From positions 62,001 through 126,000 of the IMG/VR virus record IMGVR_UViG_3300028840_001395: 64,000 bases of DNA. One strand, 5' to 3'. Positions 1 to 64,000 of this stretch are shown here, one piece after another. The translations under genes and the position numbers were made by a program. How positions within the stretch are numbered: the first letter of the stretch is position 1; each line of letters begins with the position of its first letter. The notes beneath the pieces are model-generated. The model ran no database searches. It was given only the letters and a program-made list of their open reading frames with translations, and was not told where the DNA came from.

Positions 1-1540
1 CCACGGGAACCTGCTGGTGATACTTCTGGATGGTCTTGGCCTCGTTGACCACCTTCCGGCCCAGGTAGGCCTTGAGCTTGCCCCCGGCGACGGACTTGGG
101 GGTCTCCGCGCCCTTCTTGATCTTGTCGCCTAGATTCTTCCCGGCCTCGTAGGGGGGACGCTTGAGGCCGGACTCGGAACCATCGAAGCTGAGGCCCATC
201 AGCGCGGAGTTGAGGATGTCGAAGGGCTCGATGGGCACGCTGTAGGTTCTGGCGGTCGCCTTGATCGCCATCTCCAGGATGCCATACATCCCCGAGTACT
301 TCTTGTCGAACCACTCCGGCTGGACAGAGAAGCCGTTGTCCGCGAACCAGGCCCGTGCCTGGTCGAGTCCACGCTGGCCCTTGTCGAACCAGGTGCCCAC
401 CTTGACTCCGGCAGCCCCTTCGAGCACCTGGGCGCGGAGCATCTTGTCGTAATCGTCCGCCATCGAGGCCAGAATCCAGCGTGCGGCGACTCGGAAACGG
501 GCATCCTTGATGCTGGCTGCCCTGAGCAGCTTGAGCACGGTTCTCGCGGTCTTGATGTTCATTTCACACCTATCCGATCTTGATGCCTTACGTCGGCGGA
601 ACTTCTTGGAAAAGAGTATCTCGGGGTCAGGCCTCTGTTGGAACCAGGGGAGCCCTTCCATCTCGTATCGCTTCTGGAGCTGTGCCTGGAGACTCTGATT
701 GGCCCAAAGGGCGTCGAACACCCTTCGCCAAGCCCTTGGCCAGTACTTCTGGCTCAAGTCCTGTGGGAGGACTCCGGCTCGTTGAGCGACTTCCTTCTTC
801 GGGGGGATACGCTTCTCGGTCTCCACGATGTCGAGCCAGGTGTTCATCACCTCTTCGGTGCGGCCCGTGCCCGCCCAGGTTTTCCTCATGAAGTCGCGGA
901 TCTTCCTGCCCAGTGAATCTTGAGGTTGTCTGAAGATGATCTCCAAGAGGAAATCTCCGGCTTCCTCATCGCTGGCTGGCACAGGGGCGTCGTAGTCTTC
1001 AGGCAGGGATTCAAACTTCTTCTGTCGATTGGCCTCGGTGTATATCCCTCTTACCATGTAGCCCTGAAGGTCACGGTTGGCGGCCACGTTTGGACTCATC
1101 CTTCCAGAGAGGATAGCCTCAGCCTGATTCTTCCCGGCCTCGAAGACGGGACGCGACTTCTTCAGCTTCTCCGGGTCGATGATGCTCAGACCCATGAGGT
1201 AGTCGTGGATGACCTCGTAGGGGTCGAGCGACAAGTTGAGCCTCTTGAGTGCCCGCTGGATCTCCTTCATCACGATGTTGTAGACCACGGTGGAATCCAT
1301 GTCGAACCAGCGAGGGTCGAGTTCGTATCCTCGGTCGAGGAAGTACTTCTCGGCCTGCTGGAGACCCTTCTTTCCACGCTTCCACCAGGTATCGGGACGG
1401 ACTCCAGCGACCCCTTCAAGCATCTGCGTCCGCATGAAACGGTCGTATTCGGTGGACATCGAGGCCAGAATCACCCGAACACGGGGGTCTGATCTCCCGA
1501 GGAGCTTGATGATCGCTGCCGCTACACGAATATCCATCAT
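1..1540 (-). CDS. Hypothetical protein of two tandem homologous units, running off the left edge; unit 1 ends in an HTH-like segment
   Basis: Absent from the ORF track because no stop is reached. MMDIRVAAAIIKLL... reads in frame into MNIKTARTVLKLL... at 562. The units share ILASM..YD...R.Q.LEG.AGV...TW and LMGLS...P..EAGKN. Confidence 0.7.
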   Translation of the reverse strand, partial: MMDIRVAAAIIKLLGRSDPRVRVILASMSTEYDRFMRTQMLEGVAGVRPDTWWKRGKKGLQQAEKYFLDRGYELDPRWFDMDSTVVYNIVMKEIQRALKRLNLSLDPYEVIHDYLMGLSIIDPEKLKKSRPVFEAGKNQAEAILSGRMSPNVAANRDLQGYMVRGIYTEANRQKKFESLPEDYDAPVPASDEEAGDFLLEIIFRQPQDSLGRKIRDFMRKTWAGTGRTEEVMNTWLDIVETEKRIPPKKEVAQRAGVLPQDLSQKYWPRAWRRVFDALWANQSLQAQLQKRYEMEGLPWFQQRPDPEILFSKKFRRRKASRSDRCEMNIKTARTVLKLLRAASIKDARFRVAARWILASMADDYDKMLRAQVLEGAAGVKVGTWFDKGQRGLDQARAWFADNGFSVQPEWFDKKYSGMYGILEMAIKATARTYSVPIEPFDILNSALMGLSFDGSESGLKRPPYEAGKNLGDKIKKGAETPKSVAGGKLKAYLGRKVVNEAKTIQKYHQQVPV

Positions 1541-1761
1541 CCACCCACACCAGGTTCCTGTCTTTACAGGGATATAGGCGGGCAACCGAAAAAGTTGTCG
1601 CCTCCCCCCGATTTCTTGGTGTCAGAGGTTGACTTGTCAGGGGGGTCTGGTATTGTGGTCTGCAAGCTACGACCCGGACCCGCTGGTCATTAAGCTCAGT
1701 CCTGTCGTGGCCCGATACATAACCGTGGCTCAGGCCAATGGCCCCAGCCCAGGAGGAAGCG

Positions 1762-2910
1762 ATGCCCCAGTCCAGAGATCCCAGTCTCCCCCCTGTTCTG
1801 ACCATCTTCATCGAGCCGTTGCTCAAGGTGCTCGGTCGAAAGGTCAACTTCAAACCCGGCGTGTTCGTCAATCGCAAAGAGGTCATCCACGACGCCATCC
1901 GTGAAGCCGGTTTCGACCCCGACAATCTGGCCCAGTACGGCGACCCCGACAAGGGCTGGAAGTTCAGTGGGCAGAAGCCGATGGGGTTCCAGCGCCGTGT
2001 CTGGTTGGCCCACCGCAAGTGCTATGACCAGGGCAAGGGCTGGCTCCCCAAGGGTCAGGTTCCCCTCACCCTCAAGGGGAAGAAGCGGGGCTACCTGGCG
2101 CTCACCGAGGCGGGAGCCGAGAAGGCCAAGGCCCTCTGCGGAACCACCGAGGACGACACGGGTGGGAGCGGAGGGAACCTCACCGCTGACTTCCTCAACA
2201 AGCGGCTGACCGATACCGGGGGCCTCGACGGCACGCTCTACTCCTTGATGAAGGCGGCGGTCCGGGTCAAGCTCCCCCTGTCCGCGACCATCGGCATCGT
2301 GGACGACCACATCCAGACCTGCTTCATGAAGCTCATCCAGCGGGACGCCCTCCGCGAGCGCATCCTGCGGGGCAAGAACATCACCGACAGTCACCTCGCC
2401 ACCTACGCCGTCCGTAGCGGCTTCACCGACATCCGGCGCGACGGCACGGAGCCCGTGTGCCGGGAGATGTACGGTGCCCAGACGGAGCGGGAGCGGGCCA
2501 AGCTGCGGGAAGAAAGGGCGAGGCGGCAAGAGGAGAACAAGGATCTCTATGAGGCCCGCCCCTCCACCTCCATCGCCTCTGGGCGTCGTGTCACCTGGGA
2601 CAAGGACGACAAGGACTGGAAGACCATCGCGGACGTGGAAGATACCCAGGCCGTGGACGGCGACGAAGCGATGGCGAAGCGGGCCTTCGATGACCTGTGG
2701 GAGCGCATCGAGGTCGTCGTCCGCTACAAGAAGCCCAACGCCTGGAAGCGGTACATGACCATCCTCCGCATGGTCTCGAACGGCTGGTCTGTCAAGGAGA
2801 TCGCCCATGCGGAAGGCGTGTCCCGCAACCGGGCGGCTACGCTGGTGGCTCAGGCCCGGAAGTGTGTCCGTGAGGGTCGGAACTCGGATATGCTGGCGGC
2901 TGTCCTCTAG
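1762..2910 (+). CDS. Sigma70/ECF-like factor with N-terminal Mrr_N-like winged helix
   Basis: C-terminal region-4 HTH (GWSVKEIAHAEGVSRNRAATLVAQARK); region-2-like DDHIQTCFMKL; N-terminal ...RGYLALTEAG; SD AGGAGG. Confidence 0.65.
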   Translation: MPQSRDPSLPPVLTIFIEPLLKVLGRKVNFKPGVFVNRKEVIHDAIREAGFDPDNLAQYGDPDKGWKFSGQKPMGFQRRVWLAHRKCYDQGKGWLPKGQVPLTLKGKKRGYLALTEAGAEKAKALCGTTEDDTGGSGGNLTADFLNKRLTDTGGLDGTLYSLMKAAVRVKLPLSATIGIVDDHIQTCFMKLIQRDALRERILRGKNITDSHLATYAVRSGFTDIRRDGTEPVCREMYGAQTERERAKLREERARRQEENKDLYEARPSTSIASGRRVTWDKDDKDWKTIADVEDTQAVDGDEAMAKRAFDDLWERIEVVVRYKKPNAWKRYMTILRMVSNGWSVKEIAHAEGVSRNRAATLVAQARKCVREGRNSDMLAAVL

Positions 2911-3257
2911 GGAAGATCCAAGAACTCGTCCTCTTCATCTTCGGGCTCTGGCGGAGGATTGGCCGCGAGCATCTCCGCATCCTCCTCGCTCATCACCTGC
3001 ATCTCCCGGCACACCGGGTCAGCGAGAGCCATTCCGGGCATGTCATAGAGCCCGCTGGTGGGGATCTTCTGCCCTGTGGCGACGAACTGCCGGACGAAGA
3101 ACAGGATGATCTGGGCCACGTCGTCGGTGGTGAACCCGTGCGTGGCCATGCTCTGGGTGAATCCGACCGTGTTGGCGTTGATGCCCTTGGATCGCAGCGG
3201 CTGCCCCGCGAGCTGCTGGATGTAGGCTTCCCACTCTTCCAACGTCTGCAAGACCAT
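2907..3257 (-). CDS. Hypothetical protein
   Basis: Coupled to the helicase stop, acidic C-terminus. Confidence 0.7.
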   Translation of the reverse strand: MVLQTLEEWEAYIQQLAGQPLRSKGINANTVGFTQSMATHGFTTDDVAQIILFFVRQFVATGQKIPTSGLYDMPGMALADPVCREMQVMSEEDAEMLAANPPPEPEDEEDEFLDLP

Positions 3258-6200
3258 CAGGCTTCTCCGGACTTGCCCACGAAGGGCGACATCATCAGCT
3301 CCGCCACCTTGTCATCCAGGTCAGCCAGGGACGCATCCCGCTGAACCATCTCGGCCCACTTGCCCCCAAGCTCGGTCTTCATGGACTCGATCATGATGTC
3401 GTCAAAGACCTTCTTCCCGACCGCCTGCTGCGCCGCCTTGATCTGGTCGAGCGTCAGGTCGTGCTCATCACGGGGCTTCCCATCATCGTCGTCCGCCGAG
3501 TAGGTCGCGTCCAGGGTGAACTCATCAACCGGGTTCTTCTGACCCTGCCGCCAGGCTCGGGCCGTCCTCTGCTTCATCGTCTCTGACTGGGCGCTGTCCC
3601 GGTCGAGGTGAATCACCGTGTCGAACATCTGGAGGTTCAACCCGTAGGCGTACTCGGAACCCAACAAGACTACGGCCTTGATACCCTGGTCAGGGCCGAT
3701 GACCTGCTCGAAGGCGAACGACTGCCACATGTCCGGCCTGTAGTACTTGTTGTCCGTCATGTTCCGCCTGACCAGCGGGTGAGGCTTGTACTTCTTCTTC
3801 CGCAGCGGGAGGGGGATGACGGACACTTTGCCGCCCTTGTCGAAGTCAGCCTTGGTGACCGACTTGACGAGCCTGTCCCTCATGGACGGGGTGCGCTCGA
3901 ACACAACCTCCTTGAGAGGCGTCGTGCCCTGGTAGATATAGATCTTGTCCTTCAGGGCCACGGCAACCTTGCCGCCCATCTTCTGTCCGAGGAACTTCAC
4001 CGCGTCCATGCAGAACTCAGGGTCGTCCGCGAACAGCAACGCCCGGCTCGGGTTCGGCCCTCGCTGTGTCTGGGCGAGCTTCTGGGTGACGATCCTCTCG
4101 GCCTCTTGGAGCTTCGGGTTCTCCATCTGACGGGCGACCTCTCGAAGCTCTGCCTCGGTGGCCATCTTCCGCCACTTGGTCACGACTCGGGACAGAATCC
4201 GAGGGATGGGCTCGCCATCCGGCATCCGGTTCGTCCCGACCATCGTGGCGATGGTCTCCAGGGCCTTCTCGGGCCGGTTGGACAGATCTCGCATGAGCTT
4301 GACCACGGGCCGGAACTCCAGGCGGGCGAACCGCTTGACATCCTCTCCGCCCGTCCCGGCTCCGCCACCTTCCGTCCACTTCTTCGCCAGGCCGAACATG
4401 GTCTTGGAGAACTGCCTGGTGAGCGTCTGGTAGGCGTTCTGCACCGTAGGATCCATCTCGATGGCGACAGGGGTTCGGGTCGGCTTGTCCAGAACCTTCC
4501 CCTCGGGGTCAACCACATCGGACTTCTCGGCGTAGAACACGTTGCGCTTGACCCACTGATCAAGCTCACGCTTCAAGGAGGGATCCTCCTTGACCCCGAC
4601 CACATCGCCGCCCACGGTCTCGCAGTACCGCTTCTTGAAACGGCGCTTCACGGCCTGGGCTTCGCGGACAGCCTGGGTCTGGGCCGCGTTGTCACCTGGG
4701 AGGCTGAACGTCCGGATGTTGTTGGACACGGCAGCCAGGATGTAGGCTTCCATCGGCTCCTTGTCCATCGGGCTGGCCGTGAAACAGACCTTGCGGGGGT
4801 GCCAGAGCTTGAGAGCAGCCTTGGACGCCTGGTTGGTGCCCTTGAGCTGATGGGCCTCATCGAAGTAGATGGAGATGTAGAACTTGGCGTCGAACCTGTA
4901 GCCTCTGTCCTTCCAGAACTGCTGCTTCCGCAGACGGGAGTTCTTCGGGATCCTTCCGTGCTTCTGGGCTCTCCCGAACTCCTTGTAGTCCATGATGTCC
5001 ACCCGCTCACGCAGGGCTGCGGGGTCTGACATGAACTTCACGGCCTGCGAGGGCAGGTTGCCCTTGAGATGCCTCGGGCAGACGTAGAGGAAGCGCCCGT
5101 TGGTCTCGATCTCCTCACCATCCGGGGTCGTGTAGGAGGCACCCTCCTCGGCCATCCCGTCCCGGAGCAGCTTCTGCATCGCCGCGATGGCGGTCAGAGT
5201 CTTGCCGATTCCGGTGTCGAGCGCACAGACGCCCGAGCCACCGTTGGCATCGAGCCACGCCAACGCCTGCTTCTGCTTGTCGATGAGCTTGGTACGTGGA
5301 CGGAATCCACCAATAGCCTCCGCCGTGTAGTGCGGGAGGTTCTCCTCGGTGGTGGCCCTATCGGAGTAGGCCTGCTCCTGGGTGTACTTCTGCATCATCT
5401 CCATCGCGGACTGGGAGAGCGACATGCCCGCGAGGTTGTCCATGATGGTGGCGTAGTCCTTGGGGTCGAAGTAGAACTCTGCCGCCCGGCTACCGGGAAC
5501 CTTGTGGTAGGAGATGCTCTGGATGCAGTTACCCTTGGGGCTCGGCACGTTGCAGGCCAAGGCCTTGATCGCATCCCGGATTTCCTTGTCCGTGTTCCTC
5601 CCCGAGATACGCATGAACAGCTTCTTCGTCTTCTTCTTGACCCGCTTGCCCTTGATCACCATCGTCTCGGTCATGTCCGCGACCGTGGTGTAGGGCTCAC
5701 GCTGGGCCGGGTCGATGCGCTTGGGAGCCTTCCCCTTGCGGCCCGAGATCGGGCTGTAGGTGTAGGCCGTACCCTCGATCATCCGACCGAGGCCATTCAC
5801 CATGTCATCGAGGAAGATGCCCTTGTAGCGACCACCGACGATGACCTTGACCCCCTCATAGCGGAGAACGTCCCCTTCCTCATCCAGAATGGGCACCTGG
5901 GTCACCTTCGTCGGGAACACGCGGGTCAGCTTGCCCTGCTTGGCCAGGTCATCCGTCAGGGCGTCCCACTGCACATCACCGTCGAGGGCGTCCACTTCGC
6001 CCTCGGTGAGCATCCGCATCTTCTTGAGCGGAACCTCTGTTCTGGTCGAGATCAGTGCGAGCCTGGTGCGAGCCTTGTCCTTGCCCCGCATGTGCTGGCT
6101 GTACTGCTGCTCCGCTGTGCCGTCCCAGTTCCACTTTTCCTTGCCGGTCTCGGGGTTGATGACCCGGACAGGGGGTGGGCCTCGGAACTCGGTTCCGTCA

Positions 6201-6898
6201 CGGGCCAGGATGACGTGTTCCTTGGTCTTGGGGTCGATGCCGACGAGGATGGGCTTTCCAGCGAGGGGCTTGCGCTCGATCACGAGGCCCTGGGCCTTCA
6301 TGTGAGCTTCGATGTTCTCATCGATCTCTGCGAGGGTCTTCTTGCGCTTCACCGTCAGGGCGTAGGACTCGGGATCGGTGTCCCGCATCTTCTCCCGGCG
6401 CTGCTGCTTGGGGGACAGAGGGAAGAAGATGGCCCACCGCTCCATCCCCTTCTGCCGGGGCTTGAGGTAGATCTCCTTGTCACGGGCGACCTGGATGAGA
6501 AGCGGGACAAACAGTTCGTTGAGTTGCCGCCAGTGAGTGGGGCTGAGCATCCCCTGCCGGACGAGCCGGGCGAAGTGAATGTTGAGATCAGACCTCAGCT
6601 CTGCGATCTGATTCGTGATGGCCGGGGAGACGTTCTTCCCATCCACGGGACTCGTGATCTGGTTGAGCCGGTTCGTCGCCCTCCTGAACTGCATCCGAAG
6701 ATCGTCAGGGATGGGGTATCCCCGATTGATGGACTTCAACAAACCGTAGAAGTTGAAGAACTCCAGACCCTTCGGGGTAAACGCCTTGCGGAGACGCTGC
6801 ATGATGGGTCGAGAGAATCCCGGCAGGAGCTTGGGCTCGTCCTCATCCCCCTCGGGGGCTCCCAGACGGAGGATGGGCCTATCATGCGGGTAGATCAC
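3257..6898 (-). CDS. SNF2-family (SF2) helicase/ATPase, 1213 aa
   Basis: LDTGIGKT, FDEAHQLK, FTASP, GLNLQ, QRTARAWRQGQ motifs. Confidence 0.9.
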   Translation of the reverse strand: MIYPHDRPILRLGAPEGDEDEPKLLPGFSRPIMQRLRKAFTPKGLEFFNFYGLLKSINRGYPIPDDLRMQFRRATNRLNQITSPVDGKNVSPAITNQIAELRSDLNIHFARLVRQGMLSPTHWRQLNELFVPLLIQVARDKEIYLKPRQKGMERWAIFFPLSPKQQRREKMRDTDPESYALTVKRKKTLAEIDENIEAHMKAQGLVIERKPLAGKPILVGIDPKTKEHVILARDGTEFRGPPPVRVINPETGKEKWNWDGTAEQQYSQHMRGKDKARTRLALISTRTEVPLKKMRMLTEGEVDALDGDVQWDALTDDLAKQGKLTRVFPTKVTQVPILDEEGDVLRYEGVKVIVGGRYKGIFLDDMVNGLGRMIEGTAYTYSPISGRKGKAPKRIDPAQREPYTTVADMTETMVIKGKRVKKKTKKLFMRISGRNTDKEIRDAIKALACNVPSPKGNCIQSISYHKVPGSRAAEFYFDPKDYATIMDNLAGMSLSQSAMEMMQKYTQEQAYSDRATTEENLPHYTAEAIGGFRPRTKLIDKQKQALAWLDANGGSGVCALDTGIGKTLTAIAAMQKLLRDGMAEEGASYTTPDGEEIETNGRFLYVCPRHLKGNLPSQAVKFMSDPAALRERVDIMDYKEFGRAQKHGRIPKNSRLRKQQFWKDRGYRFDAKFYISIYFDEAHQLKGTNQASKAALKLWHPRKVCFTASPMDKEPMEAYILAAVSNNIRTFSLPGDNAAQTQAVREAQAVKRRFKKRYCETVGGDVVGVKEDPSLKRELDQWVKRNVFYAEKSDVVDPEGKVLDKPTRTPVAIEMDPTVQNAYQTLTRQFSKTMFGLAKKWTEGGGAGTGGEDVKRFARLEFRPVVKLMRDLSNRPEKALETIATMVGTNRMPDGEPIPRILSRVVTKWRKMATEAELREVARQMENPKLQEAERIVTQKLAQTQRGPNPSRALLFADDPEFCMDAVKFLGQKMGGKVAVALKDKIYIYQGTTPLKEVVFERTPSMRDRLVKSVTKADFDKGGKVSVIPLPLRKKKYKPHPLVRRNMTDNKYYRPDMWQSFAFEQVIGPDQGIKAVVLLGSEYAYGLNLQMFDTVIHLDRDSAQSETMKQRTARAWRQGQKNPVDEFTLDATYSADDDDGKPRDEHDLTLDQIKAAQQAVGKKVFDDIMIESMKTELGGKWAEMVQRDASLADLDDKVAELMMSPFVGKSGEA

Positions 6899-6911
6899 AG
6901 CAGCCTCCAGC

Positions 6912-7110
6912 TAATCCACCGTCACACCGAGAGTCTTGGAGATGTCCTTCGGAGGCGGGGCATACGTCCGGGCGAACTGGAGGAAGACCGTGAGAGTCCA
7001 GTTGTATGACCCATACTCTCCGGCCTTCCAGGCTTCCATCTGTACTGACGCTTGCCCCGAATGGCCGCGTGCTTGATCGTCGGCCCCCACTGCTTCGACA
7101 GGGTGCTCAT
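6912..7110 (-). pseudogene. Small, possibly frameshifted paralog of 7107-7340
   Basis: Starts MSTLSKQWGPTIKHA; a more protein-like continuation (MEAWKAGEYGSYNWTLTVFLQFARTY...) lies in another frame. Confidence 0.35.
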
Positions 7111-7340
7111 GCTCGCCTCCCGTCTTCCCATCCCATTGCGGCCATGTTCAGGAAGAAGATGAGATCCCCCATGTTGGTCTTCCGGTCCACCTTCAACCGA
7201 ATGGCGTTCAGCCGTTGGGCATCGCCCACGGCCAGGTTCCAGAAGCCATCCGAGTCCTGGAGGCGGTTGAAGTCCATCGCCTTGGGCGGGTACTTCGCCT
7301 CCTTGATGGTCGGTCCCCACTGCTTCCCCAGGGTACTCAT
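7107..7340 (-). CDS. Small hypothetical protein (QWGPTIKEA motif)
   Basis: SD GGAGG; motif shared with neighbours. Confidence 0.7.
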   Translation of the reverse strand: MSTLGKQWGPTIKEAKYPPKAMDFNRLQDSDGFWNLAVGDAQRLNAIRLKVDRKTNMGDLIFFLNMAAMGWEDGRRA

Positions 7341-7344
7341 CTCT

Positions 7345-10300
7345 CTAGTCCTCCCAGGCCAGCCACTCGTTCACGCTGGCGGGCTTCACACTGGCGACCT
7401 TCATCTCGGCGTCCGGGTAGCTCCGAACCAGCATCCGGGAGTAGAGGCAGCGGCCCCGCTTGCTTCGGTTCCGGAGGAACTCGGTGATGCGGGCGTGCTT
7501 CTCGGCCCGACGACCGTGGAGATCCGAGGCGATGCGCCCGGCTTCCCGGCGGATGGCGTTGCAGGACTTGAGGCCCAGGTCAGCCGTCTTGGCCTTGAAG
7601 CCGTAGAGGCCGTACTTGGCGTTGCCCGCCGTCTTGCCCTCGACCTTCTCGGGCTTCTCGGCAGCCTCGACCCCACGCTCGGCGCGAAGCTCCGCGAGCC
7701 GGGCCTGCTTCTTGATCTCGGCGGCGACCTTGGGGCCGATCTCCTGCATCGCCTTGACCAGAATCTGAGCCGAGAGGCTGCCCGACCGCTCCGCGTGCGT
7801 AGCCAGGAAGCGGGCGACCCGCTCGTCCTTGCGGTAGGCGGCCTTGGCCGTGGTGATGGCGGCCTTGGCGAGCTTGCGGGAAGCGGACTCGCAGTCGGCC
7901 TGGATCTTCTTGGGGAAGCCGTAGAGGCCACCCGGCTCACGGGCAGCCGTGCGCTGCAAGGCCAGCTTCTTGATGCTACGTCCATCAGGGCTGACCTTGA
8001 TGAGACCCCGGCGGGCGAGCTTCTTGATCTCGGCCTGGAGTTGTTCCTTGGACTGGAAATGGCGGGTCATGTCATTGACCCGAATCCAACCGCCGGTCTC
8101 ATACCCCATGTGGGGCAGTTCCAGCAACTCCATCACGGGACTCTGGGACTTGGCCTCGCGCTGGGTCATGCGGTCACGGGCCGCGTGCTTGCCGCCCTTC
8201 TCGCCCCACTCGGGGTGCTTCTTGAAGGTCTGGGCCAGGTTGTACTGCGGGCTGCCTTCGGGGCAGTCGTAGTTCGGGCTGCCCGGAGTGCAGCGGCCCT
8301 TCTCCAGATCCTTGGGAATCCAGTTCTTCTTCTCACCTTCGCGCTTCGACGCCGTGCGGGGAGGAGACCAGCGGATGCCGTTCTTCTTCGCCGCCTCGGA
8401 GAGCGGCATGGGCCGGAAACTCGTGTCCCGCTCGATCTGCTGGAGACCCGGCATCTTCTCCAGGCTTTCCAGTTCCGAGAGGCTCACGTAGCCCAGCTCC
8501 GGGAAGCCCAGGTCGGCCAGGCCGAACATCGTGTCCCGACCATCGAACTCGGTGATGAGCCAGGTGCCCCGCCCGTAGGCGTTGAAGAACTTGACCCAGG
8601 CGATGGGGTCAGGGTTGTCCTCCTGCGAGTAGAGCTTCGGGATCTTGCTGCGGATGTTCTTGGGCAGGAGCATCTGCTTGCGGGCCGTCATCCGCTTGCG
8701 GGCCGGAACCTCGTCCATCGAGCCACGCTTCTGGAAGGTGTCCTTGAGCCACTTCTTCAGCTTCTTCTCGCCGCCCTTGGACAGCATGGAGTTCATCTTG
8801 GCCTTGTCGAGGTCAGTGAAGTCGTCCAGCACGTCCTCGGCCCGGCCCTTGTTGCTGATGGCCCGACCCAGACCGTCGATGGCCTTCTCCCAGGGCAGCG
8901 AGTCGAACTTCTTGCCGACCTCGGAGAACCAGTTGAAGGCCCGCTCGGACACGTCTGCGATCTCGGCAGCCTGCTTGTCGAAAGCCACCTTGGCTGAAGA
9001 CGGGATACGGTCGCCATCCTTCCAGTTCCGGGGCAGCCCGAGCAGCTTCCGTGCCTGGGCCATGACCCGCTCACGATCCCCTCGGGCGTCCCAGTCCCTG
9101 TCATAGATGAACCGGCCCATCGAGGAGACCGCGATCTCCCCTCGTCCCCGATCCTCATAGAGGATGTAGTTGAAGGGGCCGTCCTCGACACGGTTCACCT
9201 CAGCGACGGCCTGCTTGTCGGAGGCCCAGATCTTCACGGGCCGACCGTCATCCGTGCTGACATCGATCTTCTTCGGGGCCGTCTTCTTGGCCCACCACAG
9301 GACGGAGGCCACGGCCATGTCGTAGGGCTTCCGCTCCGTCTTGCAGAATCCACCACCCTTCTTGTTCTCGAAGAAGAAGTCCTCGTGGGCCAAGTCCGTG
9401 GAGTAGGGGAAGGTGCGTCCGCCCACGCTCTCGATCTCGACGTCGATCCGGGCTGACCCATCACCGTTGAACGCGATGAACTCGTCGGTGATCTCGGGAC
9501 GGCCCGAGCCATTCTGTCCCTTGAGGACGACGCCATTCTCAGCCACGTAGCCCGCGAAGGCCTTGTCCCACACGGGACTCTTGGGCGGGATCTTCTTCAT
9601 CCGGCGACCCTGGTCCCAGGCCTTGGCGGCAGCCAGCTTGATGACATTCCACTCGTCGGGGGTGAACGGCTCCTTGATCTTCCAGTAGTTCGTGTAGCCC
9701 GCCGTCTTGCCCATCGAGGCCGACTTGTCCTTGTCGAACTTGTCCTTGTACTTCTCGGTGTTGTTCCGCCACTCCTCGCATTCCTCGTCCGTCATGTTCT
9801 CACACGGGTCAGCGGGCTTGCCCTCCTCGAAGCGGCCCAGCATCTCGTCGCCGGGAAGCTCACTTCCGTCAGGATCCTCCAGCCCAGCCATCTGGCAGTC
9901 GGGGGTGCCGCTATGAGGCCCCGTCCCATCCGGGACGCCCGGCCCCAGGACGGAACCGGCGAGGCGCTCCAAAGCACCCATCGAGGCCATCACCATCGAC
10001 CCGGCCCGCATGTCGTCAAGCTCCTGCTCCCAACCACGAGGGCGCTTGCCGAAGATGCCCAGGTAGTGAACCTGGCCCTTGGAGGGGTTGAACGACCGGA
10101 CAGCATACCCGGCCTCGGACGGCCCCTTCTGCGGATCCACCTGGCGGCGCTGCTGCGGGAAAAGCTGGAAGTAGACGGTGCCATCCTTGGCGTAGCGGGC
10201 GCTGAAGGCGTGGCCCGTGTAGTAGTTGGCGCTCTTCGCCACAGACCGGCCCCGACCCATGTACTGCTGGACAGCGACCTGCTGATCCTTGGTCGGCTTC

Positions 10301-11592
10301 CCGCCCGCGAAGTAGATGATCTCGATCTTCTTCGACCCCTGCATCACGAAGGCGGGGGTGTACTTGTAGAGGCCGATGCCCCGAGGCTTCATGCCGTCCG
10401 GGAACTGCACCGGCTGTCCCGACTTGAACTGGACGAAGACGGCCATGCCCTCGACGCCGACCACGACGCCGACCTTGCCGTCGTTCTCCTTGTAGATCTC
10501 GTAGGTGTCGGCACTGCTCGGGTGCTTGTCCGCCCGGACGTACACATCGTCACCGACCGCGAAGCGGGGCTTGCCCTTCTCGCGCTTGATGGGCGGCAGG
10601 ATCTCCTTGAGGCCCGCCCGCTTGAGCGCCCGGATGACCTCGTTCTGGCTCATCACGGGCTGGTTGACGGCCCACTCGATGAAGTCCTTGGTCACCTGGT
10701 TGATGGCCTGCTTCTCGGTGCTGGCCATGCGCTCCAGGTCAGCCATCGCCCCCTTGTCGAACTTGTCCTTGTACTTCTCGGTGTTGGCGTTCCATTCGTC
10801 GCACTCGGCCTCGGACATGTTCTCGCACGGGTCGGCAGGCTTGCCTTCCTCGAAGCGACCCATGATCTCGTCACCGTCGATGGCGACGACTTCGGCCTCG
10901 TTCATGTCATCGTCCGGCACCAGGTAGGCGAAGACGAACGACCCGCGACGTTCTTCGAGGCCAGGGATGAGACTGCCTTCGCCCTCGGGAAGATCGGCGT
11001 CCTCGTCAACGTGTCCGGTCTCCCAGGTCGCCAGCTTCTTCAGTTCGTCCATCGCACTCATGGTCTTGGCCTCCCTATCCGGTGCGTTCGGGGCATCCGG
11101 CTGACTCTTGAACTTGTCCTTGTGCTGCTCGTGCATCACCGTCCACCTGTCGGCAGCTTCGGGATTCCCGTGCTCCTTCAGGTAGGTCGGGACATCCACG
11201 GGCTCTCCCTCGGGGAACCGGGCCAGAACCCACGACCCCCGGCGGAAGTTGGTCTTGAAGCCCCGGAGATGATCCTGAATCCACTTCTTCGTGATGACGT
11301 GCTCCGAGTGGGGGTCAACCTTCTCCAACGTCGCTCCGACGTACTCGAAGGTCTTCCCCCGCTGCTTCGACTCACCCCAGTCGAGACCCTGGGGAGCCAG
11401 TCGAAGCTCACCACGGGCGGCACGGAGAAGCTGCTCAACCGCGTGGCTGAGCTTCTTCTTGGCCTTCTCCATGCTCCACTGATCCTTGATGCCCACGAGG
11501 CCCAACGTCACGTCCAGAAAGCTGTCGCGGACGTTGATTGCCCCGAGTCCGGGGTCAATCATCTGACGTTGGAGGGCTTCCTTCTCGCTCAT
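7345..11592 (-). CDS. Modular polyvalent-type protein, 1415 aa, with DUF2958-like domain, GYTNYW...FCKTERKPYD domain and internal repeats
   Basis: PKLYSQE..DPIAWVKFF...GTWLITE...FGLADLGFPELGYVSLSEL; repeated RFEEGKPADPCENM. Confidence 0.8.
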   Translation of the reverse strand: MSEKEALQRQMIDPGLGAINVRDSFLDVTLGLVGIKDQWSMEKAKKKLSHAVEQLLRAARGELRLAPQGLDWGESKQRGKTFEYVGATLEKVDPHSEHVITKKWIQDHLRGFKTNFRRGSWVLARFPEGEPVDVPTYLKEHGNPEAADRWTVMHEQHKDKFKSQPDAPNAPDREAKTMSAMDELKKLATWETGHVDEDADLPEGEGSLIPGLEERRGSFVFAYLVPDDDMNEAEVVAIDGDEIMGRFEEGKPADPCENMSEAECDEWNANTEKYKDKFDKGAMADLERMASTEKQAINQVTKDFIEWAVNQPVMSQNEVIRALKRAGLKEILPPIKREKGKPRFAVGDDVYVRADKHPSSADTYEIYKENDGKVGVVVGVEGMAVFVQFKSGQPVQFPDGMKPRGIGLYKYTPAFVMQGSKKIEIIYFAGGKPTKDQQVAVQQYMGRGRSVAKSANYYTGHAFSARYAKDGTVYFQLFPQQRRQVDPQKGPSEAGYAVRSFNPSKGQVHYLGIFGKRPRGWEQELDDMRAGSMVMASMGALERLAGSVLGPGVPDGTGPHSGTPDCQMAGLEDPDGSELPGDEMLGRFEEGKPADPCENMTDEECEEWRNNTEKYKDKFDKDKSASMGKTAGYTNYWKIKEPFTPDEWNVIKLAAAKAWDQGRRMKKIPPKSPVWDKAFAGYVAENGVVLKGQNGSGRPEITDEFIAFNGDGSARIDVEIESVGGRTFPYSTDLAHEDFFFENKKGGGFCKTERKPYDMAVASVLWWAKKTAPKKIDVSTDDGRPVKIWASDKQAVAEVNRVEDGPFNYILYEDRGRGEIAVSSMGRFIYDRDWDARGDRERVMAQARKLLGLPRNWKDGDRIPSSAKVAFDKQAAEIADVSERAFNWFSEVGKKFDSLPWEKAIDGLGRAISNKGRAEDVLDDFTDLDKAKMNSMLSKGGEKKLKKWLKDTFQKRGSMDEVPARKRMTARKQMLLPKNIRSKIPKLYSQEDNPDPIAWVKFFNAYGRGTWLITEFDGRDTMFGLADLGFPELGYVSLSELESLEKMPGLQQIERDTSFRPMPLSEAAKKNGIRWSPPRTASKREGEKKNWIPKDLEKGRCTPGSPNYDCPEGSPQYNLAQTFKKHPEWGEKGGKHAARDRMTQREAKSQSPVMELLELPHMGYETGGWIRVNDMTRHFQSKEQLQAEIKKLARRGLIKVSPDGRSIKKLALQRTAAREPGGLYGFPKKIQADCESASRKLAKAAITTAKAAYRKDERVARFLATHAERSGSLSAQILVKAMQEIGPKVAAEIKKQARLAELRAERGVEAAEKPEKVEGKTAGNAKYGLYGFKAKTADLGLKSCNAIRREAGRIASDLHGRRAEKHARITEFLRNRSKRGRCLYSRMLVRSYPDAEMKVASVKPASVNEWLAWED

Positions 11593-12566
11593 GGCTTCCT
11601 CGCCTTGCGTCCCAGATACCGAGCAGCGATTCTATCCGCTGCCGTCTTCGGCGGACGGAACAGATCAGCTTCCGAACGCATCCGGGCCTGATACAGATTC
11701 CGGCGGATAGTGGAGAGCTGCTTCTCCGTCAACTTCCGCTTCTTTTGAATGAGATCCCGCATGGCGGACATGAACTTGTTGTTCGGCCTCTGCGCCAGAT
11801 ACGTGTCCAGCACTTGCAGATGATCCTTGCCGAAACTCATCTCGACACGGGGCTTGGGAGTCTTCTTCGGCTTCTTCAGCGGCTCCGGGGGCTTGTCCCG
11901 CAGACCCATCTCATAATCGGCCCAGTCGAGATTATACTGGTCTTGCTCTGTCCAACGCCGACCCCGAGGTCTGCCGTATCCCTCATCATCGATGACAGTC
12001 CGATGTCTCTTGCCTCGCCAGTCCCGGTAGGATCCGGCTGCCGTCTTGGAAGCGACCATCTGCCGACCCTCGGGGCTGATCTCAGGCTCGATGGCCATCG
12101 CCGGACGCCGGACGAGATAGTTCGGCCACTTCTCGAACCACTTCTTGTAGAAGTCACCCTTGGGAACGACCCGGACGGTCTCATCCGGGTCGGGGATGTT
12201 CGGGTCAGCTACATGGACGTTGAGGTCGTCATCCACATCGAACACGACCGAAGCGTGCGACCAGTCCCGGCCCTCGGGGTTCCAGGCGATCATCAACGGG
12301 ATGCCCCGGTCGGTGAACTCCTTGAGTTGCCGGACGGTGGCGGGGCAGATGAGATGAACACGCGCGCCGTAGTGCTGCGCGCACGCGATAGCGTCCTCCC
12401 AGGAAGCACCCTGCATGGGCTTCGCGCCCATCACCCGGTTGACCTCATCCTCGTTGGTGTCGATGTCCAGCGCCCGGAGGCACATCATCATGGACGTGGA
12501 CATGCACGAGTACTGCGTCCGTTGGCGGACCGGGTTGACGTTCGCGGCAGCCTGCTTCTTCATCAT
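11589..12566 (-). CDS. C39-like cysteine peptidase domain protein
   Basis: QRTQYSC...HASVV...VHVADPN (Q, C, H, D pattern). Confidence 0.75.
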   Translation of the reverse strand: MMKKQAAANVNPVRQRTQYSCMSTSMMMCLRALDIDTNEDEVNRVMGAKPMQGASWEDAIACAQHYGARVHLICPATVRQLKEFTDRGIPLMIAWNPEGRDWSHASVVFDVDDDLNVHVADPNIPDPDETVRVVPKGDFYKKWFEKWPNYLVRRPAMAIEPEISPEGRQMVASKTAAGSYRDWRGKRHRTVIDDEGYGRPRGRRWTEQDQYNLDWADYEMGLRDKPPEPLKKPKKTPKPRVEMSFGKDHLQVLDTYLAQRPNNKFMSAMRDLIQKKRKLTEKQLSTIRRNLYQARMRSEADLFRPPKTAADRIAARYLGRKARKP

Positions 12567-14141
12567 CTACCCGTTGATATAGTCGTGCCAGGGGCCGTAT
12601 TCGTCGTCGTAGCCAAACCTATCCTCGGGATCAGGGAAGTCTCTGGCGGATTCCGCATCGACCTCGAAGTCACTGGGCTTGAGTTCGATCTTGGCCAGCA
12701 CATCGAACCAGATCTGACGACCCTGGGGCTTCGCCACCACCTTGGGCGTACCGACCACCTTCGCGTTGAGATGATTCGGGAACACGTACTCATAGAAAGC
12801 CCCGATCCCCCCATCCATCCAGAATCGCCAGCTCTGCCGGAGGCTGTCCTCGAAGATGTGGGAGCCGCTGAGGATGTTCTTCATCCCGTCAACCAGCAGC
12901 TTGAAGAACATCTTGGCCGACCGGCCCTCGAAGAGACCGAGAAGCTCTGCCCGAAACCCCTTCTCGTCCGCCACAAACCGCTTCAGGGCGAGTCGAAGCT
13001 CGGTGACGAATACCCGGATGTTGACCGGGATCTGGTAGGATGCCTGGATAGCAGTGGGGTATTCGTAGCGTTCGTAGCCCAGTTCTTCCAGCGTGACAGA
13101 GGACTCCTGAAGTGCCTTGAATCTGCCTACATCGACTTCGTAATCGCCGTTGCCGTAGTCCATCGGCTCCGAGAGGTCTTCCCAGATGCAGGTCTCCAGG
13201 GCCTCTATCATTGCTGGCCCGAAAGCCTTGAGAAGCTGTGAGTAGTTGGTCGTGTAGGGCCGCAGAGGTTCGAGCATCGGGCCGAGAACCCGGCGGATGT
13301 CGGCGGCCTCCTTGATGGTCCGCCCCCACTGGGTAGCGAGCTTGACTGGGGTCTTCTCCGCGAAACGCCGGACATCGTGGTAGAGGTTCTCCAACCACGC
13401 ACCCGAAGTCAGCGGGTTGTCAGAACCCCCGCCCCAAGTGGGTTTCCCGCCCATCATCTTGAGCTTGGCCTCGTAGTTCCGCTGCATCTTCTTGAAGAGG
13501 GGGATGACCGTCCTCTCGGTGTCAAGGAACGCTTCGACCTGGCCCGCAGCCATCATCTCCAGGGCTGACACGATGACCAGGGCGTCCCGGTGCAGGGACT
13601 TGAGAGCCCGGTTCTGGGTGATGTGCTCCTGGAAGGCGTGAATGAGCTTGGTCGCCCAGCGGGTGTAGTGCTTGATGTTCAGCGAGGCATAGTCACTGCG
13701 GCTCGGGAAGGCGTAGGAGAAGGACTCCGTGTACGTGCCCTTCTGCGCCCGCTCCCACCCACGCTTGGGATCCTTCATCACGGCGTCGTATTCACGCTTG
13801 CCGAGACCGATGATGTGGTTGATGAGGTCGGAGAACCCGTCATCTCCGACCCCGAAGGACATGTCCTCTGCGTCCCCCCAACGGTCGAGCCGGTCGTAGA
13901 GGTCATCGAACAGTTGGCTCCGGATGTTGCCCAGCGCCGCAGCTTCCTGCGGGCTGTACTTGAGCATGATGGCCTTCTCGATGGCGTCGGTGTCGGTGGT
14001 CTTGGTACCCCAACCGATCTTGTCCACGAGCTTCCAGAAGTCCGACAGAGAGACCCTTGCTGCTGATATCCAGTGAGAAGCAACGCGGACAGCCGATGTC
14101 TTGCCTTGACTCATCGCAGTGACAGCCTGCTTCCGATTCAT
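12567..14141 (-). CDS. Modular protein with DUF4240-like domain
   Basis: FWKLVDK...DDGFSDLINHIIGLGKREYDAVMKDP; start set at MNRKQA after SD GAGGTG. Confidence 0.7.
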   Translation of the reverse strand: MNRKQAVTAMSQGKTSAVRVASHWISAARVSLSDFWKLVDKIGWGTKTTDTDAIEKAIMLKYSPQEAAALGNIRSQLFDDLYDRLDRWGDAEDMSFGVGDDGFSDLINHIIGLGKREYDAVMKDPKRGWERAQKGTYTESFSYAFPSRSDYASLNIKHYTRWATKLIHAFQEHITQNRALKSLHRDALVIVSALEMMAAGQVEAFLDTERTVIPLFKKMQRNYEAKLKMMGGKPTWGGGSDNPLTSGAWLENLYHDVRRFAEKTPVKLATQWGRTIKEAADIRRVLGPMLEPLRPYTTNYSQLLKAFGPAMIEALETCIWEDLSEPMDYGNGDYEVDVGRFKALQESSVTLEELGYERYEYPTAIQASYQIPVNIRVFVTELRLALKRFVADEKGFRAELLGLFEGRSAKMFFKLLVDGMKNILSGSHIFEDSLRQSWRFWMDGGIGAFYEYVFPNHLNAKVVGTPKVVAKPQGRQIWFDVLAKIELKPSDFEVDAESARDFPDPEDRFGYDDEYGPWHDYING

Positions 14142-14146
14142 CCGGT

Positions 14147-14635
14147 TCACCTCAAGAAGTACTGGCACATCTCTTGGACATGCTTCCGTGCTTCTGCGAG
14201 AACCTCCTGGGGGTTCTCCCAGATCATCCGATCCTTCGTCTTCATCCGTGTACGGGTTCCGATTCCCCCCTGGAACGTCCCGAACCACGGTTCGGACTTC
14301 CTGAGAACTCTAGGCGCACCACGCACAAGAACATCGCGCCTGACCTCATGCAGACTGACGACATTCTCCGTGGTTTCGCCAGTCTTGGGATCAGTTACGA
14401 GTGCTGGGGTTTTCAAGGTCACAGATCCACCGGCTACCCGAGAATCCGCCCAGCGAGAAGCAACACGGACAGCCGATGTCTTGCCTCGGTTCATCCAGGC
14501 ATCGTTGACGATCTTGAAGAAGCCCCGGCGCTTCAACTCCTGCACGGTGTCGTCCAGGCCCGCCTTCTCCAAGGCTCCCTTGAGTGCTGCCAGCACCTCG
14601 GGGGCGTTGAACTTGTTGAGCGCCTCACGTCTCAT
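14147..14635 (-). CDS. Hypothetical protein (KTSAVRVASRW motif)
   Basis: ATGA overlap with the upstream gene. Confidence 0.7.
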   Translation of the reverse strand: MRREALNKFNAPEVLAALKGALEKAGLDDTVQELKRRGFFKIVNDAWMNRGKTSAVRVASRWADSRVAGGSVTLKTPALVTDPKTGETTENVVSLHEVRRDVLVRGAPRVLRKSEPWFGTFQGGIGTRTRMKTKDRMIWENPQEVLAEARKHVQEMCQYFLR

Positions 14636-16239
14636 CGGATCACCCTCATCCGCTTGAGAGCCCGCATGTCGTGCTTCTGCCACGCCTTGTCGATGGCCTG
14701 GGACTCCTTGCGGTGATCCCACGCAATCTGGCGGAGCGACTCGATGGCCTCCTTGATAGTCCGACCGATCTCACCCATGTAGCGGTCGTCGGAGTCCTCG
14801 GAGGCCATCACCTTCTGGATGTACTGTATCTCACGTCGGGAGAGAACCTGATGGCTGGCCAGCGTCCGCAGATCCCACTTCTTCCAGGCTTTCTCGATCT
14901 CGTCGGCCATCTCGTCGTTCTCGACAGCCTCGCTGTTGTGGAACTGGATGGCCTGCTGAATCTTCTCCGCCTCGTAGGACGGAATGGGCTCGACCCGAAG
15001 GGCCATTCTGCCAGAGGCCAGCCTGACCACGGCGACCTGGGTGTTCCGCTTGAACCGGATGTTGACCGCCGAGAACCCGGCCCGCATGGCGTCCGCCTTG
15101 TTGATGGGCTTGCCGTCCCACCGGGAGGTGATGTCCTGAAGGATGAAGTCCTTGCCCGCCTCCCAGTCCGCGATGGCCTTGGCCTTGGAGGTGTAGTCCC
15201 GTCCGTAGGCCGGAGTCACGACGATGTGCTTGGCCTGAAGGTAACGGGCAGCAACCCGCGTGGCATGGCCGTGGACTCTCTTCCCGCCCTTGGCATTCTG
15301 ACCCTTGGTGGTGATCTTCATGGCTCCATTCCGCATGATCTTGATGAGACCCATCTTGGCCAGTTCGATGAGGAGGGGGTTCTTCGGGCTGTACTCGCCC
15401 AGGCGGTGGCTCCTGAAGTACTCCTTACGGTAGCCGCTCTTGATTCCACTGATGATGGCCAGGGCCGTCTTCTGATCCTCGGTGATGTCGTCCTCATCTC
15501 CGGCCCCCAGGAGCTTCGTCAGGTTGTCCGGATGAGCCTTGATGGTCGCGTAGGTGGGCTGACCCCCTCCCACGACACCACTGATGACCACGTTGTTCGG
15601 TGGAATGGGTCGGGGCTTCGTGTCCAGGTCAACGGGGTTGTCGGGGTTGAACATGTTGGCCCCACCCCAAGACCCCCACTCGACCTGGTATCGGCCCGTC
15701 CCCAGGTTCACAGCGATGGTGAATCCTTGCCGACCTGCCCCCGAGAGGGAGGACATCTGGTAGGTGCGGGACTCTACGACCATGATGTTCTTGCGACCGT
15801 ATTTGACCTCCCGGAGTGCCTTCTGGATGGGGGCCGGAAGCTCGCGTACATCCACGTAGACTTCCTTGCGGGCCTTCTTCAGATGACGGACAGCGACCCG
15901 AGCAGCAGCCTTCCGCTTCTCGTGACGCCAGGCGGTGCCCTCCACCTTGTCGCAGAGAGAGGCGCAGAAAGCTCCGGGATCGACCCCCTTGCCTTCCATC
16001 TCCTTGATGCACTTGGTCACCTTGTGCTTCACGTCCCCGGTCATCGAGTCCCAGAACTTCTTGACCGACTCGTCTGTCCAGCCCTTCGGGAGCTTCCCCT
16101 CCCACTTGGCCGCTTCCTTGTAGCTCTGGGTCAGGAAATTCCGCACTTCGGGCTCCTGCCGGGCCAGCTTCAGGAAGGCCATGTCGGTCGCAGAGCGAAG
16201 GTTGAAGAACCCAACTGGGGGGAGAATCCATCTAGCCAT
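14632..16239 (-). CDS. Modular hypothetical protein (two RVAAR-type motifs)
   Basis: Long ORF, phage-like codon use. Confidence 0.75.
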   Translation of the reverse strand: MARWILPPVGFFNLRSATDMAFLKLARQEPEVRNFLTQSYKEAAKWEGKLPKGWTDESVKKFWDSMTGDVKHKVTKCIKEMEGKGVDPGAFCASLCDKVEGTAWRHEKRKAAARVAVRHLKKARKEVYVDVRELPAPIQKALREVKYGRKNIMVVESRTYQMSSLSGAGRQGFTIAVNLGTGRYQVEWGSWGGANMFNPDNPVDLDTKPRPIPPNNVVISGVVGGGQPTYATIKAHPDNLTKLLGAGDEDDITEDQKTALAIISGIKSGYRKEYFRSHRLGEYSPKNPLLIELAKMGLIKIMRNGAMKITTKGQNAKGGKRVHGHATRVAARYLQAKHIVVTPAYGRDYTSKAKAIADWEAGKDFILQDITSRWDGKPINKADAMRAGFSAVNIRFKRNTQVAVVRLASGRMALRVEPIPSYEAEKIQQAIQFHNSEAVENDEMADEIEKAWKKWDLRTLASHQVLSRREIQYIQKVMASEDSDDRYMGEIGRTIKEAIESLRQIAWDHRKESQAIDKAWQKHDMRALKRMRVIR

Positions 16240-16374
16240 TGGATTTTCCTTGTCTTTTCTCCCTGACACGCGCCCTCCCGTGCGGGTGGCGTTCATTGAA
16301 TCTTCTATGAGGGGTCTATAATAGGGAAATCACCGGGTAGAGTGGAGCCATGAGCTGCATCACCCAGAAGCGGA

Positions 16375-16653
16375 GTGACGACAATGACCTATGAGAAGCT
16401 GGTGACTCAACTGTCGGAGATGACGGGTCAGCCCGAGGAGGCTGTCCGGAATATCCTCTTTGCGCTGCCTGATGCCCTCATCAAGATGGATGAGAAGGAC
16501 GTGGTTCGGACTCCGATGGGGGTGTTCCGTATGACCAAGCGGGCCTCGCGGAAGATCAAGCCGCCCAAGGGCGATCAGGTGGTCACGGTGCCGGAGGAGA
16601 TGGTCGTGAAGTTGCGGGCCGGAAAGCGGCTGCGGAAGCCGGTGGAGGGCTAG
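16375..16653 (+). CDS. HU/IHF-family DNA-binding protein
   Basis: MGVFRMTKRASRKIKPP...VVKLRAGKRLRK. Confidence 0.8.
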   Translation: MTTMTYEKLVTQLSEMTGQPEEAVRNILFALPDALIKMDEKDVVRTPMGVFRMTKRASRKIKPPKGDQVVTVPEEMVVKLRAGKRLRKPVEG

Positions 16654-16901
16654 TTCAAGCTGTCGTTGGGGTCAGACACTCCGGCGACGATATCGACTCC
16701 AACATCCATCCCCAGATCGACTCCATCTGCGAGCCCCTCGCCGTAGCCCGTCTGAAGACCCAGACGATAGCCCAACGCCAATGCCTCCTCCGGAGAATCC
16801 GGGGTCTCGACATCCTCGGGAGGCCGAAGATGAAGAAGGCTGAGGAACCGCCCCCACAGGGTCGGTTTCTTGGCAGCGAGCACGCGATCACCAGAGATCA
16901 T
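16650..16901 (-). CDS. Hypothetical protein
   Basis: SD GGAGG before MISGDR. Confidence 0.5.
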   Translation of the reverse strand: MISGDRVLAAKKPTLWGRFLSLLHLRPPEDVETPDSPEEALALGYRLGLQTGYGEGLADGVDLGMDVGVDIVAGVSDPNDSLN

Positions 16902-16977
16902 ACTACGGGCCTCCTCCACCCCCATGATACACCATCTTGCGGTCGGGTAAACCCCCCACCGCAAGGGCTGGGCAGAG

Positions 16978-17376
16978 TCAGACCTGCTGGGCGAGCATCT
17001 GGAGGATCTCCTTGGCAATGGAATCCCCCATTTTTAGGGCGGAGTTGGACAGAACCGTCTGGATGGCCAGACTCAGGTCAGACTCCATCTTGGCCTTCCC
17101 CTTGTCGTCTGACTCCTTGTATTTCTTGAGGAAACCCTTGTCCTTGGACATCTCGACCAGGGTGCCTGTGTAGGCTTCCCGGCGGAGGGCCTCGGTCAGG
17201 AAGGCGTAGGCCAACTGGCGGGCTCCCCCTCCGGGCCAGTGAAAAGTCTTCTGTTCGTCCGCCGGACTTCGGAACTGATGCACCGACCAGACCTGGCCAT
17301 TCTCATCTTGATGGACACGGATTTCGAGTGCCGCCGTGTTCGGGCCGTCCTTCCAAAGTTCTTCAGGGGCTTCCAT
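16978..17376 (-). CDS. Hypothetical protein
   Basis: Follows groEL. Confidence 0.7.
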   Translation of the reverse strand: MEAPEELWKDGPNTAALEIRVHQDENGQVWSVHQFRSPADEQKTFHWPGGGARQLAYAFLTEALRREAYTGTLVEMSKDKGFLKKYKESDDKGKAKMESDLSLAIQTVLSNSALKMGDSIAKEILQMLAQQV

Positions 17377-18973
17377 CAGACCTCCGAGCGACAGAAGCCT
17401 CGACCGTCAGGAGGGTCGAGGCCACCGACACCGCCGTCTCGATGACCGTCACCACCACATCCGCAGGGTCAATCACGGGCGGCTCATCACTCATGTTGCG
17501 GAACTTCAGGGCCTTGGCATCCCAGCCCTCCCAGCTTTCAAGCTCGCCATCTTCCAGAACCTTGCGGACGATGTAGGCCCCGTTCTCCCCGGCGTTCTCC
17601 GCCAGATACTCCAGGGGCTTCGTGAGAGCCTCGACCACGATGTTGGAACCCGCCTCCATCTCGTCCACGCAGTAGGCCATCTTCTCCCTGTCGGCCAAGA
17701 CCGCCAACCCAGCACGGAGGTAGGCGATACCCCCGCCGGGCACCACACCACCGTTCAGAGCCGCCTGGACGGAGCCCAACGCATCCTCGACCCGAGCCCG
17801 GCGCTCCTTGAGAGCAGCCTCGGTAGTCCCACCGACACGGAGAATGGCGATGCCTCCCGCCAGCTTGGAGATGCGCTCCTTGAGCCTGTCGGCATCGTAG
17901 TCCGAAGCACAGGACGCCTGCTCCGCCTTGAGCCACTCCATGCGCTCCTTGATACCCTCCTGAGCCTCGGGATACGCCTCGAAGAGGGTCGTCCGGGCCT
18001 TGATCGTCGCCTTCCGCACCGACCCGAACCACTCCTGCTGCCACTTGGTATGGTCGAGCCCGATCTCCTTGGACACGTAGGTTGCCCCCGAGAGGGCAGC
18101 GATGTCCTTGAGTTGCTCTGACTTGTGAGGCCCGAAGCCCGGAGCCTTGATGGCGCAGCACTGGACTACGCCCTGGTTGTGGTTGATCGCCATGACGGAA
18201 AGGGCCGGGCCTTCGACCTCCTGGGCTATCACGAGAAGCTCGTTCTTCTCGAAGCCCCCGGCGATCTCCATCATCTCCTTGATGTCGTCCAGGCTCACGA
18301 GCTTGGCGTCGATCACCGCGACCAGCGCCCCCTCGATGACCCGCTCCAGCTTCTCACCCGAGGCGAACACCGGACTGACGTAGCCTTGGTCGATCTCCAT
18401 CCCCTCCTTGAACTCCAGGATGGTCTCGACACCGTGGCTGTCCTCGATGGACAGCGTGCCGTCCTTCCCCACTGCCATGCAGCCCTCGGCCATGTTCTCG
18501 GCAATCTCTTCGTCGCCGTTGCTGGCGATGAGGGCGACCTGGTGGAGATCCTCCTTGGTCTCGACCGGGACGGAGAAGTCCCTGATGAAGCTGGTGGCGA
18601 TATCACGGACATCCCGCATCCCCTTGACCAGGTTCACGGGCGACATCCCTGCCGTGATGCGCTTGTGCCCCTCTCGGAGAAGCTCCGCCGTGAGGATGGC
18701 GGCGGAGGTCGTCCCGTCACCCACCTCATCATTGACCCGGACACAGGCTCCCTTCAAGAGCTGACAGCCCTGGTTCTCCAGGGGGTCTTCCAGGTCAAGC
18801 TCTCGGGCGACGGTCACGCCATCCTTGGTCGCCAGGAGGCCCATCGCCCTGTCCAGGATCGCGGTTCGTCCCGCAGGGCCATAGGTTCCAGAAACGGTCT
18901 TGGCGAGCTTCAGAGCACCGTCGAGGATCTTCTCTCGGGCGGCCAGGCCAATTTCGATCTCACGTCCGTCCAT
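17363..18973 (-). CDS. groEL: GroEL-like chaperonin
   Basis: TYGPAGR, TKDGVTVA, GDGTTS, GVVPGGG. Confidence 0.95.
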   Translation of the reverse strand: MDGREIEIGLAAREKILDGALKLAKTVSGTYGPAGRTAILDRAMGLLATKDGVTVARELDLEDPLENQGCQLLKGACVRVNDEVGDGTTSAAILTAELLREGHKRITAGMSPVNLVKGMRDVRDIATSFIRDFSVPVETKEDLHQVALIASNGDEEIAENMAEGCMAVGKDGTLSIEDSHGVETILEFKEGMEIDQGYVSPVFASGEKLERVIEGALVAVIDAKLVSLDDIKEMMEIAGGFEKNELLVIAQEVEGPALSVMAINHNQGVVQCCAIKAPGFGPHKSEQLKDIAALSGATYVSKEIGLDHTKWQQEWFGSVRKATIKARTTLFEAYPEAQEGIKERMEWLKAEQASCASDYDADRLKERISKLAGGIAILRVGGTTEAALKERRARVEDALGSVQAALNGGVVPGGGIAYLRAGLAVLADREKMAYCVDEMEAGSNIVVEALTKPLEYLAENAGENGAYIVRKVLEDGELESWEGWDAKALKFRNMSDEPPVIDPADVVVTVIETAVSVASTLLTVEASVARRSDGSP

Positions 18974-19024
18974 CGGTCACTCCCATGCGCGAGGTGTACT
19001 CGGCTATCATACCCGCACGGGAGT

Positions 19025-21982
19025 CTACTTGATCTTCCTCTTCCCTGTATATCCCAGCGCCTTGCGGAACTCCTTGACGGCCTTGACCCACTTGGCCCGC
19101 GTGGTGGGGATGCGCTTCAACTCGTAGAAGAAGCGAGTGTTGTCCATGATGCCCCGGTAGAGGGTCTTGTCCTTGTCGGACTTCGCGGCAACTCCTGTAA
19201 AGAAATCAATGGCTTTGTTCTTCTGGGCCTTGGTCTTCAGCTCCGAGATCTGCCCCTTGAACTCATCGACGGCATCATCGAGTCGGGTGTAGAACTCGAT
19301 GTCATCCATCGCGTGGAAGTCGAAGTCCTTGGGATTCTGCTTCACCACCCGGCCATGCCCGAAGTCCCGGTCACCGAACCCCTGCTCCCTCAGCTCCCTG
19401 AGTGCGTGCTGCAATTTGGGGTCATCCTCACGGAAGCCCTGGCTCCTGGGATTCATCCATTGCTGATACTGGGGTGTCCGCAGCTTCTTCGGAGGCAGAC
19501 CCGCCTTGCCACCCACTGCATCGGAGAGGAAGCTCTGGGCGAAATGCTGGCTCTCATGCCGGACGATTCTCCGAAGCTGGTTGCGGCTCCAGTCGTAGAT
19601 GCTGTTGGGCAGCGTGATCTTCATCGTCCTGATGATGTCCGCCCAGGTCGCCAAGGCCCCGGGGATCTCATCAGTGGTCAGGATGACTCTGACCTTCTGG
19701 AAGGGGGTGATTGGCTTGCCCGCCTTGAGGGCCTTGACCTCGGCCCGGAGATCCTTGAGTTCTTGGATCTCGATCTTCCTGAGCTTGGCCAGGCCAGGAT
19801 CTAGCTTCTCACCCCGAGCCTTGAGGGCCTTGATCTTCTTCTCGTCGTCCTTGTTCCACTGCTCCCGCATCTTCAGCCGCTTCTCTGCTCCGGCCAGATA
19901 CTTCTTGATGCGGCCCTGGTCGGCCAGGATGCCCTCGTACTTCCAGCCCTTCAGGAGCGGGGCCACCTCAAACTCCCGCTCCACGTTGCCGGGGGTGGCC
20001 TTCTTGTACTCGGACACCTGGAACTTCTTGAGGTGGGCCTTCTCCTTCTCCAGACGCTCGTTCTCCCCAGCCCCCCACATCTGCTGGGCGTTGACCCGTT
20101 CCTCGATGCCCTTGAACATGCGATCCATCGTGGCGGCGAGCTTGCCCTCACGGTAGAGCTTGTAGAAGTCCCGCGACTTGATGCCGGGTCGCCCGGGGAC
20201 ACCCACGGCTGTCCAGGCGAACTGGCTGGTCACCAGATGCACGATGCTGTTCTTGCCCTTCTGGCCCGCGTACATCTCCCAGAGGGCCTTGGGCTTGGTC
20301 TTCGCTCGGAGGGCCTTGCGGAACGCGGTGAAGGCCTTCTTGATCTTCTGGCCTTCCTTCTTCTTCTCGATGTCCAACTGGCGGTTGTATTCCATGCTCT
20401 TGTCGATGTCCGCCATGATCTTCGTGGCAGCTACCGACAAGGCCCACTTGGAGATCTCTTCGACCATCAAGGGCGGGGCTTCCAGGCGACCCGACGTGCG
20501 CTGGCTTGTCGCTCCAATCCACCTGGCGGCGACCCGGACAGCCACATCCTCATCTTCCAGGTCATCGAGGATGTCCTGCAACGAAGCCGTCTTGCCCAGC
20601 GCCTTCTGCACGAAGGTCTGGGGGTCGAATAGCAGCTTGGTCTTGCCGCCCAGGATGGCCTTCTCCAACGTGTCGGCCACTCCGCCTTGGCTCAGGAAGC
20701 GCAAGATGATCTCGGGGTTCACGTAGGAGCGGATGGTCGTCGCCACATCCTCGTGGCTCAACGCCTCCTGGGCCTTGTGGTAGGCCGCGTCGAGCGTCGC
20801 TGCGATCTCCTGGGCGACCCGTTCGGCCAGGTCGTCACCCTGCTTCTTGGAGAAGCCCTTGATTCTGGCGTAGAGTTCGGCCTGAGCTTCGCGCAGGTTG
20901 TCGAGGACGGTCTCGGTCGCCTTGAGCTTGCGGAAGTCGGTCGGGGAGAAGTCCCCGAGCTGCTCCCGAAAGTACCGCTGCAGGTCGGTGTAGGTGAACT
21001 GCTGACCCTTGGAGGTCGTGAAGATGAACTTCGACCCGCCCTTCTTCGCCTTCTCCACGTAGTCCTTGAGGATCTTGACGATGGAGGCGTCCGAGAGGTT
21101 GGCGACGTTGGTGCCGCCCTTCTTTCCGAGGAACTCCATCGTGACGAAGTTGTTTCGGACGAACTTGACGTGCTTGGGGCCGAGGGTGATGGCCCCGAAG
21201 GTCTCGATCTCGACCTCCTTGCCGTCCTGAATCTTGACGACCTTGTTGCCCTCCTTGCCGGGCCGGATGCCAGTCTCCATGATGATGGCGGTGATGAGGG
21301 CAGCCATCTGGGTCAGTTCATCGCTGCTCTTGAGGTCTTTCTTCACCTGGCGGGCGATCTTGTTGTAGTGCTTGATGAGCTTGTGCATTTTCTGGATCTT
21401 CTTCGCCAGCGTCAGATGCTCGTTCTCGAAGCGGTCGGTGACCTTGGAGATCACCCCGCTCTCGTCCACCTCAACCACGATGTTCTTCGGCAGGAACGCC
21501 CGGATGTCCTCGGGCACGACCTCCCGCAAGGGGGCCTGACTCTCCGCGATGGCGATGGCCTCAAAGCCCTTGTCGGCCTGCTTGCCGACCTCGACCAGCA
21601 CCTTCTTGAGCGGGAACTTGTTGGGGTAGCAGAGCCGGTTCCTCGCCTGATACAAGACCTGGGAGCGCCACGACTTCGCCTTGGGATTCTGTGCCTCTGA
21701 CCCTATCCAGGTGTTCAGGTAGTTCTCGACCTGGGGGAGCACCTTGATCATCTTGATGAAGACCCGTCCCCTGCGGGAGAGGCTCACCTTGTCCTTGCCG
21801 GGCTGGGCGGCGTTGGCCTGGTCAGCGTAGGGCTGCAGCTCCTTCAGGAGCGCCTTGAAGGCATTGAGAGCGCCCTTGATGTGCTTCTCACGGGCCTTGA
21901 TGTCCGCCTGCCAGGCCCGGCTCTCGGGCGTAGGACGCCGAGCACAGACCCAACGGGCAGCTACTCGGGAGGCCGTGGTCAT
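19025..21982 (-). CDS. Type IB topoisomerase fused to a C-terminal zincin-like (HExxH) domain
   Basis: TGIRPGKE, FLGKKG, DFRKLKAT, LSH..ATTIRSYVNP; VRHESQH. Confidence 0.8.
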   Translation of the reverse strand: MTTASRVAARWVCARRPTPESRAWQADIKAREKHIKGALNAFKALLKELQPYADQANAAQPGKDKVSLSRRGRVFIKMIKVLPQVENYLNTWIGSEAQNPKAKSWRSQVLYQARNRLCYPNKFPLKKVLVEVGKQADKGFEAIAIAESQAPLREVVPEDIRAFLPKNIVVEVDESGVISKVTDRFENEHLTLAKKIQKMHKLIKHYNKIARQVKKDLKSSDELTQMAALITAIIMETGIRPGKEGNKVVKIQDGKEVEIETFGAITLGPKHVKFVRNNFVTMEFLGKKGGTNVANLSDASIVKILKDYVEKAKKGGSKFIFTTSKGQQFTYTDLQRYFREQLGDFSPTDFRKLKATETVLDNLREAQAELYARIKGFSKKQGDDLAERVAQEIAATLDAAYHKAQEALSHEDVATTIRSYVNPEIILRFLSQGGVADTLEKAILGGKTKLLFDPQTFVQKALGKTASLQDILDDLEDEDVAVRVAARWIGATSQRTSGRLEAPPLMVEEISKWALSVAATKIMADIDKSMEYNRQLDIEKKKEGQKIKKAFTAFRKALRAKTKPKALWEMYAGQKGKNSIVHLVTSQFAWTAVGVPGRPGIKSRDFYKLYREGKLAATMDRMFKGIEERVNAQQMWGAGENERLEKEKAHLKKFQVSEYKKATPGNVEREFEVAPLLKGWKYEGILADQGRIKKYLAGAEKRLKMREQWNKDDEKKIKALKARGEKLDPGLAKLRKIEIQELKDLRAEVKALKAGKPITPFQKVRVILTTDEIPGALATWADIIRTMKITLPNSIYDWSRNQLRRIVRHESQHFAQSFLSDAVGGKAGLPPKKLRTPQYQQWMNPRSQGFREDDPKLQHALRELREQGFGDRDFGHGRVVKQNPKDFDFHAMDDIEFYTRLDDAVDEFKGQISELKTKAQKNKAIDFFTGVAAKSDKDKTLYRGIMDNTRFFYELKRIPTTRAKWVKAVKEFRKALGYTGKRKIK

Positions 21983-22575
21983 CCCAGCCTGCGGAGCCAG
22001 CGGGCAGCGACCCTCGTTGCCACGACCTTGCGCCACTTCGACCAGCCCTCGTCAGCCAACCCTTGCACATCTTCTTCGGTGCAGACCACCTCATGGGGGG
22101 TCGCCCGGACAGGATGGGCCACGAAAGACTTGTCGAGGCCCTCCACGAAGCGAGCGATCTTCTTGATGTTGTGGAGGTTGTCCTCCCAGACATGGACGGT
22201 ATCGATCTGGGGATGCTTGGCCAGGATACCAGATACCACGGCCACCTTGTAGCCGCCCGTCGAGTCCCCGGGGTTCAGATAGACCTCATCGAAGTTGAGT
22301 CCCGCCTGCTTGAGCAGTTCACCGACACGCAGGCGGTGGGCGCTCTGAAGAGGGCGACCTGTGCAGAGGATGGCCCAGGTGTCCCGGTCGCTGATGCTCT
22401 GCTTGGCTGCCTGGACGGTCTTGCCGATCCACCAGTCGCGGCCCGGCTTGAGGGGAACGCAGGGAGGCCCCAGTGACTCGGGGGCCATGATCCAAGAGTC
22501 CTTGCCCCACCAGTCGGGGCGCTGTGGCGACCGGAAGAGAGTGCCGTCGAAGTCGTAGAGGTGGAGTTCGGCCAT
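21979..22575 (-). CDS. HAD-family phosphatase (Swiss-Army-Knife RNA-repair-like HAD)
   Basis: YDFDGTLFRSP, LCTGR, VWEDN. Confidence 0.75.
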   Translation of the reverse strand: MAELHLYDFDGTLFRSPQRPDWWGKDSWIMAPESLGPPCVPLKPGRDWWIGKTVQAAKQSISDRDTWAILCTGRPLQSAHRLRVGELLKQAGLNFDEVYLNPGDSTGGYKVAVVSGILAKHPQIDTVHVWEDNLHNIKKIARFVEGLDKSFVAHPVRATPHEVVCTEEDVQGLADEGWSKWRKVVATRVAARWLRRLG

Positions 22576-22841
22576 CAGATCTTCATCCGCTTGAGCTTGG
22601 CGATCTGCGGCCCCAGAATCTTGCCGACCTGGCGCATGACGCTGGCGGACTCTGCCACGTCGGGATGTCCATCGGCCAGGCCCGGAGTGCGGCCCTTGGG
22701 TGCCCAGTGGATGAGGACTTCCTCGATGTCATCGAGGGCCTTGTCGAGCTTCTTGACGCCCCAGTCGAGTTCCTTCTGGGCTTCGGTTGCCCCCTGGCGC
22801 TGAAGATGGCGGGCGGCGACTTTCTTGGCGAGGGCATCCAT
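22575..22841 (-). CDS. Hypothetical protein (KKVAARHL N-terminus)
   Basis: SD GGAGG. Confidence 0.7.
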   Translation of the reverse strand: MDALAKKVAARHLQRQGATEAQKELDWGVKKLDKALDDIEEVLIHWAPKGRTPGLADGHPDVAESASVMRQVGKILGPQIAKLKRMKI

Positions 22842-22897
22842 CGGGAACCTCCGTGGCTCTACACGGGAGCGAATCATAGGGAATCTACCGACATCAT

Positions 22898-22968
22898 CTT
22901 ATCTCTCGGGCCTCCGAAGTAGTCTGGGCGAAAAAAGTGCTTGACAACTTTGCCCAGAGGTGTATCCT
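22898..22968 (+). promoter_or_regulatory. Tandem promoters of tRNA array 1: phage motif CTTAT-N14-AAGTAGTCT and sigma70 TTGACA-N16-TATCCT
   Basis: Both motifs read directly from the sequence. Confidence 0.7.
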
Positions 22969-22996
22969 GGGAAGCCACGAAAGGGAACGACCCGAG

Positions 22997-23098
22997 ATGA
23001 ACCGCTTGTTTACCACCACCTCAACGACCACACTGAGCCTTACCTGGCTCAGCCGGTCGTACCTGTCCGAGCGCAGGCCGGAGGTGGTGAGCGGGTAG
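22997..23098 (+). CDS. Putative attenuator leader peptide 1 (33 aa, MNRLFTTTSTTTLSLTWLSRSYLSERRPEVVSG)
   Basis: Lies between promoter and terminator; its 3' end can pair with the terminator 5' arm. Confidence 0.75.
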   Translation: MNRLFTTTSTTTLSLTWLSRSYLSERRPEVVSG

Positions 23099-23121
23099 TT
23101 CCTACGCCAAGTGAGAACACC

Positions 23122-23163
23122 CGAAACCCCCTCCGGCGACTGGCCGGAGGGGGTTTCGTGCTT
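23122..23163 (+). terminator. Attenuator terminator hairpin of array 1
   Basis: CGAAACCCCCTCCGGC/GCCGGAGGGGGTTTCG 16-bp stem, weak U tail. Confidence 0.75.
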
Positions 23164-23166
23164 AGA

Positions 23167-23217
23167 GGGCCTGAGAGTGGGCCGCGACCTTTGACAAGTG
23201 AATAGGATTTCCCGTGC
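23167..23217 (+). promoter_or_regulatory. Hairpin + boxA-like element + 5' strand of long-range stem
   Basis: GGGCCTGAGAGTGGGCC then CTTTGACAAGTGAATAG; near-identical copy heads array 2. Confidence 0.65.
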
Positions 23218-23245
23218 TGACGGAATGCCACTGCCGTCAGCACAT

Positions 23246-23332
23246 GCTGGGATGGCGGAATTGGTAGACGCGCCGGTTCGAGAGGCCGGTGGACTTAGTG
23301 CCGTGGGGGTTCGACTCCCCCTCCCAGCACCA
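23246..23332 (+). tRNA. tRNA-Leu(GAG), C at position 33
   Basis: Cloverleaf, long variable arm, loop TCGAGAG, CCA. Confidence 0.75.
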
Positions 23333-23334
23333 AT

Positions 23335-23427
23335 GGAGAGGCAAGCCGATGGGTGACGGCAGCCGCTTGGAAAGCGGTCGAGGTCTGTTGAAGGCCCTTG
23401 AGGGTTCGACTCCCTCTCTCTCCGCCA
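23335..23427 (+). tRNA. tRNA-Ser(GGA)
   Basis: Loop TTGGAAA, CCA. Confidence 0.9.
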
Positions 23428-23439
23428 AAGAAACGCAGT

Positions 23440-23528
23440 GCTGGGGTGGCGGAATGGTAGACGCGCCAGGCTCAGAACCTGGTGGGACGCAAGTGCCCGT
23501 GGGAGTTCGACTCTCCCCCTCAGCACCA
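23440..23528 (+). tRNA. tRNA-Leu(CAG)
   Basis: Loop CTCAGAA, CCA. Confidence 0.9.
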
Positions 23529-23530
23529 AC

Positions 23531-23620
23531 GGAAGGTCAAGCAGATTGGCGACTGCAGCGGCTTGCTAAGCCGTCGAGGTGTAAAAGCCCTTGGGGGTTC
23601 GACTCCCCCACCTTCCGCCA
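23531..23620 (+). tRNA. tRNA-Ser(GCT)
   Basis: Loop TTGCTAA, CCA. Confidence 0.9.
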
Positions 23621-23630
23621 ACTTCGCTAC

Positions 23631-23706
23631 AGGGGGCGCTCTGGGTAAGCGGGCTGGTCTCCAAAACCGGCTGATCTGGGGAGTTCGATTCTCCCGCCCC
23701 CTGCCA
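23631..23706 (+). tRNA. tRNA-Trp(CCA)
   Basis: Loop CTCCAAA, CCA. Confidence 0.85.
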
Positions 23707-23723
23707 GATGATGCAAAGCGCGT

Positions 23724-23809
23724 GCGGTGGTGGTGGAATGGTAGACACGCCAGCTTGAGGGGCTGGTCCTGGAAACAGGGTGGAGGTTCGACTCCTCTTC
23801 ACCGCACCA
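23724..23809 (+). tRNA. tRNA-Leu(GAG)
   Basis: Loop TTGAGGG, CCA. Confidence 0.9.
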
Positions 23810-23817
23810 ATCTTCGT

Positions 23818-23892
23818 GCTGGGGTAGCTCATTGGTAGAGCACCTGAGTGAAGCCCAGGGTGTAGGTGGTTCGATTCCACTCCCCAGCACCA
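23818..23892 (+). tRNA. tRNA-Phe(GAA), atypical anticodon arm
   Basis: Loop GTGAAGC, CCA. Confidence 0.75.
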
Positions 23893-23903
23893 CAAACTTC
23901 GTT

Positions 23904-23980
<77 letters not shown>

Positions 23981-23989
23981 AGACCCGTT

Positions 23990-24076
23990 CGGAGAGTTGA
24001 GCAGTGTGGTGAGCTTAGCGGGCTGTAACCCCGTGGCCGATTGGCTTTGGAGGTTCGATTCCTCTCTCTCCGACCA
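23990..24076 (+). tRNA. tRNA-Tyr(GTA)
   Basis: Loop CTGTAAC, CCA. Confidence 0.85.
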
Positions 24077-24085
24077 AGAACGCAT

Positions 24086-24173
24086 GGCGCGGGAAGCGTG
24101 TGGCTGGGACCGCCGGTTGACTGTAAATCAACTGCCTGATGGCTGAGGGGTTCGATTCCTCACCGCGCCACCA
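24086..24173 (+). tRNA. tRNA-Tyr(GTA)
   Basis: Loop CTGTAAA, CCA. Confidence 0.85.
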
Positions 24174-24195
24174 ACTTCGGGGGTATCATGCCCTC

Positions 24196-24666
24196 ATGAG
24201 CGTCTGGTTCCACGGAACGACCCAGGAGAACGCCGAGAAGATCCTACAAGAGGGCTTCCAGCCCGGCACCTACTTCGGTGAGCACCTGGAGGATGCTGTC
24301 CACTTCGGCGGTGGGTTCGTCTTTGAGGTGTACTTCAAGGAGGCACCCTCCAAGAACTGGCAGTGGCGCTGCTCCGAGGTCATCCCCGTGAGCGCGATCC
24401 TCAACCTCATCAGGTATCAACCCGAGGTCGTTCACTGGAGTCCAGAAGCAGCCCGCCGGATGAAGGCGGATCACTTCGAGGAGGAAGGCTACACCATCTG
24501 TGACACCTGCGATGGCAGAGGTCAGATGGAAGCCTACCCGCCCCTCACCCACTGGCGCGACCGGGAGAAATGCACCCTCTGCCCCGACTGTAGGGGGTAT
24601 GGCTCCCCAGACAAACGCGACGCCTGGGATGAAATGTCCAGGAAGATGGAAGAGGCAAAGGGTTAA
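24196..24666 (+). CDS. ADP-ribosyltransferase-like domain plus CxxCxGxG zinc finger
   Basis: WFHGTT...ILQEGF...YF; CDTCDGRG, CPDCRGYG. Confidence 0.55.
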   Translation: MSVWFHGTTQENAEKILQEGFQPGTYFGEHLEDAVHFGGGFVFEVYFKEAPSKNWQWRCSEVIPVSAILNLIRYQPEVVHWSPEAARRMKADHFEEEGYTICDTCDGRGQMEAYPPLTHWRDREKCTLCPDCRGYGSPDKRDAWDEMSRKMEEAKG

Positions 24667-24752
24667 GGCCCTGTGGCGGAATTGGGAGACGCGCCCGCCT
24701 TAAAACTGGGTGTCCTAGCGGCGTCCGGGTTCGAGTCCCGGCGGGGCCACCA
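24667..24752 (+). tRNA. tRNA-Leu(TAA)
   Basis: Loop CTTAAAA, CCA. Confidence 0.8.
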
Positions 24753-24757
24753 CCTGC

Positions 24758-24836
24758 GAGGGGCGGAGCCAGTCATTGCCGTAGGCTGGCGGGTAGGCAA
24801 AACGGGCCAGGGTTCGAGTCCCTCAGCCCCTCATCA
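24758..24836 (+). ncRNA. tRNA-like element without a canonical anticodon arm
   Basis: GAGGGGC/GCCCCTC acceptor stem, T arm AGGG-TTCGAGT-CCCT, ends TCA. Confidence 0.5.
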
Positions 24837-24851
24837 AGACGCTTTGCGTGT

Positions 24852-24938
24852 GCGAGGGTGGCGGAATTGGTAGACGCGCCGGTCTTAGGAGCCGGTGTCC
24901 TCCGTGGCGTAGGGGTTCAAGTCCCCTCTCTCGCACCA
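24852..24938 (+). tRNA. tRNA-Leu(TAG)
   Basis: Loop CTTAGGA, CCA. Confidence 0.9.
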
Positions 24939-24946
24939 TCTTCGTT

Positions 24947-25032
24947 GCCAGAGTGGCGGAATGGTAGACGCGGCTGGCTCAAACCCAGTTGTCCGAAAGG
25001 GCGTGAAGGTTCGACTCCTTTCTCTGGCACCA
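24947..25032 (+). tRNA. tRNA-Leu(CAA)
   Basis: Loop CTCAAAC, CCA. Confidence 0.9.
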
Positions 25033-25044
25033 ACTTCGATCAAT

Positions 25045-25119
25045 GCCAACGTGGCTCAAAGGTAGAGCAGTCGCCTCGTAAGCGACAGGTTGTCGGTTCA
25101 AGTCCGACCGTTGGCTCCA
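25045..25119 (+). tRNA. tRNA-Thr(CGT)
   Basis: Loop CTCGTAA, CCA. Confidence 0.92.
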
Positions 25120-25126
25120 GATTCGT

Positions 25127-25202
25127 GCCAGTGTAGCTCAGTTGGTAGAGCGCCTCCCTTGTAAGGAGGATGTCGCGGGTTCGATCCCTGTCACTGGCTC
25201 CA
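25127..25202 (+). tRNA. tRNA-Thr(TGT)
   Basis: Loop CTTGTAA, CCA. Confidence 0.92.
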
Positions 25203-25316
25203 CGGTATAATCCCCAGGCCCCCTCGGTGAGTGGGAATGGGCAAGGCGGCGGTCAAGGTCCCCCACCGGCCTTGGCGTGAAGTGTCGCGGCTCACCTTGG
25301 GGGCTTCATCAACAAC

Positions 25317-25391
25317 GCCAACGTGGCCAAGTGGTAAGGCACCGCCTTGGTAAGGCGGCGATCCCCGGTTCAAGTCCGGGCGTTGGCTCCA
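25317..25391 (+). tRNA. tRNA-Thr(GGT)
   Basis: Loop TTGGTAA, CCA. Confidence 0.92.
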
Positions 25392-25400
25392 AAGTTGTGA

Positions 25401-25555
25401 GGGGGAGTGGCGAAATTGGTAAACGCGCTGACTCAAACTGGCGTTTCCACCCTACCCTCCCGGCGAGGAGGAACTGCGAAGCGGCTTCAGAGTATCTGGG
25501 CTTGAAACCCAGTGCCTTTCGAGGCTTGTAGGTTCGATTCCTACCTCCCCCTCCA
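25401..25555 (+). tRNA. Interrupted tRNA (anticodon TGA) with a 68-nt insert in the anticodon stem
   Basis: Removing 25431-25498 gives an 87-nt type II cloverleaf. Confidence 0.65.
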
Positions 25556-25558
25556 TTC

Positions 25559-25633
25559 GGCCCCTTCTTCTAGTGGTTAGGATACCAGACTCTCAATCTG
25601 GCGACACGGGTTCAACTCCCGTAGGGGTCACCA
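25559..25633 (+). tRNA. tRNA-Glu(CTC)
   Basis: Loop CTCTCAA, CCA. Confidence 0.9.
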
Positions 25634-25643
25634 CAGTTCTCAT

Positions 25644-25719
25644 GGCCCGGTGGTCTAGTGGGCAGGACGCTGGACTCTCAATCCAGAGGTCGCGGGTTCA
25701 AACCCCGTCCGGGTCACCA
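25644..25719 (+). tRNA. tRNA-Glu(CTC)
   Basis: Loop CTCTCAA, CCA. Confidence 0.9.
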
Positions 25720-25934
25720 TCTATTCCCTTGCCGCCCCCTGTTTCCGTCGTCAGATGGATGCGGGCGCGGTAGGTTTCCCGCCTGGGCATTCCAACCGTC
25801 CGGGGTCAAGGGTCCGGAGGCCCTGATGGGGGTGACCTCATCGGGAGGCCCGAGAGAAGGTATCCGGTATGGGAACCAGCAGGGGGCGGCTTACCTCTTC
25901 GCCCGTGAGAGTAGTATAGGTGTGGAGGTGTCCC

Positions 25935-26801
25935 GTGATCACCGCGATTCGCATCAGCAACCCCGAGACCGCCTGTGTCCCCTGGTGGTCAGAGGTGGAG
26001 CAACTCAAGGGCCTCAAGAGCATCAAGTTCGACCCTGGACTCAATGTCCTGGTTGGCCCCAATGGCTCGGGCAAGAGCACCATCCTGATGGCCCTGGCCC
26101 GGATGCTTCACTGCGCCCAAGGGGATGTCCAAGTTGTCACGCAGACCTCCGTGATTGACATCTGTGGGCCTGGTCTTGGCTCGAAGATCATGAAGGGCGT
26201 GATGCCCGTCCATGATGGCCTCCCGGTGATGCACTTCGACCCGTCCAAGACGGTCGGTCTCTTCGGCGGCTCTTTCGACTGGGACTTCGGGATGGAGGGC
26301 ATCCAGAACACGATGGCCAAAGGGTCAGCGGGGCAGACCACCCTCATCAGATTCGACCGAGTGGGAGCGGTACTCCTGGGTCACAAGGAACCAGAGGGTG
26401 TCGAGTGGAAGCACACCCCCTACAAGGACACGACCAAGAATCAGATCGAGAAGATCCTCGCGGGCAAGCCGATCAAGGGGAAGAAAAGCCGACCGACCCT
26501 CCTGCTGGATGAACCGACTCGCAGCCTCGACATGAGGTACCAGATGGGGGTCTGGGTCAACATCGCAAGAGCGGCCCAGAAGCGTCTCCAGATCATCGTG
26601 GCGGCGCACTCTCCCCTGGCGCTCCTCATCCCAGGGGCGAACATCATCGAGATGGAGAAGGGCTACGCGGAAGCGGTCAAGCTCAACCTGGACGCGCTCA
26701 TCAACACGGAGCGGATGATCGAACTCATCAACCAGGAACCGCAGAAGCCCAAGAAGAAGGCTGTCAAGAAGCCCAAGAAGAAGGCTGCCAAGAAGAAGTG
26801 A
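25935..26801 (+). CDS. ABC/AAA-type ATPase
   Basis: GPNGSGKST, GSAGQ, LLLDEP, AHS; phage promoter motif upstream. Confidence 0.85.
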   Translation: MITAIRISNPETACVPWWSEVEQLKGLKSIKFDPGLNVLVGPNGSGKSTILMALARMLHCAQGDVQVVTQTSVIDICGPGLGSKIMKGVMPVHDGLPVMHFDPSKTVGLFGGSFDWDFGMEGIQNTMAKGSAGQTTLIRFDRVGAVLLGHKEPEGVEWKHTPYKDTTKNQIEKILAGKPIKGKKSRPTLLLDEPTRSLDMRYQMGVWVNIARAAQKRLQIIVAAHSPLALLIPGANIIEMEKGYAEAVKLNLDALINTERMIELINQEPQKPKKKAVKKPKKKAAKKK

Positions 26802-26857
26802 GTTCTCCGGGTTCGGGGCCAGGGCCGGAAGGCAGCAACCTCGAACCCAACTTCAAT

Positions 26858-26934
26858 ACCCTCGTAGCTCAGGGGATAGAGCACTGGCCTCCGAAGCCAG
26901 GTTAGCACAGGTTCAATTCCTGTCGAGGGTACCA
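26858..26934 (+). tRNA. tRNA-Arg(CCG)
   Basis: Loop CTCCGAA, CCA. Confidence 0.88.
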
Positions 26935-26935
26935 C

Positions 26936-27024
26936 GGAGGGGCAAGCAGATTGGCGACTGCACCCGCCTCGAAAGCGGACGAGCTGTGAAAGGCCTTGGG
27001 GGTTCGACTCCCCCTCCCTCCGCC
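26936..27024 (+). tRNA. tRNA-Ser(CGA)
   Basis: Loop CTCGAAA, CCA. Confidence 0.9.
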
Positions 27025-27038
27025 AAAAAGAAAACCAC

Positions 27039-27124
27039 GGAGGCGATCTGGCTGGATGAAGGCCTCGCCTTGAAAGCGAGTGGTCCGAAAGGGCTTGGGG
27101 GTTCGAGTCCCTCCGCCTCCGCCA
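27039..27124 (+). tRNA. tRNA-Ser(TGA)
   Basis: Loop CTTGAAA, CCA. Confidence 0.85.
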
Positions 27125-27133
27125 ACGACTCGT

Positions 27134-27156
27134 GCGCGGGAAATCCTGTTCACTTG
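27134..27156 (+). repeat. 3' strand of the long-range stem closing array 1
   Basis: Reverse complement of 23195-23217 with two G.U pairs. Confidence 0.85.
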
Positions 27157-27238
27157 ACCCCTCCCTCATGGTATAGTCCTCCCAGGTTTCGCGTCGGGGA
27201 CGGCCTGACGCTTCACGCCAACGACCAGGGAGGTCACC

Positions 27239-28192
27239 ATGTTCTTCGTCAGGGACTCTTGGCTCCAGTACGAACCCTTCAACCACTACCGGCTGCCCGA
27301 GATCATCCCCCAGCCCGGAAGCTATGGGGAGCACAAGACCCCCCAGGCCACCGCCTTGTTCAACGACAAGGACACGGGCAAGCTCCGGTTCAAGCGGCCC
27401 ATGTACCGACTTCGGTGGCCCGGAGAGCGCGACCGTCAGCACGATGACGGCATCCCCACCTCCATCATCCAGCACTGGCCCAACCCGATGGCTCGGGCGG
27501 TCAAGGAGCGCATCGAGTGTGCCGACAAGGGTGCCCATGTGGCGATGCCCCTGGATCAGATTCTCATCGCTCGAATGCTCCCCCCGGACGACCAGATCCC
27601 CGAGGCCATCGCCTACCACCTGGCCATGAACTACAAGCTCTACGAAGAGATCAAGGACGCGGGCGTCCAGTTCCCGGTCGCGGGTCTTCCGGCCCGGCGA
27701 GTTCAGCAGATTCTGGATGCCACCTTCGCCCTCGATGACAAGCACCTGGCTGCCCTCAAGTACCTCAAGTGGATGGCCGAGGGTCACCACGAGCACCCTT
27801 TGCTCCACGACTTCGGCTCCGCCGTCCGGGGGACTCTCGGGATTCTGGGCCAGACGGCGGCGGAGTTGTTCTTCTATCTTCTCTTCGACTGCCAGTATGA
27901 CGTGAAGACCCAGTGGTGGGCGCGGAACGAAGGCGGGCTGGCCTACCAGATCCCGCTCTATCTGCACTGGGTCGGGCGGACCGGGATGGGCATGTACTCG
28001 CACATGGCGACCATCCCCCCTCCGGCCCGGCACTGCTCCGACCCGCCCTGGGATGAGCGGTATCCCGATGTCCTCGACCAGCTCAAGCGGTGGGACATGG
28101 ACAAGATGCGCCGTTTCATGCACGAGGACGGGAAGGTGCCCGAAGCCAAGGGGGATCATCCCCGTGTCCAGTTCCCGGAGTCAACGCGGTAG
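27239..28192 (+). CDS. Hypothetical protein
   Basis: SD GGAGGT, 317 aa. Confidence 0.8.
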   Translation: MFFVRDSWLQYEPFNHYRLPEIIPQPGSYGEHKTPQATALFNDKDTGKLRFKRPMYRLRWPGERDRQHDDGIPTSIIQHWPNPMARAVKERIECADKGAHVAMPLDQILIARMLPPDDQIPEAIAYHLAMNYKLYEEIKDAGVQFPVAGLPARRVQQILDATFALDDKHLAALKYLKWMAEGHHEHPLLHDFGSAVRGTLGILGQTAAELFFYLLFDCQYDVKTQWWARNEGGLAYQIPLYLHWVGRTGMGMYSHMATIPPPARHCSDPPWDERYPDVLDQLKRWDMDKMRRFMHEDGKVPEAKGDHPRVQFPESTR

Positions 28193-28591
28193 GCAGCAGA
28201 GGGTCTCCCGAGGGATGATGCTCACGTAGAAGTCGGTGTCTGTCCAGGCGAACCCTACGACCTGGACGTTGCCCTCGATGGGGCGCACGTTGGTGATCTT
28301 GCCCCGCTCTCCGAGGTAGTAGATGTGGCCCGGCGTGAGGCCCTTGCCGAAGTCCGGGACACGCCCCCTCGTCACGATGAAGCAGGTCGTGGAGTTCTTG
28401 ATGTGGACAACGAAGCCGATGGCGTTGTGCCCCTGGGAGTGGTAGGCCCGATTCACCTCGCCCGGCCCCGAGAGGTAGACCGCATCGTACAAGGCCACGC
28501 CATTCTTCGGGTTTCTGCACTCCTCCATGTTGTCGGCGTCCGGCACCTTGACCATCTTGCCGTGTCGTGGAGTGAGTTTTTCGCCCTTCAT
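28181..28591 (-). CDS. Hypothetical protein, resembles phage capsid cement/decoration domain
   Basis: GLTPGHIYYL...G.IT...P....QVVGFA pattern. Confidence 0.5.
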   Translation of the reverse strand: MKGEKLTPRHGKMVKVPDADNMEECRNPKNGVALYDAVYLSGPGEVNRAYHSQGHNAIGFVVHIKNSTTCFIVTRGRVPDFGKGLTPGHIYYLGERGKITNVRPIEGNVQVVGFAWTDTDFYVSIIPRETLCCLPR

Positions 28592-28687
28592 GGCCTTTGT
28601 CTCCTATCTTCGGAGGACTATAGGCCAAATAGGGGGCTTACTTTTTGGCTCTGATGGAGTAGTATAGGGGAGGTTCTCTGAAAACAT

Positions 28688-29048
28688 GGGGGCGAAATGG
28701 CTTCGACTGGGGTGTTGAAGCTCAGGGCGCGTTCCGTGATTGTCGCAGGTCACGTTAAACGGCGGCACACTACAACTGCCAACGACGAGGCGGTTCTCCA
28801 GGCGGCTTAGGCCACCTCGTCCGACCGGGAACCCGTATCCCCGAGGGGTCCTGGGAGGGCGTAAGCAAAATCGAGGATAGGGTCTGCTGCTAGCTGCCCG
28901 GCTCGGCAACCTGAAACGTGCTAGGGATGCTGGTCACGAGAGTCTGCCACTGGACGCTCGGGGTCAAAAGACAAACCAGGGGCTATGAACGTAGGGCCTT
29001 GAAGTGGATTGCTTCAGGACAGGGGTTCGACTCCCCTCGCCTCCACCA
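28688..29048 (+). ncRNA. ssrA: tmRNA, tag (A)ANDEAVLQAA
   Basis: GGGGGCG...TTCGAC 5' end, G3.U70, tag ORF 28778-28810, T arm and CCA. Confidence 0.93.
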
Positions 29049-29101
29049 TTCAATCCTTGACACCTCCACACCACGCTGATACAGTGGGTGTCGGAGGTCA
29101 G

Positions 29102-29743
29102 GTGGGCCGGAAGAAGATTGAAGTTGTCTGCATGAATCCTGCTTGTGGAAAGCCCCACATGAAGGCCCTCAGCGAGGTCAACAGGTCAAAGAAGCTGGGC
29201 CGGGGTTTCTACTGCTGTCGTTCCTGCTCGGTCACACACGCCAACGAGTTCCTGGGCCGGAAGGCCAAGGAGGAGACCCGGACGTGCGAGGTCTGCGGAA
29301 CCACCTTCCAGGTGCTCGGCAAGGCCAAGTCCAGAATCACCTGCTCCAACGAGTGTGCCGACACCCTCCGCTACAAGAAGATGAACCCAGACTCCAAGGA
29401 GCGACAGCGGGAAGCCGGTCGGCAGACAGGCAACCTGAGTGTGTCCGCCTCCCTCAAGAGTCGGGAGATGCCGAAGTATGCGAAGCTCGTCCCGTATCTG
29501 AAAAGCAAGGGCGTGAACTTCGAGTTCGAGGCAGAGATTGGCCCCTACGTGGTTGATCTCTGCCTGCCTGACCACGGTATTGTAGTGGAGTTCGATGGCC
29601 CCTACCACTCTTGGCATGAGGTGGTGGCCAGCGATGCCCAGAGAGATAACTACCTCACCAGGGCAACCTGGCGGGTGTTCCGAATCGGAGTCGAGGCCGG
29701 AGCAGTGATTTCACCCTCCGCCCTGGCTCCACTTGGTCTTTGA
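29102..29743 (+). CDS. DUF559/Vsr-like endonuclease with zinc-finger N-terminus
   Basis: YVVDL...VVEFDGPYH...DAQRDNYL...WRVFRI; Cys clusters. Confidence 0.8.
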   Translation: MGRKKIEVVCMNPACGKPHMKALSEVNRSKKLGRGFYCCRSCSVTHANEFLGRKAKEETRTCEVCGTTFQVLGKAKSRITCSNECADTLRYKKMNPDSKERQREAGRQTGNLSVSASLKSREMPKYAKLVPYLKSKGVNFEFEAEIGPYVVDLCLPDHGIVVEFDGPYHSWHEVVASDAQRDNYLTRATWRVFRIGVEAGAVISPSALAPLGL

Positions 29744-29942
29744 AAGTGGGAGGTGGACTCCCGCCGCCTCCACCAGACTTGTCCCTCTGCTGGCACTACC
29801 GCGTTGCCGTGGCTGGTTGTTTGACCGGACATGGGATTGGGCCGGACAGGGGTGTTCGCAACTACGCTTCAATGAGCGGGGTCGCAACGCCTTCGGGAGG
29901 ATGTAGAATCCCGTCGCCCGCTTTTTGGTTACAAGGACACTG

Positions 29943-30203
29943 ATGCCCGACAAGAACGACATCTACCAAGCTGCCCTACAAATCCTCCGAGAGAAGCTGG
30001 ACGGCTGTGCAGTCATCGATCACTTCAAGGTCGAGGTAGAGCATGACCAGGTAGACATCGTGCCCCAGAGAGGCGCTCAGCTCTCTCTGGCCCGGACTGA
30101 ACCCACCTCATTCAAGGTCACTATCACGGCCCTGAGTCCTTGGGGGCAGCAGATGCTCCGCCAGGCCAACCTCACTGGCAATCTCTCGATCACAACCTAC
30201 TAA
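29943..30203 (+). CDS. Hypothetical protein
   Basis: SD AAGGA. Confidence 0.55.
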   Translation: MPDKNDIYQAALQILREKLDGCAVIDHFKVEVEHDQVDIVPQRGAQLSLARTEPTSFKVTITALSPWGQQMLRQANLTGNLSITTY

Positions 30204-30218
30204 ACTGCGTGGGCGAGG

Positions 30219-30761
30219 TCACGCCCTGAAGGCCACCACAGCACCTGATGGTTCCCGTTCCCACTTGACCCACTTCTGACCATCGAAGGTCTCGGCGTGG
30301 CCTGTGAGTGCTTCGCAGAGCGCCCTCTCCACGTACACAGAGTCACCCCGCCTGGGCCGGTCGGGCTTATCTTCGAGCCAGTGCAGCTTGACCTTCTTGA
30401 GGATATCCAGGTCGTCTTCCTCGACGCTGGGGCAGCCCTGTCGGTGCCACTCGTTGAGGTCGAACAGGATCATGTTCGTGGCCGTGTCGAAGGTGACGAG
30501 CCCCAGCTTGTAGCACTCCCAGGTGCCGGGCCAAATGCCGTCCCATACGACCTCGCAAGGATTCTGGTCGCACTCGTCGCACGGGGCCTGGAGCGCCTGG
30601 ATCTTGTGGAGAGGGCACTGGGCCACATCGCAGTAGTAGCCGTGGTTCTCTCCGGGTTTGGCCCCGCAGTCGTGACAGGGCTTGCCTTGGAGCTTCCTGT
30701 CTCGCTCCCACAGCCAGTCGAGGAGTCCCTGGTCGGCGTTCTTGATGGGATGGAAGGCCAT
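30219..30761 (-). CDS. Cys-rich hypothetical protein
   Basis: CHDCGAKPGENH..CDVAQCP. Confidence 0.7.
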   Translation of the reverse strand: MAFHPIKNADQGLLDWLWERDRKLQGKPCHDCGAKPGENHGYYCDVAQCPLHKIQALQAPCDECDQNPCEVVWDGIWPGTWECYKLGLVTFDTATNMILFDLNEWHRQGCPSVEEDDLDILKKVKLHWLEDKPDRPRRGDSVYVERALCEALTGHAETFDGQKWVKWEREPSGAVVAFRA

Positions 30762-30762
30762 G

Positions 30763-31044
30763 TCAGTCCCAGTCTTCCGTGAGGTCGGCGCAGTGGTTGG
30801 CGACCATCCTCCGGATGTCACGGATCTCGGCCTCGGACAGCTCGACCGATTCTCGGGTGTCCACTCGGGTCACCGATAGCGGGATGAGGAATCTCGCATC
30901 GGGCTTCGTGAAGTCGTCCGAGAACTCCACCTCGAACGTCGCTTCGAGAATCGGGGCATCGGCGTCGGGGACGTTACGTTCCCATCGGGCCGTGACGATG
31001 AGGCGACCCTCGGTGGAGCGGTCGTGTGTGATCTGGACTTGCAT
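30763..31044 (-). CDS. Hypothetical protein
   Basis: Operonic ORF. Confidence 0.7.
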   Translation of the reverse strand: MQVQITHDRSTEGRLIVTARWERNVPDADAPILEATFEVEFSDDFTKPDARFLIPLSVTRVDTRESVELSEAEIRDIRRMVANHCADLTEDWD

Positions 31045-31048
31045 GGTG

Positions 31049-31531
31049 TCACTCCGCCTTGGTCGCCACCCCCGTCACCGACAGCTTCGCGCCCTTGGCC
31101 TTGGCGGACTTCTTCACGGGGGTGCGGGGCAGGGTGGCGATGACCTTCTCCTTGACCAGCTTCTCGGCCTCCGCGACCCCGGCCTCCTGCATCAGCGCCT
31201 TGGCGGCGTCCTTGTCGAGGGCGAGGGCCTCCTCCATCGCGCCCTTGATGGCGTCGAGGGCGGCGTCGCGGGTGACGCCCATGCGCTTCACGAGCAGCGC
31301 GAGCGTCGGGAGCAGGGGGATGCTCGCCGTGGGGGCCTTGTCGGAGTCGTGCCCGATGGTCAGGGTGTCGATCTCCAGGGTCATGTTGATGACCAGCCCG
31401 TTGAGGGTCTGGTCGGGCTCGGCCCGCTCGCGGGCGTCCCCGGCGGTCTTGGCCACCTTCTTCAGGGCGTCCTTGACTCCGGCCTCGATGGCGAGGTGCA
31501 GTGCGGGCGTGTCGGCAATCGCGGTATCCAT
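31049..31531 (-). CDS. Hypothetical protein
   Basis: Downstream of phage promoter motif at 31572-31599. Confidence 0.75.
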   Translation of the reverse strand: MDTAIADTPALHLAIEAGVKDALKKVAKTAGDARERAEPDQTLNGLVINMTLEIDTLTIGHDSDKAPTASIPLLPTLALLVKRMGVTRDAALDAIKGAMEEALALDKDAAKALMQEAGVAEAEKLVKEKVIATLPRTPVKKSAKAKGAKLSVTGVATKAE

Positions 31532-31603
31532 CCTTAGTCCCTCCTCCCCCACCGTGGGGGATGTTCTATGCAGACTACTCTCGGATGGGGAGGGATAAGC
31601 CCC

Positions 31604-32779
31604 CTAGACCGTGATATTTTCCCGGCGCTTCGTTTCCAGTTCGATAGCCTGCATCGCCCGATTGAAGTCTTCCTGGTGCATGAGGCAGCACTCGGAGAAG
31701 ATAGGATAGCCGTTGACACTCCGGGGGAACGTGTGGTGCTTAGCCGTATCGGCCCAGACACACCCGAAGTCCTTGAGGTATTGCTCCCCGACACCTCGGG
31801 TGACGGCATCCCATCGGGCCTTGGCCTCGACCCAGGCGGCGTGCTTGGGCGGGAAGTCCGAGTTGACGGTCTCCCAGGTGATCATCGCGGCCTTGTGCTT
31901 GGCCTCGATGAGATCGATCTTCTCCTGCACCTGGGCGCACTCGGCCTGCCACGCTTTGACCTGGGCCTCGTAGTCGGCTTGTAGCTCGGCGTTCTGTTCT
32001 TCGATCTTGGCCTTGTAGGAGGCGATGTCCTGGCTGTCCTTGTCCTGCCAGTCGATGCCCATCTTGATCTCCTTGAGCACCTCGGGGTCAGGCTTGATGG
32101 GCTCGGGCTTCTCGGGCTTCTCGGGCTTCTCCGGTAGCTCGTCCATCTTGGGCTTGTCGGGACACTCGGGCTCGGGGCCGGGGTCGTCCATCAGGTTCTT
32201 GAAGATCCGCTTCTGCACCTTCTCCGGAATCGACATGCACCCGAAGGCAACGGGCATGAACACCATCCCGATGTCGGTTCCCCTGATGTGGCGGCTTGTC
32301 CAGATGGTGTTGTTGCTGAAGCTGATCACGAACTCCCGGAGATCCTTGTCATCCATCCGGGGGAGCCGCATCTCATGGCCACGGGCGGCGTTACGACCCT
32401 CCATCTCCAGGCGGAACTCCTCCGAGAGCCGTAGCACGGGCTTGTAGGAGATGCCCAGGATCTCCTCATAGAGGCCGAAGTTGTCGAGGGCCTCGTCCAC
32501 GGTCAGGGTTGGGTCAACCTCGACACCGATGCCTTTCTGGTTGTTCACGAACAGCCGCAGCGGAGGTAGATCCCAGATCCAGTAGCGATGAACACCCGTC
32601 CAGCAGAAGCTCTGCCGACCCAGACGGGTTCGGTGGAAGTCCACGGCGGGGAAGTTCCGCAGGATATCGGCCACGCGAAGCTGACGCCTCGTGTAGAACT
32701 CCATCGCCCCCGGCTCCGTCTGGAGGATGTTGGCGATAGGGGTCGAGGGCTTCTCTTCGAGGATACGGCTCTTGCTCAT
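31604..32779 (-). CDS. Hypothetical protein with PEK repeats and coiled coil
   Basis: ATGA-coupled start MSKSRIL. Confidence 0.75.
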   Translation of the reverse strand: MSKSRILEEKPSTPIANILQTEPGAMEFYTRRQLRVADILRNFPAVDFHRTRLGRQSFCWTGVHRYWIWDLPPLRLFVNNQKGIGVEVDPTLTVDEALDNFGLYEEILGISYKPVLRLSEEFRLEMEGRNAARGHEMRLPRMDDKDLREFVISFSNNTIWTSRHIRGTDIGMVFMPVAFGCMSIPEKVQKRIFKNLMDDPGPEPECPDKPKMDELPEKPEKPEKPEPIKPDPEVLKEIKMGIDWQDKDSQDIASYKAKIEEQNAELQADYEAQVKAWQAECAQVQEKIDLIEAKHKAAMITWETVNSDFPPKHAAWVEAKARWDAVTRGVGEQYLKDFGCVWADTAKHHTFPRSVNGYPIFSECCLMHQEDFNRAMQAIELETKRRENITV

Positions 32780-33333
32780 GGCCTCCATCCGATGCCCAGG
32801 AAGTTCTTGTCCTTCAGCCGGATCGCCTCCCGGATGGCAGCTTCGGCCTTGTGGAAGTCCGGGTTCTCCCGCTCTACCCCCATGCACTCCATGCAGATGA
32901 CCTGGCTGCTGAACCGGCTCGGGGTTGATGCCTTGGCTCGCTTCCCGCAGCGCTGGCAGTAGCCGTTCCACTGCGAGGTTCCCCCGAAAAGAACCTGCAC
33001 ATCCTCGAAGGACACATTCCTGGCGAGCACCTTCCACCCGAAGCTACGCCAGCGACCCTCCGTGGGAGCCCTCCACTTCCCTACGGGCTGGCGGGTAGCC
33101 AGCACCACCGTCCGCTTCGGCTGGAGGGGATCCTCGGGGTCGCCCAGGCCCGTGATGGCCCAGGAGCGGTCGTAGCGCAGCATGTCAGCCGGGAAGTGGC
33201 CCCGGCCCTCGACCATGTAGTAGCGCGTCTTGGCCCGCTTCACACCTTCCGGAGTGACGGGCATGTAGGGATCGAACTCCCGGCCTTGCTCGTCCTTCCA
33301 GATGGGAGGATCTTCCAGCATTGGCAGTCCCAT
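32776..33333 (-). CDS. Hypothetical protein with C-terminal zinc finger
   Basis: CQRCGK...CMEC. Confidence 0.7.
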   Translation of the reverse strand: MGLPMLEDPPIWKDEQGREFDPYMPVTPEGVKRAKTRYYMVEGRGHFPADMLRYDRSWAITGLGDPEDPLQPKRTVVLATRQPVGKWRAPTEGRWRSFGWKVLARNVSFEDVQVLFGGTSQWNGYCQRCGKRAKASTPSRFSSQVICMECMGVERENPDFHKAEAAIREAIRLKDKNFLGIGWRP

Positions 33334-33334
33334 G

Positions 33335-35953
33335 TCAACCTCTCACCTTGCTCGGCTTCATTCTACCGCCCCGGATGTCGGCAAGCTCGTTGAGCTTGGC
33401 CACCAGGAGCTTGGGGATCTCCGAGAGCTTGTCCGACCAGATGTGGTCGGGGAACAAGGTCTGCACGTAGTCGGCCCCGTGGCCCAGGCCCACACCGACG
33501 ATGTGAATCCCGGCCTCCTTCGCCAGCCGGAGCTGACGGTTGATGACCGGCATGTGCTCGTGGTTCGGGCACCCGTCCGTGACCACGAAGATGAACCGAT
33601 GCGCCTGCGGAGCCATCGCAGCGAGGTCGAGCGCGAACTGGATGCCGTCCGACATCGGGGTGCTCCCCTGCGCCCGCGTGTTGGCGAAGCGCCAGCGGAT
33701 GTTCTTGAACTTCTCGTGCGGAGCCTTGAAGATGTCGTAGCGAATCCCGTGGGTTCGGTGGTAGTCGTCCCGCTTCTCCCCGTCGCTCACGTTCGGGTTG
33801 GAGTACCAGCGATGGCCCCGACCATCGCGGAAGCCGATGGCCAGGGTCGGGCAGTTGAGCGCGTCGAACGGCTCGGTCAGGGCCACCAGCATCCGGCTGG
33901 CGTCTTGAAGCTGTCCGCACATCGAGCCGGACTCATCGAGAACCACCCCACACCACATGGTCATGTCGATCTTGATGCCCTGGCGGAAGTAGGCCTTCTC
34001 GGGCTGGTCACCGGCCCGCAGCGAAGCCTTGGTGTCCACCAGGAACTTGCTCGACAGGCCCTTGCCCTTCGGCACCCCGTGGACGGTGCTGGTCATCTCC
34101 AGCGCCCGGACGATGGTGCGGAGTCGCGCCCGCAGGTAGGAGGTCTCGGCCTTGACCGACTTGATCAGGTGGTCGGCCTGCTGTGTGTCGTGGTTCTTGC
34201 CCTGGTGCGAGGGCTTGACGTACTCGGCCTTGTCGAGGCCCTGGTCGTAGGGTCGCCACGCGGCCTCGTCGCCCTTGACCGTGCGCTCCTCCCGCTCCTG
34301 CTCGGCGTCGAAGGCCTCTTCCAGGGCTTCGTTGCCATCCTTCAGCCCGGTATCCTCACCGGACTCGATGCCGTCGCAGGCATCGTTGGCGATGTCGCTC
34401 CAGTCGTTGCCCTGGTGATCCTCGCCCGCGTCCTGGTGCCCGCCCGCGCCGTCGCCACCCTCCGCGTCGTCACCCTCGCTGGCCTCGCCCTCACCGCCCT
34501 GGTCACCGTCGCCGTCCTGGTCACCCTGCTCGGAGCTACCGCCGCCCTGGCCGTCCTGGTCATCGTCGGCGTCATCCCCGGAACCGGAGCCATCGGCGGT
34601 GTCGTCGTCATCCTGGTCGTCGCCCGAACCACCGGCCCCGTCCTGGTCGTCGCCGGAACCGCCACCACCCTGACCATCTTGCTCGTCTCCGTCGTCCCCG
34701 TCGCTGCCGCCCCCGCCGCCGGATGACCCGTCCTGGTCGGCGTCATCGTCCTGGTCGTCGCCAGAGCCCCCCTGGCCGTCCTGCTCCTCGCCATCCTGCT
34801 TGTCACCGCTGTCCTGGCCATCCTGCGGGTCGGCATCCTCGGGGTCGAACCCCTCCATGTCCGGGCCGTCCTGCTTCTTGCCGCCCTTGCCGTCCTGTGG
34901 CTTCAACTCGATGTCGATCTCGTCCTGCCAGCCGCAGGCGGTGCAGGTGATGGTTCCCTTGCCCTTGACCTTGCCGCCCTTGCCGTCCGAGAGCGGGCGG
35001 ATCTTGAGCTTGTTCGCGGGAGCGCCGCAGTTGGGGCACGGCTGCGGCTTGTCACCGTCGCCGTCCTTTGGCTGGTGATCTTCCTTGTCGCGCCCGGCCA
35101 GCTCGCCCAGGATGGCGATCACGTCCATTGCCACACGGATGCAGCCGATGTCGTCGTCGTTGGGGAGGTCGATGGCCTCGCGGAGCATCGGGGCGAGCGG
35201 GCCGTCGAGCACCATCTTGACCGCATCGGCGTTGTCGTTGCGGTACTGCATCATCACGATGCCCTGGCGCTCGGTGTTGTAGCCCAGGCCCACGTCACGG
35301 AACACACCCTCGATGATGGAGAACGCGCCCGGCTTGCCACCGTGCGCCCGGAGGTTGTCCTTGCCCTTGGCCTCCATCGAGAGGATGAAGTCCTGCAAGT
35401 CGCAGAGCTTGACGTGGACGCCATCGAACTTCTCGCGGCCCCGGCGCTCGATGCGGATATCCTCGATGATGTTCGACCAGCGCTGGATCGCCTCGTGGTA
35501 CTTGCTCCAGTCCTTGAGCCGCGCCCACCGAGGCAGCACGACATCCGCGACCTCTCGGGCGACCAGCGGGCGGCGGCAGGAGTAGAGCGAGTGGAACGCC
35601 TCGTGATACGCTCCCCCCGTGAGGGCCAGCGCCACCCGCAGCGGCAGCTTGTCCGGAGTGTTGGCGATCACGATCTCGCGGTTGGGCACCGTCTCCGCGT
35701 TCGCCGCCTTGACCCACCCCCGCACGTCATCGAGCGTCGGGGTGCAGTCCGGGTTCTCCTTGGCCCACTTGCACATGTGGGTGACAACCGCTCGCACCGT
35801 CCAGCGGTCGCGGTTGTAGAACATGCTCCCCTTGGAGAACACGTCCGGGGCATCGGAACCCAGGATGCCCACGACCGACGCCTTGTGCGTCCGGCGGTAT
35901 TGGTCGCCCCGCAGCATCGGGGCGGGGTCAGCCTTGACCTTCTTCGGATCCAT
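33335..35953 (-). CDS. CobT-like VWA protein with N-terminal HExxH and long Asp/Gly linker
   Basis: YHEAFH, EDIRIE, LDESGSM, GSTP, VTDG. Confidence 0.85.
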   Translation of the reverse strand: MDPKKVKADPAPMLRGDQYRRTHKASVVGILGSDAPDVFSKGSMFYNRDRWTVRAVVTHMCKWAKENPDCTPTLDDVRGWVKAANAETVPNREIVIANTPDKLPLRVALALTGGAYHEAFHSLYSCRRPLVAREVADVVLPRWARLKDWSKYHEAIQRWSNIIEDIRIERRGREKFDGVHVKLCDLQDFILSMEAKGKDNLRAHGGKPGAFSIIEGVFRDVGLGYNTERQGIVMMQYRNDNADAVKMVLDGPLAPMLREAIDLPNDDDIGCIRVAMDVIAILGELAGRDKEDHQPKDGDGDKPQPCPNCGAPANKLKIRPLSDGKGGKVKGKGTITCTACGWQDEIDIELKPQDGKGGKKQDGPDMEGFDPEDADPQDGQDSGDKQDGEEQDGQGGSGDDQDDDADQDGSSGGGGGSDGDDGDEQDGQGGGGSGDDQDGAGGSGDDQDDDDTADGSGSGDDADDDQDGQGGGSSEQGDQDGDGDQGGEGEASEGDDAEGGDGAGGHQDAGEDHQGNDWSDIANDACDGIESGEDTGLKDGNEALEEAFDAEQEREERTVKGDEAAWRPYDQGLDKAEYVKPSHQGKNHDTQQADHLIKSVKAETSYLRARLRTIVRALEMTSTVHGVPKGKGLSSKFLVDTKASLRAGDQPEKAYFRQGIKIDMTMWCGVVLDESGSMCGQLQDASRMLVALTEPFDALNCPTLAIGFRDGRGHRWYSNPNVSDGEKRDDYHRTHGIRYDIFKAPHEKFKNIRWRFANTRAQGSTPMSDGIQFALDLAAMAPQAHRFIFVVTDGCPNHEHMPVINRQLRLAKEAGIHIVGVGLGHGADYVQTLFPDHIWSDKLSEIPKLLVAKLNELADIRGGRMKPSKVRG

Positions 35954-35968
35954 CCTGCCTCCTCCCCC

Positions 35969-36184
35969 AGACTACTCGGCCAAACGGCGAGATAAGACCT
36001 GGGGGCCTTTCACCTAGACTACTCTCTCGGCGCAAGAAATAAGACCCCTACGCGCATACGATCATCATATAATTTTTTCGGCAGGGGGTCTTATTTCGGG
36101 TCTGGACAGAGTAGTCTGGGTGAGGCAACAGGCTTCAGGTCGAATCGGCAGGGAGGCTTACTTCGACCTGGAACAGAGTAGTCT
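35969..36184. promoter_or_regulatory. Divergent region with four copies of the phage promoter motif (two per strand)
   Basis: CTTAY-N14-GAGTAGTCT at 35969-35996 (-), 36016-36043 (-), 36090-36117 (+), 36157-36184 (+). Confidence 0.75.
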
Positions 36185-36199
36185 GGGTGAGGAGGCAGG

Positions 36200-37429
36200 A
36201 TGCCCAAGACGAACAAGGCTGGAATCGAGTGCCGCGAGTGCGGTCACGTCGAGCAGGACTTCCTGGGGGATCACCTCTTGGAGGCCCACGGACTCACGGT
36301 TCAGGAGTACCTGGACAAGCACCCCGACGCACCGACCGCCAGCAAGCGACTGCTCGACCGCTTCGGGAAGAAGCACAAGAACCCGCGCCGGGCGGCACCC
36401 CCGGCCCCGGACGCCTTGGAGGTCAACTTCTCCAACGTCCGGTTCCCGCTCCACTCGGACGTGCCCGAGAACGCCTGCCTGCCGATGCCCCCGCACTACC
36501 GGCTCCCGGAGCACGGGAAGCTGAGCCAGGACATCCAGCACGCGGTCGTGGCCCTGTCCCACGGTCGAAGCGTGTACATCTGGGGCCTGCCCGGCAGCGG
36601 CAAGGACGCGCTGCTCCACGCTTGGAGCGCCTCCACCCGCCGCCCCGCGCTGATGCGCCAGGTCACGCCGGGCTCCGACATCGAGAGCTGGTTCTTCACC
36701 CGAGCGTTCAACGAGCAGGGGACGTACTGGGAAGAGGGCGAGGTTCTCACGGCCCTGCGCGACGGGTACGAGACCCCGAGCGGACAGCGGCTCCCCTACC
36801 TGTTCCTGGTCACGGACTTCGACCGGGCGACGCGGGAACAGGCCGAGCACCTCCGCCTGATCACCGACTCCATCCAGGGTCGGATCTCCGGGCCGACCGG
36901 CAAGACCTACACGGTCTTCCCCGGCACGGTCATCGCGGTCACGGCCAACACCAGCGGGTCGGGCGACGACCGGGGGCGCATGATCAGCGCCAACCCCATC
37001 GACGCCAGCATCCTCGACCGCTTCCAGCGGACGTTCCAGTTCCGCTGGATGGACTGGAAGGATGAGGAGATCATCTGCCGGGCCAAGTTCCCGGTGCTGG
37101 CGCAGCGGTGCCCCAGCGTGTTCGCCAAGCTGGGGGCGGCGACGGTCGCACTCCGCGAGGCCATCCTGAACGGCGACCTCTACGCGGAGTTCTCGCACCG
37201 GGGCGTCTGCAAGATCCTCGGGCACGCCCAGGACATGCTGGAGTGCCAAAAGGGGCGCAAGGTTCCCGCGAACCTGCTCAAGATGGCCTCGCGGGCATGG
37301 CTCGACGGTCTGCCCGATGAGGAGAGCCGGGACTTCGCCAAGAAGACGATGGATCCGCACTTCAAGATGCTCGATGAGGGCGACACGTCGCACGTCGGCT
37401 CCGGTGGAGTCGCGGACGGCTGGAAGTAG
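36200..37429 (+). CDS. CobS/MoxR-like AAA+ ATPase with N-terminal zinc finger
   Basis: GLPGSGKD, TANT.G.GD, LDRF; CRECG..HLLEAHGLTVQEY. Confidence 0.85.
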   Translation: MPKTNKAGIECRECGHVEQDFLGDHLLEAHGLTVQEYLDKHPDAPTASKRLLDRFGKKHKNPRRAAPPAPDALEVNFSNVRFPLHSDVPENACLPMPPHYRLPEHGKLSQDIQHAVVALSHGRSVYIWGLPGSGKDALLHAWSASTRRPALMRQVTPGSDIESWFFTRAFNEQGTYWEEGEVLTALRDGYETPSGQRLPYLFLVTDFDRATREQAEHLRLITDSIQGRISGPTGKTYTVFPGTVIAVTANTSGSGDDRGRMISANPIDASILDRFQRTFQFRWMDWKDEEIICRAKFPVLAQRCPSVFAKLGAATVALREAILNGDLYAEFSHRGVCKILGHAQDMLECQKGRKVPANLLKMASRAWLDGLPDEESRDFAKKTMDPHFKMLDEGDTSHVGSGGVADGWK

Positions 37430-37438
37430 GAGGAAGAG

Positions 37439-38293
37439 ATGGCCAAGCAGGAGATGAGCGCCAAGGACTTCCGCGAGGATCTCCTTCGGGTTCTCGCGGA
37501 CAAGACGGGGCTCAAGGCCAACAAGCCGGTCAAGCACGGTGACGTGTATGACTCGGTGGCGACCCTCAAGGGCGTCACCCGCGACCAGTACGGTCAGCAG
37601 GCCAACACCAACATCCTGTGGGTGGATCGCTGGATTCAGTGGGCCTTCAAGTCCCTGGTCGATGAGGGACTCGGCAAGCGGGCCGGGCGTGGCCAGTGGG
37701 CGCTGACCCCCCAGGGCGTCAAGGAAGCATCCGGGCTCGTCGCCGGGACGGCGGACGCGACCGCCAACACCGACACGGACGCCGACGAACAGGACACCCC
37801 CGCTCCGACCAAGCCGGTCGAGGCGGTCAGCCTCTCGGTCGGGCCGGGCCAGGACGAGAACTCCTACCACACCGACCCCTACATCCGGGCGCTGGCGGCG
37901 CAGGACACCTCCTGCTTCGAGGCCTACTCGGACAAGAGCACGACCTGCTCCGCCTGCCCCCTCGCGGGCGCGTGCATGAACGCGATGGCTGCCGAGCTGT
38001 CCACGCTGGCCCGCGAGCTTGCCGAGGAGGACAGGGAGGCCGAGGCCCGCGCGAAGATGGGCATCTCCGACCCGAAGCCGAAGAAGGACAAGGATCAGGG
38101 GGCCAAGTCCAGCGGGGGCGGCTCGAAGACCAAGGTGTCGCAGAGCAACGCCAACCTGATCGTCGTCCAGCAGCAGGCCATCTGCCGGGGCTGTGGCAAG
38201 ACCATCCCGAAGGGCGATGAGGGCTGGTGGGTGCGCTCGACCAACACGAGCGAGGGTGGTCTCTACCACGCGGACTGCCTGGAGGTCGAGTGA
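37439..38293 (+). CDS. Mrr_N-like winged-helix protein with zinc-binding motifs
   Basis: RWIQWAFKSL...RGQWALTPQG; CSAC, CRGC. Confidence 0.65.
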   Translation: MAKQEMSAKDFREDLLRVLADKTGLKANKPVKHGDVYDSVATLKGVTRDQYGQQANTNILWVDRWIQWAFKSLVDEGLGKRAGRGQWALTPQGVKEASGLVAGTADATANTDTDADEQDTPAPTKPVEAVSLSVGPGQDENSYHTDPYIRALAAQDTSCFEAYSDKSTTCSACPLAGACMNAMAAELSTLARELAEEDREAEARAKMGISDPKPKKDKDQGAKSSGGGSKTKVSQSNANLIVVQQQAICRGCGKTIPKGDEGWWVRSTNTSEGGLYHADCLEVE

Positions 38294-38778
38294 GCAACCG
38301 GATTGATGATCTGCGGAAGCTGGTGCAGGCCACCGAACTGGTGGCCCGCGCCGTGTCCACCGAGCTTCGAGCCGGAACGCTGGACACCGACGACCAGGTG
38401 GCCGTAGGACAACTTCTCGACACCATCTCCAAGCGGGCGAACAAGGCGCTCGACCCTATCAAGGTGGCGCTCCGCGAGAATGCCGTGCAGCAAGGCGGCA
38501 AGCCGGGGCCGGTCTACCACAACTCGACCCACGGGCCGAGCTGTACGGTGGTCATCCCCAAGCCCGCCTTGAAGATCCTCAAGGATGCGGACATGGACGG
38601 TCTGCGGGCACTCCTGGGGGATCGGTTCGATGGGTTCTTCGAGACCATCACCAAGTACAAGCCACGCCAGGAGTTCGAGAACCGAACCGCCACCTGCAAG
38701 GACGCCGCCGAGCGTCAAGCCGTGCTGGACGTGGTGGAGCTTGATGAGGGGACGCCCCGCGTCTCCTTCAAGGGGTGA
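38290..38778 (+). CDS. Hypothetical protein
   Basis: GTGA-coupled start. Confidence 0.7.
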   Translation: MSNRIDDLRKLVQATELVARAVSTELRAGTLDTDDQVAVGQLLDTISKRANKALDPIKVALRENAVQQGGKPGPVYHNSTHGPSCTVVIPKPALKILKDADMDGLRALLGDRFDGFFETITKYKPRQEFENRTATCKDAAERQAVLDVVELDEGTPRVSFKG

Positions 38779-38781
38779 AGC

Positions 38782-39105
38782 ATGAAGCCGAACCAGGCCG
38801 AGATCATCGAGGTCATGCGCGTGGTCTCGCAGATCGAACGCGAGATCAAGGAGCGTGACGAGGCCGAGGGTACCAGACGACCGGATGGCCCGAGCGAAGG
38901 GCGGCTCTACGAGCGCCTGGGTATCTTCCTGGTGGCCATGTGCCGCTCCGGGGTTCACCCTGGCCGGGCGCTCGACCTGATAGGCAAGATGGCCAACATG
39001 CCCGAGGTGAGCAAGGACTACTTGATCCTCCTGGGCTCGATTCAGATGGAGGGCGATGGGGCCTTCCTGGTGCCGCCCAACATGCAAGGGCTGATGGAGT
39101 GCTGA
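38782..39105 (+). CDS. Hypothetical protein
   Basis: Operonic ORF. Confidence 0.7.
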   Translation: MKPNQAEIIEVMRVVSQIEREIKERDEAEGTRRPDGPSEGRLYERLGIFLVAMCRSGVHPGRALDLIGKMANMPEVSKDYLILLGSIQMEGDGAFLVPPNMQGLMEC

Positions 39106-39106
39106 T

Positions 39107-40513
39107 ATGTCGTTCAAGTACCAGGTCATCCGGGACGGGGACAACCGCTTCGTGCTCCCGCAAGTCGGGGAGATGAACTGCGAGGTCGTGGCCTTCCTGA
39201 CCGACGAACTCTTCGACGGAACCGACGAGAAGCTCTGGTCGCAAGCGGCGAACAGCGCCTCGTATCCGGGTGTCACCCACGTCTACCTGATGCCGGACAC
39301 CCACCTGGGCTACGGGGTGCCCATCGGCGGCGTCGTGATCACGGACGGCACGCTCATCCAGGCCGGGAGCGGCTACGACATCTCCTGCGGTGTCCTCTAC
39401 ATGAAGGCCCACATGGGAGCCATCGAGGTCACCGACCCGGAGAAGCGGCTCGCCTGGATCCGGGAGATCGAGAAGCGCGTCGCCACGGGTGTCGGCTCGC
39501 ACCAGCCGGAGTTGATGAAGTCGGCAGACCACAACGTCATTCAGTCCGCCTTCCTCAACGGGGCGGCTCCGCTCAACGTCTCCGCGACGCAGTGCGAGCG
39601 CCTGTGCATCCCGGTGGACGAGCAGTACTTCGACCCGAACCGTATCGAGCGAGCCATCACCAAGGCGGCTCCGCAGATGGGCAGCCTGGGCGGCGGGAAC
39701 CACTTCATCGAGATGCAGGTTGACCCGAGGGACTCGTCCGTCTGGCTCATGGTTCACTGCGGCTCGCGTGGGTTCGGCTGGCAGACGGCCAACCACTACT
39801 ACTACGCCGGGGCCGAGGCCCGTGGACTCGTGCCGAAGAAGCGGGAACAGTCCTGGCTCTACATGGACGAGCCGCTGGGCCGGGAGTACTGGGCGCACCA
39901 CAACGCGGCGGCGAACTACGCCATCGTCAACCGGCACGTCATCGCGGAGCGTCTGCGCGAGGCCACCCAGGAGGTGTTCAACGCCGACGCCAGCGTGTAC
40001 TACGAGATCAGTCACAACCTCATCCAAGAGGAGACCATCTTCCTGCCGGACGGATCCGTGGCCACGGGTTTCGTCCACCGCAAGGGCGCGACTCGCGCTC
40101 TGCCCCCGAAGCATCCGGAGCTGACGGGCACCGCCTGGATCGAGTCGGGGCACCCCTGCCTCATCCCCGGCTCGATGCAGGCGGGTGCGGCCATCCTGTT
40201 CGCCAAGGACTCCGCGAAGTCGGGCCAGTCGGTCAACCACGGCTCCGGGCGTCTCCTGGGTCGCGGCCAGGCCAAGCGGGAGTTCTCCGAGATGCAGGGC
40301 ATGATCGATGAGGAGATGAGCGAGGCCAAGGTCACCTGCGACGATGGCACCGAGGTCGAGGGCATCGTCCTCAACACGGACAAGACGCCGCTGGACGAGT
40401 GCGGCCACGCCTACAAGGATCTCGACACCGTTCTGGGTGTCCTCGAAGCCGAGGGCATCGCGGAGGTCAAGCACCGGATGTTCCCCGTAGCGAACATCAA
40501 GGGTCTGGACTGA
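39107..40513 (+). CDS. rtcB: RtcB-family RNA 3'-phosphate/5'-OH ligase
   Basis: MPDTHLGYGVPIG, DISCG, GSLGGGNHFIE, HCGSRG, HRKGAT, PGSM, HGSGR, YKD. Confidence 0.95.
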   Translation: MSFKYQVIRDGDNRFVLPQVGEMNCEVVAFLTDELFDGTDEKLWSQAANSASYPGVTHVYLMPDTHLGYGVPIGGVVITDGTLIQAGSGYDISCGVLYMKAHMGAIEVTDPEKRLAWIREIEKRVATGVGSHQPELMKSADHNVIQSAFLNGAAPLNVSATQCERLCIPVDEQYFDPNRIERAITKAAPQMGSLGGGNHFIEMQVDPRDSSVWLMVHCGSRGFGWQTANHYYYAGAEARGLVPKKREQSWLYMDEPLGREYWAHHNAAANYAIVNRHVIAERLREATQEVFNADASVYYEISHNLIQEETIFLPDGSVATGFVHRKGATRALPPKHPELTGTAWIESGHPCLIPGSMQAGAAILFAKDSAKSGQSVNHGSGRLLGRGQAKREFSEMQGMIDEEMSEAKVTCDDGTEVEGIVLNTDKTPLDECGHAYKDLDTVLGVLEAEGIAEVKHRMFPVANIKGLD

Positions 40514-40701
40514 TGAAGGACCACCCCGGCGGATCAACCAACCTGCAAGCCTTCCCCGAGGAGAAGGGGCCTCCCCTGGAGTACCAGCGGAACTCGCACA
40601 ACTCCAACCAGAGGCAGATCGCCAAGAAGGCCCAGCGGAAGAAGCGCCGGGGATGGGACAAGGAGAAGATCCAAGAAGGGCTGAAGGAAGACAATGGCTG
40701 A
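40513..40701 (+). CDS. Small basic hypothetical protein
   Basis: TGATG coupling. Confidence 0.5.
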   Translation: MKDHPGGSTNLQAFPEEKGPPLEYQRNSHNSNQRQIAKKAQRKKRRGWDKEKIQEGLKEDNG

Positions 40702-40924
40702 CAAGGGCCTGAGCCTTGATGACTTCGTGGCCGAGCTTCGCCGGGACGTGGACGCCTTCGAGAAGTGGTGGCGGGAGCAGAACGCCAAGAACCCCGAACA
40801 CTTCGAGATGGCATTCCCCGAGGACAACTCCGGCCTCTGGTTCGAGCAGTTCCTCTACTTCATGACGGAGGGCGGCAGTGAGCGAGAAGAAGATCCGGGT
40901 GCTGGGGCCGCTCCCACATCCTGA
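40694..40924 (+). CDS. Hypothetical protein
   Basis: Operonic ORF. Confidence 0.6.
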   Translation: MADKGLSLDDFVAELRRDVDAFEKWWREQNAKNPEHFEMAFPEDNSGLWFEQFLYFMTEGGSEREEDPGAGAAPTS

Positions 40925-41177
40925 CGAGCTTCCCCGACTCAACATCGAGCGCATCCCCCGCAAGGAAATCTGCGAGATGTGCCAGAATCTCTTCGGCAGC
41001 CTGCTGGAGTTCGGTCGGGAGTGTGAGGAGAATGGCATCGAGTTCCGCCGCTTCGACATGTTCGAGGATCAGACTGTGGCCGACGCCCAGCGCCAGGCCG
41101 AGGAGGACGAGAAGTTCTTCAAGGCGCTCGATTCTGTCACGGATGGGGTAGAAGTATCCGAGGAGGACGACGGATGA
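40878..41177 (+). CDS. Hypothetical protein
   Basis: Operonic ORF. Confidence 0.6.
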   Translation: MSEKKIRVLGPLPHPDELPRLNIERIPRKEICEMCQNLFGSLLEFGRECEENGIEFRRFDMFEDQTVADAQRQAEEDEKFFKALDSVTDGVEVSEEDDG

Positions 41178-42304
41178 GCACCTGGGTCTGGCCAGTTCCC
41201 GGAGTCGTGCCGTGGGAGATCCCCAACAGGGAGACTACCCCAGGTTCGTTCGCAGCCCGAAGGAAGCACGACATCCACACGGGCATCGACATCTACGTGC
41301 CCGAAGGCCAGCCCGTCCACGCCGTCGAGGCTGGGACGGTCATCACCGTGGACGACTTCACCGGCCCCAAGGCGGACTCCCCCTGGTGGGAATCCACCCG
41401 AGCCGTGTTCATCCAGGGCGCATCGGGCGTCGTCGGTTACGGGGAGATCCTGGAGGTCGAGGGCATCGAGCCGGGAGCACAGGTCGAGCAGAGCCAGCTC
41501 ATCGGCCACGTCAAGCGGGTGATCAAGCAGAACAAGAAGCACCCGAACCCCAAGGCCATGCTCCACATCGAGCTGTACGAGGAGGGCTACAACGGAGAGG
41601 GTGAGTGGTGGAAGCTCGATGAGGAGAAGCCCCACCTCCTGCTCGACCCGACCCAGAATCTCCGGGGAGCCTGGGCGCGCGTGACCGAGCGTGACCACCG
41701 CGACCTCCCGCCCCTGCCGACCGACCTGGTGGAGCGCAAGGAACTCGTCGGGTTCGCCATCGACCACCGCCTGTTCACCTACCCGTTCCCCCTCGGGGAT
41801 GAGACCGAGGAACAGGCGATGGCCAAGGACTACTGGGCTGGGGGCAGCTTCGATGAGTGCGTCAGCGTCGAACTCCAGTACGTCGATCCCACGACCGAAT
41901 CCCTGCGTGGAGAAAGGGCCTCCTGGGATGACCCCCGCAACACGACGCCCCGCGTCTGGATCGAGGGTGGCGGCTGGAGCGACGAGTCCAAGGGTGATAG
42001 TGGGCACCCCGAGCCGCCCGAGGGATGGAACCAGTACAACAAGTGGCAGAGCGTCCACGACTACCGGCTCAACACCGGGGGCTACACTCTGGAGGAAGCC
42101 TACCTGAACTTCGCCCGGCTGGTGAAGTTCTTCTACAACGACGACGGGACAGACCGTGAGGACGCCCCAGAGCAGTGTGAGGGCGATTTCACGCTCCCGA
42201 ACGAGCGCGGATACAAGTCGGGATGCAAAGACGCCGGAGACGGCTTCTGCGAGGTCTGCGGCTTCCTCATCAAGCCCCACGAGGACGAGGAGGAGGACGA
42301 ATGA
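41174..42304 (+). CDS. M23-family peptidase domain plus unknown C-terminal domain
   Basis: HTGIDI, PVHAVEAGTV, LHIEL. Confidence 0.75.
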   Translation: MSTWVWPVPGVVPWEIPNRETTPGSFAARRKHDIHTGIDIYVPEGQPVHAVEAGTVITVDDFTGPKADSPWWESTRAVFIQGASGVVGYGEILEVEGIEPGAQVEQSQLIGHVKRVIKQNKKHPNPKAMLHIELYEEGYNGEGEWWKLDEEKPHLLLDPTQNLRGAWARVTERDHRDLPPLPTDLVERKELVGFAIDHRLFTYPFPLGDETEEQAMAKDYWAGGSFDECVSVELQYVDPTTESLRGERASWDDPRNTTPRVWIEGGGWSDESKGDSGHPEPPEGWNQYNKWQSVHDYRLNTGGYTLEEAYLNFARLVKFFYNDDGTDREDAPEQCEGDFTLPNERGYKSGCKDAGDGFCEVCGFLIKPHEDEEEDE

Positions 42305-42516
42305 GAACCAAGACGTTCGAGGTCGTCCACTGGAATCGTCGGGAACCGCCCCTTGTCGGGCTGAAGCCCAATGCCGAGGGCAAATACATCGTGGAGTTGA
42401 GCGGGGATGAGATTCTGGATCTCCTCGATACCCACAATATCAAGTTCCAGCGGACAGCCGCAGGACAGATACGTCTCTGGGTGGCTCCGCCGACCGAGAA
42501 CTTCTCGCAGAGGTGA
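42301..42516 (+). CDS. Hypothetical protein
   Basis: ATGA coupling. Confidence 0.6.
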   Translation: MRTKTFEVVHWNRREPPLVGLKPNAEGKYIVELSGDEILDLLDTHNIKFQRTAAGQIRLWVAPPTENFSQR

Positions 42517-43064
42517 CAGAGATGGGTGACCCACACCGCAAGGAACGCTACGGCGAGACCTGGCCCCAGCACCGCATCGACGGCTACCTCGAAGAGATGG
42601 AGTATCTCCGTGACCTGGTGACCATCTCCGGCGGCTGGGCCTGGCACTTCATGTGCCCGCTGGGGCACACTGAACTGAAGCACGGACACGACCACAAGGA
42701 TCTGGACATCTACGTTGACCCGAATCGGCTCTGGGAGGTCATCGAGCGTCTCATCCAGCGAGACTTCGAGCGCAAGAGCACCAAGTACGACAGCAACGAG
42801 TTCATGCGCTACCAGAAGACCCTCAAGCTCAAGGGCGAGAAGCCCTTCAAGATGGTCATTGACCTGTTCGTAGGCGAGGTGTCCAAGCGCCAGGTCGGAG
42901 ACGGCTGGTTCGTGGTCGAGCCGGTCACGTTGCTGTCCTTCTACACCAAGGGGCATCACGGGTCGAGCGAGAGCTTCGCCGTCCAGGCGGCGAGGGAACT
43001 CGTCGCTCACGGGGTTGACCCCGTAGATCGGCAGGAGTTGATCGCCATCCCCACGGAGGAGTGA
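42513..43064 (+). CDS. Nucleotidyltransferase-superfamily protein
   Basis: ISGGWA...HKDLDIY...IDLF. Confidence 0.65.
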   Translation: MTEMGDPHRKERYGETWPQHRIDGYLEEMEYLRDLVTISGGWAWHFMCPLGHTELKHGHDHKDLDIYVDPNRLWEVIERLIQRDFERKSTKYDSNEFMRYQKTLKLKGEKPFKMVIDLFVGEVSKRQVGDGWFVVEPVTLLSFYTKGHHGSSESFAVQAARELVAHGVDPVDRQELIAIPTEE

Positions 43065-43330
43065 TGACAGTCCGAGTAGGAAGCTCTGAACTGGTTCCCG
43101 TCGAGGGTGGGAGAGAACTCACCTTCCGGGTGGACAGGCTCATCCTGAAGAGTGAGGTGTTCCAGATCGTCAAGAGCCATGCCCCCTCGAAGGCGCTTGC
43201 CGAGCACCTCAAGGAGATGGGCCTCCCCGAGAAGTTCACCCACGCCTCGTTCGCGACTTGGGAGCGGGCTTCCTCTTCCGAGGGCCTGACGGTCGTGGAA
43301 GGGATCACCCTCCAGCTACGGGAGGGCTGA
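43061..43330 (+). CDS. Hypothetical protein
   Basis: Operonic ORF. Confidence 0.55.
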   Translation: MMTVRVGSSELVPVEGGRELTFRVDRLILKSEVFQIVKSHAPSKALAEHLKEMGLPEKFTHASFATWERASSSEGLTVVEGITLQLREG

Positions 43331-43752
43331 TGCAGAATCTCGCCACCGCTGGAGGACTGCTGTTCCTCCTGACCTTCTTCCACTTCATCTTCGACTGGGT
43401 GCCCCAGAACCACGAGGAGGCCACCACCAAGTCGAAGGACTCGTGGGTTCGGGCTCTTCACGTCAGCCTCTACACGTCCTTGATGTTGATCCCGATGGCC
43501 GCGATGTTCTGGCACTTCCCTCCCCAGAAGATGACCTGGTACTGCATCTCCAGCTACGCGGTGACCTGGGTGACCCACTTCATCGGGGACAGCTACCTCA
43601 TCGTGTTCGCGTGGGCCAAGTATGTCCGGAAGATCCCTCCTGAGCTTCAGACGCCCAAGGAGCCACTGACCCTGATTCTGGCAATCGTGATCGACCAGCT
43701 ATGGCACATCGCTTGGCTCGGAGTGCCGGTCGCGTTGGCCGTGTGGGGGTGA
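43330..43752 (+). CDS. DUF3307-like membrane protein
   Basis: HFIFDWVPQ...H...THFIGD...DQLWH. Confidence 0.75.
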   Translation: MQNLATAGGLLFLLTFFHFIFDWVPQNHEEATTKSKDSWVRALHVSLYTSLMLIPMAAMFWHFPPQKMTWYCISSYAVTWVTHFIGDSYLIVFAWAKYVRKIPPELQTPKEPLTLILAIVIDQLWHIAWLGVPVALAVWG

Positions 43753-43755
43753 CTC

Positions 43756-44016
43756 GTGCCTGACGAGAACAAGTTCGCTATGCTCGGAGAGGTCTGCTAC
43801 ACCGTGCGGGCCTGCTGCGAGATCTGCACCCACGGGACGTTCATCTCGACCTCCATGTGGGGCACCTGCGCCAAGCACACCTATGAGCACAAGAAGCACA
43901 CCGGGAAGCCCCGGCAGATGAGCATCAACCGTGTCGGTGTCTGCAAGACCTTCGACGCCGACGAGTCCAAGCTCGACCGGCTCCAGAGCTTCCGGAACTT
44001 CTTCGTGGGGGAATGA
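43756..44016 (+). CDS. Cys-rich hypothetical protein
   Basis: CCEICTH...C. Confidence 0.65.
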   Translation: MPDENKFAMLGEVCYTVRACCEICTHGTFISTSMWGTCAKHTYEHKKHTGKPRQMSINRVGVCKTFDADESKLDRLQSFRNFFVGE

Positions 44017-44258
44017 TGGCCAAACCCACCGTCAGGGACATCCATGAGATAGTGGCCCGTCTCGACCGGGATGCTTCTGCCTTCAAGGAAGTGGCGAACG
44101 CCACACCTCTCGAAGATTCTATCCAGCCCGCTGTTCCGTTGACCATCGTGAGCGTGCTCGAACACGCGACCTTCCTCGAAGGTCTGTCGGCCACACTGAA
44201 GAAGCTGATTCCCGAGGACGAAGTCAGCGTAGAGACTGATATCGCTCCAGAAAAGTAG
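44013..44258 (+). CDS. Hypothetical protein
   Basis: Operonic ORF. Confidence 0.5.
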   Translation: MMAKPTVRDIHEIVARLDRDASAFKEVANATPLEDSIQPAVPLTIVSVLEHATFLEGLSATLKKLIPEDEVSVETDIAPEK

Positions 44259-44838
44259 CCCTCGCCACCTCGGAAGAGTCGAAGCGCACCTCGATGTGCT
44301 CTATCTCCTGCGGGATAGGTGGCAATCCCCAGTTCATGTTGCGGATGGACGGACACTGGGACTTCTCCAGACACAGTGCCAGCAAGTCCGCCGCCTTGAC
44401 CTCGGATCTGGCGTAGAACCGCTTGTTCAGCCCCAGCGCCTTGGCGACAACCCCGTTGATCTTCCGCTCCAGGTCACCCCAGGTGATCTGCTCTCCGTTG
44501 GGCATGTCCACCTTGATGAACTGTCGGACAGGGGCCTGGATGTCGTGTGTGTAGGCTTCACAGGCATCGTGCATCAGTCCCGAGAGCATCTGCTTCGACT
44601 CGGGCCACAGAATCTCGATGATGAGCGACACCAGGACGCTGTGCTCGGCTACCGTGATAGGCTCGACCTGACCCCCGTACCGATACGTGTAGGAGAGCCC
44701 GTAGGCGATGTCCTCCAGTCGGACATCCTCGGGCTTGGGGTCGATGAGGAAGAAGCCGTTGCCAGTGTGGGTCGGAATCCATCCTTCCCAGCGGGGCGGA
44801 CGGCGGAGCTGTCTGGTGATTGTTGAGGGCTTGACCAT
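44224..44838 (-). CDS. HD-domain phosphohydrolase (YfbR/YfdR-like)
   Basis: EDIAYGLS...RYGG...VAEHSV...MHDACEAY..D. Confidence 0.85.
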   Translation of the reverse strand: MVKPSTITRQLRRPPRWEGWIPTHTGNGFFLIDPKPEDVRLEDIAYGLSYTYRYGGQVEPITVAEHSVLVSLIIEILWPESKQMLSGLMHDACEAYTHDIQAPVRQFIKVDMPNGEQITWGDLERKINGVVAKALGLNKRFYARSEVKAADLLALCLEKSQCPSIRNMNWGLPPIPQEIEHIEVRFDSSEVARATFLERYQSLR

Positions 44839-44845
44839 CCTTGCC

Positions 44846-45403
44846 TCAGAGATTGAGTCGTGCCCACATCACGGACACGAGCGGGTCGTCACATGTCGAG
44901 GGGTCGTTCGACCAGGCAGTGCTGGCCTCATCTTCGAGCCGGGAGCCATCACCCGTTGCCTCGCCAGGCTCCACGCCCGTCACGTCCACGGCGAAGAGAT
45001 GGAACACGGTGTCAGTGGACTTGGTGCCTCTGCAGGTGTTGAGGGAGGTGAGGGACTCGATGGGAACGTCGTAGCCAGCCTCTTCCCGGAGTTCCCGCTG
45101 GGCGACCTCGACAGGTTCCTCGTCTTCGTGGTCACAGCCGCCCGTGATGGCGCAAAGGGAAGAGGAAAGGCCCCACGGCGGGACAACTTCGTCCCGCAGC
45201 AGGGCTTCCCAAGCATCACGGCCAACCCTCCGATAGGGCAGAATCGCTACGATGTTGCCATTGCAGCGACCCTCGTGGCTGAAGACGTATCCGTCGATTC
45301 CCAGGTGGGGGGCCTTGAGGTTGCGGAGGGCCAGCCACTCGTTGTCGGCCAGAGTCTCGACGGTTGCGTCGTGGAAATCTAACTCCAGCGGGTCTATGGG
45401 CAT
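44846..45403 (-). CDS. Nudix hydrolase
   Basis: GGCDHEDEEPVEVAQRELREEAGY Nudix box. Confidence 0.85.
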   Translation of the reverse strand: MPIDPLELDFHDATVETLADNEWLALRNLKAPHLGIDGYVFSHEGRCNGNIVAILPYRRVGRDAWEALLRDEVVPPWGLSSSLCAITGGCDHEDEEPVEVAQRELREEAGYDVPIESLTSLNTCRGTKSTDTVFHLFAVDVTGVEPGEATGDGSRLEDEASTAWSNDPSTCDDPLVSVMWARLNL

Positions 45404-45463
45404 GGGCTCCTCCTCTCAGAGCGACCCCTCCATAATACCCGCTGGGGATAGAAAAGCTACCAG

Positions 45464-46012
45464 CTACCCGGACTCCAAGGCTCCGTCCCAGTACTGCACG
45501 GTGCCGAGGTAATCCTGCCACGTCGGCGGCATCCCCTCCGTCCACGAGAGAACGGGGAAGCTGACACCGGGCAGCGACTTCGGCTTGACCGGCTTCGAGC
45601 GGAGCTTCATCCTGGCCTGCTCCGGCGTCCTGTCCTTCTTGCGCTGGTTGCACTCCATGCAGGACACGACGATGTTCTCCCAGCGAGTCCGGCCCCCTGC
45701 AGCCTGCGGGATGACGTGATCGAAGGTGAACTCCGCCATCGACACCTTGGTGCCGCAGTACTGGCAGGTGCCCTTGTCACGCAGCCAGACGTTCTTCCGG
45801 TTGAACTTGACGCCCTTGCGGAAGATGCCGGTGACCTTGTGGACGAAGCGCACGATGGACGGCATCGGGAACACCTGTGACGGCGACCGAATTGTCCGAT
45901 CCTCATACTCCTCCACCACCGCTGCGCGTCCCGAGATGACCCAGGTGATCGCCTTCTGCCAGCTTACGCGGCTGATCGGCATGTAGGTGTTGGTGAGTAC
46001 TAGCGTGTCCAT
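45464..46012 (-). CDS. HNH endonuclease (McrA-like)
   Basis: CQYCG, DHVIP, CMECNQRK. Confidence 0.9.
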   Translation of the reverse strand: MDTLVLTNTYMPISRVSWQKAITWVISGRAAVVEEYEDRTIRSPSQVFPMPSIVRFVHKVTGIFRKGVKFNRKNVWLRDKGTCQYCGTKVSMAEFTFDHVIPQAAGGRTRWENIVVSCMECNQRKKDRTPEQARMKLRSKPVKPKSLPGVSFPVLSWTEGMPPTWQDYLGTVQYWDGALESG

Positions 46013-46079
46013 CTCCGCATCCGTCCCTTCTGAAGCCTAGTCCTTTCCCTATCCTACTCTCGACGTGAAGCCAATAAGC

Positions 46080-46107
46080 CTCTGACGAAGTGAATAGCAA
46101 CGCGATT
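46080..46107 (-). repeat. 3' strand of the long-range stem closing array 2
   Basis: Inverted repeat of 61103-61129 (27 bp, one bulge). Confidence 0.85.
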
Positions 46108-46116
46108 CTGTGATGG

Positions 46117-46193
46117 TGGTCAGGGTGACTGGAATCGAACCAGCGACTTCCTGCGTCCAAGGCAGGTACTCTACCAGACTGAGCTACACCCTG
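46117..46193 (-). tRNA. tRNA-Pro(TGG)
   Basis: Loop CTTGGAC, CCA. Confidence 0.9.
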
Positions 46194-46194
46194 A

Positions 46195-46271
46195 TGGTGA
46201 CCCCGGCGGGAGTTGAACCCGCGCCTCCGGCTTGAAAGGCCAGCGTCCTAACCGTTAGACTGTACGGGGCC
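46195..46271 (-). tRNA. tRNA-Glu(TTC)
   Basis: Loop CTTTCAA, CCA. Confidence 0.85.
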
Positions 46272-46276
46272 GCGAA

Positions 46277-46355
46277 TGGTACTCCGGAGAGGACTTGAAC
46301 CTCCAACAGTCCCAGGTTCGTAGCCTGGCGCTCTATCCAGTTGAGCTACCGGAGC
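46277..46355 (-). tRNA. tRNA-Arg(ACG)
   Basis: Loop CTACGAA, CCA. Confidence 0.9.
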
Positions 46356-46367
46356 ATCGTATGAAGT

Positions 46368-46443
46368 TGGTACCCCCAGCAGGACTCGAACCTGCGACCT
46401 CGTGGTCCGCAACCACGCGCTCTTTCCTCTGAGCTATGGGGGT
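46368..46443 (-). tRNA. tRNA-Arg(GCG)
   Basis: Loop TTGCGGA, CCA. Confidence 0.85.
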
Positions 46444-46445
46444 AC

Positions 46446-46522
46446 TGGAACGACGGGTGAGAGTCGAACTCACATCCTCCTGGGGCACAACCAGGCGCTG
46501 CTTCCTACTGAGCTTCCGTCGC
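46446..46522 (-). tRNA. tRNA-His(GTG), U73
   Basis: Loop TTGTGCC, CCA. Confidence 0.75.
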
Positions 46523-46524
46523 AT

Positions 46525-46598
46525 TGGTCCTGGCGAGAAGAGTCGAACTTCTGTTTCCTGATCCACAGTCAGGCGTCCTACCACTAGACGACGCCAGG
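46525..46598 (-). tRNA. tRNA-His(GTG), A73, no G-1
   Basis: Loop CTGTGGA, CCA. Confidence 0.8.
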
Positions 46599-46602
46599 GA
46601 TG

Positions 46603-46905
46603 TCAGTGGCGGCGCTTCCGCCTTCGGCGCTCGCGGGGCAGCTTCGCCTTGATGCGCTTCCCCGGTCTGATCTTGCGGATGAAGACCAGCGCCTTCTGGA
46701 TCTGCGGGTGGGCCTGTAGTCCTTCGATGGTGTCAAGGCCCAGTGTCTCGTCCCGCAGCTCCTTGTTCGAGAACAAGGTGTGGATGGTCTTGTGGCACGC
46801 TGCACAGAGCAGGGCCGTGTCGAACCTGTCCTTGCCCCTCGTTTTCAGGTGGTGGTCCGACATCCGGTGCTGGGGGACATCTTGCTCGCACAGCGCACAG
46901 ATCAT
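46603..46905 (-). CDS. Small HNH-like protein
   Basis: CALC...DHHL...CAACHKTIH. Confidence 0.75.
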   Translation of the reverse strand: MICALCEQDVPQHRMSDHHLKTRGKDRFDTALLCAACHKTIHTLFSNKELRDETLGLDTIEGLQAHPQIQKALVFIRKIRPGKRIKAKLPRERRRRKRRH

Positions 46906-46974
46906 CTCACGATTCCTCCCGTCGTGCCTATTCTACTCCAACAGGGGCCACTCCGGGCCTCCTGCTTTCATTCT

Positions 46975-47051
46975 TGGTCGGGGTGACTGGATTTGAACCA
47001 GCGGCCTCCGCGTCCCGAACGCGGCGCTCCACCAGGCTGAGCTACACCCCG
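46975..47051 (-). tRNA. tRNA-Pro(CGG)
   Basis: Loop TTCGGGA, CCA. Confidence 0.92.
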
Positions 47052-47072
47052 ATCTGTGGTATAGTGGCGGTC

Positions 47073-47651
47073 ATGACAAAGCCCATCACGAAGAAGGAGA
47101 TCCGGGAAGTCGTCCAAGGCGTCCACGGAGAGGACATCCAGATCGAGCACGCCCCACAGGAGGAGGTGGTCGATCTGTCCGAAGAAATCACCACCATCCT
47201 GAAGGCCATCGGCTTCCCGACCGCCTGGGTGTCCGACGAGTCAACCCTCTGGGACTTCTGGTTCTCCCGCGACCCCGACGAGGTGCAGAAGGAAGAAGCC
47301 GCGCTCACCGAGACAGTCGGCTTCGAGGTGTCCATCAAGGACTACCTGGTGGACATCGCCCGGCGCATGAAGGGCCTCCCGCCTCGTCCCGAAGTCTGGA
47401 AGTTCCCCAAGGAGGTTGAGATCCTCTTGGCCATCGTGGACCGCGATGATGCGGTGGTCACAGACCAGACCACCTTCCGGGACTTCATGGACCCCGGAGA
47501 CCCCGAGGGCCTGGCCAGGATCTCCCGTCGCTGCAAGACGCTGGAGAAGCGGTATGAGTTCCTGGTCGATCACGACGACACCTTCCTCGATGTCGCCCGC
47601 AAGATGCGGAAGTTCCGCAACGAGCACCGGGCCAAGAGTGGTAGGCGGTAG
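47073..47651 (+). CDS. Hypothetical protein with an internal duplication, antisense to array 2
   Basis: Two units ending YLVDIARRMK / FLDVARKMR. Confidence 0.75.
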   Translation: MTKPITKKEIREVVQGVHGEDIQIEHAPQEEVVDLSEEITTILKAIGFPTAWVSDESTLWDFWFSRDPDEVQKEEAALTETVGFEVSIKDYLVDIARRMKGLPPRPEVWKFPKEVEILLAIVDRDDAVVTDQTTFRDFMDPGDPEGLARISRRCKTLEKRYEFLVDHDDTFLDVARKMRKFRNEHRAKSGRR

Positions 47652-47714
47652 GGGACTTGAACCCCTGACCTCCGCCTTGTAAGGGCGGCATTCTCCCAAC
47701 TGAACTAACCGCCT
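47639..47714 (-). tRNA. tRNA-Val(TAC)
   Basis: Loop CTTACAA, CCA. Confidence 0.92.
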
Positions 47715-47722
47715 ATCGAAGT

Positions 47723-47797
47723 TGGTGGGCCTGACTGGACTCGAACCAGCGACTTCTACCGTGTGAAGGTAGCACTCTCCCACTGAGTTACAGGCCC
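47723..47797 (-). tRNA. tRNA-Val(CAC)
   Basis: Loop TTCACAC, CCA. Confidence 0.9.
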
Positions 47798-47803
47798 GAA
47801 GAT

Positions 47804-47880
47804 TGGTCGGGGTGACTGGACTCGAACCAGCGACCTTCGGTCCCCCAGACCGACGCGCTACCAGGCTGCGCCACACCCCG
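47804..47880 (-). tRNA. tRNA-Pro(GGG)
   Basis: Loop CTGGGGG, CCA. Confidence 0.9.
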
Positions 47881-47884
47881 ATAT

Positions 47885-48505
47885 CTACTCCCCGAACAGG
47901 TCGAGGATGTCTCCAATGTCATCGTGTTTCGTGAAGTTCCGGCAGAAGGTCGCCCGGTGCAGAGGCGTCAACCCGTGTTCCCGGATGGCCTCGATGTGGC
48001 CCTTCGACCCGTAGCCCTTGTTGCCCTCCCAGCCGTACTGGGGATACTGCTTGGCCATCTGCACCATGTAGGCATCTCGCTCGACCTTGGCCACGATGCT
48101 CGCAGCCCCGATGATCCAGTCCTTCGCGTCACCCTTGACGATGAACTCGGTCGGGATGGGCCGGAAGTCCACCCCGATGGGCTTGCCGTCGATGCGGACA
48201 GCTTCGACCGGGAGATCGAGAGCTAGCAGACCCTCGATGGCCTCCCAGAAGCACTCCAAGAGGGCGGGGTTGATGCCCACCTCGTCCACCCTGGCAGCCG
48301 TTCGGATGCTGACCCGATGGTGGAGGCCCGGATGTTCAGTTATCGCCTTGTGGAGCCTCTCACGCTTCCTGGGGGTCAGCTTCTTGCTGTCCGTCACGCC
48401 CTCGATGGGGGCCATATCGGCGGGGGCCATCACAGCACAGACGTAGCACCCACCGGCCAGGGGGCCTCGCCCAACCTCGTCTGCACCGATGATGTAAGTG
48501 CTCAT
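47885..48505 (-). CDS. rnhB: Ribonuclease HII
   Basis: GADEVGRGPLAG, DSKKL, KGD...AASIVAKVERD, NKGY. Confidence 0.95.
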   Translation of the reverse strand: MSTYIIGADEVGRGPLAGGCYVCAVMAPADMAPIEGVTDSKKLTPRKRERLHKAITEHPGLHHRVSIRTAARVDEVGINPALLECFWEAIEGLLALDLPVEAVRIDGKPIGVDFRPIPTEFIVKGDAKDWIIGAASIVAKVERDAYMVQMAKQYPQYGWEGNKGYGSKGHIEAIREHGLTPLHRATFCRNFTKHDDIGDILDLFGE

Positions 48506-48533
48506 GCCCTATACTACCCTATCTCGGATGGGA

Positions 48534-48628
48534 TGGTAGCCCCGGAGGGAGTCGAACCCTCGGTGGAGCCCCTACGTCTCCGGCACGGTTTATAAGACCG
48601 CCGCTGTGACCGTTCAGCTTACGGGGCC
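48534..48628 (-). tRNA. tRNA-Ile(TAT) with long variable arm
   Basis: Loop CTTATAA, about 23-nt variable region, CCA. Confidence 0.75.
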
Positions 48629-49452
48629 AGCCCGTCCGCGAGGGCGAAGGTCTTGTCGGCCAGGTCGGGGTCGAGTCCCTTCATGGCCTCGGGGATGTCC
48701 TTCTGCTTGTAGCGGTCGGAGAAATGGGTCAAGACCAGCGCCTCGACCTGGGCCAACAGATGCTCCCGCACCCCGATCTGGAGCAGGTGCGTGTGGCCCC
48801 GGCTCTCCGCGAACTCCCCGGTGTGCTCGTTGGTCAGGAAGGTCGCCTCGGTGATAAGGATGCGGGCCTTCCGGATGCCGGAGATCCGGTCAAGGGTGCT
48901 GATACGGGTGTCCCCCGTGTACACGACCTCCAGGGTCTTGACCTCATCCGTGACCTCGACGCCCTCCTCCTGCCGGAGCCGTCCGATCTCCTTGCCAGGC
49001 AGGTCTGCGAACTCGGGCTTGAGCTTTCTCTTCGCCCGGAAGATGGCGTAGCCCTGCGACGGAACCGTGTGGTCAGTCGGGAACGCCGCCACCGACAGCC
49101 CCTTACCGAGCTTCATCTCTTCGTCGCCCGGAGCCAGGGGGAGCACGTCGCACTTGAAGCCGCCGTGCTGGAGAGGTTCCCACAGGGCGAACATCTGGTG
49201 GATGGGCTTGACCAGGTGAGGCGGCACGATGAAGCGGGAGGGCTTCATCCCCATCATGTTTCGGGTGAAGGCGTGCCGGACGATGCCCGCCATGTGGTCA
49301 ACGTGTCCGTGCGTGATGAGCACCGTTCGGATGCGCTGGGCCTCGCGGGGGCATACCCCCATGTCGAAGACCAGCTTGAAGTCGGGCATCCAGATGCAGG
49401 TTCCCAGGCCGCTGACGGACTCTCCTCGGATCTCGGTGTTCAGGATTCGCAT
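48619..49452 (-). CDS. rnz: Ribonuclease Z (MBL fold)
   Basis: THGHVDH, flexible arm KLKPEFADLPGKEI, TGDT, EAT, THFS.RY. Confidence 0.85.
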   Translation of the reverse strand: MRILNTEIRGESVSGLGTCIWMPDFKLVFDMGVCPREAQRIRTVLITHGHVDHMAGIVRHAFTRNMMGMKPSRFIVPPHLVKPIHQMFALWEPLQHGGFKCDVLPLAPGDEEMKLGKGLSVAAFPTDHTVPSQGYAIFRAKRKLKPEFADLPGKEIGRLRQEEGVEVTDEVKTLEVVYTGDTRISTLDRISGIRKARILITEATFLTNEHTGEFAESRGHTHLLQIGVREHLLAQVEALVLTHFSDRYKQKDIPEAMKGLDPDLADKTFALADGLAP

Positions 49453-49688
49453 GGCTCTTTTTCCTCCCGAGGCTCCATGCCTCACCTGTTCTTAGCAACC
49501 TCGCGCAACCTGGCGGGCTGCGGCGTCAGTGGAAGAACAGGTGTCCACCGAGACTACTCTATGAGAAGGAAAAGTAAGCGACCCCCTGCCCCGTTCCCGG
49601 TGCTCCGCTGGCGAGTCCTGGGTGGCGAGGCTTGTCCCCAGCGTGGTGGCCCTACCTCACTAAAGCCGTTCGCAGGGGGTCACGAAGT

Positions 49689-49762
49689 TGGAGACAGCGG
49701 TCGGATTTGAACCGACGATCAGGGGGTTGCAGCCCCTAGCCTTACCGCTTGGCTACGCTGTC
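49689..49762 (-). tRNA. tRNA-Cys(GCA)
   Basis: Loop CTGCAAC, U73, CCA. Confidence 0.9.
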
Positions 49763-49770
49763 ATGTTCCT

Positions 49771-49845
49771 TGGTCGCTATGGAGGGACTCGAACCCCCGA
49801 CACAGTGGATATGAGCCACTTGCTCTGCCTCTGAGCTACATAGCG
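49771..49845 (-). tRNA. tRNA(CAT), elongator Met or Ile2
   Basis: Loop CTCATAT, CCA. Confidence 0.85.
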
Positions 49846-49847
49846 AT

Positions 49848-49921
49848 TGGCTGAGGCATGAGGACTCGAACCTCAACTTCCGGGGCCAGAACCCGGCGTC
49901 CTGCCATTAGACGATGCCTCA
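49848..49921 (-). tRNA. tRNA-Gln(CTG)
   Basis: Loop TTCTGGC, U1-A72, CCA. Confidence 0.85.
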
Positions 49922-49945
49922 GTAGAAATCAGGAGAGGGCAGGAG

Positions 49946-50281
49946 CTACACGCCACCCAGTTCCTTCTGGGCCTCGTGGATCCCCTTCATGATGTGACGC
50001 GGGAACTGGATCTTCCGGCTCTTGAACAAGCCCCTCCCCTTGTCAACCAGTTCGGAGTCACCCCGGCTCGACCCTGGGCGGCGGGAGTTCTCATCCCACA
50101 TGAAGACCGTCCAGGTGCCGTCGTTGACCAGGCCGACCTTGACCAACACCCCGGCATCCTTGTCGCGGATCTCGATGGTATCGAACATCTTCGCGGTCTT
50201 CTTGAGCAGGGGCACCAGATGCTTCCTGGTCTCGGGCACTTCCCCTGCCAGCTTGATGAGGGCCTCGCGGAGTTGAGACAT
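49946..50281 (-). CDS. Hypothetical protein with LIKLA..PE.R.HL.PLLKKTA N-terminal motif
   Basis: SD AGGAGG. Confidence 0.75.
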   Translation of the reverse strand: MSQLREALIKLAGEVPETRKHLVPLLKKTAKMFDTIEIRDKDAGVLVKVGLVNDGTWTVFMWDENSRRPGSSRGDSELVDKGRGLFKSRKIQFPRHIMKGIHEAQKELGGV

Positions 50282-50327
50282 CAGACACCTCCTTGTCTCT
50301 ACTCCAGGGTGACCATAGACGAAAAAT

Positions 50328-50403
50328 TGGCTGGGGCAGAGGGATTTGAACCCCCGATCACAGGGTCAGAGCCTGCTGCCTTACCAGACTTGGCTATGCC
50401 CCA
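50328..50403 (-). tRNA. tRNA-Gln(CTG)
   Basis: Loop CTCTGAC, CCA. Confidence 0.9.
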
Positions 50404-50408
50404 GCGGA

Positions 50409-50674
50409 TGGTGCGGGTGGTGGGAGTCGAACCCACAAGACCAGAACGTCTCTTATCGGGACTCACGCTTCCCTGTGGGGGGATGAGGTTCCCCAACCCC
50501 TGCCATTACTGACAGCGGCCCCAACCCGGTGCTTCTGAAGCCTAGAGACCGTGCCCCGTCCGGGAACGCCACAACGCAGCTTTTTACCTTCCGGTAGCAC
50601 CCTGGCCCCTCAATCACGAGGTTTCCGGTTTCACCTTGGTTTTCCGGTTCCGTTGCCTGTTAGGTCACACCCGC
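50409..50674 (-). ncRNA. 266-nt RNA with tRNA acceptor/T arm and a large insert in place of the anticodon loop
   Basis: GCGGGTG/CACCCGC-A-CCA, GTGGG-TTCGACT-CCCAC, ACCGGAA/TTCTGGT stem. Confidence 0.6.
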
Positions 50675-50914
50675 ATTCGTGTCCACGCTCTGACGAGCCT
50701 CGATGCCTTCCTGCTCCAGCTTCAGGTGCTTCCTGATGTAGCGCATGAACAGAAGAGCCTTGTCCTCGGCCAGAAAGGTCGCGGTCCCCACGTCATCGAT
50801 GGGAACCGGGAACTCGAACCCGCATTCGGTGCGGTACCAGAGGTTGCTGTCGCAGTAGAACGCGAAGCGAACCTTCTTCCCTGACTTCACCATCTCTGTG
50901 AGTCGCTGTGCCAT
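50660..50914 (-). CDS. Conserved phage hypothetical protein
   Basis: LWYRTECGFEFPVPIDDVGTATFLAEDKALLFMRYIRK. Confidence 0.8.
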   Translation of the reverse strand: MAQRLTEMVKSGKKVRFAFYCDSNLWYRTECGFEFPVPIDDVGTATFLAEDKALLFMRYIRKHLKLEQEGIEARQSVDTNAGVT

Positions 50915-50934
50915 TTCTGGCCTCCTCCCGAAGT

Positions 50935-51009
50935 TGGCAGGGGCGGAGGGAATTGAACCCATCATCTCAGGAATCAAAGGCCTGTGTCCTACCGTTGAAC
51001 GACACCCCC
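50935..51009 (-). tRNA. tRNA-Gln(TTG)
   Basis: Loop CTTTGAT, CCA. Confidence 0.75.
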
Positions 51010-51052
51010 ACTGGGCAGGTCGTCAACTTTGACGACCGCCAGATTTGACGAC

Positions 51053-51128
51053 TGGTGGAGCTGAGGGGAATCGAACCCCTGACCTCGGCATTGCGAACGC
51101 CGCGCTCTCCCAACTGAGCTACAGCCCC
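51053..51128 (-). tRNA. tRNA-Ala(CGC)
   Basis: G3.U70, loop TTCGCAA. Confidence 0.92.
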
Positions 51129-51141
51129 ATCTATGTGTCCG

Positions 51142-51217
51142 TGGTGGAGCTAGCCGGGATCGAACCGGCGACCCCCTGCTTGCAAAGCAGGCGCTCTCCC
51201 AACTGAGCTATAGCCCC
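51142..51217 (-). tRNA. tRNA-Ala(TGC)
   Basis: G3.U70, loop TTTGCAA. Confidence 0.93.
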
Positions 51218-51230
51218 ACGGATTGATTGT

Positions 51231-51306
51231 TGGAGCGGACGACCAGGATCGAACTGGCGACCTCCTGCTTGGCAAGCAGGTGCTCTACCGGCTGAGCTAC
51301 GTCCGC
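51231..51306 (-). tRNA. tRNA-Gly(GCC)
   Basis: Loop TTGCCAA, U73. Confidence 0.92.
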
Positions 51307-51926
51307 ATCTTGTCCCACCCCTCGGCTGCGGACGGGCTAACCGCCACGCACCTTTTCAGGTGAGCCACTTCCTCGGATGACCACACATAACAGGTGTCCG
51401 CGTAGAGGTCATACCCGACGATGAAGTCGAAGTCTGCCTTCTGGTATCGAACCGCCTTGTTGTGGCCTTGGACACACTTGAGAGACACAGAGGGAAGACC
51501 CTTCCCCGAGGCATGTGCCCACTTGACCTGCACCTTCAAGATTCGACCTGTCTCTGGAATCTCCACTACCCAGTCGGCCTTGTCTCCATCGAAAGGCGAC
51601 CCAAAGACATTGAACCCACAGACGGTCATCCTAAACAAGACGGCTGCCTCAGCGATCTTCGCCTTCTGAAGGCGCGAGGCATTGGGGTTCATCATCCGAT
51701 AAAGAGGGGACTCTGCCCCGCGTGACTTTTTGGGGTGCCCCCCTCGTTGATTTTCCTTACGCTTGGCTGCCTGCTCACTCTTTGTCAAAGGATGGGGCTT
51801 GAGCCATCCACTCAGAGAACCTTTCGAGGCCCCTGTCCGTTGGTGGATTTCTCGCAGAGACAAGCCTTCCTCAACTCGGAGCCGAATGCACTCCGCCTTC
51901 AATTTAGGATTAGACTTTCCGCGCAA
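51297..51926 (-). CDS. HTH + PD-(D/E)xK endonuclease (group I intron-associated type)
   Basis: LSLREIHQRTGASKGSLSGW; D...LKVQVK...DFDFIVGY. Confidence 0.8.
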   Translation of the reverse strand: MRGKSNPKLKAECIRLRVEEGLSLREIHQRTGASKGSLSGWLKPHPLTKSEQAAKRKENQRGGHPKKSRGAESPLYRMMNPNASRLQKAKIAEAAVLFRMTVCGFNVFGSPFDGDKADWVVEIPETGRILKVQVKWAHASGKGLPSVSLKCVQGHNKAVRYQKADFDFIVGYDLYADTCYVWSSEEVAHLKRCVAVSPSAAEGWDKMRT

Positions 51927-51981
51927 AATGAACCTCCAATCTCCACAAGGAGTATAGCACTTGAAGGTTCACAGGTAAAGC

Positions 51982-52057
51982 TGGTGTGGATGACGGGGTA
52001 TGATCCCGCAACCCCTGCCCTGGCAAGGCAGTACTCTTCCAGTTGAGCTACATCCAC
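51982..52057 (-). tRNA. tRNA-Gly(GCC), atypical (A73, T loop ATCATAC)
   Basis: Loop TTGCCAG, CCA. Confidence 0.65.
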
Positions 52058-52061
52058 AGAT

Positions 52062-52184
52062 GGTGGGGAGAGACGGTGTTGCCGACTGTCAGTAGGGCTA
52101 CGGGAATCGAACCCGCATCTCCGGGCCTCACCCGGCGTGTTGTCCATTACACCAAGTCCTTGTCGGCGGCGTCCCGTGCCCACC
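52062..52184 (-). ncRNA. tRNA-like core with extended terminal stem (1)
   Basis: D and T arms, 5-nt anticodon loop, flanks pair GGTGGG/CCCACC and GCCGAC/GTCGGC. Confidence 0.6.
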
Positions 52185-52297
52185 GAGAACAAGATGGAGA
52201 GGGCCGTTCCAGAACTGCACCCCCAGAACCCAGGAAGGCCCGCGCCCGCCAGGGTAGGAGGACACAGCCCGACAGGCCCGTGTCCATCTGATTTACT

Positions 52298-52373
52298 TGG
52301 AGCGAGTGACCGGGATCGAACCGGCGACCTTCTGGATGGGAACCAGATGCTCTGCCAACTGAGCTACACTCGC
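52298..52373 (-). tRNA. tRNA-Gly(CCC)
   Basis: Loop TTCCCAT, U73. Confidence 0.9.
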
Positions 52374-52377
52374 AACG

Positions 52378-52506
52378 GGTCGAGGCAAGGTGTGTGTCGC
52401 GTACAGGTGAAGAAAACGGGTCTCGAACCCGCAACCTTCGGCTTGATAAGGCCGACGCTCAACCATTTGAGCTATCTCTTCTGAAACGACACCGCAGTCC
52501 TCGACC
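52378..52506 (-). ncRNA. tRNA-like core with extended terminal stem (2)
   Basis: 8-nt loop CTTATCAA, no CCA, flanks pair GGTCGAGG/CCTCGACC and GTGTCG/CGACAC. Confidence 0.65.
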
Positions 52507-52512
52507 GCGAAC

Positions 52513-52588
52513 TGGTGGAGCTGAGGGGACTCGAACCCCTGACCCTCTGGATGCCATCCAGATGCTCTCCCAACTGAGCTACAGCCCC
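52513..52588 (-). tRNA. tRNA-Ala(GGC)
   Basis: G3.U70, loop ATGGCAT. Confidence 0.92.
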
Positions 52589-52596
52589 ACATGTGC

Positions 52597-52673
52597 TGGA
52601 GGCGGAGGCGGGAATCGAACCCGCGTGGCCCGGCTCATGAGGCCGGGGCGGCAAGACCAACAGCCTCTCCGCA
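52597..52673 (-). tRNA. Atypical tRNA(CAT), 1:72 mismatch, weak D arm
   Basis: Loop CTCATGA, CCA. Confidence 0.65.
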
Positions 52674-52680
52674 CAGATGA

Positions 52681-52758
52681 TGGTAGCGGGGGCGGGATTT
52701 GAACCCGCGATCTCCAGGTTATGAGCCTAGCGGGATGACCAGACTTCCCTACCCCGCA
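52681..52758 (-). tRNA. tRNA-fMet-like (CAT)
   Basis: 1:72 mismatch, TTCAAATCC T loop, loop CTCATAA. Confidence 0.85.
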
Positions 52759-52763
52759 ACAAG

Positions 52764-52853
52764 TGGTCTCGGGGGGATGGCTGCGAACCATCCAACTCCT
52801 GCCGATGAGAGGGCCTCACCAGCCCCTGCAAGAGTCGCCTTGCTTGGCCCCGA
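52764..52853 (-). ncRNA. tRNA-like element ending in CCA
   Basis: TCGGGG/CCCCGA stem, GGATGG-TTCGCAG-CCATCC arm, bulged central hairpin. Confidence 0.45.
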
Positions 52854-52862
52854 TAGTGAATG

Positions 52863-52938
52863 TGGTTGTCCCGAGGGGACTCGAACCCCCAACCTCCCGG
52901 ATATCAGCCGGACGCTCCACCAGTTGAGCTTCGGGACA
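52863..52938 (-). tRNA. tRNA-Ile(GAT)
   Basis: Loop CTGATAT, CCA. Confidence 0.88.
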
Positions 52939-52948
52939 ATAGATGACT

Positions 52949-53025
52949 TGGTACTCCCGAGTGGAATTGAACCACCGACCCCGCGCTTATCAGGCGCGTG
53001 CTCTAAACCGCTGAGCTACGGGAGC
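52949..53025 (-). tRNA. tRNA-Ile(GAT)
   Basis: Loop CTGATAA, CCA. Confidence 0.92.
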
Positions 53026-53031
53026 GAAGAA

Positions 53032-53793
53032 CTAGGGACAGGCTGTGGCATCCTCACAGGACGGGCAGGAAGCCGCGTCACAGCCTGTGGGACAGAACTC
53101 GACCTTGTAGCCCACCGCCTTGTTGAACGTGTCCTGACAGCCGCCCTGGGGGCTTCTGCCATCCTTGCAGCCACCCTGCGTGGGGTTGGCGTAGGCGTCC
53201 GGGCACTTCTCATCGCCGCACCAGAGCGGGCGGCAGTCGTGATTCGCATGGTCAACCGCACACGTCAGGTCCGGTGCGAACTTGACCGGGACCGAGAAGC
53301 CCAGCTCCAGGTCGAGGTTGTAGGAGTCGAACTTGCCGTAGGTGTCACCCTCGTTGCCCGCGCTGAACTCGATGCGGGTGCCCTCGGTGCAGTTCGGGGC
53401 GTCCTTGTGCGCCATGACCTCGAAGCCTTCGGTCAGGCAATCTGGCTTCCAGGGGGTGCAGGAACCGGGCGCGTAGTTGGCGTTGACGATGTGCCAGAAG
53501 GTGCTCTTGCCAGCGGCCAGGAGGGGCAGCTTCGTGCAGTCACACTGCGGAGCGCCCTTCGTCCCGTCGCCATTGCAGCCGACCTGGTAGGCCACGCCCA
53601 CGTCGTAGGTGCAGGAGTTGTGGAACTCGATGCACCGCTCACCTGCGGGACAGGCTTTGACCCAGTACTTCGTGTAGTCGGTGCAGGCGTTGGTGCAGAC
53701 CGGCGCAGCCGCAGCTTCCTTCTCGGGAGCAGCAGGCGGGTCGTCAGTGCATCCGACCAAGAGAAGTGCGAGAACCAAGGCCCAGGATTTCAT
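53032..53793 (-). CDS. Thaumatin-like Cys-rich lipoprotein
   Basis: Lipobox LLVGC; TRIEF...DSYNLDLELGFSVPVKFAP...CPDAY...YKVEFCP. Confidence 0.75.
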   Translation of the reverse strand: MKSWALVLALLLVGCTDDPPAAPEKEAAAAPVCTNACTDYTKYWVKACPAGERCIEFHNSCTYDVGVAYQVGCNGDGTKGAPQCDCTKLPLLAAGKSTFWHIVNANYAPGSCTPWKPDCLTEGFEVMAHKDAPNCTEGTRIEFSAGNEGDTYGKFDSYNLDLELGFSVPVKFAPDLTCAVDHANHDCRPLWCGDEKCPDAYANPTQGGCKDGRSPQGGCQDTFNKAVGYKVEFCPTGCDAASCPSCEDATACP

Positions 53794-53830
53794 GGGTCAC
53801 CTCCGTTACAGAGCCGGAGGTATAGGCTCT

Positions 53831-54160
53831 CTAGGGCTGGTTGAAAATCTCCGCGCGCCCTTCGGGGGTCCGAATAAGACGCAGGAGGTCTTTCCAAGTG
53901 AATCCGACACTTGGCCAATCCAGTTTCTTGTTCTCCTTGTCGGACAACGCCTTCACGCGCATAAGCCCGGTGGTGAAGAACTCACGGGTCTCCACATCGA
54001 AAAACCCGAAGCGGAATCCCACATGATTGTCAACCGCCTCAGTGGGGTGACCTGCTGCTTGCCGTTCTCGGAGAATTTGAAGTAGCTCATAAAGAGTGGG
54101 CACAAACTCCTCTACCCTGGTTCCATTCTCATCGTGTCCTATCACTCGCGTCAGAGCCAT
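53831..54160 (-). CDS. Hypothetical protein
   Basis: SD GGAGGT. Confidence 0.65.
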   Translation of the reverse strand: MALTRVIGHDENGTRVEEFVPTLYELLQILRERQAAGHPTEAVDNHVGFRFGFFDVETREFFTTGLMRVKALSDKENKKLDWPSVGFTWKDLLRLIRTPEGRAEIFNQP

Positions 54161-54172
54161 CCAGATTACCTC

Positions 54173-54679
54173 CTAGAGGTCGTGCGCCCGCTTGACGATC
54201 TCGCTCGTGGAGGCAAGCTCATCGATGTCCGGGATGATGACGACCTCGACGGCCTTCTTCCCACTGCGGGGGAGCTTGCCCGTGGCCACCTCGTCCTCAC
54301 GTCCGGCGAACTCGTCGTTGCGAAACACCTTACCGCCCCGGACACCGAGAAGCTCCGTGGCGACGTTGGTGAAGTCCCAGAGGCCGTCTTGGATGTAGGC
54401 GAAGGTGACGAGCTTGTTCGCGTTCAGCAGCATCACCCGCTGGAACTCGCTCGTGAGGGGTCTGGTCGGCCCCTTGACCTTCCTGACGGCCTTGTCGCTG
54501 TCCACACCGACGATGAGGATGTCGCACTCCCGGCGACATCGGAGCAGGTAGCGCAGGTGGAAGTCGTGGAACAGGTCGAAGGTTCCCGAGGTCAGCCCGA
54601 CCGTCTTGTCCTTGGGCTGATGCTCAATCCAGAGCTTCGCCGCTTCCAGCGACGTGGACTCGTAGGGGTTGATGATCAC
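54173..54679 (-). CDS. Cytidylyl/adenylyltransferase-family protein (RfaE/TagD-like)
   Basis: GTFDLFHDFH, IVGVDSD..VRKVKG..RP, STSEI. Confidence 0.85.
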   Translation of the reverse strand: MIINPYESTSLEAAKLWIEHQPKDKTVGLTSGTFDLFHDFHLRYLLRCRRECDILIVGVDSDKAVRKVKGPTRPLTSEFQRVMLLNANKLVTFAYIQDGLWDFTNVATELLGVRGGKVFRNDEFAGREDEVATGKLPRSGKKAVEVVIIPDIDELASTSEIVKRAHDL

Positions 54680-54728
54680 CCTTGCACCTCCACCTAGACT
54701 ACTCTCTCGGTGGGGTGGATAAGCCTAG

Positions 54729-54804
54729 TGGAGCGGGCGACGAGAATCGAACTCGCAACCCTCGGCTTGGAAGGCCGATGCTCTAGCCGTTGAGCTACGC
54801 CCGC
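54729..54804 (-). tRNA. tRNA-Gly(TCC)
   Basis: Loop CTTCCAA, U73. Confidence 0.92.
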
Positions 54805-54811
54805 TTGGAAG

Positions 54812-55216
54812 CTATCCCTTGAACTCGTAATCAGAGGCCCATCGAATGTTCTTCTTCTGACCCTGCCGGGCTGCCTCCAGGCGCAGCCGCGCACATTTGA
54901 CGCCAACTTCATCCACAGGAACGAGATAGACCTTATCGAGTCCTGGGGCATAGACTGCGAAGATGTCAGCCTCGCCCCGGTAAGTCCGGGTTTTCTTCGT
55001 ATTCCAGTTGTTTGAACAGGTGGGAAACTGGATGTATCCAGGAAAGACCTGAGCAGTCTTGCACTGGACTCGGGTGAACTTCCCTCCCTCGTCCAACACC
55101 ATGTCGTATCTCTGGTTGTCCCCGAAGGGGGTGAGGACAACCTTCCCAGCCCGGAGAAAGGCGGCAAGAATCTGCCCCTCTGACCTTTCCCCAACTGCTT
55201 TGGGATTCATGTCCAT
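54812..55216 (-). CDS. PD-(D/E)xK endonuclease (group I intron-associated type)
   Basis: GERSE...PFGDNQRYDMV...RVQCKT...ADIFAVY. Confidence 0.85.
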   Translation of the reverse strand: MDMNPKAVGERSEGQILAAFLRAGKVVLTPFGDNQRYDMVLDEGGKFTRVQCKTAQVFPGYIQFPTCSNNWNTKKTRTYRGEADIFAVYAPGLDKVYLVPVDEVGVKCARLRLEAARQGQKKNIRWASDYEFKG

Positions 55217-55263
55217 GTGAACCTCCAAAGAGAAGGTATCACATTCCCAAGGTTATATCTAGG

Positions 55264-55341
55264 TGGTGAGCCGGGCGGGACTCGAACCCGCGACCGCCTG
55301 ATTAAAAGTCAGATGCTCTAATCCAACTGAGCTACCGGCCC
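55264..55341 (-). tRNA. tRNA-Lys(TTT)
   Basis: Loop CTTTTAA, CCA. Confidence 0.92.
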
Positions 55342-55342
55342 G

Positions 55343-55418
55343 TGGTGGGCCTGACAGGAATCGAACCTGCGTCTCTCCGCTTAAAAGGCGGCAGCAACCC
55401 AACTTTTGCTACAGACCC
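55343..55418 (-). tRNA. tRNA-Lys(TTT)
   Basis: Loop CTTTTAA, CCA. Confidence 0.85.
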
Positions 55419-55490
55419 ACGGAGAAGTCACCGCGAGCCCTGCGTTTCAGCCGAGTCATGATTGACCTCCTTGGGTCTGTGGAGTGTATC

Positions 55491-55566
55491 TGGTGCCCCC
55501 AGCAGGAGTCGAACCTGCGGCCATCCGCTTAGGAGGCGGGTGCTCTATCCTCTGAGCTATGGAGGC
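55491..55566 (-). tRNA. tRNA-Arg(CCT)
   Basis: Loop CTCCTAA, CCA. Confidence 0.9.
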
Positions 55567-55573
55567 AGGGAGT

Positions 55574-56701
55574 CTAGGGCGGAGGATTTGGGTCAGAGAA
55601 TACGGTGAAATATCCAAGACCAGCTAGCACGAGTTCACCCTTGGTGATGTATGCCTTGATGAGCGCGTTGGACGTCGAATCTATGTTCAAGGAAAGCGCC
55701 CCACCGAGGGTCAACGTCCCAGGGAGGGCTGGTGGCTCCCGGCCCACGAATGACGATGCGGTCATGAAACGGGAAGACCCATCCTCGTTGATGGTGACAT
55801 CCCCGCCCAGCGACGACGTAATTATCTGTGCCATCTCTCCGATGGAAATGAAGTCCTTTGCGTAGATGATAGCGTTGTTCAAAACCACCCCACCAGCGGC
55901 GGGGGCGTCGATGCTGTTGATCAACATCCGGGAGTCAAAGACCGACAGTGTTGACCAACCCGGCAGATTCCGGTTTGCCTCGTAGGGGGCGGCACAGATG
56001 ATGTCGGATGTGTAGTTGGAAAGGAACCCGCCCGTGGCGATGTAGATCTCATACGGGGTGTCAACGTGAGGGAGAAGGATATCCCCCTGGAGTCCCGCAT
56101 TCACAAGGTTCAGGATGACCTTTCCCAACGGGGCAGTGTCCCCGACGATGCTCCCGAAAACCACGGACTCTGCCAAGGTGAGCTTGCGCCCGTAGTCGGC
56201 CCCAGGAGCCGGAGGCCACGCGGGTTCTCCCGTGAATGTGATATTCCCGGCAATGAACATGCCGCTGAATGAGGTTCCTCCAAGGTGCGGCCCCGGAGTG
56301 CCGTAGCTCCTGATGTTCAAGGTGGACTGGTTGATAGGCGGAGCCGAGCCGTTGGGCACGTTGAACGTGATATCCCCTCCAGGCCCCCCGATGCTGCTTG
56401 GGTCTCCGAGAAACACCGTACCCAGCGTGTAGATGTTGAATACACCCGCTGTCGAAATGGTGATGGACTCGTCGTAGATCCCCGGATAGACCCAGAGAGT
56501 CTGAATCCAGGTCGTAGGATCACCCGCGTCATACACGGGGAGCGCAGCTATGGCCTCCGTGATGGTTCGGAATGGGGCGACCCAGGAGCCATTCGCTTCG
56601 GGCGTCCCTGCGGGAGCCGGGCCAGGGGCCACGACCTTCATCTGCTCGTTGGGCGCTCCCGTGATGAGGTCTGCAAGCTCTGCCGGGATGTTGTAGGACA
56701 T
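55574..56701 (-). CDS. Putative beta-helix (pectin-lyase-like) protein, paralog of 56711-58033
   Basis: NGSWVAPFRTITEAI...VYPGIYDE. Confidence 0.6.
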   Translation of the reverse strand: MSYNIPAELADLITGAPNEQMKVVAPGPAPAGTPEANGSWVAPFRTITEAIAALPVYDAGDPTTWIQTLWVYPGIYDESITISTAGVFNIYTLGTVFLGDPSSIGGPGGDITFNVPNGSAPPINQSTLNIRSYGTPGPHLGGTSFSGMFIAGNITFTGEPAWPPAPGADYGRKLTLAESVVFGSIVGDTAPLGKVILNLVNAGLQGDILLPHVDTPYEIYIATGGFLSNYTSDIICAAPYEANRNLPGWSTLSVFDSRMLINSIDAPAAGGVVLNNAIIYAKDFISIGEMAQIITSSLGGDVTINEDGSSRFMTASSFVGREPPALPGTLTLGGALSLNIDSTSNALIKAYITKGELVLAGLGYFTVFSDPNPPP

Positions 56702-56710
56702 CGTGACCCC

Positions 56711-58033
56711 CTACGGGATGACCGCGTCGTTGAGGAGATTCGTCCCTGCGGGGAACGCCGACCCCGCGAGCTTCGTCATCGAGTTCGTGGCCAAGTCCAC
56801 GTAGAAGTTACCAGGAACCGTGAACGTGACCACCCCTGTCACCCGGCAGTCCAGGAAGTATGCCTCTGCGGAGGTGGCGTCCAGCGTATCGTTGAACCTG
56901 CATCCGTGGACAAGCCCCACACTCCCGAAGTCCACACCACCACTGAACAGGCAACCCTTGACATCGGGGTTCCCGGAGTCGTTCTCGAAGTTGGCCTGGA
57001 AGATACAGTCCTCGATCAAGGTGATGTCATGCACATCGACGTTCCCGTTGAACTCGCAACGGCGCATCTTGTCGGCATCGTCCGCCACGGTAACCGAGAA
57101 CCCGAACACGCTGTCGGTGAAGTGGGCGTCCTGGAGAGTCACACTGCCCCCCAAGAGAGAATCCTGATAGACTCCCTCACGGGCGGTCACGGCACCCTCG
57201 AATCTGCTCTGCTCTATGGCGATCATGTCGGACGCCTCTGGTGCCCAAACGGAAGCCGTCTGCATGGGAAGGCCATTCGGGGTGAATGTCCCCTGCCTCA
57301 CGTCCGTTCGCTCGAAGTTGAGTTGACGCTCACCCCCGACCTCCGACCCGCCGACAAAGACCCCATCACCAATTTCGCTATTCTCGAAGTACCATTTGTA
57401 GGTTACCTCGCGTCCGAACTGGATGGCATCACATCGACTCTGCACAAGAGCCATGCCGAGCTGCCCAGCCCACTCGGTCGGCTGGCCTGCGTCCTTGCCC
57501 ACGATGTTTCCGCCGATGTTGGTATTCCGGAACCAGCAGAAGCGGTCAACGGGGTCTCCATCGATGATTACATCCCCAGAGATATCGAAGAGCGTGATCT
57601 CTGTGTTCCCTACCTGTGGCATCGGGAGAACAATGAGGGAGGCCGGAACGTAATTCCCAGGAGGAGCCCCCGTGATCTGGGTGGGGGCGTCCTTGTCCCA
57701 GGTGACCGACTTGGGATCACCCTGCTCCCCGATACGGGCAGCACCCACCGTGTAGAAGAGCATGATCTTCGACTTGGTGATTGTGACATCCTCGTTGTAG
57801 ATGCCCGACATGATCCAGATCTGCTCAAACCAGGTGTTCTGGTCAGCCCCATCCACGGGAGCCATTGCATCTACGGCAGCCTGGATTGTCCGATAGGGAT
57901 TGGCCCATGTCCCGTCAGCAGGCTCCCCGGCCCCAGCGCCTCCGGCGGGGTCGTTGCTCACGACCTTGATGGCAGAGGGGAGCGCCCCGCTCTGGAGCAT
58001 ATCGAGAAGTGACTGCGGGATGTTGTAGGACAT
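56711..58033 (-). CDS. Putative beta-helix (pectin-lyase-like) protein
   Basis: DGTWANPYRTIQAAV...IMSGIYNE; C.F.G.V repeats. Confidence 0.65.
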   Translation of the reverse strand: MSYNIPQSLLDMLQSGALPSAIKVVSNDPAGGAGAGEPADGTWANPYRTIQAAVDAMAPVDGADQNTWFEQIWIMSGIYNEDVTITKSKIMLFYTVGAARIGEQGDPKSVTWDKDAPTQITGAPPGNYVPASLIVLPMPQVGNTEITLFDISGDVIIDGDPVDRFCWFRNTNIGGNIVGKDAGQPTEWAGQLGMALVQSRCDAIQFGREVTYKWYFENSEIGDGVFVGGSEVGGERQLNFERTDVRQGTFTPNGLPMQTASVWAPEASDMIAIEQSRFEGAVTAREGVYQDSLLGGSVTLQDAHFTDSVFGFSVTVADDADKMRRCEFNGNVDVHDITLIEDCIFQANFENDSGNPDVKGCLFSGGVDFGSVGLVHGCRFNDTLDATSAEAYFLDCRVTGVVTFTVPGNFYVDLATNSMTKLAGSAFPAGTNLLNDAVIP

Positions 58034-58077
58034 GGACGCCTCCTTGGCCCTACACTGTACCCCGGATAGGCAGATTA

Positions 58078-58154
58078 TGGCACCCCCGGAGGGACTCGAA
58101 CCCCCACCGTCCTGATTAGAAGTCAGGCATCCTCTCCAATTAGACCACGGAGGC
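58078..58154 (-). tRNA. tRNA-Arg(TCT)
   Basis: Loop CTTCTAA, CCA. Confidence 0.88.
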
Positions 58155-58211
58155 ACAGGGGCCATCCAGGGTCGCGGGTGAACGCGCCTCGCTGGACGGC
58201 AGGACGGAACT

Positions 58212-58288
58212 TGGTGGGCCTGACTGGGCTTGAACCAGCGAACCTCCGCCGTGTCGAGGCGGCGCTCTCCCAACTGAGCTACAGGCCC
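58212..58288 (-). tRNA. tRNA-Val(GAC), C at position 33
   Basis: Loop TCGACAC, CCA. Confidence 0.85.
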
Positions 58289-58295
58289 ATGATTT

Positions 58296-59102
58296 TTAGG
58301 AATTGATGACTTCTCCGACCGCCCTGACGACTTTGTTCAGGTCACAGGCGTAGAGGCCAGCACAGGACAGACACCCAACTTCGAGGACTCTCCACTCACC
58401 GCTCTCGGTCTGGCAGGTGTCCAAGACCCACATCGGGTCAGGACTGAAATCCGTCTTGTCCAAGAACTCACGGGCAATGTGGAACGCCTCATTGCCCGGC
58501 TCCACGACCTCGTGCTTGAGGGTGCTCTTGACCTTGTAGAGACTCCCTGTGACGACCTCCCGGCCCTTCACGATGAACCGGAACTCACGGGCGATGTTCG
58601 TGGCCGGGGCCACGACAATCAGCGTGTCCGGTGGGATGTCGCTGTATCGCTCGATGAACTCGATGTCCTGCCCCAGCGTCTTGCGGCACATCACGATGCC
58701 CGTGAAGGTCTTGAGCCCACTGCTGGGCCGGACGAAGAAACACTCATGTTCCCCGCGCCCAAACCTCTCGAAGAGATGGGCTGCGTCATCCCGGAGTTGC
58801 CGGTAGGGAATCATGGTGCATTCGTCGTTGAGCAGCAGTCCCTTGAAGGCCGGGTAGTAGGACGAGCACTCGTAGGCTTCTACCGTGTGAAACACATTGC
58901 AGGTGGGCGAGTCCTTCATGACCCGCAGCGAGAACTCCAGGCTACCAAAGAGGAAGTCCTGGGGTCCGAAGCGGCTGAAGTCTCCTCCACCGAAGGGGAT
59001 GTAGTCCACGATCTCGTAGGTCATCCCCGCCCTGGTGATAGCGGCTTCGAGCCCCTGTTGGTTCTCCTCGAAGGTGTGGTTTTCCAAGATCCAGTTCAAC
59101 AT
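58296..59102 (-). CDS. ATP-grasp domain protein (R2K/DUF4343-like)
   Basis: FVRPSSGLKTFTG, EFRFIV, VLD...VLEVG..SCAGLY. Confidence 0.8.
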   Translation of the reverse strand: MLNWILENHTFEENQQGLEAAITRAGMTYEIVDYIPFGGGDFSRFGPQDFLFGSLEFSLRVMKDSPTCNVFHTVEAYECSSYYPAFKGLLLNDECTMIPYRQLRDDAAHLFERFGRGEHECFFVRPSSGLKTFTGIVMCRKTLGQDIEFIERYSDIPPDTLIVVAPATNIAREFRFIVKGREVVTGSLYKVKSTLKHEVVEPGNEAFHIAREFLDKTDFSPDPMWVLDTCQTESGEWRVLEVGCLSCAGLYACDLNKVVRAVGEVINS

Positions 59103-59554
59103 GGGAGGCCCATTTCTTGTAGAATCTTGACCCGAAGGTCGCCTCGCTCGATAGCCGACTTCCGCCGATGGCATTTTGCACAGCGGACCTCGCATTTCGC
59201 AAGCTCCGCTTCGACTCGGTGCCACGCAGGTAGCCGATGGTAGATGGTTGACAGACCCATGACCTTCTTACCTCGCACATGGTCGAAATCAAGGACGAGG
59301 GGGTCTGTCTCTCCACAGTCCACACACGGATGAGCGAGAAGATACGCCACGATGCGGCGCGTGTACAACTCCCTTCGGGCAGCGTTGTTCTTTCCGACGT
59401 TCTTCCGATGGGATGTCTTGTTCTTCTTGTACCAGGACTTGCGGTACTCCGCCTGGCACCGTTTGCACATGGACTGGTAGCCGTCCTTCTTGCTCTTGTT
59501 GGTGTTGAACTCCTTGAGAGGAAGGGAACGCCCACATTTTCCACAAGTCTTCAT
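59096..59554 (-). CDS. HNH endonuclease
   Basis: CGKC...CKRC; CVDCGETDPLVLDFDH...CAKCH. Confidence 0.85.
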   Translation of the reverse strand: MKTCGKCGRSLPLKEFNTNKSKKDGYQSMCKRCQAEYRKSWYKKNKTSHRKNVGKNNAARRELYTRRIVAYLLAHPCVDCGETDPLVLDFDHVRGKKVMGLSTIYHRLPAWHRVEAELAKCEVRCAKCHRRKSAIERGDLRVKILQEMGLPC

Positions 59555-59606
59555 ACGGGGAGTGTACCAAGGGCGGCTCCTAAAAGCAATCACCCTTTCA
59601 AATTCA

Positions 59607-59682
59607 TGGTGGGCCGAGAAGGATTTGAACCTTCAACCTTCAGGGTAAGAGCCTGCTGCACTATCCGTTGTGCTACCGACCC
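59607..59682 (-). tRNA. tRNA-Lys(CTT)
   Basis: Loop CTCTTAC, CCA. Confidence 0.9.
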
Positions 59683-59695
59683 ATGAATGAAAATG

Positions 59696-59771
59696 TGGTA
59701 GGCCCGGAGGGAGTCGAACCCTCAACTTCCCGGTTAAGAGCCGGGTACTCTGCCAGTTGAGCTACGGACCC
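59696..59771 (-). tRNA. tRNA-Lys(CTT)
   Basis: Loop CTCTTAA, CCA. Confidence 0.92.
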
Positions 59772-59799
59772 ACATGCTCGTGAAGGACGCCGTTTTAGA

Positions 59800-59929
59800 C
59801 AGGATTCGGGAGAGAGGCCCGGTCATCGGTGGGGGTCGAACCCACGACCTCCGGGTTGAAAAAGCCGTCAAGCCGTCCCGACGCTCTGCCGACTGAGCTA
59901 CGACTACGTGGACTTCATCCCGTCCCCTG
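59800..59929 (-). ncRNA. tRNA-like core with extended terminal stem (3)
   Basis: Canonical D and T arms, 21-nt anticodon loop, no CCA, flanks pair CAGG/CCTG and CGGGA/TCCCG. Confidence 0.6.
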
Positions 59930-60066
59930 AATGACTACTGACCTGAACCGTTCCAAGGTTCCCCACTGGCACCCTCGCGGGGGCGGAAAGGTAGGCTTGA
60001 CGGCCCCACCCCCAGGCACCAGGCTTCGCCAGGGTTCAGTCCAGGCGTTCATCCGGCGATAGAACT

Positions 60067-60143
60067 TGGTCGGGAAGACAGGATTTGAACCTGCGACCGC
60101 TCGGCCCCCAGCCGAGTGCTCTACCAGACTGAGCTACTTCCCG
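60067..60143 (-). tRNA. tRNA-Pro(GGG)
   Basis: Loop CTGGGGG, CCA. Confidence 0.9.
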
Positions 60144-60152
60144 AATGTCTCT

Positions 60153-60229
60153 TGGCGGGAATGACGGGAGTTGAACCCGCTTCCTCTGGCGTGACAGGCC
60201 AGCGCCTCCTCCACTTCGGCCTCATCCCC
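60153..60229 (-). tRNA. tRNA-Asp(GTC)
   Basis: Loop CTGTCAC, G73. Confidence 0.9.
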
Positions 60230-60238
60230 TTGCGTTCT

Positions 60239-60315
60239 TGGTCGGGGCGACTGGATTTGAACCAGCGACCTCTCGGATCCGAACCGAGTACTCTTCCAGA
60301 CTGAGCTACACCCCG
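60239..60315 (-). tRNA. tRNA-Pro(CGG)
   Basis: Loop TTCGGAT, CCA. Confidence 0.9.
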
Positions 60316-60325
60316 AAAATGACTG

Positions 60326-60403
60326 TGGCAGGGACGACGGGACTCGAACCCGCGACCTCCTGGGCGACAACCAGGTGTCCTAAACCAACTAGACCACGCC
60401 CCT
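60326..60403 (-). tRNA. tRNA-Asp(GTC)
   Basis: Loop TTGTCGC, G73. Confidence 0.85.
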
Positions 60404-60412
60404 GCGGCGTGT

Positions 60413-60487
60413 TGGCAGGAGTGACGGGAATCGAACCCGCCTCACTCGGGAGACAGCCGAGCTGCATCACCAGATGCACACACCCCT
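60413..60487 (-). tRNA. tRNA-Asp(GTC)
   Basis: Loop CTGTCTC, G73. Confidence 0.8.
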
Positions 60488-60706
60488 ATCGAATGGACGG
60501 ATGGGAAGGGTGTGACCCCTCCATCCCCGTGTCGCGTGGCTGGCCGTGTCACAGCCCTTTGGACTCGCGCCACAGGGACCCACATCTACGGGCACCCCAT
60601 CGTCGGTTACCCCGTCAGGAGTCTCACCTGCTCCTCCTCTCCCGTCCTTCCTCTGTCCGAGGCGACTTGGGTCTGGTGTGCATCTACACCACGGGGTCAT
60701 TGATCT

Positions 60707-60781
60707 TGGCTCCTCGGGAGGGAATCGAACCCCCGACACACTGGTTAACAGCCAGCCGTTCTACCGCTGAACTACCGAGGA
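60707..60781 (-). tRNA. tRNA-Asn(GTT)
   Basis: Loop CTGTTAA, CCA. Confidence 0.92.
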
Positions 60782-60793
60782 ACATTTGACTTT

Positions 60794-60868
60794 TGGCTTA
60801 CCGGACGGGACTCGAACCCGCGCGCTTTACGTTAACAACGTAGTGCTCTGCCGCTGAGCTACCGGCAA
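60794..60868 (-). tRNA. tRNA-Asn(GTT)
   Basis: Loop TTGTTAA, CCA. Confidence 0.88.
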
Positions 60869-61102
60869 GACAGACGATTCGTGTCCCTTGAGCTACCGGG
60901 AGGAGGGCCTTGGCCGCAACCCCAGAGGACTCTGCGTGGATGGCCTGCGGGGACTTCGCAGATTTCCGGGCGGGTGGACTCACCGCTCTGGGGGTCGCAC
61001 GCTGCCGAACCACAACCGCGCACCGAAGGCGTCCCTCTGGTCGGGGACGCCGAGTTCATGAAGCCGGGGGCCGGTTGGGAGCCGACCCCCGGCGATTTTT
61101 GC

Positions 61103-61151
61103 AATCGCGTTGCTATTCACTTGTCAGAGACCGTGGCCCACTCTCAGGCCC
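61103..61151 (-). promoter_or_regulatory. Hairpin + boxA-like element + 5' strand of long-range stem (array 2)
   Basis: GGGCCTGAGAGTGGGCC...CTCTGACAAGTGAATAG, matches 23167-23205. Confidence 0.65.
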
Positions 61152-61165
61152 TAAAAACGAATGGG

Positions 61166-61573
61166 TCACTTTTCAAGGTACGCCTTGGCTTTTCCCAGTA
61201 GCTCCTTGTCGTCCTTGAAACTCCCCAGCCCCAAATTACAAGGCTGGCACAGCAACCCTCTTATCTTTCCCGACTCATGGCAATGATCTACGGAGAGCCT
61301 CTGATTCTCAGGAATCTCTCCACAGATAGCACACCTCCCACCCTGGGCCTTTTCTAGAGCCTCGTACTCATCCCAGGTGATATTGATGCCGAGTTTCCTC
61401 CATTTGGCCCGTGCTTTCTTCCGATACCATGTCTCCGGGTTCCTCAGTGCAGGGGATGAGCGACAAGTTCGACAAGCATACACCCGAAGATTCTTGTTCC
61501 TCGCCTGTCGGGGGAACTTCTCCAGGGGCTTCTCTTTCCCACACTTCTTACAAACCCGCGTTTCCATCCGCAC
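61166..61573 (-). CDS. Endonuclease VII-like (HNH) protein
   Basis: QGGRCAIC...LSVDHCH.SGKIRGLLCQPCNLGLG. Confidence 0.9.
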   Translation of the reverse strand: MRMETRVCKKCGKEKPLEKFPRQARNKNLRVYACRTCRSSPALRNPETWYRKKARAKWRKLGINITWDEYEALEKAQGGRCAICGEIPENQRLSVDHCHESGKIRGLLCQPCNLGLGSFKDDKELLGKAKAYLEK

Positions 61574-61576
61574 CCC

Positions 61577-61612
61577 AAAAAAAAAGCCAGGCTCCTCTCG
61601 GTGCCCGGCTTT
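61577..61612 (-). terminator. Attenuator terminator of array 2
   Basis: AGCCGGG/CCTGGCT stem followed by a 9-U run on the - strand. Confidence 0.85.
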
Positions 61613-61639
61613 CGCTCTCTTGACCTTTGCCCTTGAGCT

Positions 61640-61792
61640 TTAGCCAGGCACCTCCCGCTTGGGATCGCAACCATTGGCGGCGACCGGGGTCTGGTGCTGG
61701 CGAATTCGTCCGGTCATCCCAAACACCACTCCCGTCGCCCTGGCTGCTACCGCCATGCGTTCGGTTTTCGGTGCTGGGAATCTGGACAACAT
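61640..61792 (-). CDS. Putative attenuator leader peptide 2 (50 aa, MLSRFPAPKTERMAVAARATGVVFGMTGRIRQHQTPVAANGCDPKREVPG)
   Basis: SD AAGGAG; its 3' end GGTGCCTGGCT can pair 11 bp with the terminator 5' arm. Confidence 0.75.
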   Translation of the reverse strand: MLSRFPAPKTERMAVAARATGVVFGMTGRIRQHQTPVAANGCDPKREVPG

Positions 61793-61843
61793 CGAACTCA
61801 AGCTCCTTCGGCCTCGGGTTGTTTCACTTTCGAGGCGTCCACC

Positions 61844-61998
61844 ATGATACACGTCTTGGCTTCTTTGTCAAGCTCCTTCTTTGTCTCCCGCTCCCTTGAG
61901 CGCGGATGAGACACTACCTAAACACCTGATCTCTTGGGACTTCTACCGCCCCGAGTTGGTGCTCATAGCCAGACTACTCTGCCCGAGGGCTGAGTAAG
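61844..61998 (-). promoter_or_regulatory. Tandem promoters of array 2: phage motif (61971-61998) and TTGACA-N16-TATCAT (61871-61844)
   Basis: Both motifs read directly from the sequence. Confidence 0.7.
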
Positions 61999-62001
61999 AC
62001 C

Positions 62002-62304
62002 CTACTTGGCCTGGTTCCTGATCAGGAAGGAGATGGCGACCCGGAAGCCTTCCTGCGTGACGATGCCCTTGGCGTTGACCCACTTCTTCGCCAAGGCGAA
62101 CTTGGCCTGCGGGGTCTCCATGTTCGGCACCGGCTTCTGCGCCAGGGTCAGTAGGCACCAGCGCGTGAGTGCCTCGACCGCCTGGCGCTGCATGGGAACT
62201 GCCGGAGCCTTCGGCTTCACCGGGGCCTTCTTCGCCGGAACGGCCTTCTTCACCGGGGCCTTGACGGGACGACGAGCAGGGCTTGCGGGCTTGCGGGCTG
62301 CCAT
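62002..62304 (-). CDS. Lys/Ala/Pro-rich basic hypothetical protein
   Basis: SD GGAGGT; histone-H1-like N-terminus. Confidence 0.7.
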   Translation of the reverse strand: MAARKPASPARRPVKAPVKKAVPAKKAPVKPKAPAVPMQRQAVEALTRWCLLTLAQKPVPNMETPQAKFALAKKWVNAKGIVTQEGFRVAISFLIRNQAK

Positions 62305-62358
62305 CTCATACCTCCAGAGGGAGTGTTCTTTGGCTACTAGGTGGGGGGTATAGAGGCT

Positions 62359-62934
62359 CTAGTGAGATGTCCCGTAGAGCTTGTGCTCCAGAATGTAGTC
62401 CATCACCTTGGGCGGAACCATCTTCCGAGCATGACCCAGACCACCTGGGCCGCTCGCCAGGCTCATCCTGATGTCCGTGCTGCTGATGTCAGGGAGGACG
62501 AAGGGCATCTGGGACTCCGCACCATCGGGCCGGGGCATCACGAAGAATTCGACCAACCCGGCCAAGTCCTGCCAACGATGCCAGGAGTGCATCACGCCCT
62601 CATTGTCCGAGCCGATGATCAGGAACAGGTCGAAGTCCTCCTTCGGGTACTCGACCCGCATCTTCTCCATGAGATCCACCGTGTAGCGGATACGCAGGAG
62701 TCGCTCCATCGAGGACACATGGACGTCCGGCATACCACTGAACGCCCGTCCACACATGAAAAGCCGATGGTCGAAGTCGATGAGGTGGGAGTCCTTGTCG
62801 AAGGCGTGGTGCCAGCAGGGGTGGACGTAGATGCGGTCAAACTGGCCCATCACCTGGGCGTAGGCCAGGCCCATGACATGAGCGATGTGGGGTGGGTTGA
62901 ACCCGCCGCCGAAGAACGCGATACGCTGCTTCAT
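62359..62934 (-). CDS. nadD: Nicotinate/nicotinamide-nucleotide adenylyltransferase
   Basis: FGGGFNPPHIAH, YTVD, IIGSDN...WHRW, ISSTDIR. Confidence 0.9.
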   Translation of the reverse strand: MKQRIAFFGGGFNPPHIAHVMGLAYAQVMGQFDRIYVHPCWHHAFDKDSHLIDFDHRLFMCGRAFSGMPDVHVSSMERLLRIRYTVDLMEKMRVEYPKEDFDLFLIIGSDNEGVMHSWHRWQDLAGLVEFFVMPRPDGAESQMPFVLPDISSTDIRMSLASGPGGLGHARKMVPPKVMDYILEHKLYGTSH

Positions 62935-63152
62935 GGTAACACCAACCCCCAGAAGCCAGGAGTGACCCGAGCTACGTCAGGGCAGAGGTAGGCCCGGCAG
63001 ACGGTGGGTCTCTCCTCACGAGGGAGGGTACATCCCGTGTCGCTCCAGTGGCGACAGTAGCCGTCCTTGCGGTAGGGCTTGGCGAAGCCGTAGCCAGGCT
63101 GGTAGCAGCACTCGCCGCATCCCGTGGGGCATTCCCAGTCCTGACCTTCCAT
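62931..63152 (-). CDS. Small Cys-cluster (YkgJ-like) protein
   Basis: CPTGCGECC...C...GC...RPTVCRAYLC. Confidence 0.6.
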   Translation of the reverse strand: MEGQDWECPTGCGECCYQPGYGFAKPYRKDGYCRHWSDTGCTLPREERPTVCRAYLCPDVARVTPGFWGLVLP

Positions 63153-63168
63153 CGGGGCCTCCAGTCAC

Positions 63169-63504
63169 CTAGACTACTCTCGCGTGTGCCCGTGTAAGCC
63201 CCTGGATGGTCGCCATCACCCTGCCGGGGATATTCTGCTCGTAGGGGCGATAGTCCCAGGCGAGCATCTTGGTGAGCCTCTCCTGGTCGAAGGTGTCCTC
63301 GGAGCCTTCCGGATTCCACTCCTGGTCGAAGATGACCAGCATGGTCTTGATGAACTTCCGCAGGTAGTGGTGAACCGAAGGATCTCCGGAGATCTTCCTG
63401 AACACGTCCATGTACTCTACGGGAATGGCGTGGAAGCCCCGCCAGGTGAACGGGAGGAACGCTTGACTACCATCGGGGAGGGTCTTCTGAATCAGATGGT
63501 GCAT
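63169..63504 (-). CDS. Hypothetical protein
   Basis: Operonic ORF. Confidence 0.65.
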   Translation of the reverse strand: MHHLIQKTLPDGSQAFLPFTWRGFHAIPVEYMDVFRKISGDPSVHHYLRKFIKTMLVIFDQEWNPEGSEDTFDQERLTKMLAWDYRPYEQNIPGRVMATIQGLTRAHARVV

Positions 63505-63517
63505 CCTCGATGCCCTT

Positions 63518-63958
63518 TCACATCAACTTCAAGTGTCCCGTGATCTCATCGATGGCCTTGGGGTGTGCCGGACCGATGGCCACACAGGTCTTGGTAGGTA
63601 CCCCGTGGAACTCCGTCGCCCCCGAATCAGTGATGACTGCCGTGGGGAATCCGAGTTTCTGGGACTCCTCCGCCAGGGCGAGAAGCTCCTCCTCGTCCTT
63701 GCAGCCCACGACGACCTTGGTGAACAGCCCCTTGATCCAGCCCTCCAACCCCGCCGTGTCCAGCATGACGATGAGACAGGCCATCTCCTTGGTCGTCCTG
63801 CCGGGATTCTGAGGGTCGGCATCGACCTCGACCATCCCGAACTCTCCCCGGTCAAGCAGCACCTTCATCGAGGCATGGGCCACCTGGGCGGCAATCTTGC
63901 CCTTCCGCATCTTGAGATCCTTGCGGACGACGATCACCTGCTTCATCTCATCGGCCAT
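63518..63958 (-). CDS. pth2: Peptidyl-tRNA hydrolase 2 (Pth2)
   Basis: KQVIVVRKDLKMRKGKIAAQVAHA, KVVV, DSGATEF, AIGP...ID.ITG.LKL. Confidence 0.93.
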   Translation of the reverse strand: MADEMKQVIVVRKDLKMRKGKIAAQVAHASMKVLLDRGEFGMVEVDADPQNPGRTTKEMACLIVMLDTAGLEGWIKGLFTKVVVGCKDEEELLALAEESQKLGFPTAVITDSGATEFHGVPTKTCVAIGPAHPKAIDEITGHLKLM

Positions 63959-64000
63959 GCTACACCTCGAAGAAGATGCCGTCCTTCTGGAGTCGGCGGT

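Follow-up and report, generated by a model that had tools for sequence, protein, structure and literature searches.

Why should a 15-kb array of phage tRNA genes begin and end with sequences that are complementary to one another? This question was addressed in a 64,000-nt window (positions 62001–126000 of IMGVR_UViG_3300028840_001395; all coordinates below are counted from the first letter of this window, which is the whole stretch of DNA analysed) belonging to a 435,804-bp phage genome. An earlier note had described a 27-bp inverted repeat closing the array, and this observation was confirmed. The + strand at 46080–46107 (28 nt) equals the reverse complement of 61103–61129 (27 nt), apart from one extra G at 46087, giving a 20-nt exact block (46088–46107/61103–61122) and a 7-nt exact block (46080–46086/61123–61129). 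On the minus strand, which is the tRNA-sense strand, the leader arm reads CTCTGACAAGTGAATAGCAACGCGATT and the trailer arm is its complement with one bulged C. None of 100 dinucleotide-preserving shuffles gave such a pair, and among 21,788 same-strand windows of the whole genome, the best RNA partner of the leader arm is its own trailer (−50.7 kcal/mol; next unrelated partner, −33.3; mean, −16.6; SD, 3.6). The trailer arm begins 9 nt past tRNA-Pro(tgg) (46117–46193), and the leader arm ends 234 nt before tRNA-Asn (60794–60868). Between the two arms (array 2; 46117–60868, minus strand), ARAGORN called 44 tRNA-like genes, 42 of which have a normal anticodon, whereas the note had counted about 41. 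They are interspersed with about 14–16 ORFs with coding-like GC3, all on the minus strand, including genes for RNase HII (47885–48505), an MBL-fold hydrolase (48619–49485), a cytidylyltransferase-like protein (54173–54679), and an ATP-grasp protein (58296–59225).

The claim of the note that another array has its own matching pair also holds. Array 1 (23246–27124, plus strand; 22 tRNAs and 2 ORFs) is bracketed by a leader arm at 23195–23217 and a trailer arm at 27134–27156, which form a 19-nt core with one U.G and up to 23 pairs with flanks (−43.8 kcal/mol); the trailer is again the best partner genome-wide. The leaders of the two arrays share 40 nt (23166–23205 on the plus strand and 61113–61152 on the minus strand; 90%), and this leader block is invariant from GGGCCTGAGAGTGGG to TGACAAGTGAATAG in five aligned leaders. 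After the common 10-nt core AAGTGAATAG, however, the distal parts of the arms differ (GATTTCCCG vs. CAACGCGATT), and each trailer matches its own leader. In array 2, the trailer also complements 7 nt of the invariant leader block, which the array 1 trailer does not. The trailers therefore follow the leaders rather than a common protein-site consensus.

The arms are conserved in three related phages found in metagenomes (relatives A, B, and C), in which nearby proteins are only 48–80% identical and the adjacent spacers and promoter spacers are scrambled. The leader arm of array 2 is identical in relatives A and B, and its trailer arm is kept in relatives A, B, and C with one to three changes. 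The leader arm of array 1 is identical in the related sequence L009, and its trailer arm is identical in L007 and L009. In relative C, two ORFs were inserted between the last tRNA and the trailer arm, yet the arm stays at the end of the unit. The same unpaired C is kept in all four trailer lineages, indicating that the arms are not being homogenized by DNA recombination. The natural covariation proposed in the note exists only between the two arrays: within each array, the relatives show invariant leader arms, one A-to-G change giving a U.G pair, and no compensatory double change. The leader arm is invariant in six leader sequences, which suggests a sequence-specific constraint beyond pairing.

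The region upstream of each leader arm has a common organization, consisting of predicted promoters, a small ORF, and a terminator with an alternative antiterminator. In array 2 (all features on the minus strand), a phage-type promoter-like motif (GGTCTTAC-N16-GTAGTCTGG) lies at 61969–62001 and matches the multi-copy genome motif G(G/T)CTTA(T/C)-N16-GAGTAGTCTAGG; its counterpart before array 1 is at about 22896–22927 (+). It is followed by a sigma-70-like promoter, P2 (61844–61871; TTGACA-N16-TATCAT, 11/12 matches), which is homologous, with its flanks, to P1 of array 1 (22941–22968, +) and is conserved in relative B (contig L029). Small ORF 2 (61640–61792; 50 codons), which was also called as a gene, is a candidate leader peptide and is conserved in relatives A (L033) and B (L029 and L036–L038); 33% of its codons end in A/T against a background of 16.7%. 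An intrinsic terminator (61577–61610) comprises an 8-bp GC stem, which covaries (G.U/G-C/A-U) in relatives, and a U9 tract (U6 in relative B). In array 1 (plus strand), the candidate leader peptide is encoded by small ORF 1 (22997–23098; 33 codons; MNRLFTTTSTTT...), which is conserved in L009, and is followed by a terminator-like hairpin (23124–23160) with a 15-bp GC stem but only a weak U-tract (UUUCGU).

Small ORF 1 holds cognate codons for 14 of the 17 array 1 anticodons (P of about 1e-4) and for only 7 of the 29 array 2 anticodons, whereas small ORF 2 holds Watson–Crick cognate codons for 22 of the 29 array 2 anticodons (P of about 0.001) and for 7 of the 17 array 1 anticodons. The same holds in relatives, although the enrichment of the amino-acid set is significant only for small ORF 1. 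Mutually exclusive 1:2, 2:3 (antiterminator), and 3:4 (terminator) helices can be drawn for both regions. The 5′ half of the array 2 terminator can instead pair with the end of small ORF 2 (61655–61640), and that of the array 1 hairpin with the end of small ORF 1 (23074–23094), which can in turn pair with the Thr/Ser codons at 23009–23026. The regulatory codons in segment 1 are ACC ACC ACC TCA in array 1 and CGC CAG CAC CAG in array 2. With segment 1 masked, the minimum-energy fold switches to 2:3 for array 2 but not for array 1. A search of both control regions against Rfam 15 gave no match at or above the gathering score and only one sub-threshold chance hit. These regions resemble the leader-peptide attenuators of the trp, thr, his, leu, and pheST type, but the controlled genes are tRNAs rather than amino-acid biosynthesis or synthetase genes, the peptide samples most anticodons of its own array instead of repeating one amino acid, and the setting is a phage.

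Between the terminator and the leader block of array 2, an endonuclease VII-family (His-Me finger; Pfam PF02945) gene (61166–61573, minus strand) has been inserted in this phage only. It is absent at this site in relatives A and B, where the terminator abuts the leader block, and its best homologue is only 44–47% identical. Just 3′ of the leader arm lies a strong GC hairpin (61063–61093, minus strand), which shows a compensatory G-C to C-G flip in L033 and L037 and reads as a terminator on the + strand; it is preceded by a small hairpin (61092–61108) that can sequester the last 6 nt of the arm. At the other end, a phage-type promoter-like motif (46049–46079, minus strand; GCTTAT-N17-GTAGGATAG) for a downstream HNH endonuclease gene starts at the last base of the trailer arm. 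The HNH gene itself (45464–46012, minus strand) directly follows the trailer arm and keeps this position in relatives A, B, and C. The trailer arm of array 1 similarly lies directly before the promoter-like site TTCACT-N17-TATAGT of the gene at 27239–28192.

The best explanation, held tentatively with a probability of about 0.45, is that each array is an attenuator-controlled operon whose 5′ leader and 3′ trailer pair as RNA on the tRNA-sense strand. In this view, transcription would start at the conserved upstream promoters, pass the small ORF and the terminator, run through the leader block that ends in the leader arm, and reach the trailer arm after the last tRNA. The two arms would then form a duplex of about two helical turns, either within one precursor or between the released leader and the trailer, marking the end of the operon. 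Its most likely role is as a substrate for a double-strand-specific nuclease of the host (RNase III type), as in rRNA operons, separating the tRNA precursor from the leader mRNA and from read-through into the next gene. What the sequences themselves establish is the complementarity, its position, its uniqueness in the genome, its conservation, and the absence of an inverted DNA form from the assemblies and relatives examined; that the arms pair in RNA, that the duplex is cleaved, what such cleavage achieves, and that read-through depends on translation of the small ORFs are inferred.

The interpretation given in the note, that one transcript spans about 41 tRNAs and about 15 ORFs, is only partly supported. 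The complementarity, the single bulge, and the match of each leader to its own trailer are confirmed and are far beyond chance. RNA-level pairing is the best-supported reading, as the arms are conserved in relatives and neither a DNA inversion nor transposon ends fit the data. Both arms would have to lie on the sense RNA, because only 28 nt (a hairpin) separate the leader arm from the first tRNA in array 1, leaving no room for a promoter, and no terminator separates the last tRNA from the trailer arm. In array 1, both non-Watson–Crick positions are U.G on the sense strand, and the sense duplex is 3–7 kcal/mol better than the antisense one in this phage and in L009. In array 2, by contrast, the wobble evidence is strand-neutral, and in relative B the A.C mismatch of the sense strand would be a U.G on the antisense strand. 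In local folds, the leader arms lie mostly unpaired between conserved hairpins that themselves show compensatory changes, so the leader behaves as a structured RNA, and the duplex length (20–27 bp) is what RNase III-type enzymes need. A single transcript is plausible, as promoters lie upstream, no strong terminator lies inside the array, and all genes are on one strand, but it is not shown: no RNA run holds this phage, and phage-type promoter-like boxes occur inside both arrays, including at least two in array 2 (about 48541 and 46968, minus strand). RNase P would probably detach the leader long before a trailer 4–15 kb downstream is made, so a helix in cis may never form and the pairing may occur in trans. 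The phage encodes no recognizable RNase III, and two unrelated phages with tRNA arrays lack such arms, indicating that the arms are not needed for tRNA arrays in general.

Other readings of the arms appear less likely. They may be DNA sites, with an asymmetric protein-binding site centred on the shared core (C)AAGTGAATAG placed in opposite orientation at the two ends of each array and working as a boundary or insulator, a loop anchor, or a regulator of the array promoter region and of the promoter that follows the trailer. The invariance of the core and of the whole leader block in both arrays and all relatives fits sequence-specific recognition, both trailer arms abut or overlap the promoter-like site of the next gene, and in relative C the arm stays with the HNH promoter rather than with the last tRNA. 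However, a common protein site explains neither why the distal 9–10 nt differ completely between the arrays yet are complementary within each, nor why the array 2 trailer extends into leader-specific sequence. The trailers also lack the other 30 nt of the leader block, and no gene for a DNA-binding protein is linked to the arms; this reading is considered unlikely. Somewhat less likely still is a purely trans-acting feedback device, in which the trailer fragment released by tRNA processing pairs with the leader of new transcripts, or the released leader pairs with read-through RNA, setting the stability or expression of the leader mRNA, the array, or the HNH gene. The same complementarity supports it, the distance between the arms and fast RNase P cleavage would make an encounter in trans more realistic than a cis helix, and the position of the trailer arm just upstream of the HNH promoter means that only read-through transcripts carry it, but no stabilizing hairpin is evident on the short trailer fragment and direct RNA evidence is lacking.

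The remaining readings at the DNA level are very unlikely. An invertible switch turning the array on and off relative to its promoter is suggested by the inverted repeat around a discrete segment and by a 1003-aa topoisomerase IB/tyrosine-recombinase-like protein encoded near array 1. Inversion between the repeats had been named beforehand as a point to check, and contigs from three metagenome runs cross the trailer arm in the reference orientation with no differences and no joint at the arm, although assemblies can hide rare forms. All eight contigs from relatives that carry an arm have the same orientation. The arms show no internal dyad symmetry, the homology of the leaders continues for 30 nt outside the repeat, the conserved unpaired C argues against exchange between the arms, and Pfam and PHROGs scans of the ORFs within and beside array 2 revealed no recombinase gene. 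The arms could alternatively be terminal inverted repeats of a mobile tRNA cassette or neutral relics of an inverted duplication, as homing-type endonuclease genes (HNH and Endo VII) sit just outside both arms, but there is no target-site duplication (the flanks of array 2 are ...AATAAGC/ACCGTGG...), no transposase was found, and leader homology again extends beyond the repeat. In addition, the Endo VII gene is a recent insertion absent from relatives that already have the arms, the arms are under purifying selection while neighbouring non-coding DNA is not, and the arrays sit at the same place in all relatives.

In bacterial rRNA operons, complementary sequences lying 5′ and 3′ of stable-RNA genes on one transcript (the boxB-boxA-boxC leader and the spacer after 16S, and likewise for 23S) form an RNase III processing stem of about two turns with a bulge. 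Here, similarly, the arm follows a conserved leader block comprising a hairpin and a single-stranded conserved stretch, downstream of strong predicted promoters and before a long untranslated, highly structured RNA. The bracket, however, encloses 22–44 tRNAs plus protein genes over 4–15 kb rather than one rRNA of 1.5–3 kb, the tRNAs can be cut out independently by RNase P/Z so that the stem is not needed to release them, and no boxA-like sequence match was found. In regulatory spacer fragments of tRNA precursors, such as the 3′ external transcribed spacer of the Escherichia coli glyW-cysT-leuZ operon, which acts as an sRNA sponge, a non-tRNA part of the transcript also works through base pairing, but here the partner would be the operon's own leader rather than a trans-encoded sRNA. 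Invertible segments (Hin/Gin/Cin and shufflons) likewise have short flanking inverted repeats (about 26–34 bp), but here there is no adjacent invertase, there are no dyad-symmetric half-sites, and there is no inverted isoform in three assemblies or in any relative; the segment is also 15 kb. In the tRNA gene cluster of phage T4, the homing endonuclease SegB (PMC2330249) provides a parallel for the free-standing endonuclease genes at the trailer (HNH) and leader (Endo VII); the T4 cluster has no reported leader–trailer complement, and this parallel explains the Endo VII insertion but not the arms.

A more far-reaching and rather unlikely possibility, which would be of considerable interest if true, is that the two arrays are self-regulating tRNA operons of a new design. 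The codons of the leader peptide would form a ‘test strip’ for the array's own anticodons and gate transcription by attenuation, so that the array is made when those tRNAs run short, for example after host tRNA depletion or cleavage by defence nucleases. A conserved rrn-like leader block would travel with the transcript, and pairing of the trailer arm with the leader arm would then close the unit, either through a double-strand cut or by stripping a leader-bound anti-termination signal so that the polymerase stops being protected after the last tRNA. Because each of the two large tRNA gene clusters starts and ends with short sequences that can pair with each other as RNA, and is preceded by a tiny gene that looks like a sensor for the very tRNAs that the cluster supplies, this arrangement may represent a new way for a virus to control and process its own tRNA supply.

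The window covers bases 62001-126000 of a virus record that comprises 435,804 bp, carries direct terminal repeats and is rated 100% complete, indicating a huge phage. In total, 67 tRNA-like genes and a tmRNA were identified by ARAGORN in the window, and only four more odd calls were obtained elsewhere in the genome. Of the latter, one at 241943-242033 (-) has the anticodon CTA (labelled Pyl) and is a possible amber suppressor, and three further odd tRNA-like calls lie at 409728-412950. The genes in the window form two arrays. Array 1 (23246-27124, + strand) contains 22 tRNAs and two ORFs and is followed by a tmRNA with its own promoter-like motif, whereas array 2 (46117-60868, - strand) contains 44 calls, of which 42 have a normal anticodon. 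Two tRNA-like genes in array 2 (52406-52481 and 59821-59907, -) have abnormal anticodon loops (4-nt 'tatc' and 2-nt 'cg'), and there is also a short 70-nt tRNA-Leu(gag) call at 52092-52161 (-); these may be degenerate or non-canonical tRNAs. About 15 ORFs with coding-like GC3, all on the - strand, are interspersed in array 2, including those for RNase HII, an MBL-fold hydrolase, a cytidylyltransferase-like protein and an ATP-grasp protein. Other repeats in the window include a low-complexity GC-rich tandem-like repeat (nine imperfect copies of about 52 nt) at 34405-34792 (-), within an 872-aa ORF (33335-35953), and a 125-nt direct repeat (9729-9853 and 10752-10876) whose copies are 83% identical and 1023 nt apart.

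The complementarity between the two ends of array 2 described in the earlier note was confirmed. The sequence at 46080-46107 (+) is the reverse complement of 61103-61129 with one extra base (G46087), giving 20 + 7 exact positions, and no dinucleotide-preserving shuffle gave such a pair. In a scan of all 21,788 same-strand windows of the genome, the best RNA partner of the leader arm was its own trailer (-50.7 kcal/mol; next unrelated, -33.3; mean, -16.6; sd, 3.6). Duplex prediction on long leader and trailer windows was uninformative in this GC-rich genome, and arm-only scans and counts of the longest complement were therefore used instead. The trailer arm starts 9 nt after the last tRNA, and the leader arm ends 234 nt before the first tRNA. 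The claim of the note that array 1 has its own matching pair is also correct: 23195-23217 pairs with 27134-27156 (a 19-nt core with one U.G, up to 23 pairs), and this is again the best partner genome-wide (-43.8 against -32.2). The two leaders share a 40-nt block. After the common core AAGTGAATAG, the arms continue with unrelated sequences (GATTTCCCG vs CAACGCGATT), and each trailer complements its own leader. Trailer 2 additionally complements 7 nt of the invariant leader block, on the other side of one unpaired C, whereas trailer 1 does not.

The two control regions are homologous well beyond the arms. Each contains, in order, a phage-type promoter-like motif, a sigma-70-like promoter (TTGACA-N16-TATCCT / TATCAT) with conserved flanks, a small ORF with a ribosome-binding site, a GC-rich terminator hairpin, the 40-nt leader block ending in the arm, one or two strong hairpins, and the first tRNA. 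The first of these belongs to a multi-copy family of the genome, G(G/T)CTTA(T/C)-N16-GAGTAGTCTAGG, or more broadly G(G/T)CTTA(T/C)-N16-18-(GAGTAGTCTAGG / GTAGTATAGG), which occurs in the window at 25888 and 28635 (+), at 46079, 48541 and 62001 (-), and at 35951-36202. The copies of this phage-specific motif account for most long inverted 'repeats' elsewhere in the genome, and before both arrays it sits in tandem with the sigma-70-like promoters. An initially considered promoter class, TTGRCY-N12-TATAG, gave only three genome hits and was not retained. A sigma-70 promoter inside the shared leader block was rejected because, although TTGACA/CTGACA is present, no conserved -10 follows at 16-18 nt in either array or in any relative. 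The arm core was likewise rejected as the -10 box of the phage-type promoter; it partially resembles GAGTAGTATAGG, but there is no -35-like GGCTTAC at the right distance.

In array 2 of this phage, an Endonuclease VII-family gene (61573-61166, -) is cleanly inserted between the T-tract of the terminator and the leader block, and it is probably a homing-type endonuclease cassette. Relatives A and B lack it, and there the T-tract of the terminator abuts the leader block. In array 1, only a 28-nt hairpin separates the arm from the first tRNA, and the arm must therefore be part of any transcript that includes the 5' side of that tRNA. No terminator lies between either last tRNA and its trailer arm. 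On the antisense strand of array 2 (61063-61100, + strand reading), the leader hairpin followed by GATTTTTGC reads as a good intrinsic terminator placed exactly at the inner edge of the leader arm. It could stop antisense transcription coming out of array 2, although no antisense promoter was identified. An HNH endonuclease gene (45464-46012, -) sits directly after the trailer arm and keeps this position in relatives A, B and C, and the unrelated phage Rctr197k also has an HNH gene right after a tRNA array (5747-6295 of contig L039).

No close relatives were found in INPHARED phages or IMG/VR by DNA 17-mers, three protein queries, one alignment query or the arm pattern; the two 17-mer hits (sequences L005 and L006) are unrelated coding DNA. 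The 90% clusters of the flanking proteins hold only this phage, and distant homologues of these proteins (on L015, L016 and L021) have no tRNA arrays nearby. A search through Endonuclease VII homologues did not lead to the leaders of relatives, as this gene, being an insertion, has no close homologue. Metagenome contigs of at least three related phages (relatives A, B and C) were, however, recovered through flanking proteins and through the arm pattern; a first pattern scan of metagenomes found nothing, whereas a second one, using the arm itself, found the leaders and trailers of the relatives plus five chance hits. Relative B holds the whole of array 1 on one contig (L009), in which the leader and trailer arms are identical to those in this phage, including the U.G position, while the spacers next to them differ and the neighbouring 317-aa protein is 66% identical. 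For array 2, the leader arm is identical in relative A (contig L033) and in four contigs of relative B (L025, L029, L037 and L038), whereas the upstream 100-aa protein is only 48-55% identical. The trailer arms of relatives A, B and C differ from that of this phage in three ways: this phage has one extra T; relatives A and C have one A-to-G change, which gives U.G against the unchanged leader of A; and relative C has one terminal G-to-C change. In all four lineages one C stays unpaired, as a bulge in this phage and as an A.C mismatch in the others. In relative C, two ORFs have been inserted between the last tRNA and the arm, yet the arm stays at the end of the unit, just before the promoter-like motif of the positionally conserved HNH gene. 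Thus, the arms are under strong purifying selection. No compensatory double change was found within an array, and the only covariation is between the two arrays.

The small ORFs at 22997-23098 (+) and 61792-61640 (-), which precede the terminators at 23124-23160 and 61610-61577, respectively, look like leader-peptide attenuators. In both control regions, the minimum-energy fold pairs a segment inside the small ORF with the 3' end of the ORF (1:2) and forms the terminator (3:4), whereas the 3' end of the ORF can alternatively pair with the 5' half of the terminator (2:3). The predicted energies of the 1:2, 2:3 and 3:4 helices are -18.5, -24.1 and -36.4 kcal/mol, respectively, in array 1 and -16.9, -24.4 and -21.6 kcal/mol in array 2. 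Masking segment 1, as a stalled ribosome would, switches the array 2 fold to the antiterminator, but in array 1 the terminator stays thermodynamically favoured, and its U-tract is weak. The alternative helices are conserved in relatives. The array 2 element is conserved in six sequences from three lineages, and one terminator pair varies G.U / G-C / A-U in a way compatible with both 2:3 and 3:4. Segment 1 is ACC ACC ACC TCA (Thr Thr Thr Ser) in array 1 and CGC CAG CAC CAG (Arg Gln His Gln) in array 2. Small ORF 1 contains Watson-Crick cognate codons for 14 of the 17 anticodons of array 1 (p about 1e-4 against the codon usage of the phage) and few for array 2 (7/29), and small ORF 2 contains cognate codons for 22 of the 29 anticodons of array 2 (p about 0.001) and few for array 1 (7/17). 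The ORFs of the relatives behave the same way. A third of the codons of small ORF 2 end in A/T, in a genome where 16.7% do. At the amino-acid level, only small ORF 1 is significantly enriched (27/32, p = 6e-7; small ORF 2, p = 0.2). As inferred from sequence, this is the logic of trp/thr/his attenuators applied to a tRNA operon, for which no precedent was found in the literature searched or in Rfam.

The most likely mechanism, to which we tentatively assign a probability of about 0.45 for the RNA duplex as stated, is as follows. Transcription from the upstream promoters would read through the attenuator when ribosomes stall on codons served by the array, and the transcript would then carry the conserved leader block and arm. 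After the last tRNA, the trailer arm would be made and would pair with the leader arm, in cis or in trans, to form a duplex of about two turns with one conserved irregularity. The duplex is most simply a target for a host double-strand-specific RNase, and such a cut would detach the leader mRNA and separate the tRNA precursor from read-through into the next gene, leaving ends next to stable hairpins. The closest model is the leader-spacer stem of rRNA operons. The sequence relationships, their conservation and the exclusion of DNA inversion come from the analysis itself, whereas the RNA pairing, its cleavage and the attenuation response are inferred. No RNA run was found for this phage, and it has no recognizable RNase III. 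RNase P would probably free the leader long before the trailer is made, and pairing may therefore be in trans. The proposal of the earlier note is thus only partly supported: its RNA stem is the best available reading, but its corollary of a single transcript is unproven, and phage-type promoter-like boxes occur inside both arrays (25888, +; 48541 and about 46968, -).

Pairing on the sense strand is favoured by array 1, in which both non-canonical positions are U.G on this strand and the sense duplex is 3-7 kcal/mol better than the antisense one. Array 2 gives no strand information, because the A.C of relative B would be U.G on the other strand. The arms are predicted to be largely unpaired between hairpins, and these hairpins show compensatory changes (G-C to C-G at 61093-61063 in L033 and L037; C-G to U-A at 23213-23244 in L009), so that the leader behaves as structured RNA. 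The invariance of the leader arm, however, suggests a sequence-specific reader as well as pairing. A DNA site for a shared binding protein appears unlikely, as it would not explain the array-specific distal complementarity, although it is the strongest of the alternatives, and a feedback by RNA acting purely in trans is considered slightly less likely still.

Inversion, mobile-element ends and relics are together regarded as improbable. Contigs of three metagenome runs (two probably the source, one independent) cross the trailer arm in the reference orientation with no differences and no joint there, and every contig of a relative has the same orientation. Contigs of two of these runs (X2 and X3) both break at 45780-45809, inside the HNH gene, although the third (X1) runs through, which may reflect strain microdiversity at the endonuclease gene. 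The arms have no dyad symmetry, no recombinase gene lies in or beside array 2, and the conserved unpaired C shows that the arms are not being homogenized. A 1003-aa protein with a eukaryotic-type topoisomerase IB catalytic core (PF01028) and a weak tyrosine-recombinase signal is encoded at 19025-22036 (-), 1.1 kb from the array 1 control region. Transposon ends are disfavoured because there is no target-site duplication and no transposase, the leader homology runs 30 nt outside the repeat, and synteny is fixed in the relatives.

The complementary arms are real, non-random, conserved and not explained by any catalogued element. Two unrelated phages with tRNA arrays (Rctr197k and phiSHEF13) have no such arms, so this is a lineage-specific device. 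Both underlying principles are established; what differs in this locus is that the processing-stem principle would be applied to multi-tRNA operons and that these are preceded by a putative leader-peptide attenuator of unusual design. Huge phages carry dozens of tRNA genes for reasons that are debated (codon supply, or escape from tRNA-targeting defences), and for the transcription, regulation and processing of such arrays, which are essentially unknown, the locus offers a concrete and testable architecture: a promoter, a candidate codon-sampling leader-peptide attenuator, a conserved leader with an arm, the tRNAs, and a complementary trailer arm, a layout that is conserved in at least three related phages. 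If the pairing and the attenuator work as inferred, a virus would sense shortage of exactly the tRNAs it can supply and would process the resulting giant precursor by rRNA-operon logic, which bears on phage takeover of translation, on counter-defence against tRNA nucleases, and on the design of synthetic multi-tRNA operons.

Follow-up and report, generated by a model that had tools for sequence, protein, structure and literature searches.

The locus and its genomic setting

The DNA studied here, referred to as the window, is a stretch of 64,000 nucleotides from a phage genome of 435,804 bp (~436 kb) with direct terminal repeats. The window carries 66-67 tRNAs (66 ARAGORN calls) that together cover all 20 amino acids, plus one tmRNA. 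Genes of its tRNA arrays are frequently separated by gaps of just 2-12 nt, and an encoded CCA ends every printed array tRNA sequence, bar a few aberrant calls. Among these genes, on the minus strand, lies a 266-nt RNA gene (50409..50674) that is the subject of this analysis. Its positions are numbered such that position p equals window coordinate 50675-p, with p1 at 50674 and p266 at 50409. Homology to relatives runs from G1 to the CCA, and the covariance model R1 scores the gene at 302.6 bits. The next gene, a tRNA-Gln, starts at 50403, 5 nt 3' of the RNA's end. In the entire 435,804-bp genome, this is the sole combination of T arm, acceptor and CC motif to which ARAGORN assigns no tRNA.

The upstream neighbor, separate from the RNA itself, is P0001, a small open reading frame (ORF) of 84 aa on the same strand (50660..50914, minus). 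Its family, phrog_20427, comprises small proteins with unknown function. Only residues 5-70 of P0001 are conserved, and it is the non-conserved tail and stop codon that overlap the first 15 nt of the RNA. At seven of the ten P0001-linked loci scanned, tRNA genes surround this ORF. Most relatives have a tRNA-Gln(CUG) between the P0001-type ORF and the RNA, which begins ~10 nt after this tRNA and is followed by another tRNA-Gln 3-8 nt past its CCA. A U occupies position -1 in nine of nine close copies. Promoter-like or terminator-like sites were looked for beside the 266-nt RNA, and none were found. A search for relatives of P0002 also returned none. No alternative genetic code was applied.

Several other genes of this phage relate to RNA metabolism or reside in the arrays. 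An RtcB RNA ligase gene (39242-40504) lies between the two tRNA arrays, and the true tmRNA is found at 28688-29048, where it matches the Rfam model with 168 bits. Further array-encoded proteins are RNase HII, a metallo-beta-lactamase-fold protein, a PD-(D/E)XK nuclease and a cytidylyltransferase-like protein. Searches of the phage genome returned no LeuRS-type class I synthetase, SmpB, Ro60 (TROVE domain), tRNA-splicing endonuclease or L/F-transferase, and no partner gene adjoins the RNA consistently. The genome also carries a tRNA(CUA) and two tRNAs with 4-base anticodons, and other odd tRNA-like genes are present in the window's array.

tRNA-like parts of the RNA

The two ends of the RNA form a tRNA-like cap. 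The 5' strand of the acceptor stem, GCGGGUG (p1-7; 50668..50674, minus), makes seven perfect pairs with CACCCGC (p256-262), which is followed by discriminator A263 and an encoded CCA (50409..50419, minus, for the 3' strand through CCA). After U8-G9 comes a D arm (p10-26; 50649..50665, minus) with a 3-bp stem and an 11-nt loop that contains A14, A15, G18G19 and A21. The T arm (p239-255; 50420..50436, minus) reads GUGGG-UUCGACU-CCCAC and includes the G53-C61 pair. All of the nucleotides that build the tRNA elbow are present and conserved (U8, A14, G18G19, G53, U54, U55, C56, A58 and C61), and A14 and A15 with U48 are also kept among the parts that define an L-shape. The G3-C260 pair, equivalent to G3-C70 of a tRNA, is invariant in all 12 close copies. 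An initial annotation had named a Leu-like acceptor stem with A73-CCA, a canonical T arm, a D-like loop, the G3-C70 pair and a separate true tmRNA. Every one of these features is present, so its reading of the sequence was correct.

The cap is preserved by compensatory change. Pair 240/254 of the T stem occurs as U-A, U-G and C-G, and four of the five T-stem pairs covary among six short forms of the RNA from other phages (see below). These short forms have a canonical 4-bp D stem. Among the close copies the acceptor stem shows a single change, U-A to U-G in L063, and compensatory changes affect five of its seven pairs among the six short forms.

A normal tRNA-Leu(UAA) from another huge phage has exactly the same acceptor and T-arm sequences as the window RNA. 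Between family members, acceptor stems are wholly different. Because the stems change so freely, including G3-U70 in two distant members (only L106 and L108) and the tRNA-Leu-identical stem in the window, the comparison suggests that the acceptor stem is needed as a shape and not for a fixed amino-acid identity, and that it is perhaps exchanged with neighboring tRNA genes. The discriminator is A in eight lineages and G in two, and CCA is gene-encoded in only some members. Since acceptor stem, discriminator and CCA encoding all vary in this way, a conserved leucine identity of the family appears unlikely. The proposal that the RNA is chargeable with leucine loses weight because no fixed amino-acid identity is apparent, though charging may still take place.

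The anticodon-position arm and the variable-arm domain

At the position of the anticodon arm is a hairpin, Ha, with a 4-bp stem (p28-31/47-50; 50625..50647, minus) and a 15-nt loop starting AAAAC. In the close set, U-A replaces C-G at pair 28/50 and G-C at pair 31/47. Across the family, the 4-5-bp stem is fully changed in sequence, and the loop motif AAAACGGA is kept in most members. The loop has 8-11 nt with the core AAAACGGA in short forms and 13-16 nt in the window lineage, where it starts with the conserved AAAACCA. Judged by this sequence and pairing, the Ha loop is not an anticodon loop. Ha is the key result here: the strand that would otherwise supply the 5' side of an anticodon stem pairs locally.

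The window copy is a long form, with ~75 extra nt (Hb, Hc and Hd) between Ha and the conserved core; long forms generally have an additional 75-90 nt. The first of these elements is hairpin Hb (p54-67, stem p54-57/64-67; 50608..50621, minus), which is found only in long forms and whose pairs 55/66 and 56/65 covary, with C-G exchanged for U-A. It is followed by the long-form insertion p68-124 (50551..50607, minus), which holds the 5' strand of Hc, helix Hd and hairpins at p79-90, p95-107 and p111-120. Hc joins p68-74 to p230-236, and changes at p69, p70 and p74 all retain pairing. Hd is formed by p75-78/121-124, and its pair 76/123 is found as U-A, U-G or C-G. The p79-90 stem has a wholly different sequence in L087 with its pairing retained.

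The conserved core domain (p126-227; 50448..50549, minus) is closed by helix Hf, in which GUCUCU (p126-131) pairs with AGAGAC (p222-227). It comprises ~100 nt folded as a predicted three-way junction, lies at the variable-arm position between Ha and the T arm, and is 95-98% identical among close relatives. The GTCTCT/AGAGAC pairing that had been singled out in the initial annotation is real and corresponds to Hf, which covaries across lineages. Distant members have at the same site GUUCUC/GAGAAC, CUAGAG/CUCUAG, GCCAGG/CCUGGC, GGCAAG/CUUGCC, GGUAGG/UCUACC or GGUGAG/CUCACC. In each lineage a new complementary sequence of ~6 bp is found at a constant distance from the invariant motifs.

Within the core, two hairpins sit inside the inner helix Hj (p152-155/196-199; 50476..50523, minus), one capped by GUAA (p156-179) and the other reading GGGG-AACCUCAU-CCCC (p181-196). 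Hj begins with U152-A199 in the window and C152-G199 in its relatives, and in distant members it is represented by CCGGG/CCCGG, CCGAG/CUCGG, GCCAUG/CAUGGC or GCUGUG/CACAGC. Two near-invariant strands flank this helix. The 5' one, GCACCGGG (p143-150; 50525-50532, minus), is kept in all members of alignment A5, with Satis carrying GCACCGG. The 3' one, CAGGGAAGCG (p200-209; 50466..50476, minus), is strongly conserved and makes up invariant columns of A5; the base before it is A199 in the window and G199 elsewhere in the family.

The consensus for the whole family can be read from 5' to 3' as follows. A 7-bp acceptor stem leads to U8, a D arm with GG, Ha, a few linker bases and Hf. The core then continues with a near-invariant strand ending GCACCGG(G), a 5-6-bp Hj, a variable hairpin, the hairpin GGGG-AACCUUAN-CCCC and the return strand of Hj. 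The 3' part opens with the invariant GCAGGGAAGCG, a small hairpin and the return strand of Hf; a 6-11-nt linker then leads into the T arm, which is followed by the acceptor strand and the discriminator. The claim that structured sequence replaces the anticodon loop needs correction: a large structured insert is present, but the anticodon-arm position has its own covarying Ha stem and the bulk of the insert lies at the variable-arm position.

Conservation among close relatives and support for the structure

Contigs with close relatives were fetched from ENA, JGI and Logan assemblies by way of the 90% protein cluster of P0001. They yield 12 copies from independent metagenomes, 10 of them full length, with 88-91% identity to the window RNA. 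Identity to the window is 80-89% in the 5' part (p1-125), 95-98% in the core (p126-217) and 74-96% in the neighboring tRNAs. In the microbial-mat run X4, few differences are listed inside the RNA versus ~25% (about a quarter) in the flanks, and two of the listed changes, p76 U>C and p123 A>G, are compensatory. At the boundaries, homology runs from G1 to the CCA and the flanks differ. In two sequencing runs, homology starts exactly at p1 after a different upstream sequence composed of a tRNA 3' end and 6-8 nt.

Conserved reading frames were sought inside the RNA and none were found, with candidate frames either hit by indels or taking non-synonymous changes only. One of these (p95-133) acquires only non-synonymous changes and is missing from short forms, and a homolog search with a 54-aa frame inside the RNA had no matches. 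The pattern of conservation indicates that this RNA gene is under purifying selection for a tRNA core and two conserved non-tRNA elements, and that it always resides among tRNA genes.

RNAalifold and pair counting were applied to a close set of eight homologs. In this set, 98.8% of cells are paired and five pairs are doubly changed. The covariation score is reached by 0 of 500 shuffles, and slid controls drop to 39-54% paired. The acceptor, the D stem, Ha, Hb and the T stem are supported in the close set, and the pair counts favor Hd and are compatible with Hc and Hf. Among the six short forms, 16 of 42 predicted pairs are compensatory. The single-sequence folding energy of the 266-nt RNA is no better than that of shuffled sequences (z = 0.13). 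Support for the predicted structure is comparative, not thermodynamic.

Some parts of the model call for specific comment. Hf and Hj of distant members were placed by eye and with a simple script, and the argument for them is the fixed position of each helix beside the invariant motifs; a naive longest-helix shuffle test for Hf and Hj in these members is not discriminating by itself. Nucleotides p222-238 of the window lineage may form Hf plus Hc or, as another possibility, a local hairpin (p223-227/234-238), and the close set backs both equally. RNAalifold additionally proposed a helix between p74-78 and p143-147, which was dropped: of its five pairs, three fail to form in one relative or more.

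A wider family in phage tRNA arrays

More distant members were recovered with covariance models and sequence patterns. A search with model R1 of 22 huge-phage records chosen via P0001 found no member, only class II tRNAs and tRNA pairs. On records chosen by the presence of RtcB, the same model detects a 281-nt homolog in a 437-kb phage with 47.6 bits. This homolog has a wholly different acceptor stem, the same architecture and the strings GCACCGGG and GCAGGGAAGCG intact. A search pattern that combines the conserved strings with the T loop recovered seven loci, and with them six more viral contigs. Members found by pattern are confirmed by model R2 at 52-84 bits. They consist of one long form of 265 nt (452-kb phage) and five short forms of 187-195 nt (14-159-kb contigs). 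Overall, the distant homologs are 187-281 nt in length and occur in eight other phage contigs of 14-452 kb. All of the distant viral members are within tRNA arrays, a few bases from the adjoining tRNAs.

Members of the family are also carried by cultured phages. Blastn searches with the short forms locate them in at least 16 cultured Streptomyces phages, for example Gilson and Satis. The Gilson copy (NC_048742.1) lies at about 81040-81232 and would give an RNA of ~193 nt; that of Satis (MH576962.1) lies at about 125547-125782 and would give one of ~236 nt. The carriers fall into a Gilson-like group with genomes of ~128-130 kb and a Satis-like group with genomes of ~185 kb. At the site of the RNA, GenBank annotation shows nothing in 15 of the cultured-phage records and a "hypothetical protein" in one (Moab). 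Phages of cluster BE1 have 43-48 tRNAs and one tmRNA according to their genome announcements (PMC5764925). Suppressor-type tRNAs are seen near some members, with a tRNA(CUA) directly upstream in L103 and a tRNA with anticodon 'ctaa' upstream in L108.

Other searches delimit the family. Blastn of the window region against cultured phages matched only a tRNA-Gln. Exact-pattern scans for the ends or the core of the window RNA returned the source contig, normal tRNA-Leu or nothing. The core pattern has two chance matches in 185,579 prokaryote genomes, both inside protein genes. No description of this RNA family was found in the literature searched.

Comparison with known RNA families

At gathering thresholds, no Rfam 15 family matches the 266-nt RNA. 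At E <= 10, the surrounding 500-nt region of the window returns only a 17-nt T-arm match to tmRNA and noise, and four close relatives (E <= 1) and nine distant relatives (E <= 0.05) give nothing beyond fragments of the tRNA clan. The Rfam families with negative results include group I introns, tmRNA, GOLLD, ROOL, YrlA, self-cleaving ribozymes, SRP RNA and RNase P RNA. A comparison with group I intron, tmRNA and GOLLD-type models had been proposed as a check on the initial annotation, and it identifies no known intron family in Rfam 15. The Rfam tRNA model does not recognize the window RNA or its relatives, and ARAGORN calls the RNA neither tRNA nor tmRNA in the window or in any relative.

Resemblances to SRP helix 8, the 23S GTPase center, RNase P P4, a type I-F CRISPR repeat, the cobalamin riboswitch and 16S helix 45 were dropped because they are short motif matches of chance size without Rfam backing. 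Antisense matches of the RNA to the phage genome are at chance level.

The T4 RNAs and YrlA are among the closest known systems. The tRNA cluster of phage T4 gives rise to small stable RNAs whose function is unknown, RNA C (also species 1 RNA or rnaC) and RNA D (PMC3014915, PMC9697503). The 139-nt T4 rnaC has a canonical T arm, CCGGG-UUCGAAU-CCCGG, near its 3' end and pairing between its termini. Its residence in a tRNA cluster, 3' T arm and paired termini make it the nearest analog by context and design logic, but this is an analogy and not a homologous family. It is half the size and, by eye, has no D arm, AAAACGGA loop, core motifs or sequence similarity. YrlA (RF02553) is a non-coding RNA that likewise mimics the D/T elbow of tRNA and is sometimes linked to RtcB. 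However, the tRNA-like module of YrlA is internal and its ends form a Ro60-binding stem, whereas the ends of the RNA studied here form an acceptor stem and the phage has no Ro60. Scores with the YrlA model are 18-30 bits versus a threshold of 69, in matches spanning neighboring tRNAs.

Alternative interpretations

The RNA might be an unusual decoding tRNA whose enlarged loop reads a special signal, as in frameshifting or recoding, and whose giant variable arm acts as an identity or regulatory element. We regard this as unlikely. It does have a complete tRNA core. As in the class II tRNAs for Leu, Ser and Tyr, a domain projects from between the arm at the anticodon position and the T arm, and the window copy resembles them further in its 3-bp D stem with 11-nt loop and in its acceptor and T arm, which are those of a phage tRNA-Leu(UAA). 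Class II tRNAs tolerate long variable arms, and suppressor-type tRNAs stand beside or near members (the tRNA(CUA) in L103 and the 'ctaa' tRNA in L108), as well as in the window genome, with its tRNA(CUA) and two 4-base-anticodon tRNAs. However, the variable arm of class II tRNAs has 13-21 nt, and a side domain of ~100-190 nt is unprecedented for a decoding tRNA. There is no 7-nt anticodon loop; the loop in its place has 8-15 nt, varies in length with lineage and does not show the pattern of U33 and a purine at 37. Short forms have class-I-type 4-bp D stems, and the acceptor identity varies.

Still less probable is an intron-containing tRNA, in which an insertion (group I or other) would be spliced out to give a working tRNA such as tRNA-Leu(UAA) or tRNA-Val(GAC). 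This was one of two explanations put forward at the outset, and it did not withstand analysis. Among bacterial tRNAs, tRNA-Leu(UAA) is the classic carrier of group I introns, and the window RNA shares its acceptor and T arm with a tRNA of this type from another phage. Cyanobacteria and plastids have a tRNA-Leu(UAA) with such an intron, and here too ~200 nt of structured RNA with GNRA loops interrupt a tRNA-Leu-like frame; the phage also encodes an RtcB RNA ligase. In contrast to these introns, the insert here lies outside an anticodon loop, no group I core was detected in it, a splice-site U-G is missing, and its removal restores no tRNA. There is no match to an intron or ribozyme model of Rfam at permissive thresholds in 14 sequences. 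The U-G wobble expected of a group I P1 helix is missing, since the base just before the putative 5' splice site pairs as G31-C47 in most copies and as U31-A47 in L046, L042 and L062. No tRNA-splicing endonuclease is encoded by the phage, a bulge-helix-bulge splice motif was sought by eye and none was seen, and the intron mode of ARAGORN yields no more than a mismatched model whose start falls within the upstream ORF.

The products of excision were examined directly by running every deletion that leaves 70-95 nt, 1,807 constructs in total, through ARAGORN. The only coherent product is a 76-nt tRNA-Val(GAC), accepted once ~p32-221 is deleted, with A at position 33 and p28-32 paired with p230-234. 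Yet p28-31 covaries with p47-50 and not with p230-234, where L046 would have U opposite C; two relatives carry GGC in place of the GAC anticodon, and the loop is one base shorter in L063. Because of this stem mismatch, anticodon change and loop loss among relatives, the deletion product does not qualify as a working tRNA. Short forms from which the Hf-closed domain is removed keep the conserved 10-nt loop and not an anticodon loop. As no excision restores a conserved tRNA, the intron reading is unsupported.

A second tmRNA-like rescue RNA, which would be aminoacylated and enter stalled ribosomes, possibly with a tag frame, is a reading to which we give slightly less credence again. tmRNA (SsrA, RF00023) also pairs its ends into an acceptor stem beside a T arm, has CCA and a large structured insert, and occurs in phage tRNA regions. 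The Rfam tmRNA model aligns end-to-end with one member (22.6 bits, E = 1.6e-5), two members have G3-U70 with A73, and a short frame GCU GCG follows an A-run at p95. Against this, the window RNA scores 15 bits over the T arm only, and every family member falls far below the 47-bit threshold, 22.6 bits being the best. The window lineage and most members have no G3-U70. The frame at p95 accumulates only non-synonymous changes and is absent from short forms; neither a conserved tag frame nor a series of pseudoknots was detected in the RNA. Where tmRNA has neither, this RNA has a genuine D stem as well as an extra arm whose loop is conserved. The phage does not encode SmpB, and a standard tmRNA is already present in every genome checked, including cluster BE1 as described in the announcements (PMC5764925). 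The initial annotation was thus right to hold that the RNA is not tmRNA.

Finally, a functionless decayed tRNA gene or a pair of unrelated remnants, for example an attachment-site fragment, is the least credible explanation of all, since the overlap of an ORF tail with the 5' strand, the non-significant folding z-score and the other odd tRNA-like genes of the array are outweighed by end-to-end conservation in at least 10 independent samples, compensatory changes in distant phages and a core that is better conserved than the adjoining tRNAs.

A probable tRNA-shaped, non-decoding RNA and its possible roles

The explanation that we consider the most probable, at somewhat better than even chances, is that this gene specifies a stable, non-decoding, tRNA-shaped RNA, a representative of an undescribed family within the tRNA arrays of large phages. 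The absence of the family from Rfam 15, together with its covariation, supports the assignment to an undescribed class of non-coding RNA with a tRNA cap, as had been suggested in the initial annotation. The family is new, and it falls within a known kind, the tRNA-like non-coding RNAs.

The RNA keeps the parts of a tRNA that give an L-shape and direct processing, namely a 7-bp acceptor stacked on a 5-bp T stem, the T loop, the D loop and U8, A14, A15 and U48. It would presumably be co-transcribed with the tRNA array and cut at G1 by RNase P, and the enzymes of tRNA 3'-end processing would cut it behind the discriminator or the CCA. The tRNA fold would then stabilize the RNA, and the conserved loop and domain would carry its activity. 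In its most plausible role, the RNA would bind or occupy a partner that handles tRNAs while the phage takes over translation. This could be the ribosome, an enzyme that modifies or cleaves tRNAs, or a protein of the phage itself. The reading that we favor is a tRNA mimic that does not decode and engages such a partner. A more ambitious version, to which we assign only a small chance, holds that these RNAs are a new class of ribosome- or synthetase-engaging tRNA mimic. They would then constitute a third kind of RNA beside tRNA and tmRNA, matured, CCA-tailed and possibly aminoacylated, whose loop and domain grip host translation or a tRNA-directed defense.

Some practical consequences follow for the annotation and study of phage genomes. 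This gene should be masked by software when phage tRNAs are counted or ORFs are predicted in the gaps of tRNA arrays. In this RNA, the 'tRNA scaffold' idea would have a natural counterpart, and the long-unexplained T4 RNA C may be related to it in design. Members of the family reside in easily grown Streptomyces phages of the Gilson-like and Satis-like groups, and because these phages are in culture the function of the RNA can be tested directly. Large phages carry near-complete tRNA sets for reasons that are debated. A conserved extra array gene that is tRNA-shaped and probably non-decoding would point to a role in tRNA biology that is overlooked by present annotation.

Oversized and aberrant tRNA-like genes

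A second oversized tRNA-like gene, 155 nt long, lies on the plus strand at window positions 25401-25555. Its acceptor stem (GGGGGAG/CUCCCCC) is perfectly paired throughout. Next come a D arm of the class II kind and roughly 66 nt of inserted sequence, ahead of an anticodon arm (UGA), a variable arm and a T arm. The Rfam tRNA model covers the gene end to end with a score of 39.9 bits. ARAGORN reports only the 3' 89 nt, as a tRNA-Ser whose acceptor stem has two mismatches. At L088:1501-1650, a 402-kb phage encodes a 150-nt RNA that shares the acceptor, D and T arms of the 155-nt gene and differs from it in the interior.

Other aberrant calls occur on the minus strand in the window's array. These are a 95-nt tRNA-Ile(UAU) whose extra arm is long (48534-48628), a tRNA with UAUC as a four-base anticodon (52406-52481), an 87-nt tRNA to which the call assigns no anticodon (59821-59907), and a 70-nt 'tRNA-Leu' without CCA (52092-52161). 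In the related huge phage loci L025, L012, L008 and L015, numerous class I tRNAs, such as those for Asn, Lys, Glu, Asp and Ile, carry extra arms or insertions and reach abnormal lengths of 83-102 nt. ARAGORN overlooks several tRNAs of 74-102 nt in these loci, among them one (L015:3224-3306) with UCA in its anticodon loop.

Outside the window, ARAGORN finds a tRNA whose anticodon is CUA (amber-suppressor type; 241943-242033, minus strand) and two tRNAs with the four-base anticodon GGGA (412787-412863 and 412876-412950, plus strand) in the whole phage genome (G000:C1). A tRNA(CUA) also lies immediately 5' of the family member in the distant locus L103. No alternative genetic code was assumed.

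Neighboring genes

An RtcB RNA ligase gene (39242-40504, plus strand; 299 bits) is located in the stretch that separates the two tRNA arrays. At another place in the genome, a PolyA_pol domain of the CCA-adding type (C1:15386-15838) resides in a 2,495-aa open frame. Minus-strand genes for a metallo-beta-lactamase-fold protein (48622-49485), a PD-(D/E)XK nuclease (51300-51926) and RNase HII (47888-48505) alternate with tRNA genes. The first of these proteins is possibly of the RNase Z/BN type.

In the cultured Streptomyces phage Moab (MT114162.1), the family member is labelled as a hypothetical protein, gene 140, which is probably a false open reading frame call across the RNA gene.

P0001, the small protein encoded directly upstream of the 266-nt RNA (50660-50914, minus strand; phrog_20427), is also present at loci L002-L034. 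It has more than 600 relatives, and it occurs among phage tRNA genes in seven of the ten loci scanned. The non-conserved tail of P0001 extends into the 5' end of the RNA in the window and in the close relatives L045 and L062. Thus, RNase P cleavage at G1, the first nucleotide of this RNA, would remove the P0001 stop codon.

What the first reader, a model, noticed from the sequence alone, without database searches (positions are those of the whole stretch)
52062..59929. Three tRNA mimics with extended acceptor stems and broken anticodon loops
Seen at 52062-52184, 52378-52506 and 59800-59929: intact D and T arms, anticodon loops of 5, 8 and 21 nt, and no CCA at the normal position. The 5' and 3' flanks pair into a further 20-25 nt bulged helix. 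The sequences differ but the architecture is shared, which argues against simple decay. Established: bacterial Y RNAs combine a terminal stem with a tRNA-like domain and are often near rtcB/Ro60. Inference: decoys for tRNA-targeting defences, or a Y-RNA-like family.
Basis: partly seen in the sequence, partly recalled or inferred. Interest (0 to 1): 0.7.

Follow-up and report, generated by a model that had tools for sequence, protein, structure and literature searches.

The report
Phage Y-RNA-like tRNA mimics
Three tRNA-shaped genes in a huge phage's tRNA array are not decoding tRNAs: one certainly and one probably belong to an undescribed phage RNA family that puts a tRNA-like body on a conserved two-helix handle and is encoded beside a hidden Ro60-like protein.

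Summary
On the minus strand at 52062-52184 (E1), 52378-52506 (E2) and 59800-59929 (E3) lie tRNA-like cores with intact D/T arms, anticodon loops of 5, 8 and 21 nt and no encoded CCA. Their flanks pair far better than those of the genome's other tRNAs. A fourth element, E4, lies outside the window. It sits about 230 nt upstream of a 535-aa protein that the TROVE HMM misses but whose model superposes on Ro60 (Z 17). That gene is always followed by ARPP-1.

In 23 of 24 loci that carry this protein, the upstream region holds 1-3 RNAs of one family. Each has helices P1 and P2, motifs GRGRACKG and UWCAG, and an inserted body: tRNA-like, circularly permuted tRNA-like (YrlA order), or none. Both helices covary strongly.

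A model built without window sequences scores E2 at 99 bits and E4 at 90 bits. E3 has the motif at the right spacing, but its score does not discriminate. E1 shares only the build.

Odd loop length is not a family trait; anticodon hypervariability is. The best reading is Y-RNA-type scaffold RNAs for a divergent phage Ro60-like/ARPP-1 particle. Binding and function remain untested.

The parts
52378..52506 (-). E2: whole unit, a member of the new scaffold RNA family (P1, motif, P2, tRNA-like body, P2', P1')
   Evidence: Model R3, whose seed holds no window sequence, scores it 99.2 bits, E 9e-22, full length 1-126, at exactly these coordinates. MFE z is -3.8.
52499..52506 (-). E2 P1 5' strand (GGUCGAGG). 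The motif GAGGACUG spans 52495-52502.
   Evidence: It pairs with 52378-52385. The motif starts 21 nt before tRNA position +1.
52487..52493 (-). E2 P2 5' strand (GGUGUCG), followed by the junction UUUCAG, whose G is tRNA position +1
   Evidence: It pairs with 52392-52399.
52406..52481 (-). E2 tRNA-like body: 7-bp acceptor, D arm, anticodon arm with the 8-nt loop CUUAUCAA, T arm; discriminator A followed by CCU
   Evidence: In the microbial-mat strain one U is lost, giving the 7-nt loop CUAUCAA.
52378..52399 (-). E2 3' strands: P2' (52392-52399), linker, P1' (52378-52385)
   Evidence: No change in the variant strain.
59800..59929 (-). E3: whole unit, a probable divergent member. P1 is 59925-59929 with 59800-59804. 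An extra helix is 59918-59922 with 59807-59811. P2 is 59910-59916 with 59814-59820.
   Evidence: GGGGAC starts 20 nt before +1, as in E2 and E4 and in no canonical tRNA. R3 aligns it full length at 35.7 bits, which does not discriminate. Changes in the variant strain keep the pairs of the inner helices.
59821..59907 (-). E3 tRNA-like body with a 21-nt anticodon loop (23 nt in the variant strain); discriminator C followed by GGG
52062..52184 (-). E1: whole unit, same build but family membership not shown. Its three helices are 52179-52184 with 52062-52067, 52170-52175 with 52070-52075, and 52162-52167 with 52081-52086.
   Evidence: Strongest flank duplex of the genome, -29.6 kcal/mol. One change in 123 nt in the variant strain, located in the loop. 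R3 gives only 23.3 bits.
52092..52161 (-). E1 tRNA-like body: acceptor with two mismatches, D stem GUGU/ACAC, 5-nt anticodon loop, canonical T arm
39107..40513 (+). RtcB RNA ligase gene: context only, 12 kb away
   Evidence: Pfam RtcB, E 8.5e-89

Best explanation
E2 (and E4, genome 409700-409831, outside the window) are non-coding scaffold RNAs of the Y-RNA kind.

Build (shown). Two terminal helices, P1 and P2, are formed by the 5' and 3' ends. They carry conserved unpaired or junction motifs: GRGRAC(U/G)G and U(U/A)CAG. This handle holds a tRNA-shaped body whose acceptor end is buried, so the RNA has no CCA end to be charged and does not decode.

Partners (inferred). By position and by analogy with Ro60 and Y RNA, the handle is the binding site of a divergent phage Ro60-like ring protein (TROVE-like ring plus vWA/MIDAS). 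The gene for that protein follows such RNAs in many phages. Its vWA face is predicted to hold ARPP-1.

Role of the body (inferred). The tRNA-like body is the exchangeable effector module. It could recruit a tRNA-binding enzyme, or act as a tRNA look-alike, for tRNA surveillance, repair or protection during infection. In related units the body is permuted, or absent.

E3 and E1. E3 is most likely a diverged copy of the same design. E1 is a look-alike whose membership is open.

Status of the steps. Shown: RNA family, covariation, synteny, Ro60 fold. Inferred: transcription as a stable RNA, binding to the Ro60-like protein, and any role in tRNA metabolism.
For: 1. Flank helices are beyond chance and are specific to the four CCA-less, odd-loop elements.

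2. The elements have no close paralogue among the canonical tRNAs (best identity 0.67-0.71, against a median of 0.76 for canonical tRNAs). Elbow nucleotides are intact.

3. E4 lies about 230 nt upstream of, and on the same strand as, the start of P0001. The AF2 model of P0001 has pLDDT 85 and pTM 0.79. Its top 13 Foldseek hits in the PDB are all Ro60 (E 2e-6 to 4e-4). VIA-align gives Z 15-17.2 over about 410 residues spanning ring and vWA, whereas vWA-only hits reach Z 11 at most. The MIDAS motif DASAS is present.

4. Synteny. The Ro60-like gene is followed by ARPP-1 in every context examined. A tRNA-like unit lies upstream on the same strand. In a Minicystis genome a canonical TROVE gene is also present.

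5. RNA family.
- 32 full-length hits of 66-117 bits in 23 of 24 loci; ordinary tRNAs score 55 or less.
- All 12 pairs of P1 and P2 show changes on both sides; 93% of cells are paired, against 34-47% when the partner is slid; 0 of 500 shuffles reach the observed values.
- G-U pairs on this strand point to structure at the RNA level.

6. Independent model R3: E2 99.2 bits and E4 90 bits, the only strong hits in the 436-kb genome.

7. The same handle carries permuted bodies in the YrlA order and body-less mini units. Two mini units sit between E4 and the gene.

8. In close relatives the handle is 100% conserved while the body drifts, with compensatory changes. In a variant strain the flanks of E1 and E2 have 0 changes in 106 nt, against 7 events in the 113-nt spacer (p 0.014).

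9. GRGRAC at -20/-21 occurs only in E2, E3 and E4.

10. Predicted complex of the Ro60-like protein with ARPP-1:
- ipSAE 0.66, best of 3 controls 0.00.
- The mark was reached by 58 of 80 solved complexes and 2 of 110 mismatched pairs.
- Contacts agree at 86% or more; partner pLDDT 87.
- The interface is the MIDAS face.

11. Precedent: phage Ro60 proteins with upstream Y-RNA-like RNAs (PMC4201824, PMC12135203).
Against: - No expression or binding data. No RNA run holding this sequence was found.
- E1-E3 lie about 295 kb from the Ro60-like gene, whereas known Y RNAs lie within 4 kb of Ro60.
- The TROVE HMM, PDB sequence searches and hhalign do not link the protein to Ro60. The link is by predicted fold only.
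- The Rfam Y RNA models score far below threshold.
- The known Ro-binding motifs (GGUCCGA, GNCGAAN0-1G) are not present as such.
- E1 (23 bits) and E3 (36 bits) are not separated from ordinary tRNAs by the model.
- Alignment A6 was fitted to the model, which inflates the pair counts somewhat.
- Related huge phages with similar tRNA-like units in a different handle have neither TROVE nor this protein.
Confidence: 0.6

Rival explanations
1. They are real decoding tRNAs made from unusual precursors. P1 and P2 would be a processing or regulatory stem. RNase P and a 3' nuclease would free the body, the CCA-adding enzyme would complete it, and odd loops would give unusual decoding, such as the four-base anticodon UAUC in E2.
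For: - Most family members have 7-nt loops with U33 and A37/A38 and good tRNA scores.
- E2 and E4 have A-C-C after the acceptor stem.
- M. smegmatis YrlA is cut by RNase P and receives CCA (PMC4201824).
Against: - The anticodon triplet is the most variable part. Two of three positions differ between orthologues that are 90-93% identical elsewhere. The triplets include AUC, ACA, AGU and UUA.
- Loop lengths are 5, 6, 8 and 21-23 nt and change between strains.
- The same handle carries permuted and body-less inserts.
- The body of L077 has degenerate D and T loops while its handle is unchanged.
- Every canonical tRNA of this genome encodes CCA.
Confidence: 0.1
2. They are stand-alone decoys or sponges for host tRNA-targeting defence nucleases or tRNA-binding toxins, with the helices serving only to stabilise the RNA. 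The Ro60-like protein would not be involved for the copies in the tRNA array.
For: - E1-E3 are embedded in the tRNA array, far from the protein gene.
- The anticodon is hypervariable, as expected in an arms race.
- RtcB and other tRNA-related genes are nearby.
- Phage tRNAs are known counter-measures to anticodon nucleases (PMC9503650).
Against: - In close relatives the handle, not the body, is the most conserved part, and it carries sequence motifs in unpaired positions, which suggests a specific binder.
- Body-less units keep the handle.
- Loops of 5 or 21 nt are poor mimics of an anticodon-loop substrate.
Confidence: 0.15
3. E1 and E3, or all three, are decaying tRNA pseudogenes whose flank pairing is fortuitous.
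For: - E1 has two acceptor mismatches and the lowest tRNA score.
- E3's overall substitution rate in the variant strain, about 10%, equals that of the neighbouring spacer, and its outer helix is weakened.
- Whole-unit folds of E1 and E3 are not better than shuffles.
- The family model does not separate them from tRNAs.
Against: - Flank duplexes rank 1 and 9 of 70.
- E1 has 1 change in 123 nt while the adjacent tRNA-Gly has about 20 and the spacer 7.
- E3's changes in stems keep pairing in 3 of 3 cases, and the T-loop changes fall on variable positions.
- The motif sits at exact spacing in E3.
- There is no parental paralogue.
Confidence: 0.08
4. The inverted repeats act at the DNA level, as mobile-element ends, attachment sites or terminators, rather than as RNA helices.
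For: Homing-type nuclease genes (PD-(D/E)XK, HNH) are scattered in the array.
Against: - Each unit has different repeat sequences.
- The helices contain bulges and G-U pairs that would be mismatches on the other strand.
- The motifs are strand-specific, and units always share the strand of the downstream gene.
- No T-run follows the outer helices.
- The terminator scan is at chance level.
Confidence: 0.02

Closest known systems
YrlA (Rfam RF02553), bacterial and mycobacteriophage Y RNA with a tRNA-like domain, partner of Rsr/Ro60 (Chen et al. 2014, PMC4201824)
   Same: [quoted passage not shown]
- Encoded upstream of a Ro60-fold protein on the same strand, often together with a second, smaller RNA (YrlB); compare the body-less units here.
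- Present in phages.
- Permuted siblings of the new family have the YrlA order: T arm, closed acceptor hairpin, D arm.
   Different: - E1-E4 are not permuted: the stem continues from the acceptor end and a full anticodon arm is present.
- The motifs are GRGRACKG and UWCAG, not GNCGAAN0-1G.
- The CM score is 24 bits against a threshold of 69, and that hit bridges two genes.
- The partner protein is not recognised by the TROVE HMM and is paired with ARPP-1.
- E1-E3 lie far from the protein gene.
Deinococcus radiodurans Yrn1 (Rfam RF01053)
   Same: The terminal bulged stem lies on the acceptor side, and an anticodon-like arm has a 5-bp stem and a loop that is not 7 nt (PMC4201824). E2 aligns over the full model length.
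   Different: The score is 24.7 bits against a threshold of 80. Yrn1 lacks a clear D arm and variable region, whereas the bodies here are nearly complete tRNAs.
Thermus phage phiLo Ro60 with Yrl1/Yrl2 (PMC12135203)
   Same: A phage-encoded protein with the Ro60 fold and Y-RNA-like genes just upstream. The phiLo protein is among the structural matches (9kop/9l5y, Z 15-16).
   Different: The phiLo RNAs are stem-bulge-stem with a CGAA motif and have no tRNA body. The phiLo protein is a recognisable TROVE protein. No ARPP-1 partner is described.
Canonical phage tRNA genes (Rfam RF00005)
   Same: The cores pass the tRNA gathering score and lie within a tRNA array.
   Different: There is no encoded CCA in a genome where all the others have it. 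The anticodon loops have the wrong length or hypervariable triplets. The ends are locked in 16-20 bp of extra helix.

Membership tests
Functional tRNA | Cloverleaf that passes the tRNA covariance model | tested here: met
   RF00005 scores are 41.7 (E1), 58.3 (E2) and 43.9 (E3) bits, against a threshold of 29.
Functional tRNA | 7-nt anticodon loop and a free acceptor end with CCA (encoded in all other tRNAs of this genome) | tested here: not met
   Loops are 5, 8 and 21 nt. There is no CCA, and both ends are paired in the flank helices.
YrlA (RF02553) | Score at or above the curated threshold of 69 bits | tested here: not met
   The best hit is 24.4 bits. It runs from E2's T arm into the next tRNA's D arm, which is the known dimer artefact.
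YrlA (RF02553) | Permuted order: terminal stem in place of the anticodon stem, closed acceptor hairpin between the T and D arms | tested here: not met
   E1-E4 have the normal tRNA order. Siblings in other loci, such as L064:1775-1925, do have the permuted order.
YrlA / bacterial Y RNA | GNCGAAN0-1G (or GGUCCGA) motif near the 5' end | tested here: not met
   Only look-alikes are present: E1 GCCGAC, E2 GGUCGAGG. The family motif is GRGRACKG.
YrlA / bacterial Y RNA | Encoded within about 4 kb of a Ro60 orthologue on the same strand | tested here: inconclusive
   E4 meets this with a Ro60-fold protein about 230 nt downstream. E1-E3 lie about 295 kb away.
Y RNA (functional definition) | Bound by Ro60 in vivo | not testable with these tools
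   No RNA runs or binding data are available.
Deinococcus_Y_RNA (RF01053) | Score at or above the curated threshold of 80 bits | tested here: not met
   E2 scores 24.7 bits, E 0.05, over the full model length.
   E2 scores 99.2 bits and E4 90.0 bits; the seed held no window sequence.
   E3 scores 35.7 bits but has GGGGAC at -20 and P2 in register. E1 scores 23.3 bits, has GGGAC at -14 and has no UWCAG junction.
Ro60/TROVE protein (for the partner P0001) | Match to Pfam TROVE PF05731 | tested here: not met
   No hit in six frames of the genome or in the protein itself.
Ro60/TROVE protein (for the partner P0001) | Helical-repeat ring followed by a vWA domain with MIDAS | tested here: met
   The AF2 model has pLDDT 85. 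Ro60 chains give Z 15-17.2 over 398-413 residues. MIDAS DxSxS is present. This rests on a predicted, not a solved, structure.

The most novel reading that the evidence does not exclude
The P1/P2 handle is a general docking cassette for a new Ro60-like/ARPP-1 particle. Phages load it with interchangeable baits: normal-order tRNA bodies, circularly permuted tRNA bodies, or nothing. The hypervariable anticodons would mean the particle displays a changing panel of tRNA look-alikes. These could capture or neutralise host anticodon nucleases, or aim an ARPP-1 ribose/ADP-ribose-directed activity at damaged tRNAs. This would be an RNA-guided tRNA protection or repair machine that differs from the known Ro60-Y RNA-PNPase complex.
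Probability: 0.25. Interest if true: 0.88.

Novelty: new variant of a known kind. Interest (0 to 1): 0.74.

Why it matters
Ro60 and Y RNAs are conserved from bacteria to humans, yet what the tRNA-like module of bacterial Y RNAs does is still open. Four results bear on that question.

1. There is a large, unannotated protein family with the Ro60 fold that standard domain models miss. The search found 396 or more homologues, many on phage contigs and one in a bacterial genome.
2. A new RNA family is tied to it. The same handle carries normal, permuted or no tRNA body, which is a natural domain-swap experiment separating the protein-binding module from the effector module.
3. There is a constant partner, ARPP-1, predicted to dock on the vWA MIDAS face. 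The role of that face in Ro60 is unknown.
4. Copies are embedded in phage tRNA arrays. Automatic annotation will call them tRNAs with undetermined or wrong anticodons, which inflates counts of phage tRNAs and 'suppressor' tRNAs.

Together these make the function of tRNA mimicry by Y RNAs testable in a compact phage system.

Tried and rejected
- TROVE HMM. No hit in the own genome or in 17 RtcB-related huge phages. This would have wrongly ended the Ro60 lead.
- Relatives through the neighbouring 253-aa protein. None found.
- Relatives through RtcB. This gave 20 huge-phage loci, but none has orthologues of E1-E3 or the Ro60-like gene. Instead they carry a different handle family; see the items noticed in passing.
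- Rfam Deinococcus_Y_RNA and YrlA on those genomes. Only noise and tRNA-dimer artefacts.
- First covariance model (R1, from MAFFT alignment A4). It lost P1 and P2 because the 3' strands were misaligned, so it was discarded.
- Exact 20-mer of E1's D arm against IMG/VR. No match.
- Sequence-level link of the protein to Ro60. phmmer and hmmsearch against the PDB found nothing. hhalign against a TROVE fragment aligned only the junction into the vWA/MIDAS stretch, E 0.02.
- Expression. No RNA run holds the region.
- Promoter and terminator scan. At chance level.
- Bulge-helix-bulge splicing motifs in the flanks. Considered and rejected on inspection: the bulges are not 3 nt on opposite strands across a 4-bp helix.


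Full report
SETTING. The window is bases 62001-126000 of a complete 435,804-bp virus record with direct terminal repeats and 62% G+C, that is, a huge phage. It holds 66 tRNA-like genes and a tmRNA. RtcB lies at 39107-40513.

OBSERVATION. The three elements lie on the minus strand.
- ARAGORN and Rfam tRNA find cores at 52092-52161 (E1, 41.7 bits), 52406-52481 (E2, 58.3 bits) and 59821-59907 (E3, 43.9 bits).
- The anticodon loops have 5, 8 and 21 nt.
- U8, A14, G18G19, the T loop and a co-varying 15:48 pair are intact.
- A whole-genome scan found a fourth element, E4, at genome 409728-409801 (+), with a 6-nt loop.
- These four are the tRNA-like genes without an encoded CCA; about 64 canonical tRNAs have one.
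- Their flanks pair exceptionally well: -29.6, -28.5, -28.3 and -23.4 kcal/mol against a median of -13.5, giving ranks 1, 2, 3 and 9 of 70.
- Empirical p values against 4,694 mismatched flank pairs are 0.002-0.027, and Mann-Whitney gives p = 0.0007.
- The outer helices end 4-6 nt from the next tRNA.
- None has a close paralogue among the canonical tRNAs.

NATURAL VARIANTS. Public metagenome contigs carry the same phage (two runs, identical sequence) and a diverged strain from a microbial mat.
- E1 has one change in 123 nt, in the loop.
- E2 has two changes. One removes a U, so the loop becomes 7 nt (CUAUCAA).
- The flank strands of E1 and E2 have no change in 106 nt. The 113-nt spacer between them has 7 events (Fisher p = 0.014), and the adjacent tRNA-Gly has about 20.
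- E3 changes as fast as its surroundings. Its three substitutions inside stems all keep pairing. Its loop grows from 21 to 23 nt. Its outermost helix loses two pairs while the next helix gains one.

THE Ro60 LEAD. The TROVE HMM finds nothing in the genome. However, the gene that follows E4 encodes a protein with a helical N-terminal part and a C-terminal vWA domain with the MIDAS motif DASAS.
- The protein has 396 or more unannotated homologues of about 535 aa.
- An AlphaFold model built from 37 of them has pLDDT 84.8 and pTM 0.79.
- The top 13 Foldseek matches in the PDB are all Ro60: human, Xenopus, D. radiodurans Rsr and Thermus phage phiLo (E 2e-6 to 4e-4).
- VIA-align gives Z 15-17.2 over 398-413 residues covering ring and vWA. 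vWA-only matches reach Z 11 at most.
- Sequence methods do not see the relationship.
- In every context examined, ARPP-1 (PF20208) follows the gene. In a Minicystis genome, the pair sits inside a tRNA array next to a canonical TROVE gene.
- A complex prediction supports binding of ARPP-1 to the vWA/MIDAS face. The ipSAE is 0.66 and the best of 3 controls is 0.00. The mark was reached by 58 of 80 solved complexes and 2 of 110 mismatched pairs. Contacts agree at 86% or more, and the partner pLDDT is 87.

THE RNA FAMILY. Twenty-four IMG/VR loci with the protein were fetched. Nearly all have a tRNA-like unit just upstream on the same strand.
- These units share with E2 and E4 an almost identical 5' flank: CGAGRACUG, then a helix, then UUCAG.
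- A first model (R2) found 32 full-length matches of 66-117 bits in 23 of 24 loci. Ordinary tRNAs scored 55 bits or less and mostly matched only the core.
- On the resulting alignment of 32 sequences, none from the window, all 5 pairs of P1 and all 7 pairs of P2 show changes on both sides.
- 93% of cells are paired, against 34-47% with slid partners, and 0 of 500 shuffles reach the observed values.
- The alignment was fitted to the model, which favours the structure. RNAalifold on a plain MAFFT alignment had already found both helices with compensatory changes.
- Model R3, built from that alignment, scores E2 at 99.2 bits (E 9e-22) at exactly 52378-52506 and E4 at 90 bits. These are the only strong hits in the genome.
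- E3 aligns full length at 35.7 bits and E1 at 23.3 bits, which is not above ordinary tRNAs.
- E3 carries GGGGAC starting 20 nt before position +1. E2 has the motif at -21 and E4 at -20, and none of the canonical tRNAs has it there. The genome-wide frequency of the motif is 0.0018 per position. E3's P2 is also in register.
- E1 has GGGAC at -14 and no UWCAG junction.

MODULARITY. The same handle and motifs enclose several kinds of insert.
- Circularly permuted tRNA bodies in the YrlA order (T arm, closed acceptor hairpin, D arm, anticodon arm), and other permutations.
- Body-less mini units.
- In this genome, two mini units lie between E4 and the protein's real start at M32.
- In two close relatives (protein 93% and 81% identical), the handle strands are 100% conserved while the body drifts. 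The loops are 6, 7 and 7 nt with different triplets. One body has degenerate D and T loops. Acceptor pair 6-67 reads C.A, U-A and G-C. The mini units show compensatory changes.
- Across the family, the anticodon triplet columns are the most variable (1.7-2.0 bits). Two of three positions differ between orthologues that are 90-93% identical elsewhere.
So the handle is the constrained, probably protein-binding, module, and odd loop length is incidental.

INTERPRETATION. This is the logic of Y RNAs: a terminal stem that binds Ro60 plus a variable module. YrlA and Yrn1 are tRNA mimics, and Ro60 with Y-RNA-like genes is known in phages (PMC4201824; PMC12135203; PMC7824862). The present RNAs nevertheless fail the Rfam thresholds and the published motif, and they have the other topology. 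The protein fails the TROVE model. The ARPP-1 partnership is not among the ARPP contexts described (PMC9503650). I therefore file this as a new variant of the Ro60/Y RNA kind.
- Shown: family, covariation, synteny, fold.
- Inferred: stable expression, binding of the handle by the Ro60-like protein, and a role in tRNA surveillance, repair or protection.
- The rivals are real tRNAs from odd precursors, protein-independent decoys, pseudogenes (for E1 and E3) and DNA-level repeats. They are weighed in their own sections.

Noticed in passing
Outside the window: genome 409700-411670 (= L029:5700-7670), then L029:7681-8673: A cluster of E4 plus two body-less handle units, followed by the Ro60-like gene (real start M32 with a GGAGG ribosome-binding site) and ARPP-1. 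A cytidine/dCMP deaminase-like gene lies upstream on the other strand, as it does in several related contigs.
   Followed up: yes
L029:8787-8860 and 8876-8949 (genome 412787-412950, +): Two tandem tRNA-Pro-like genes, 83% alike, have an enlarged anticodon loop (CUCUUGGGA between stems CCUGG/CCGGG). The first has CCA and the second does not. They lie just downstream of ARPP-1. An odd-loop tRNA sits at the same place in L046 (6806-6881). They may be +1 frameshift-type tRNAs or further mimics.
   Followed up: partly
G001 (about 278.9-287.8 kb) and G002 (about 442.5-443.6 kb), RtcB-related huge phages; for example G001part 62727-62895, 63577-63733, 71409-71546: This is a second, different handle family: leader GACAUCC and trailer GGAUGUC, a 4-bp inner helix, and the motif UACAAGCA. 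It encloses permuted tRNA bodies (T arm, acceptor 3' strand, ACCA, hairpin, acceptor 5' strand, D arm, anticodon arm) and non-permuted ones. These genomes have neither TROVE nor the Ro60-like family.
   Followed up: partly
window 50404-50560 (-): An orphan T arm is followed by an acceptor-like 3' strand and ACCA. Before it lies a long structured stretch with no matching 5' acceptor strand. A similar piece occurs in G001. No Rfam family matches it.
   Followed up: partly
window 51982-52057 (-): In the microbial-mat strain, tRNA-Gly(GCC) carries about 20 substitutions and an insertion, while the adjacent E1 is almost unchanged. This suggests gene replacement or fast turnover of canonical tRNAs in the array.
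   Followed up: no
window 59866-59883 (-), inside E3's 21-nt loop: The loop contains a direct repeat (ACGGCUU / GACGGCUUU). It can also form a small hairpin followed by a run of U (terminator-like in the simple scan, which was at chance level overall). The U run and the loop are longer in the variant strain.
   Followed up: no
genome 241943-242033 (-), outside the window: A tRNA with anticodon CUA (amber-reading) and a long extra arm scores 55 bits. Similar CUA tRNAs occur in G001 and G002.
   Followed up: no
L049 (Minicystis sp. genome contig, 1358259-1367863): A bacterial tRNA-array island holds 35 tRNA genes in 9.6 kb. It contains a canonical TROVE+vWA_Ro60 gene, the Ro60-like gene, ARPP-1 and an HNH nuclease. 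It is probably a prophage or mobile island.
   Followed up: partly
window 36200-38293 (+): Just upstream of RtcB lie a gene with a weak AAA_5 (MoxR/dynein-type) match and a gene with an Mrr_N domain. Homing-type nucleases (PD-(D/E)XK at 51297-51926, HNH at 45464-46012, DUF559 at 29009-29743) are scattered through the tRNA arrays.
   Followed up: no
window 48534-48628 (-): tRNA-Ile(UAU) is 95 nt long, unusually long for a class I tRNA. It was not examined.
   Followed up: no
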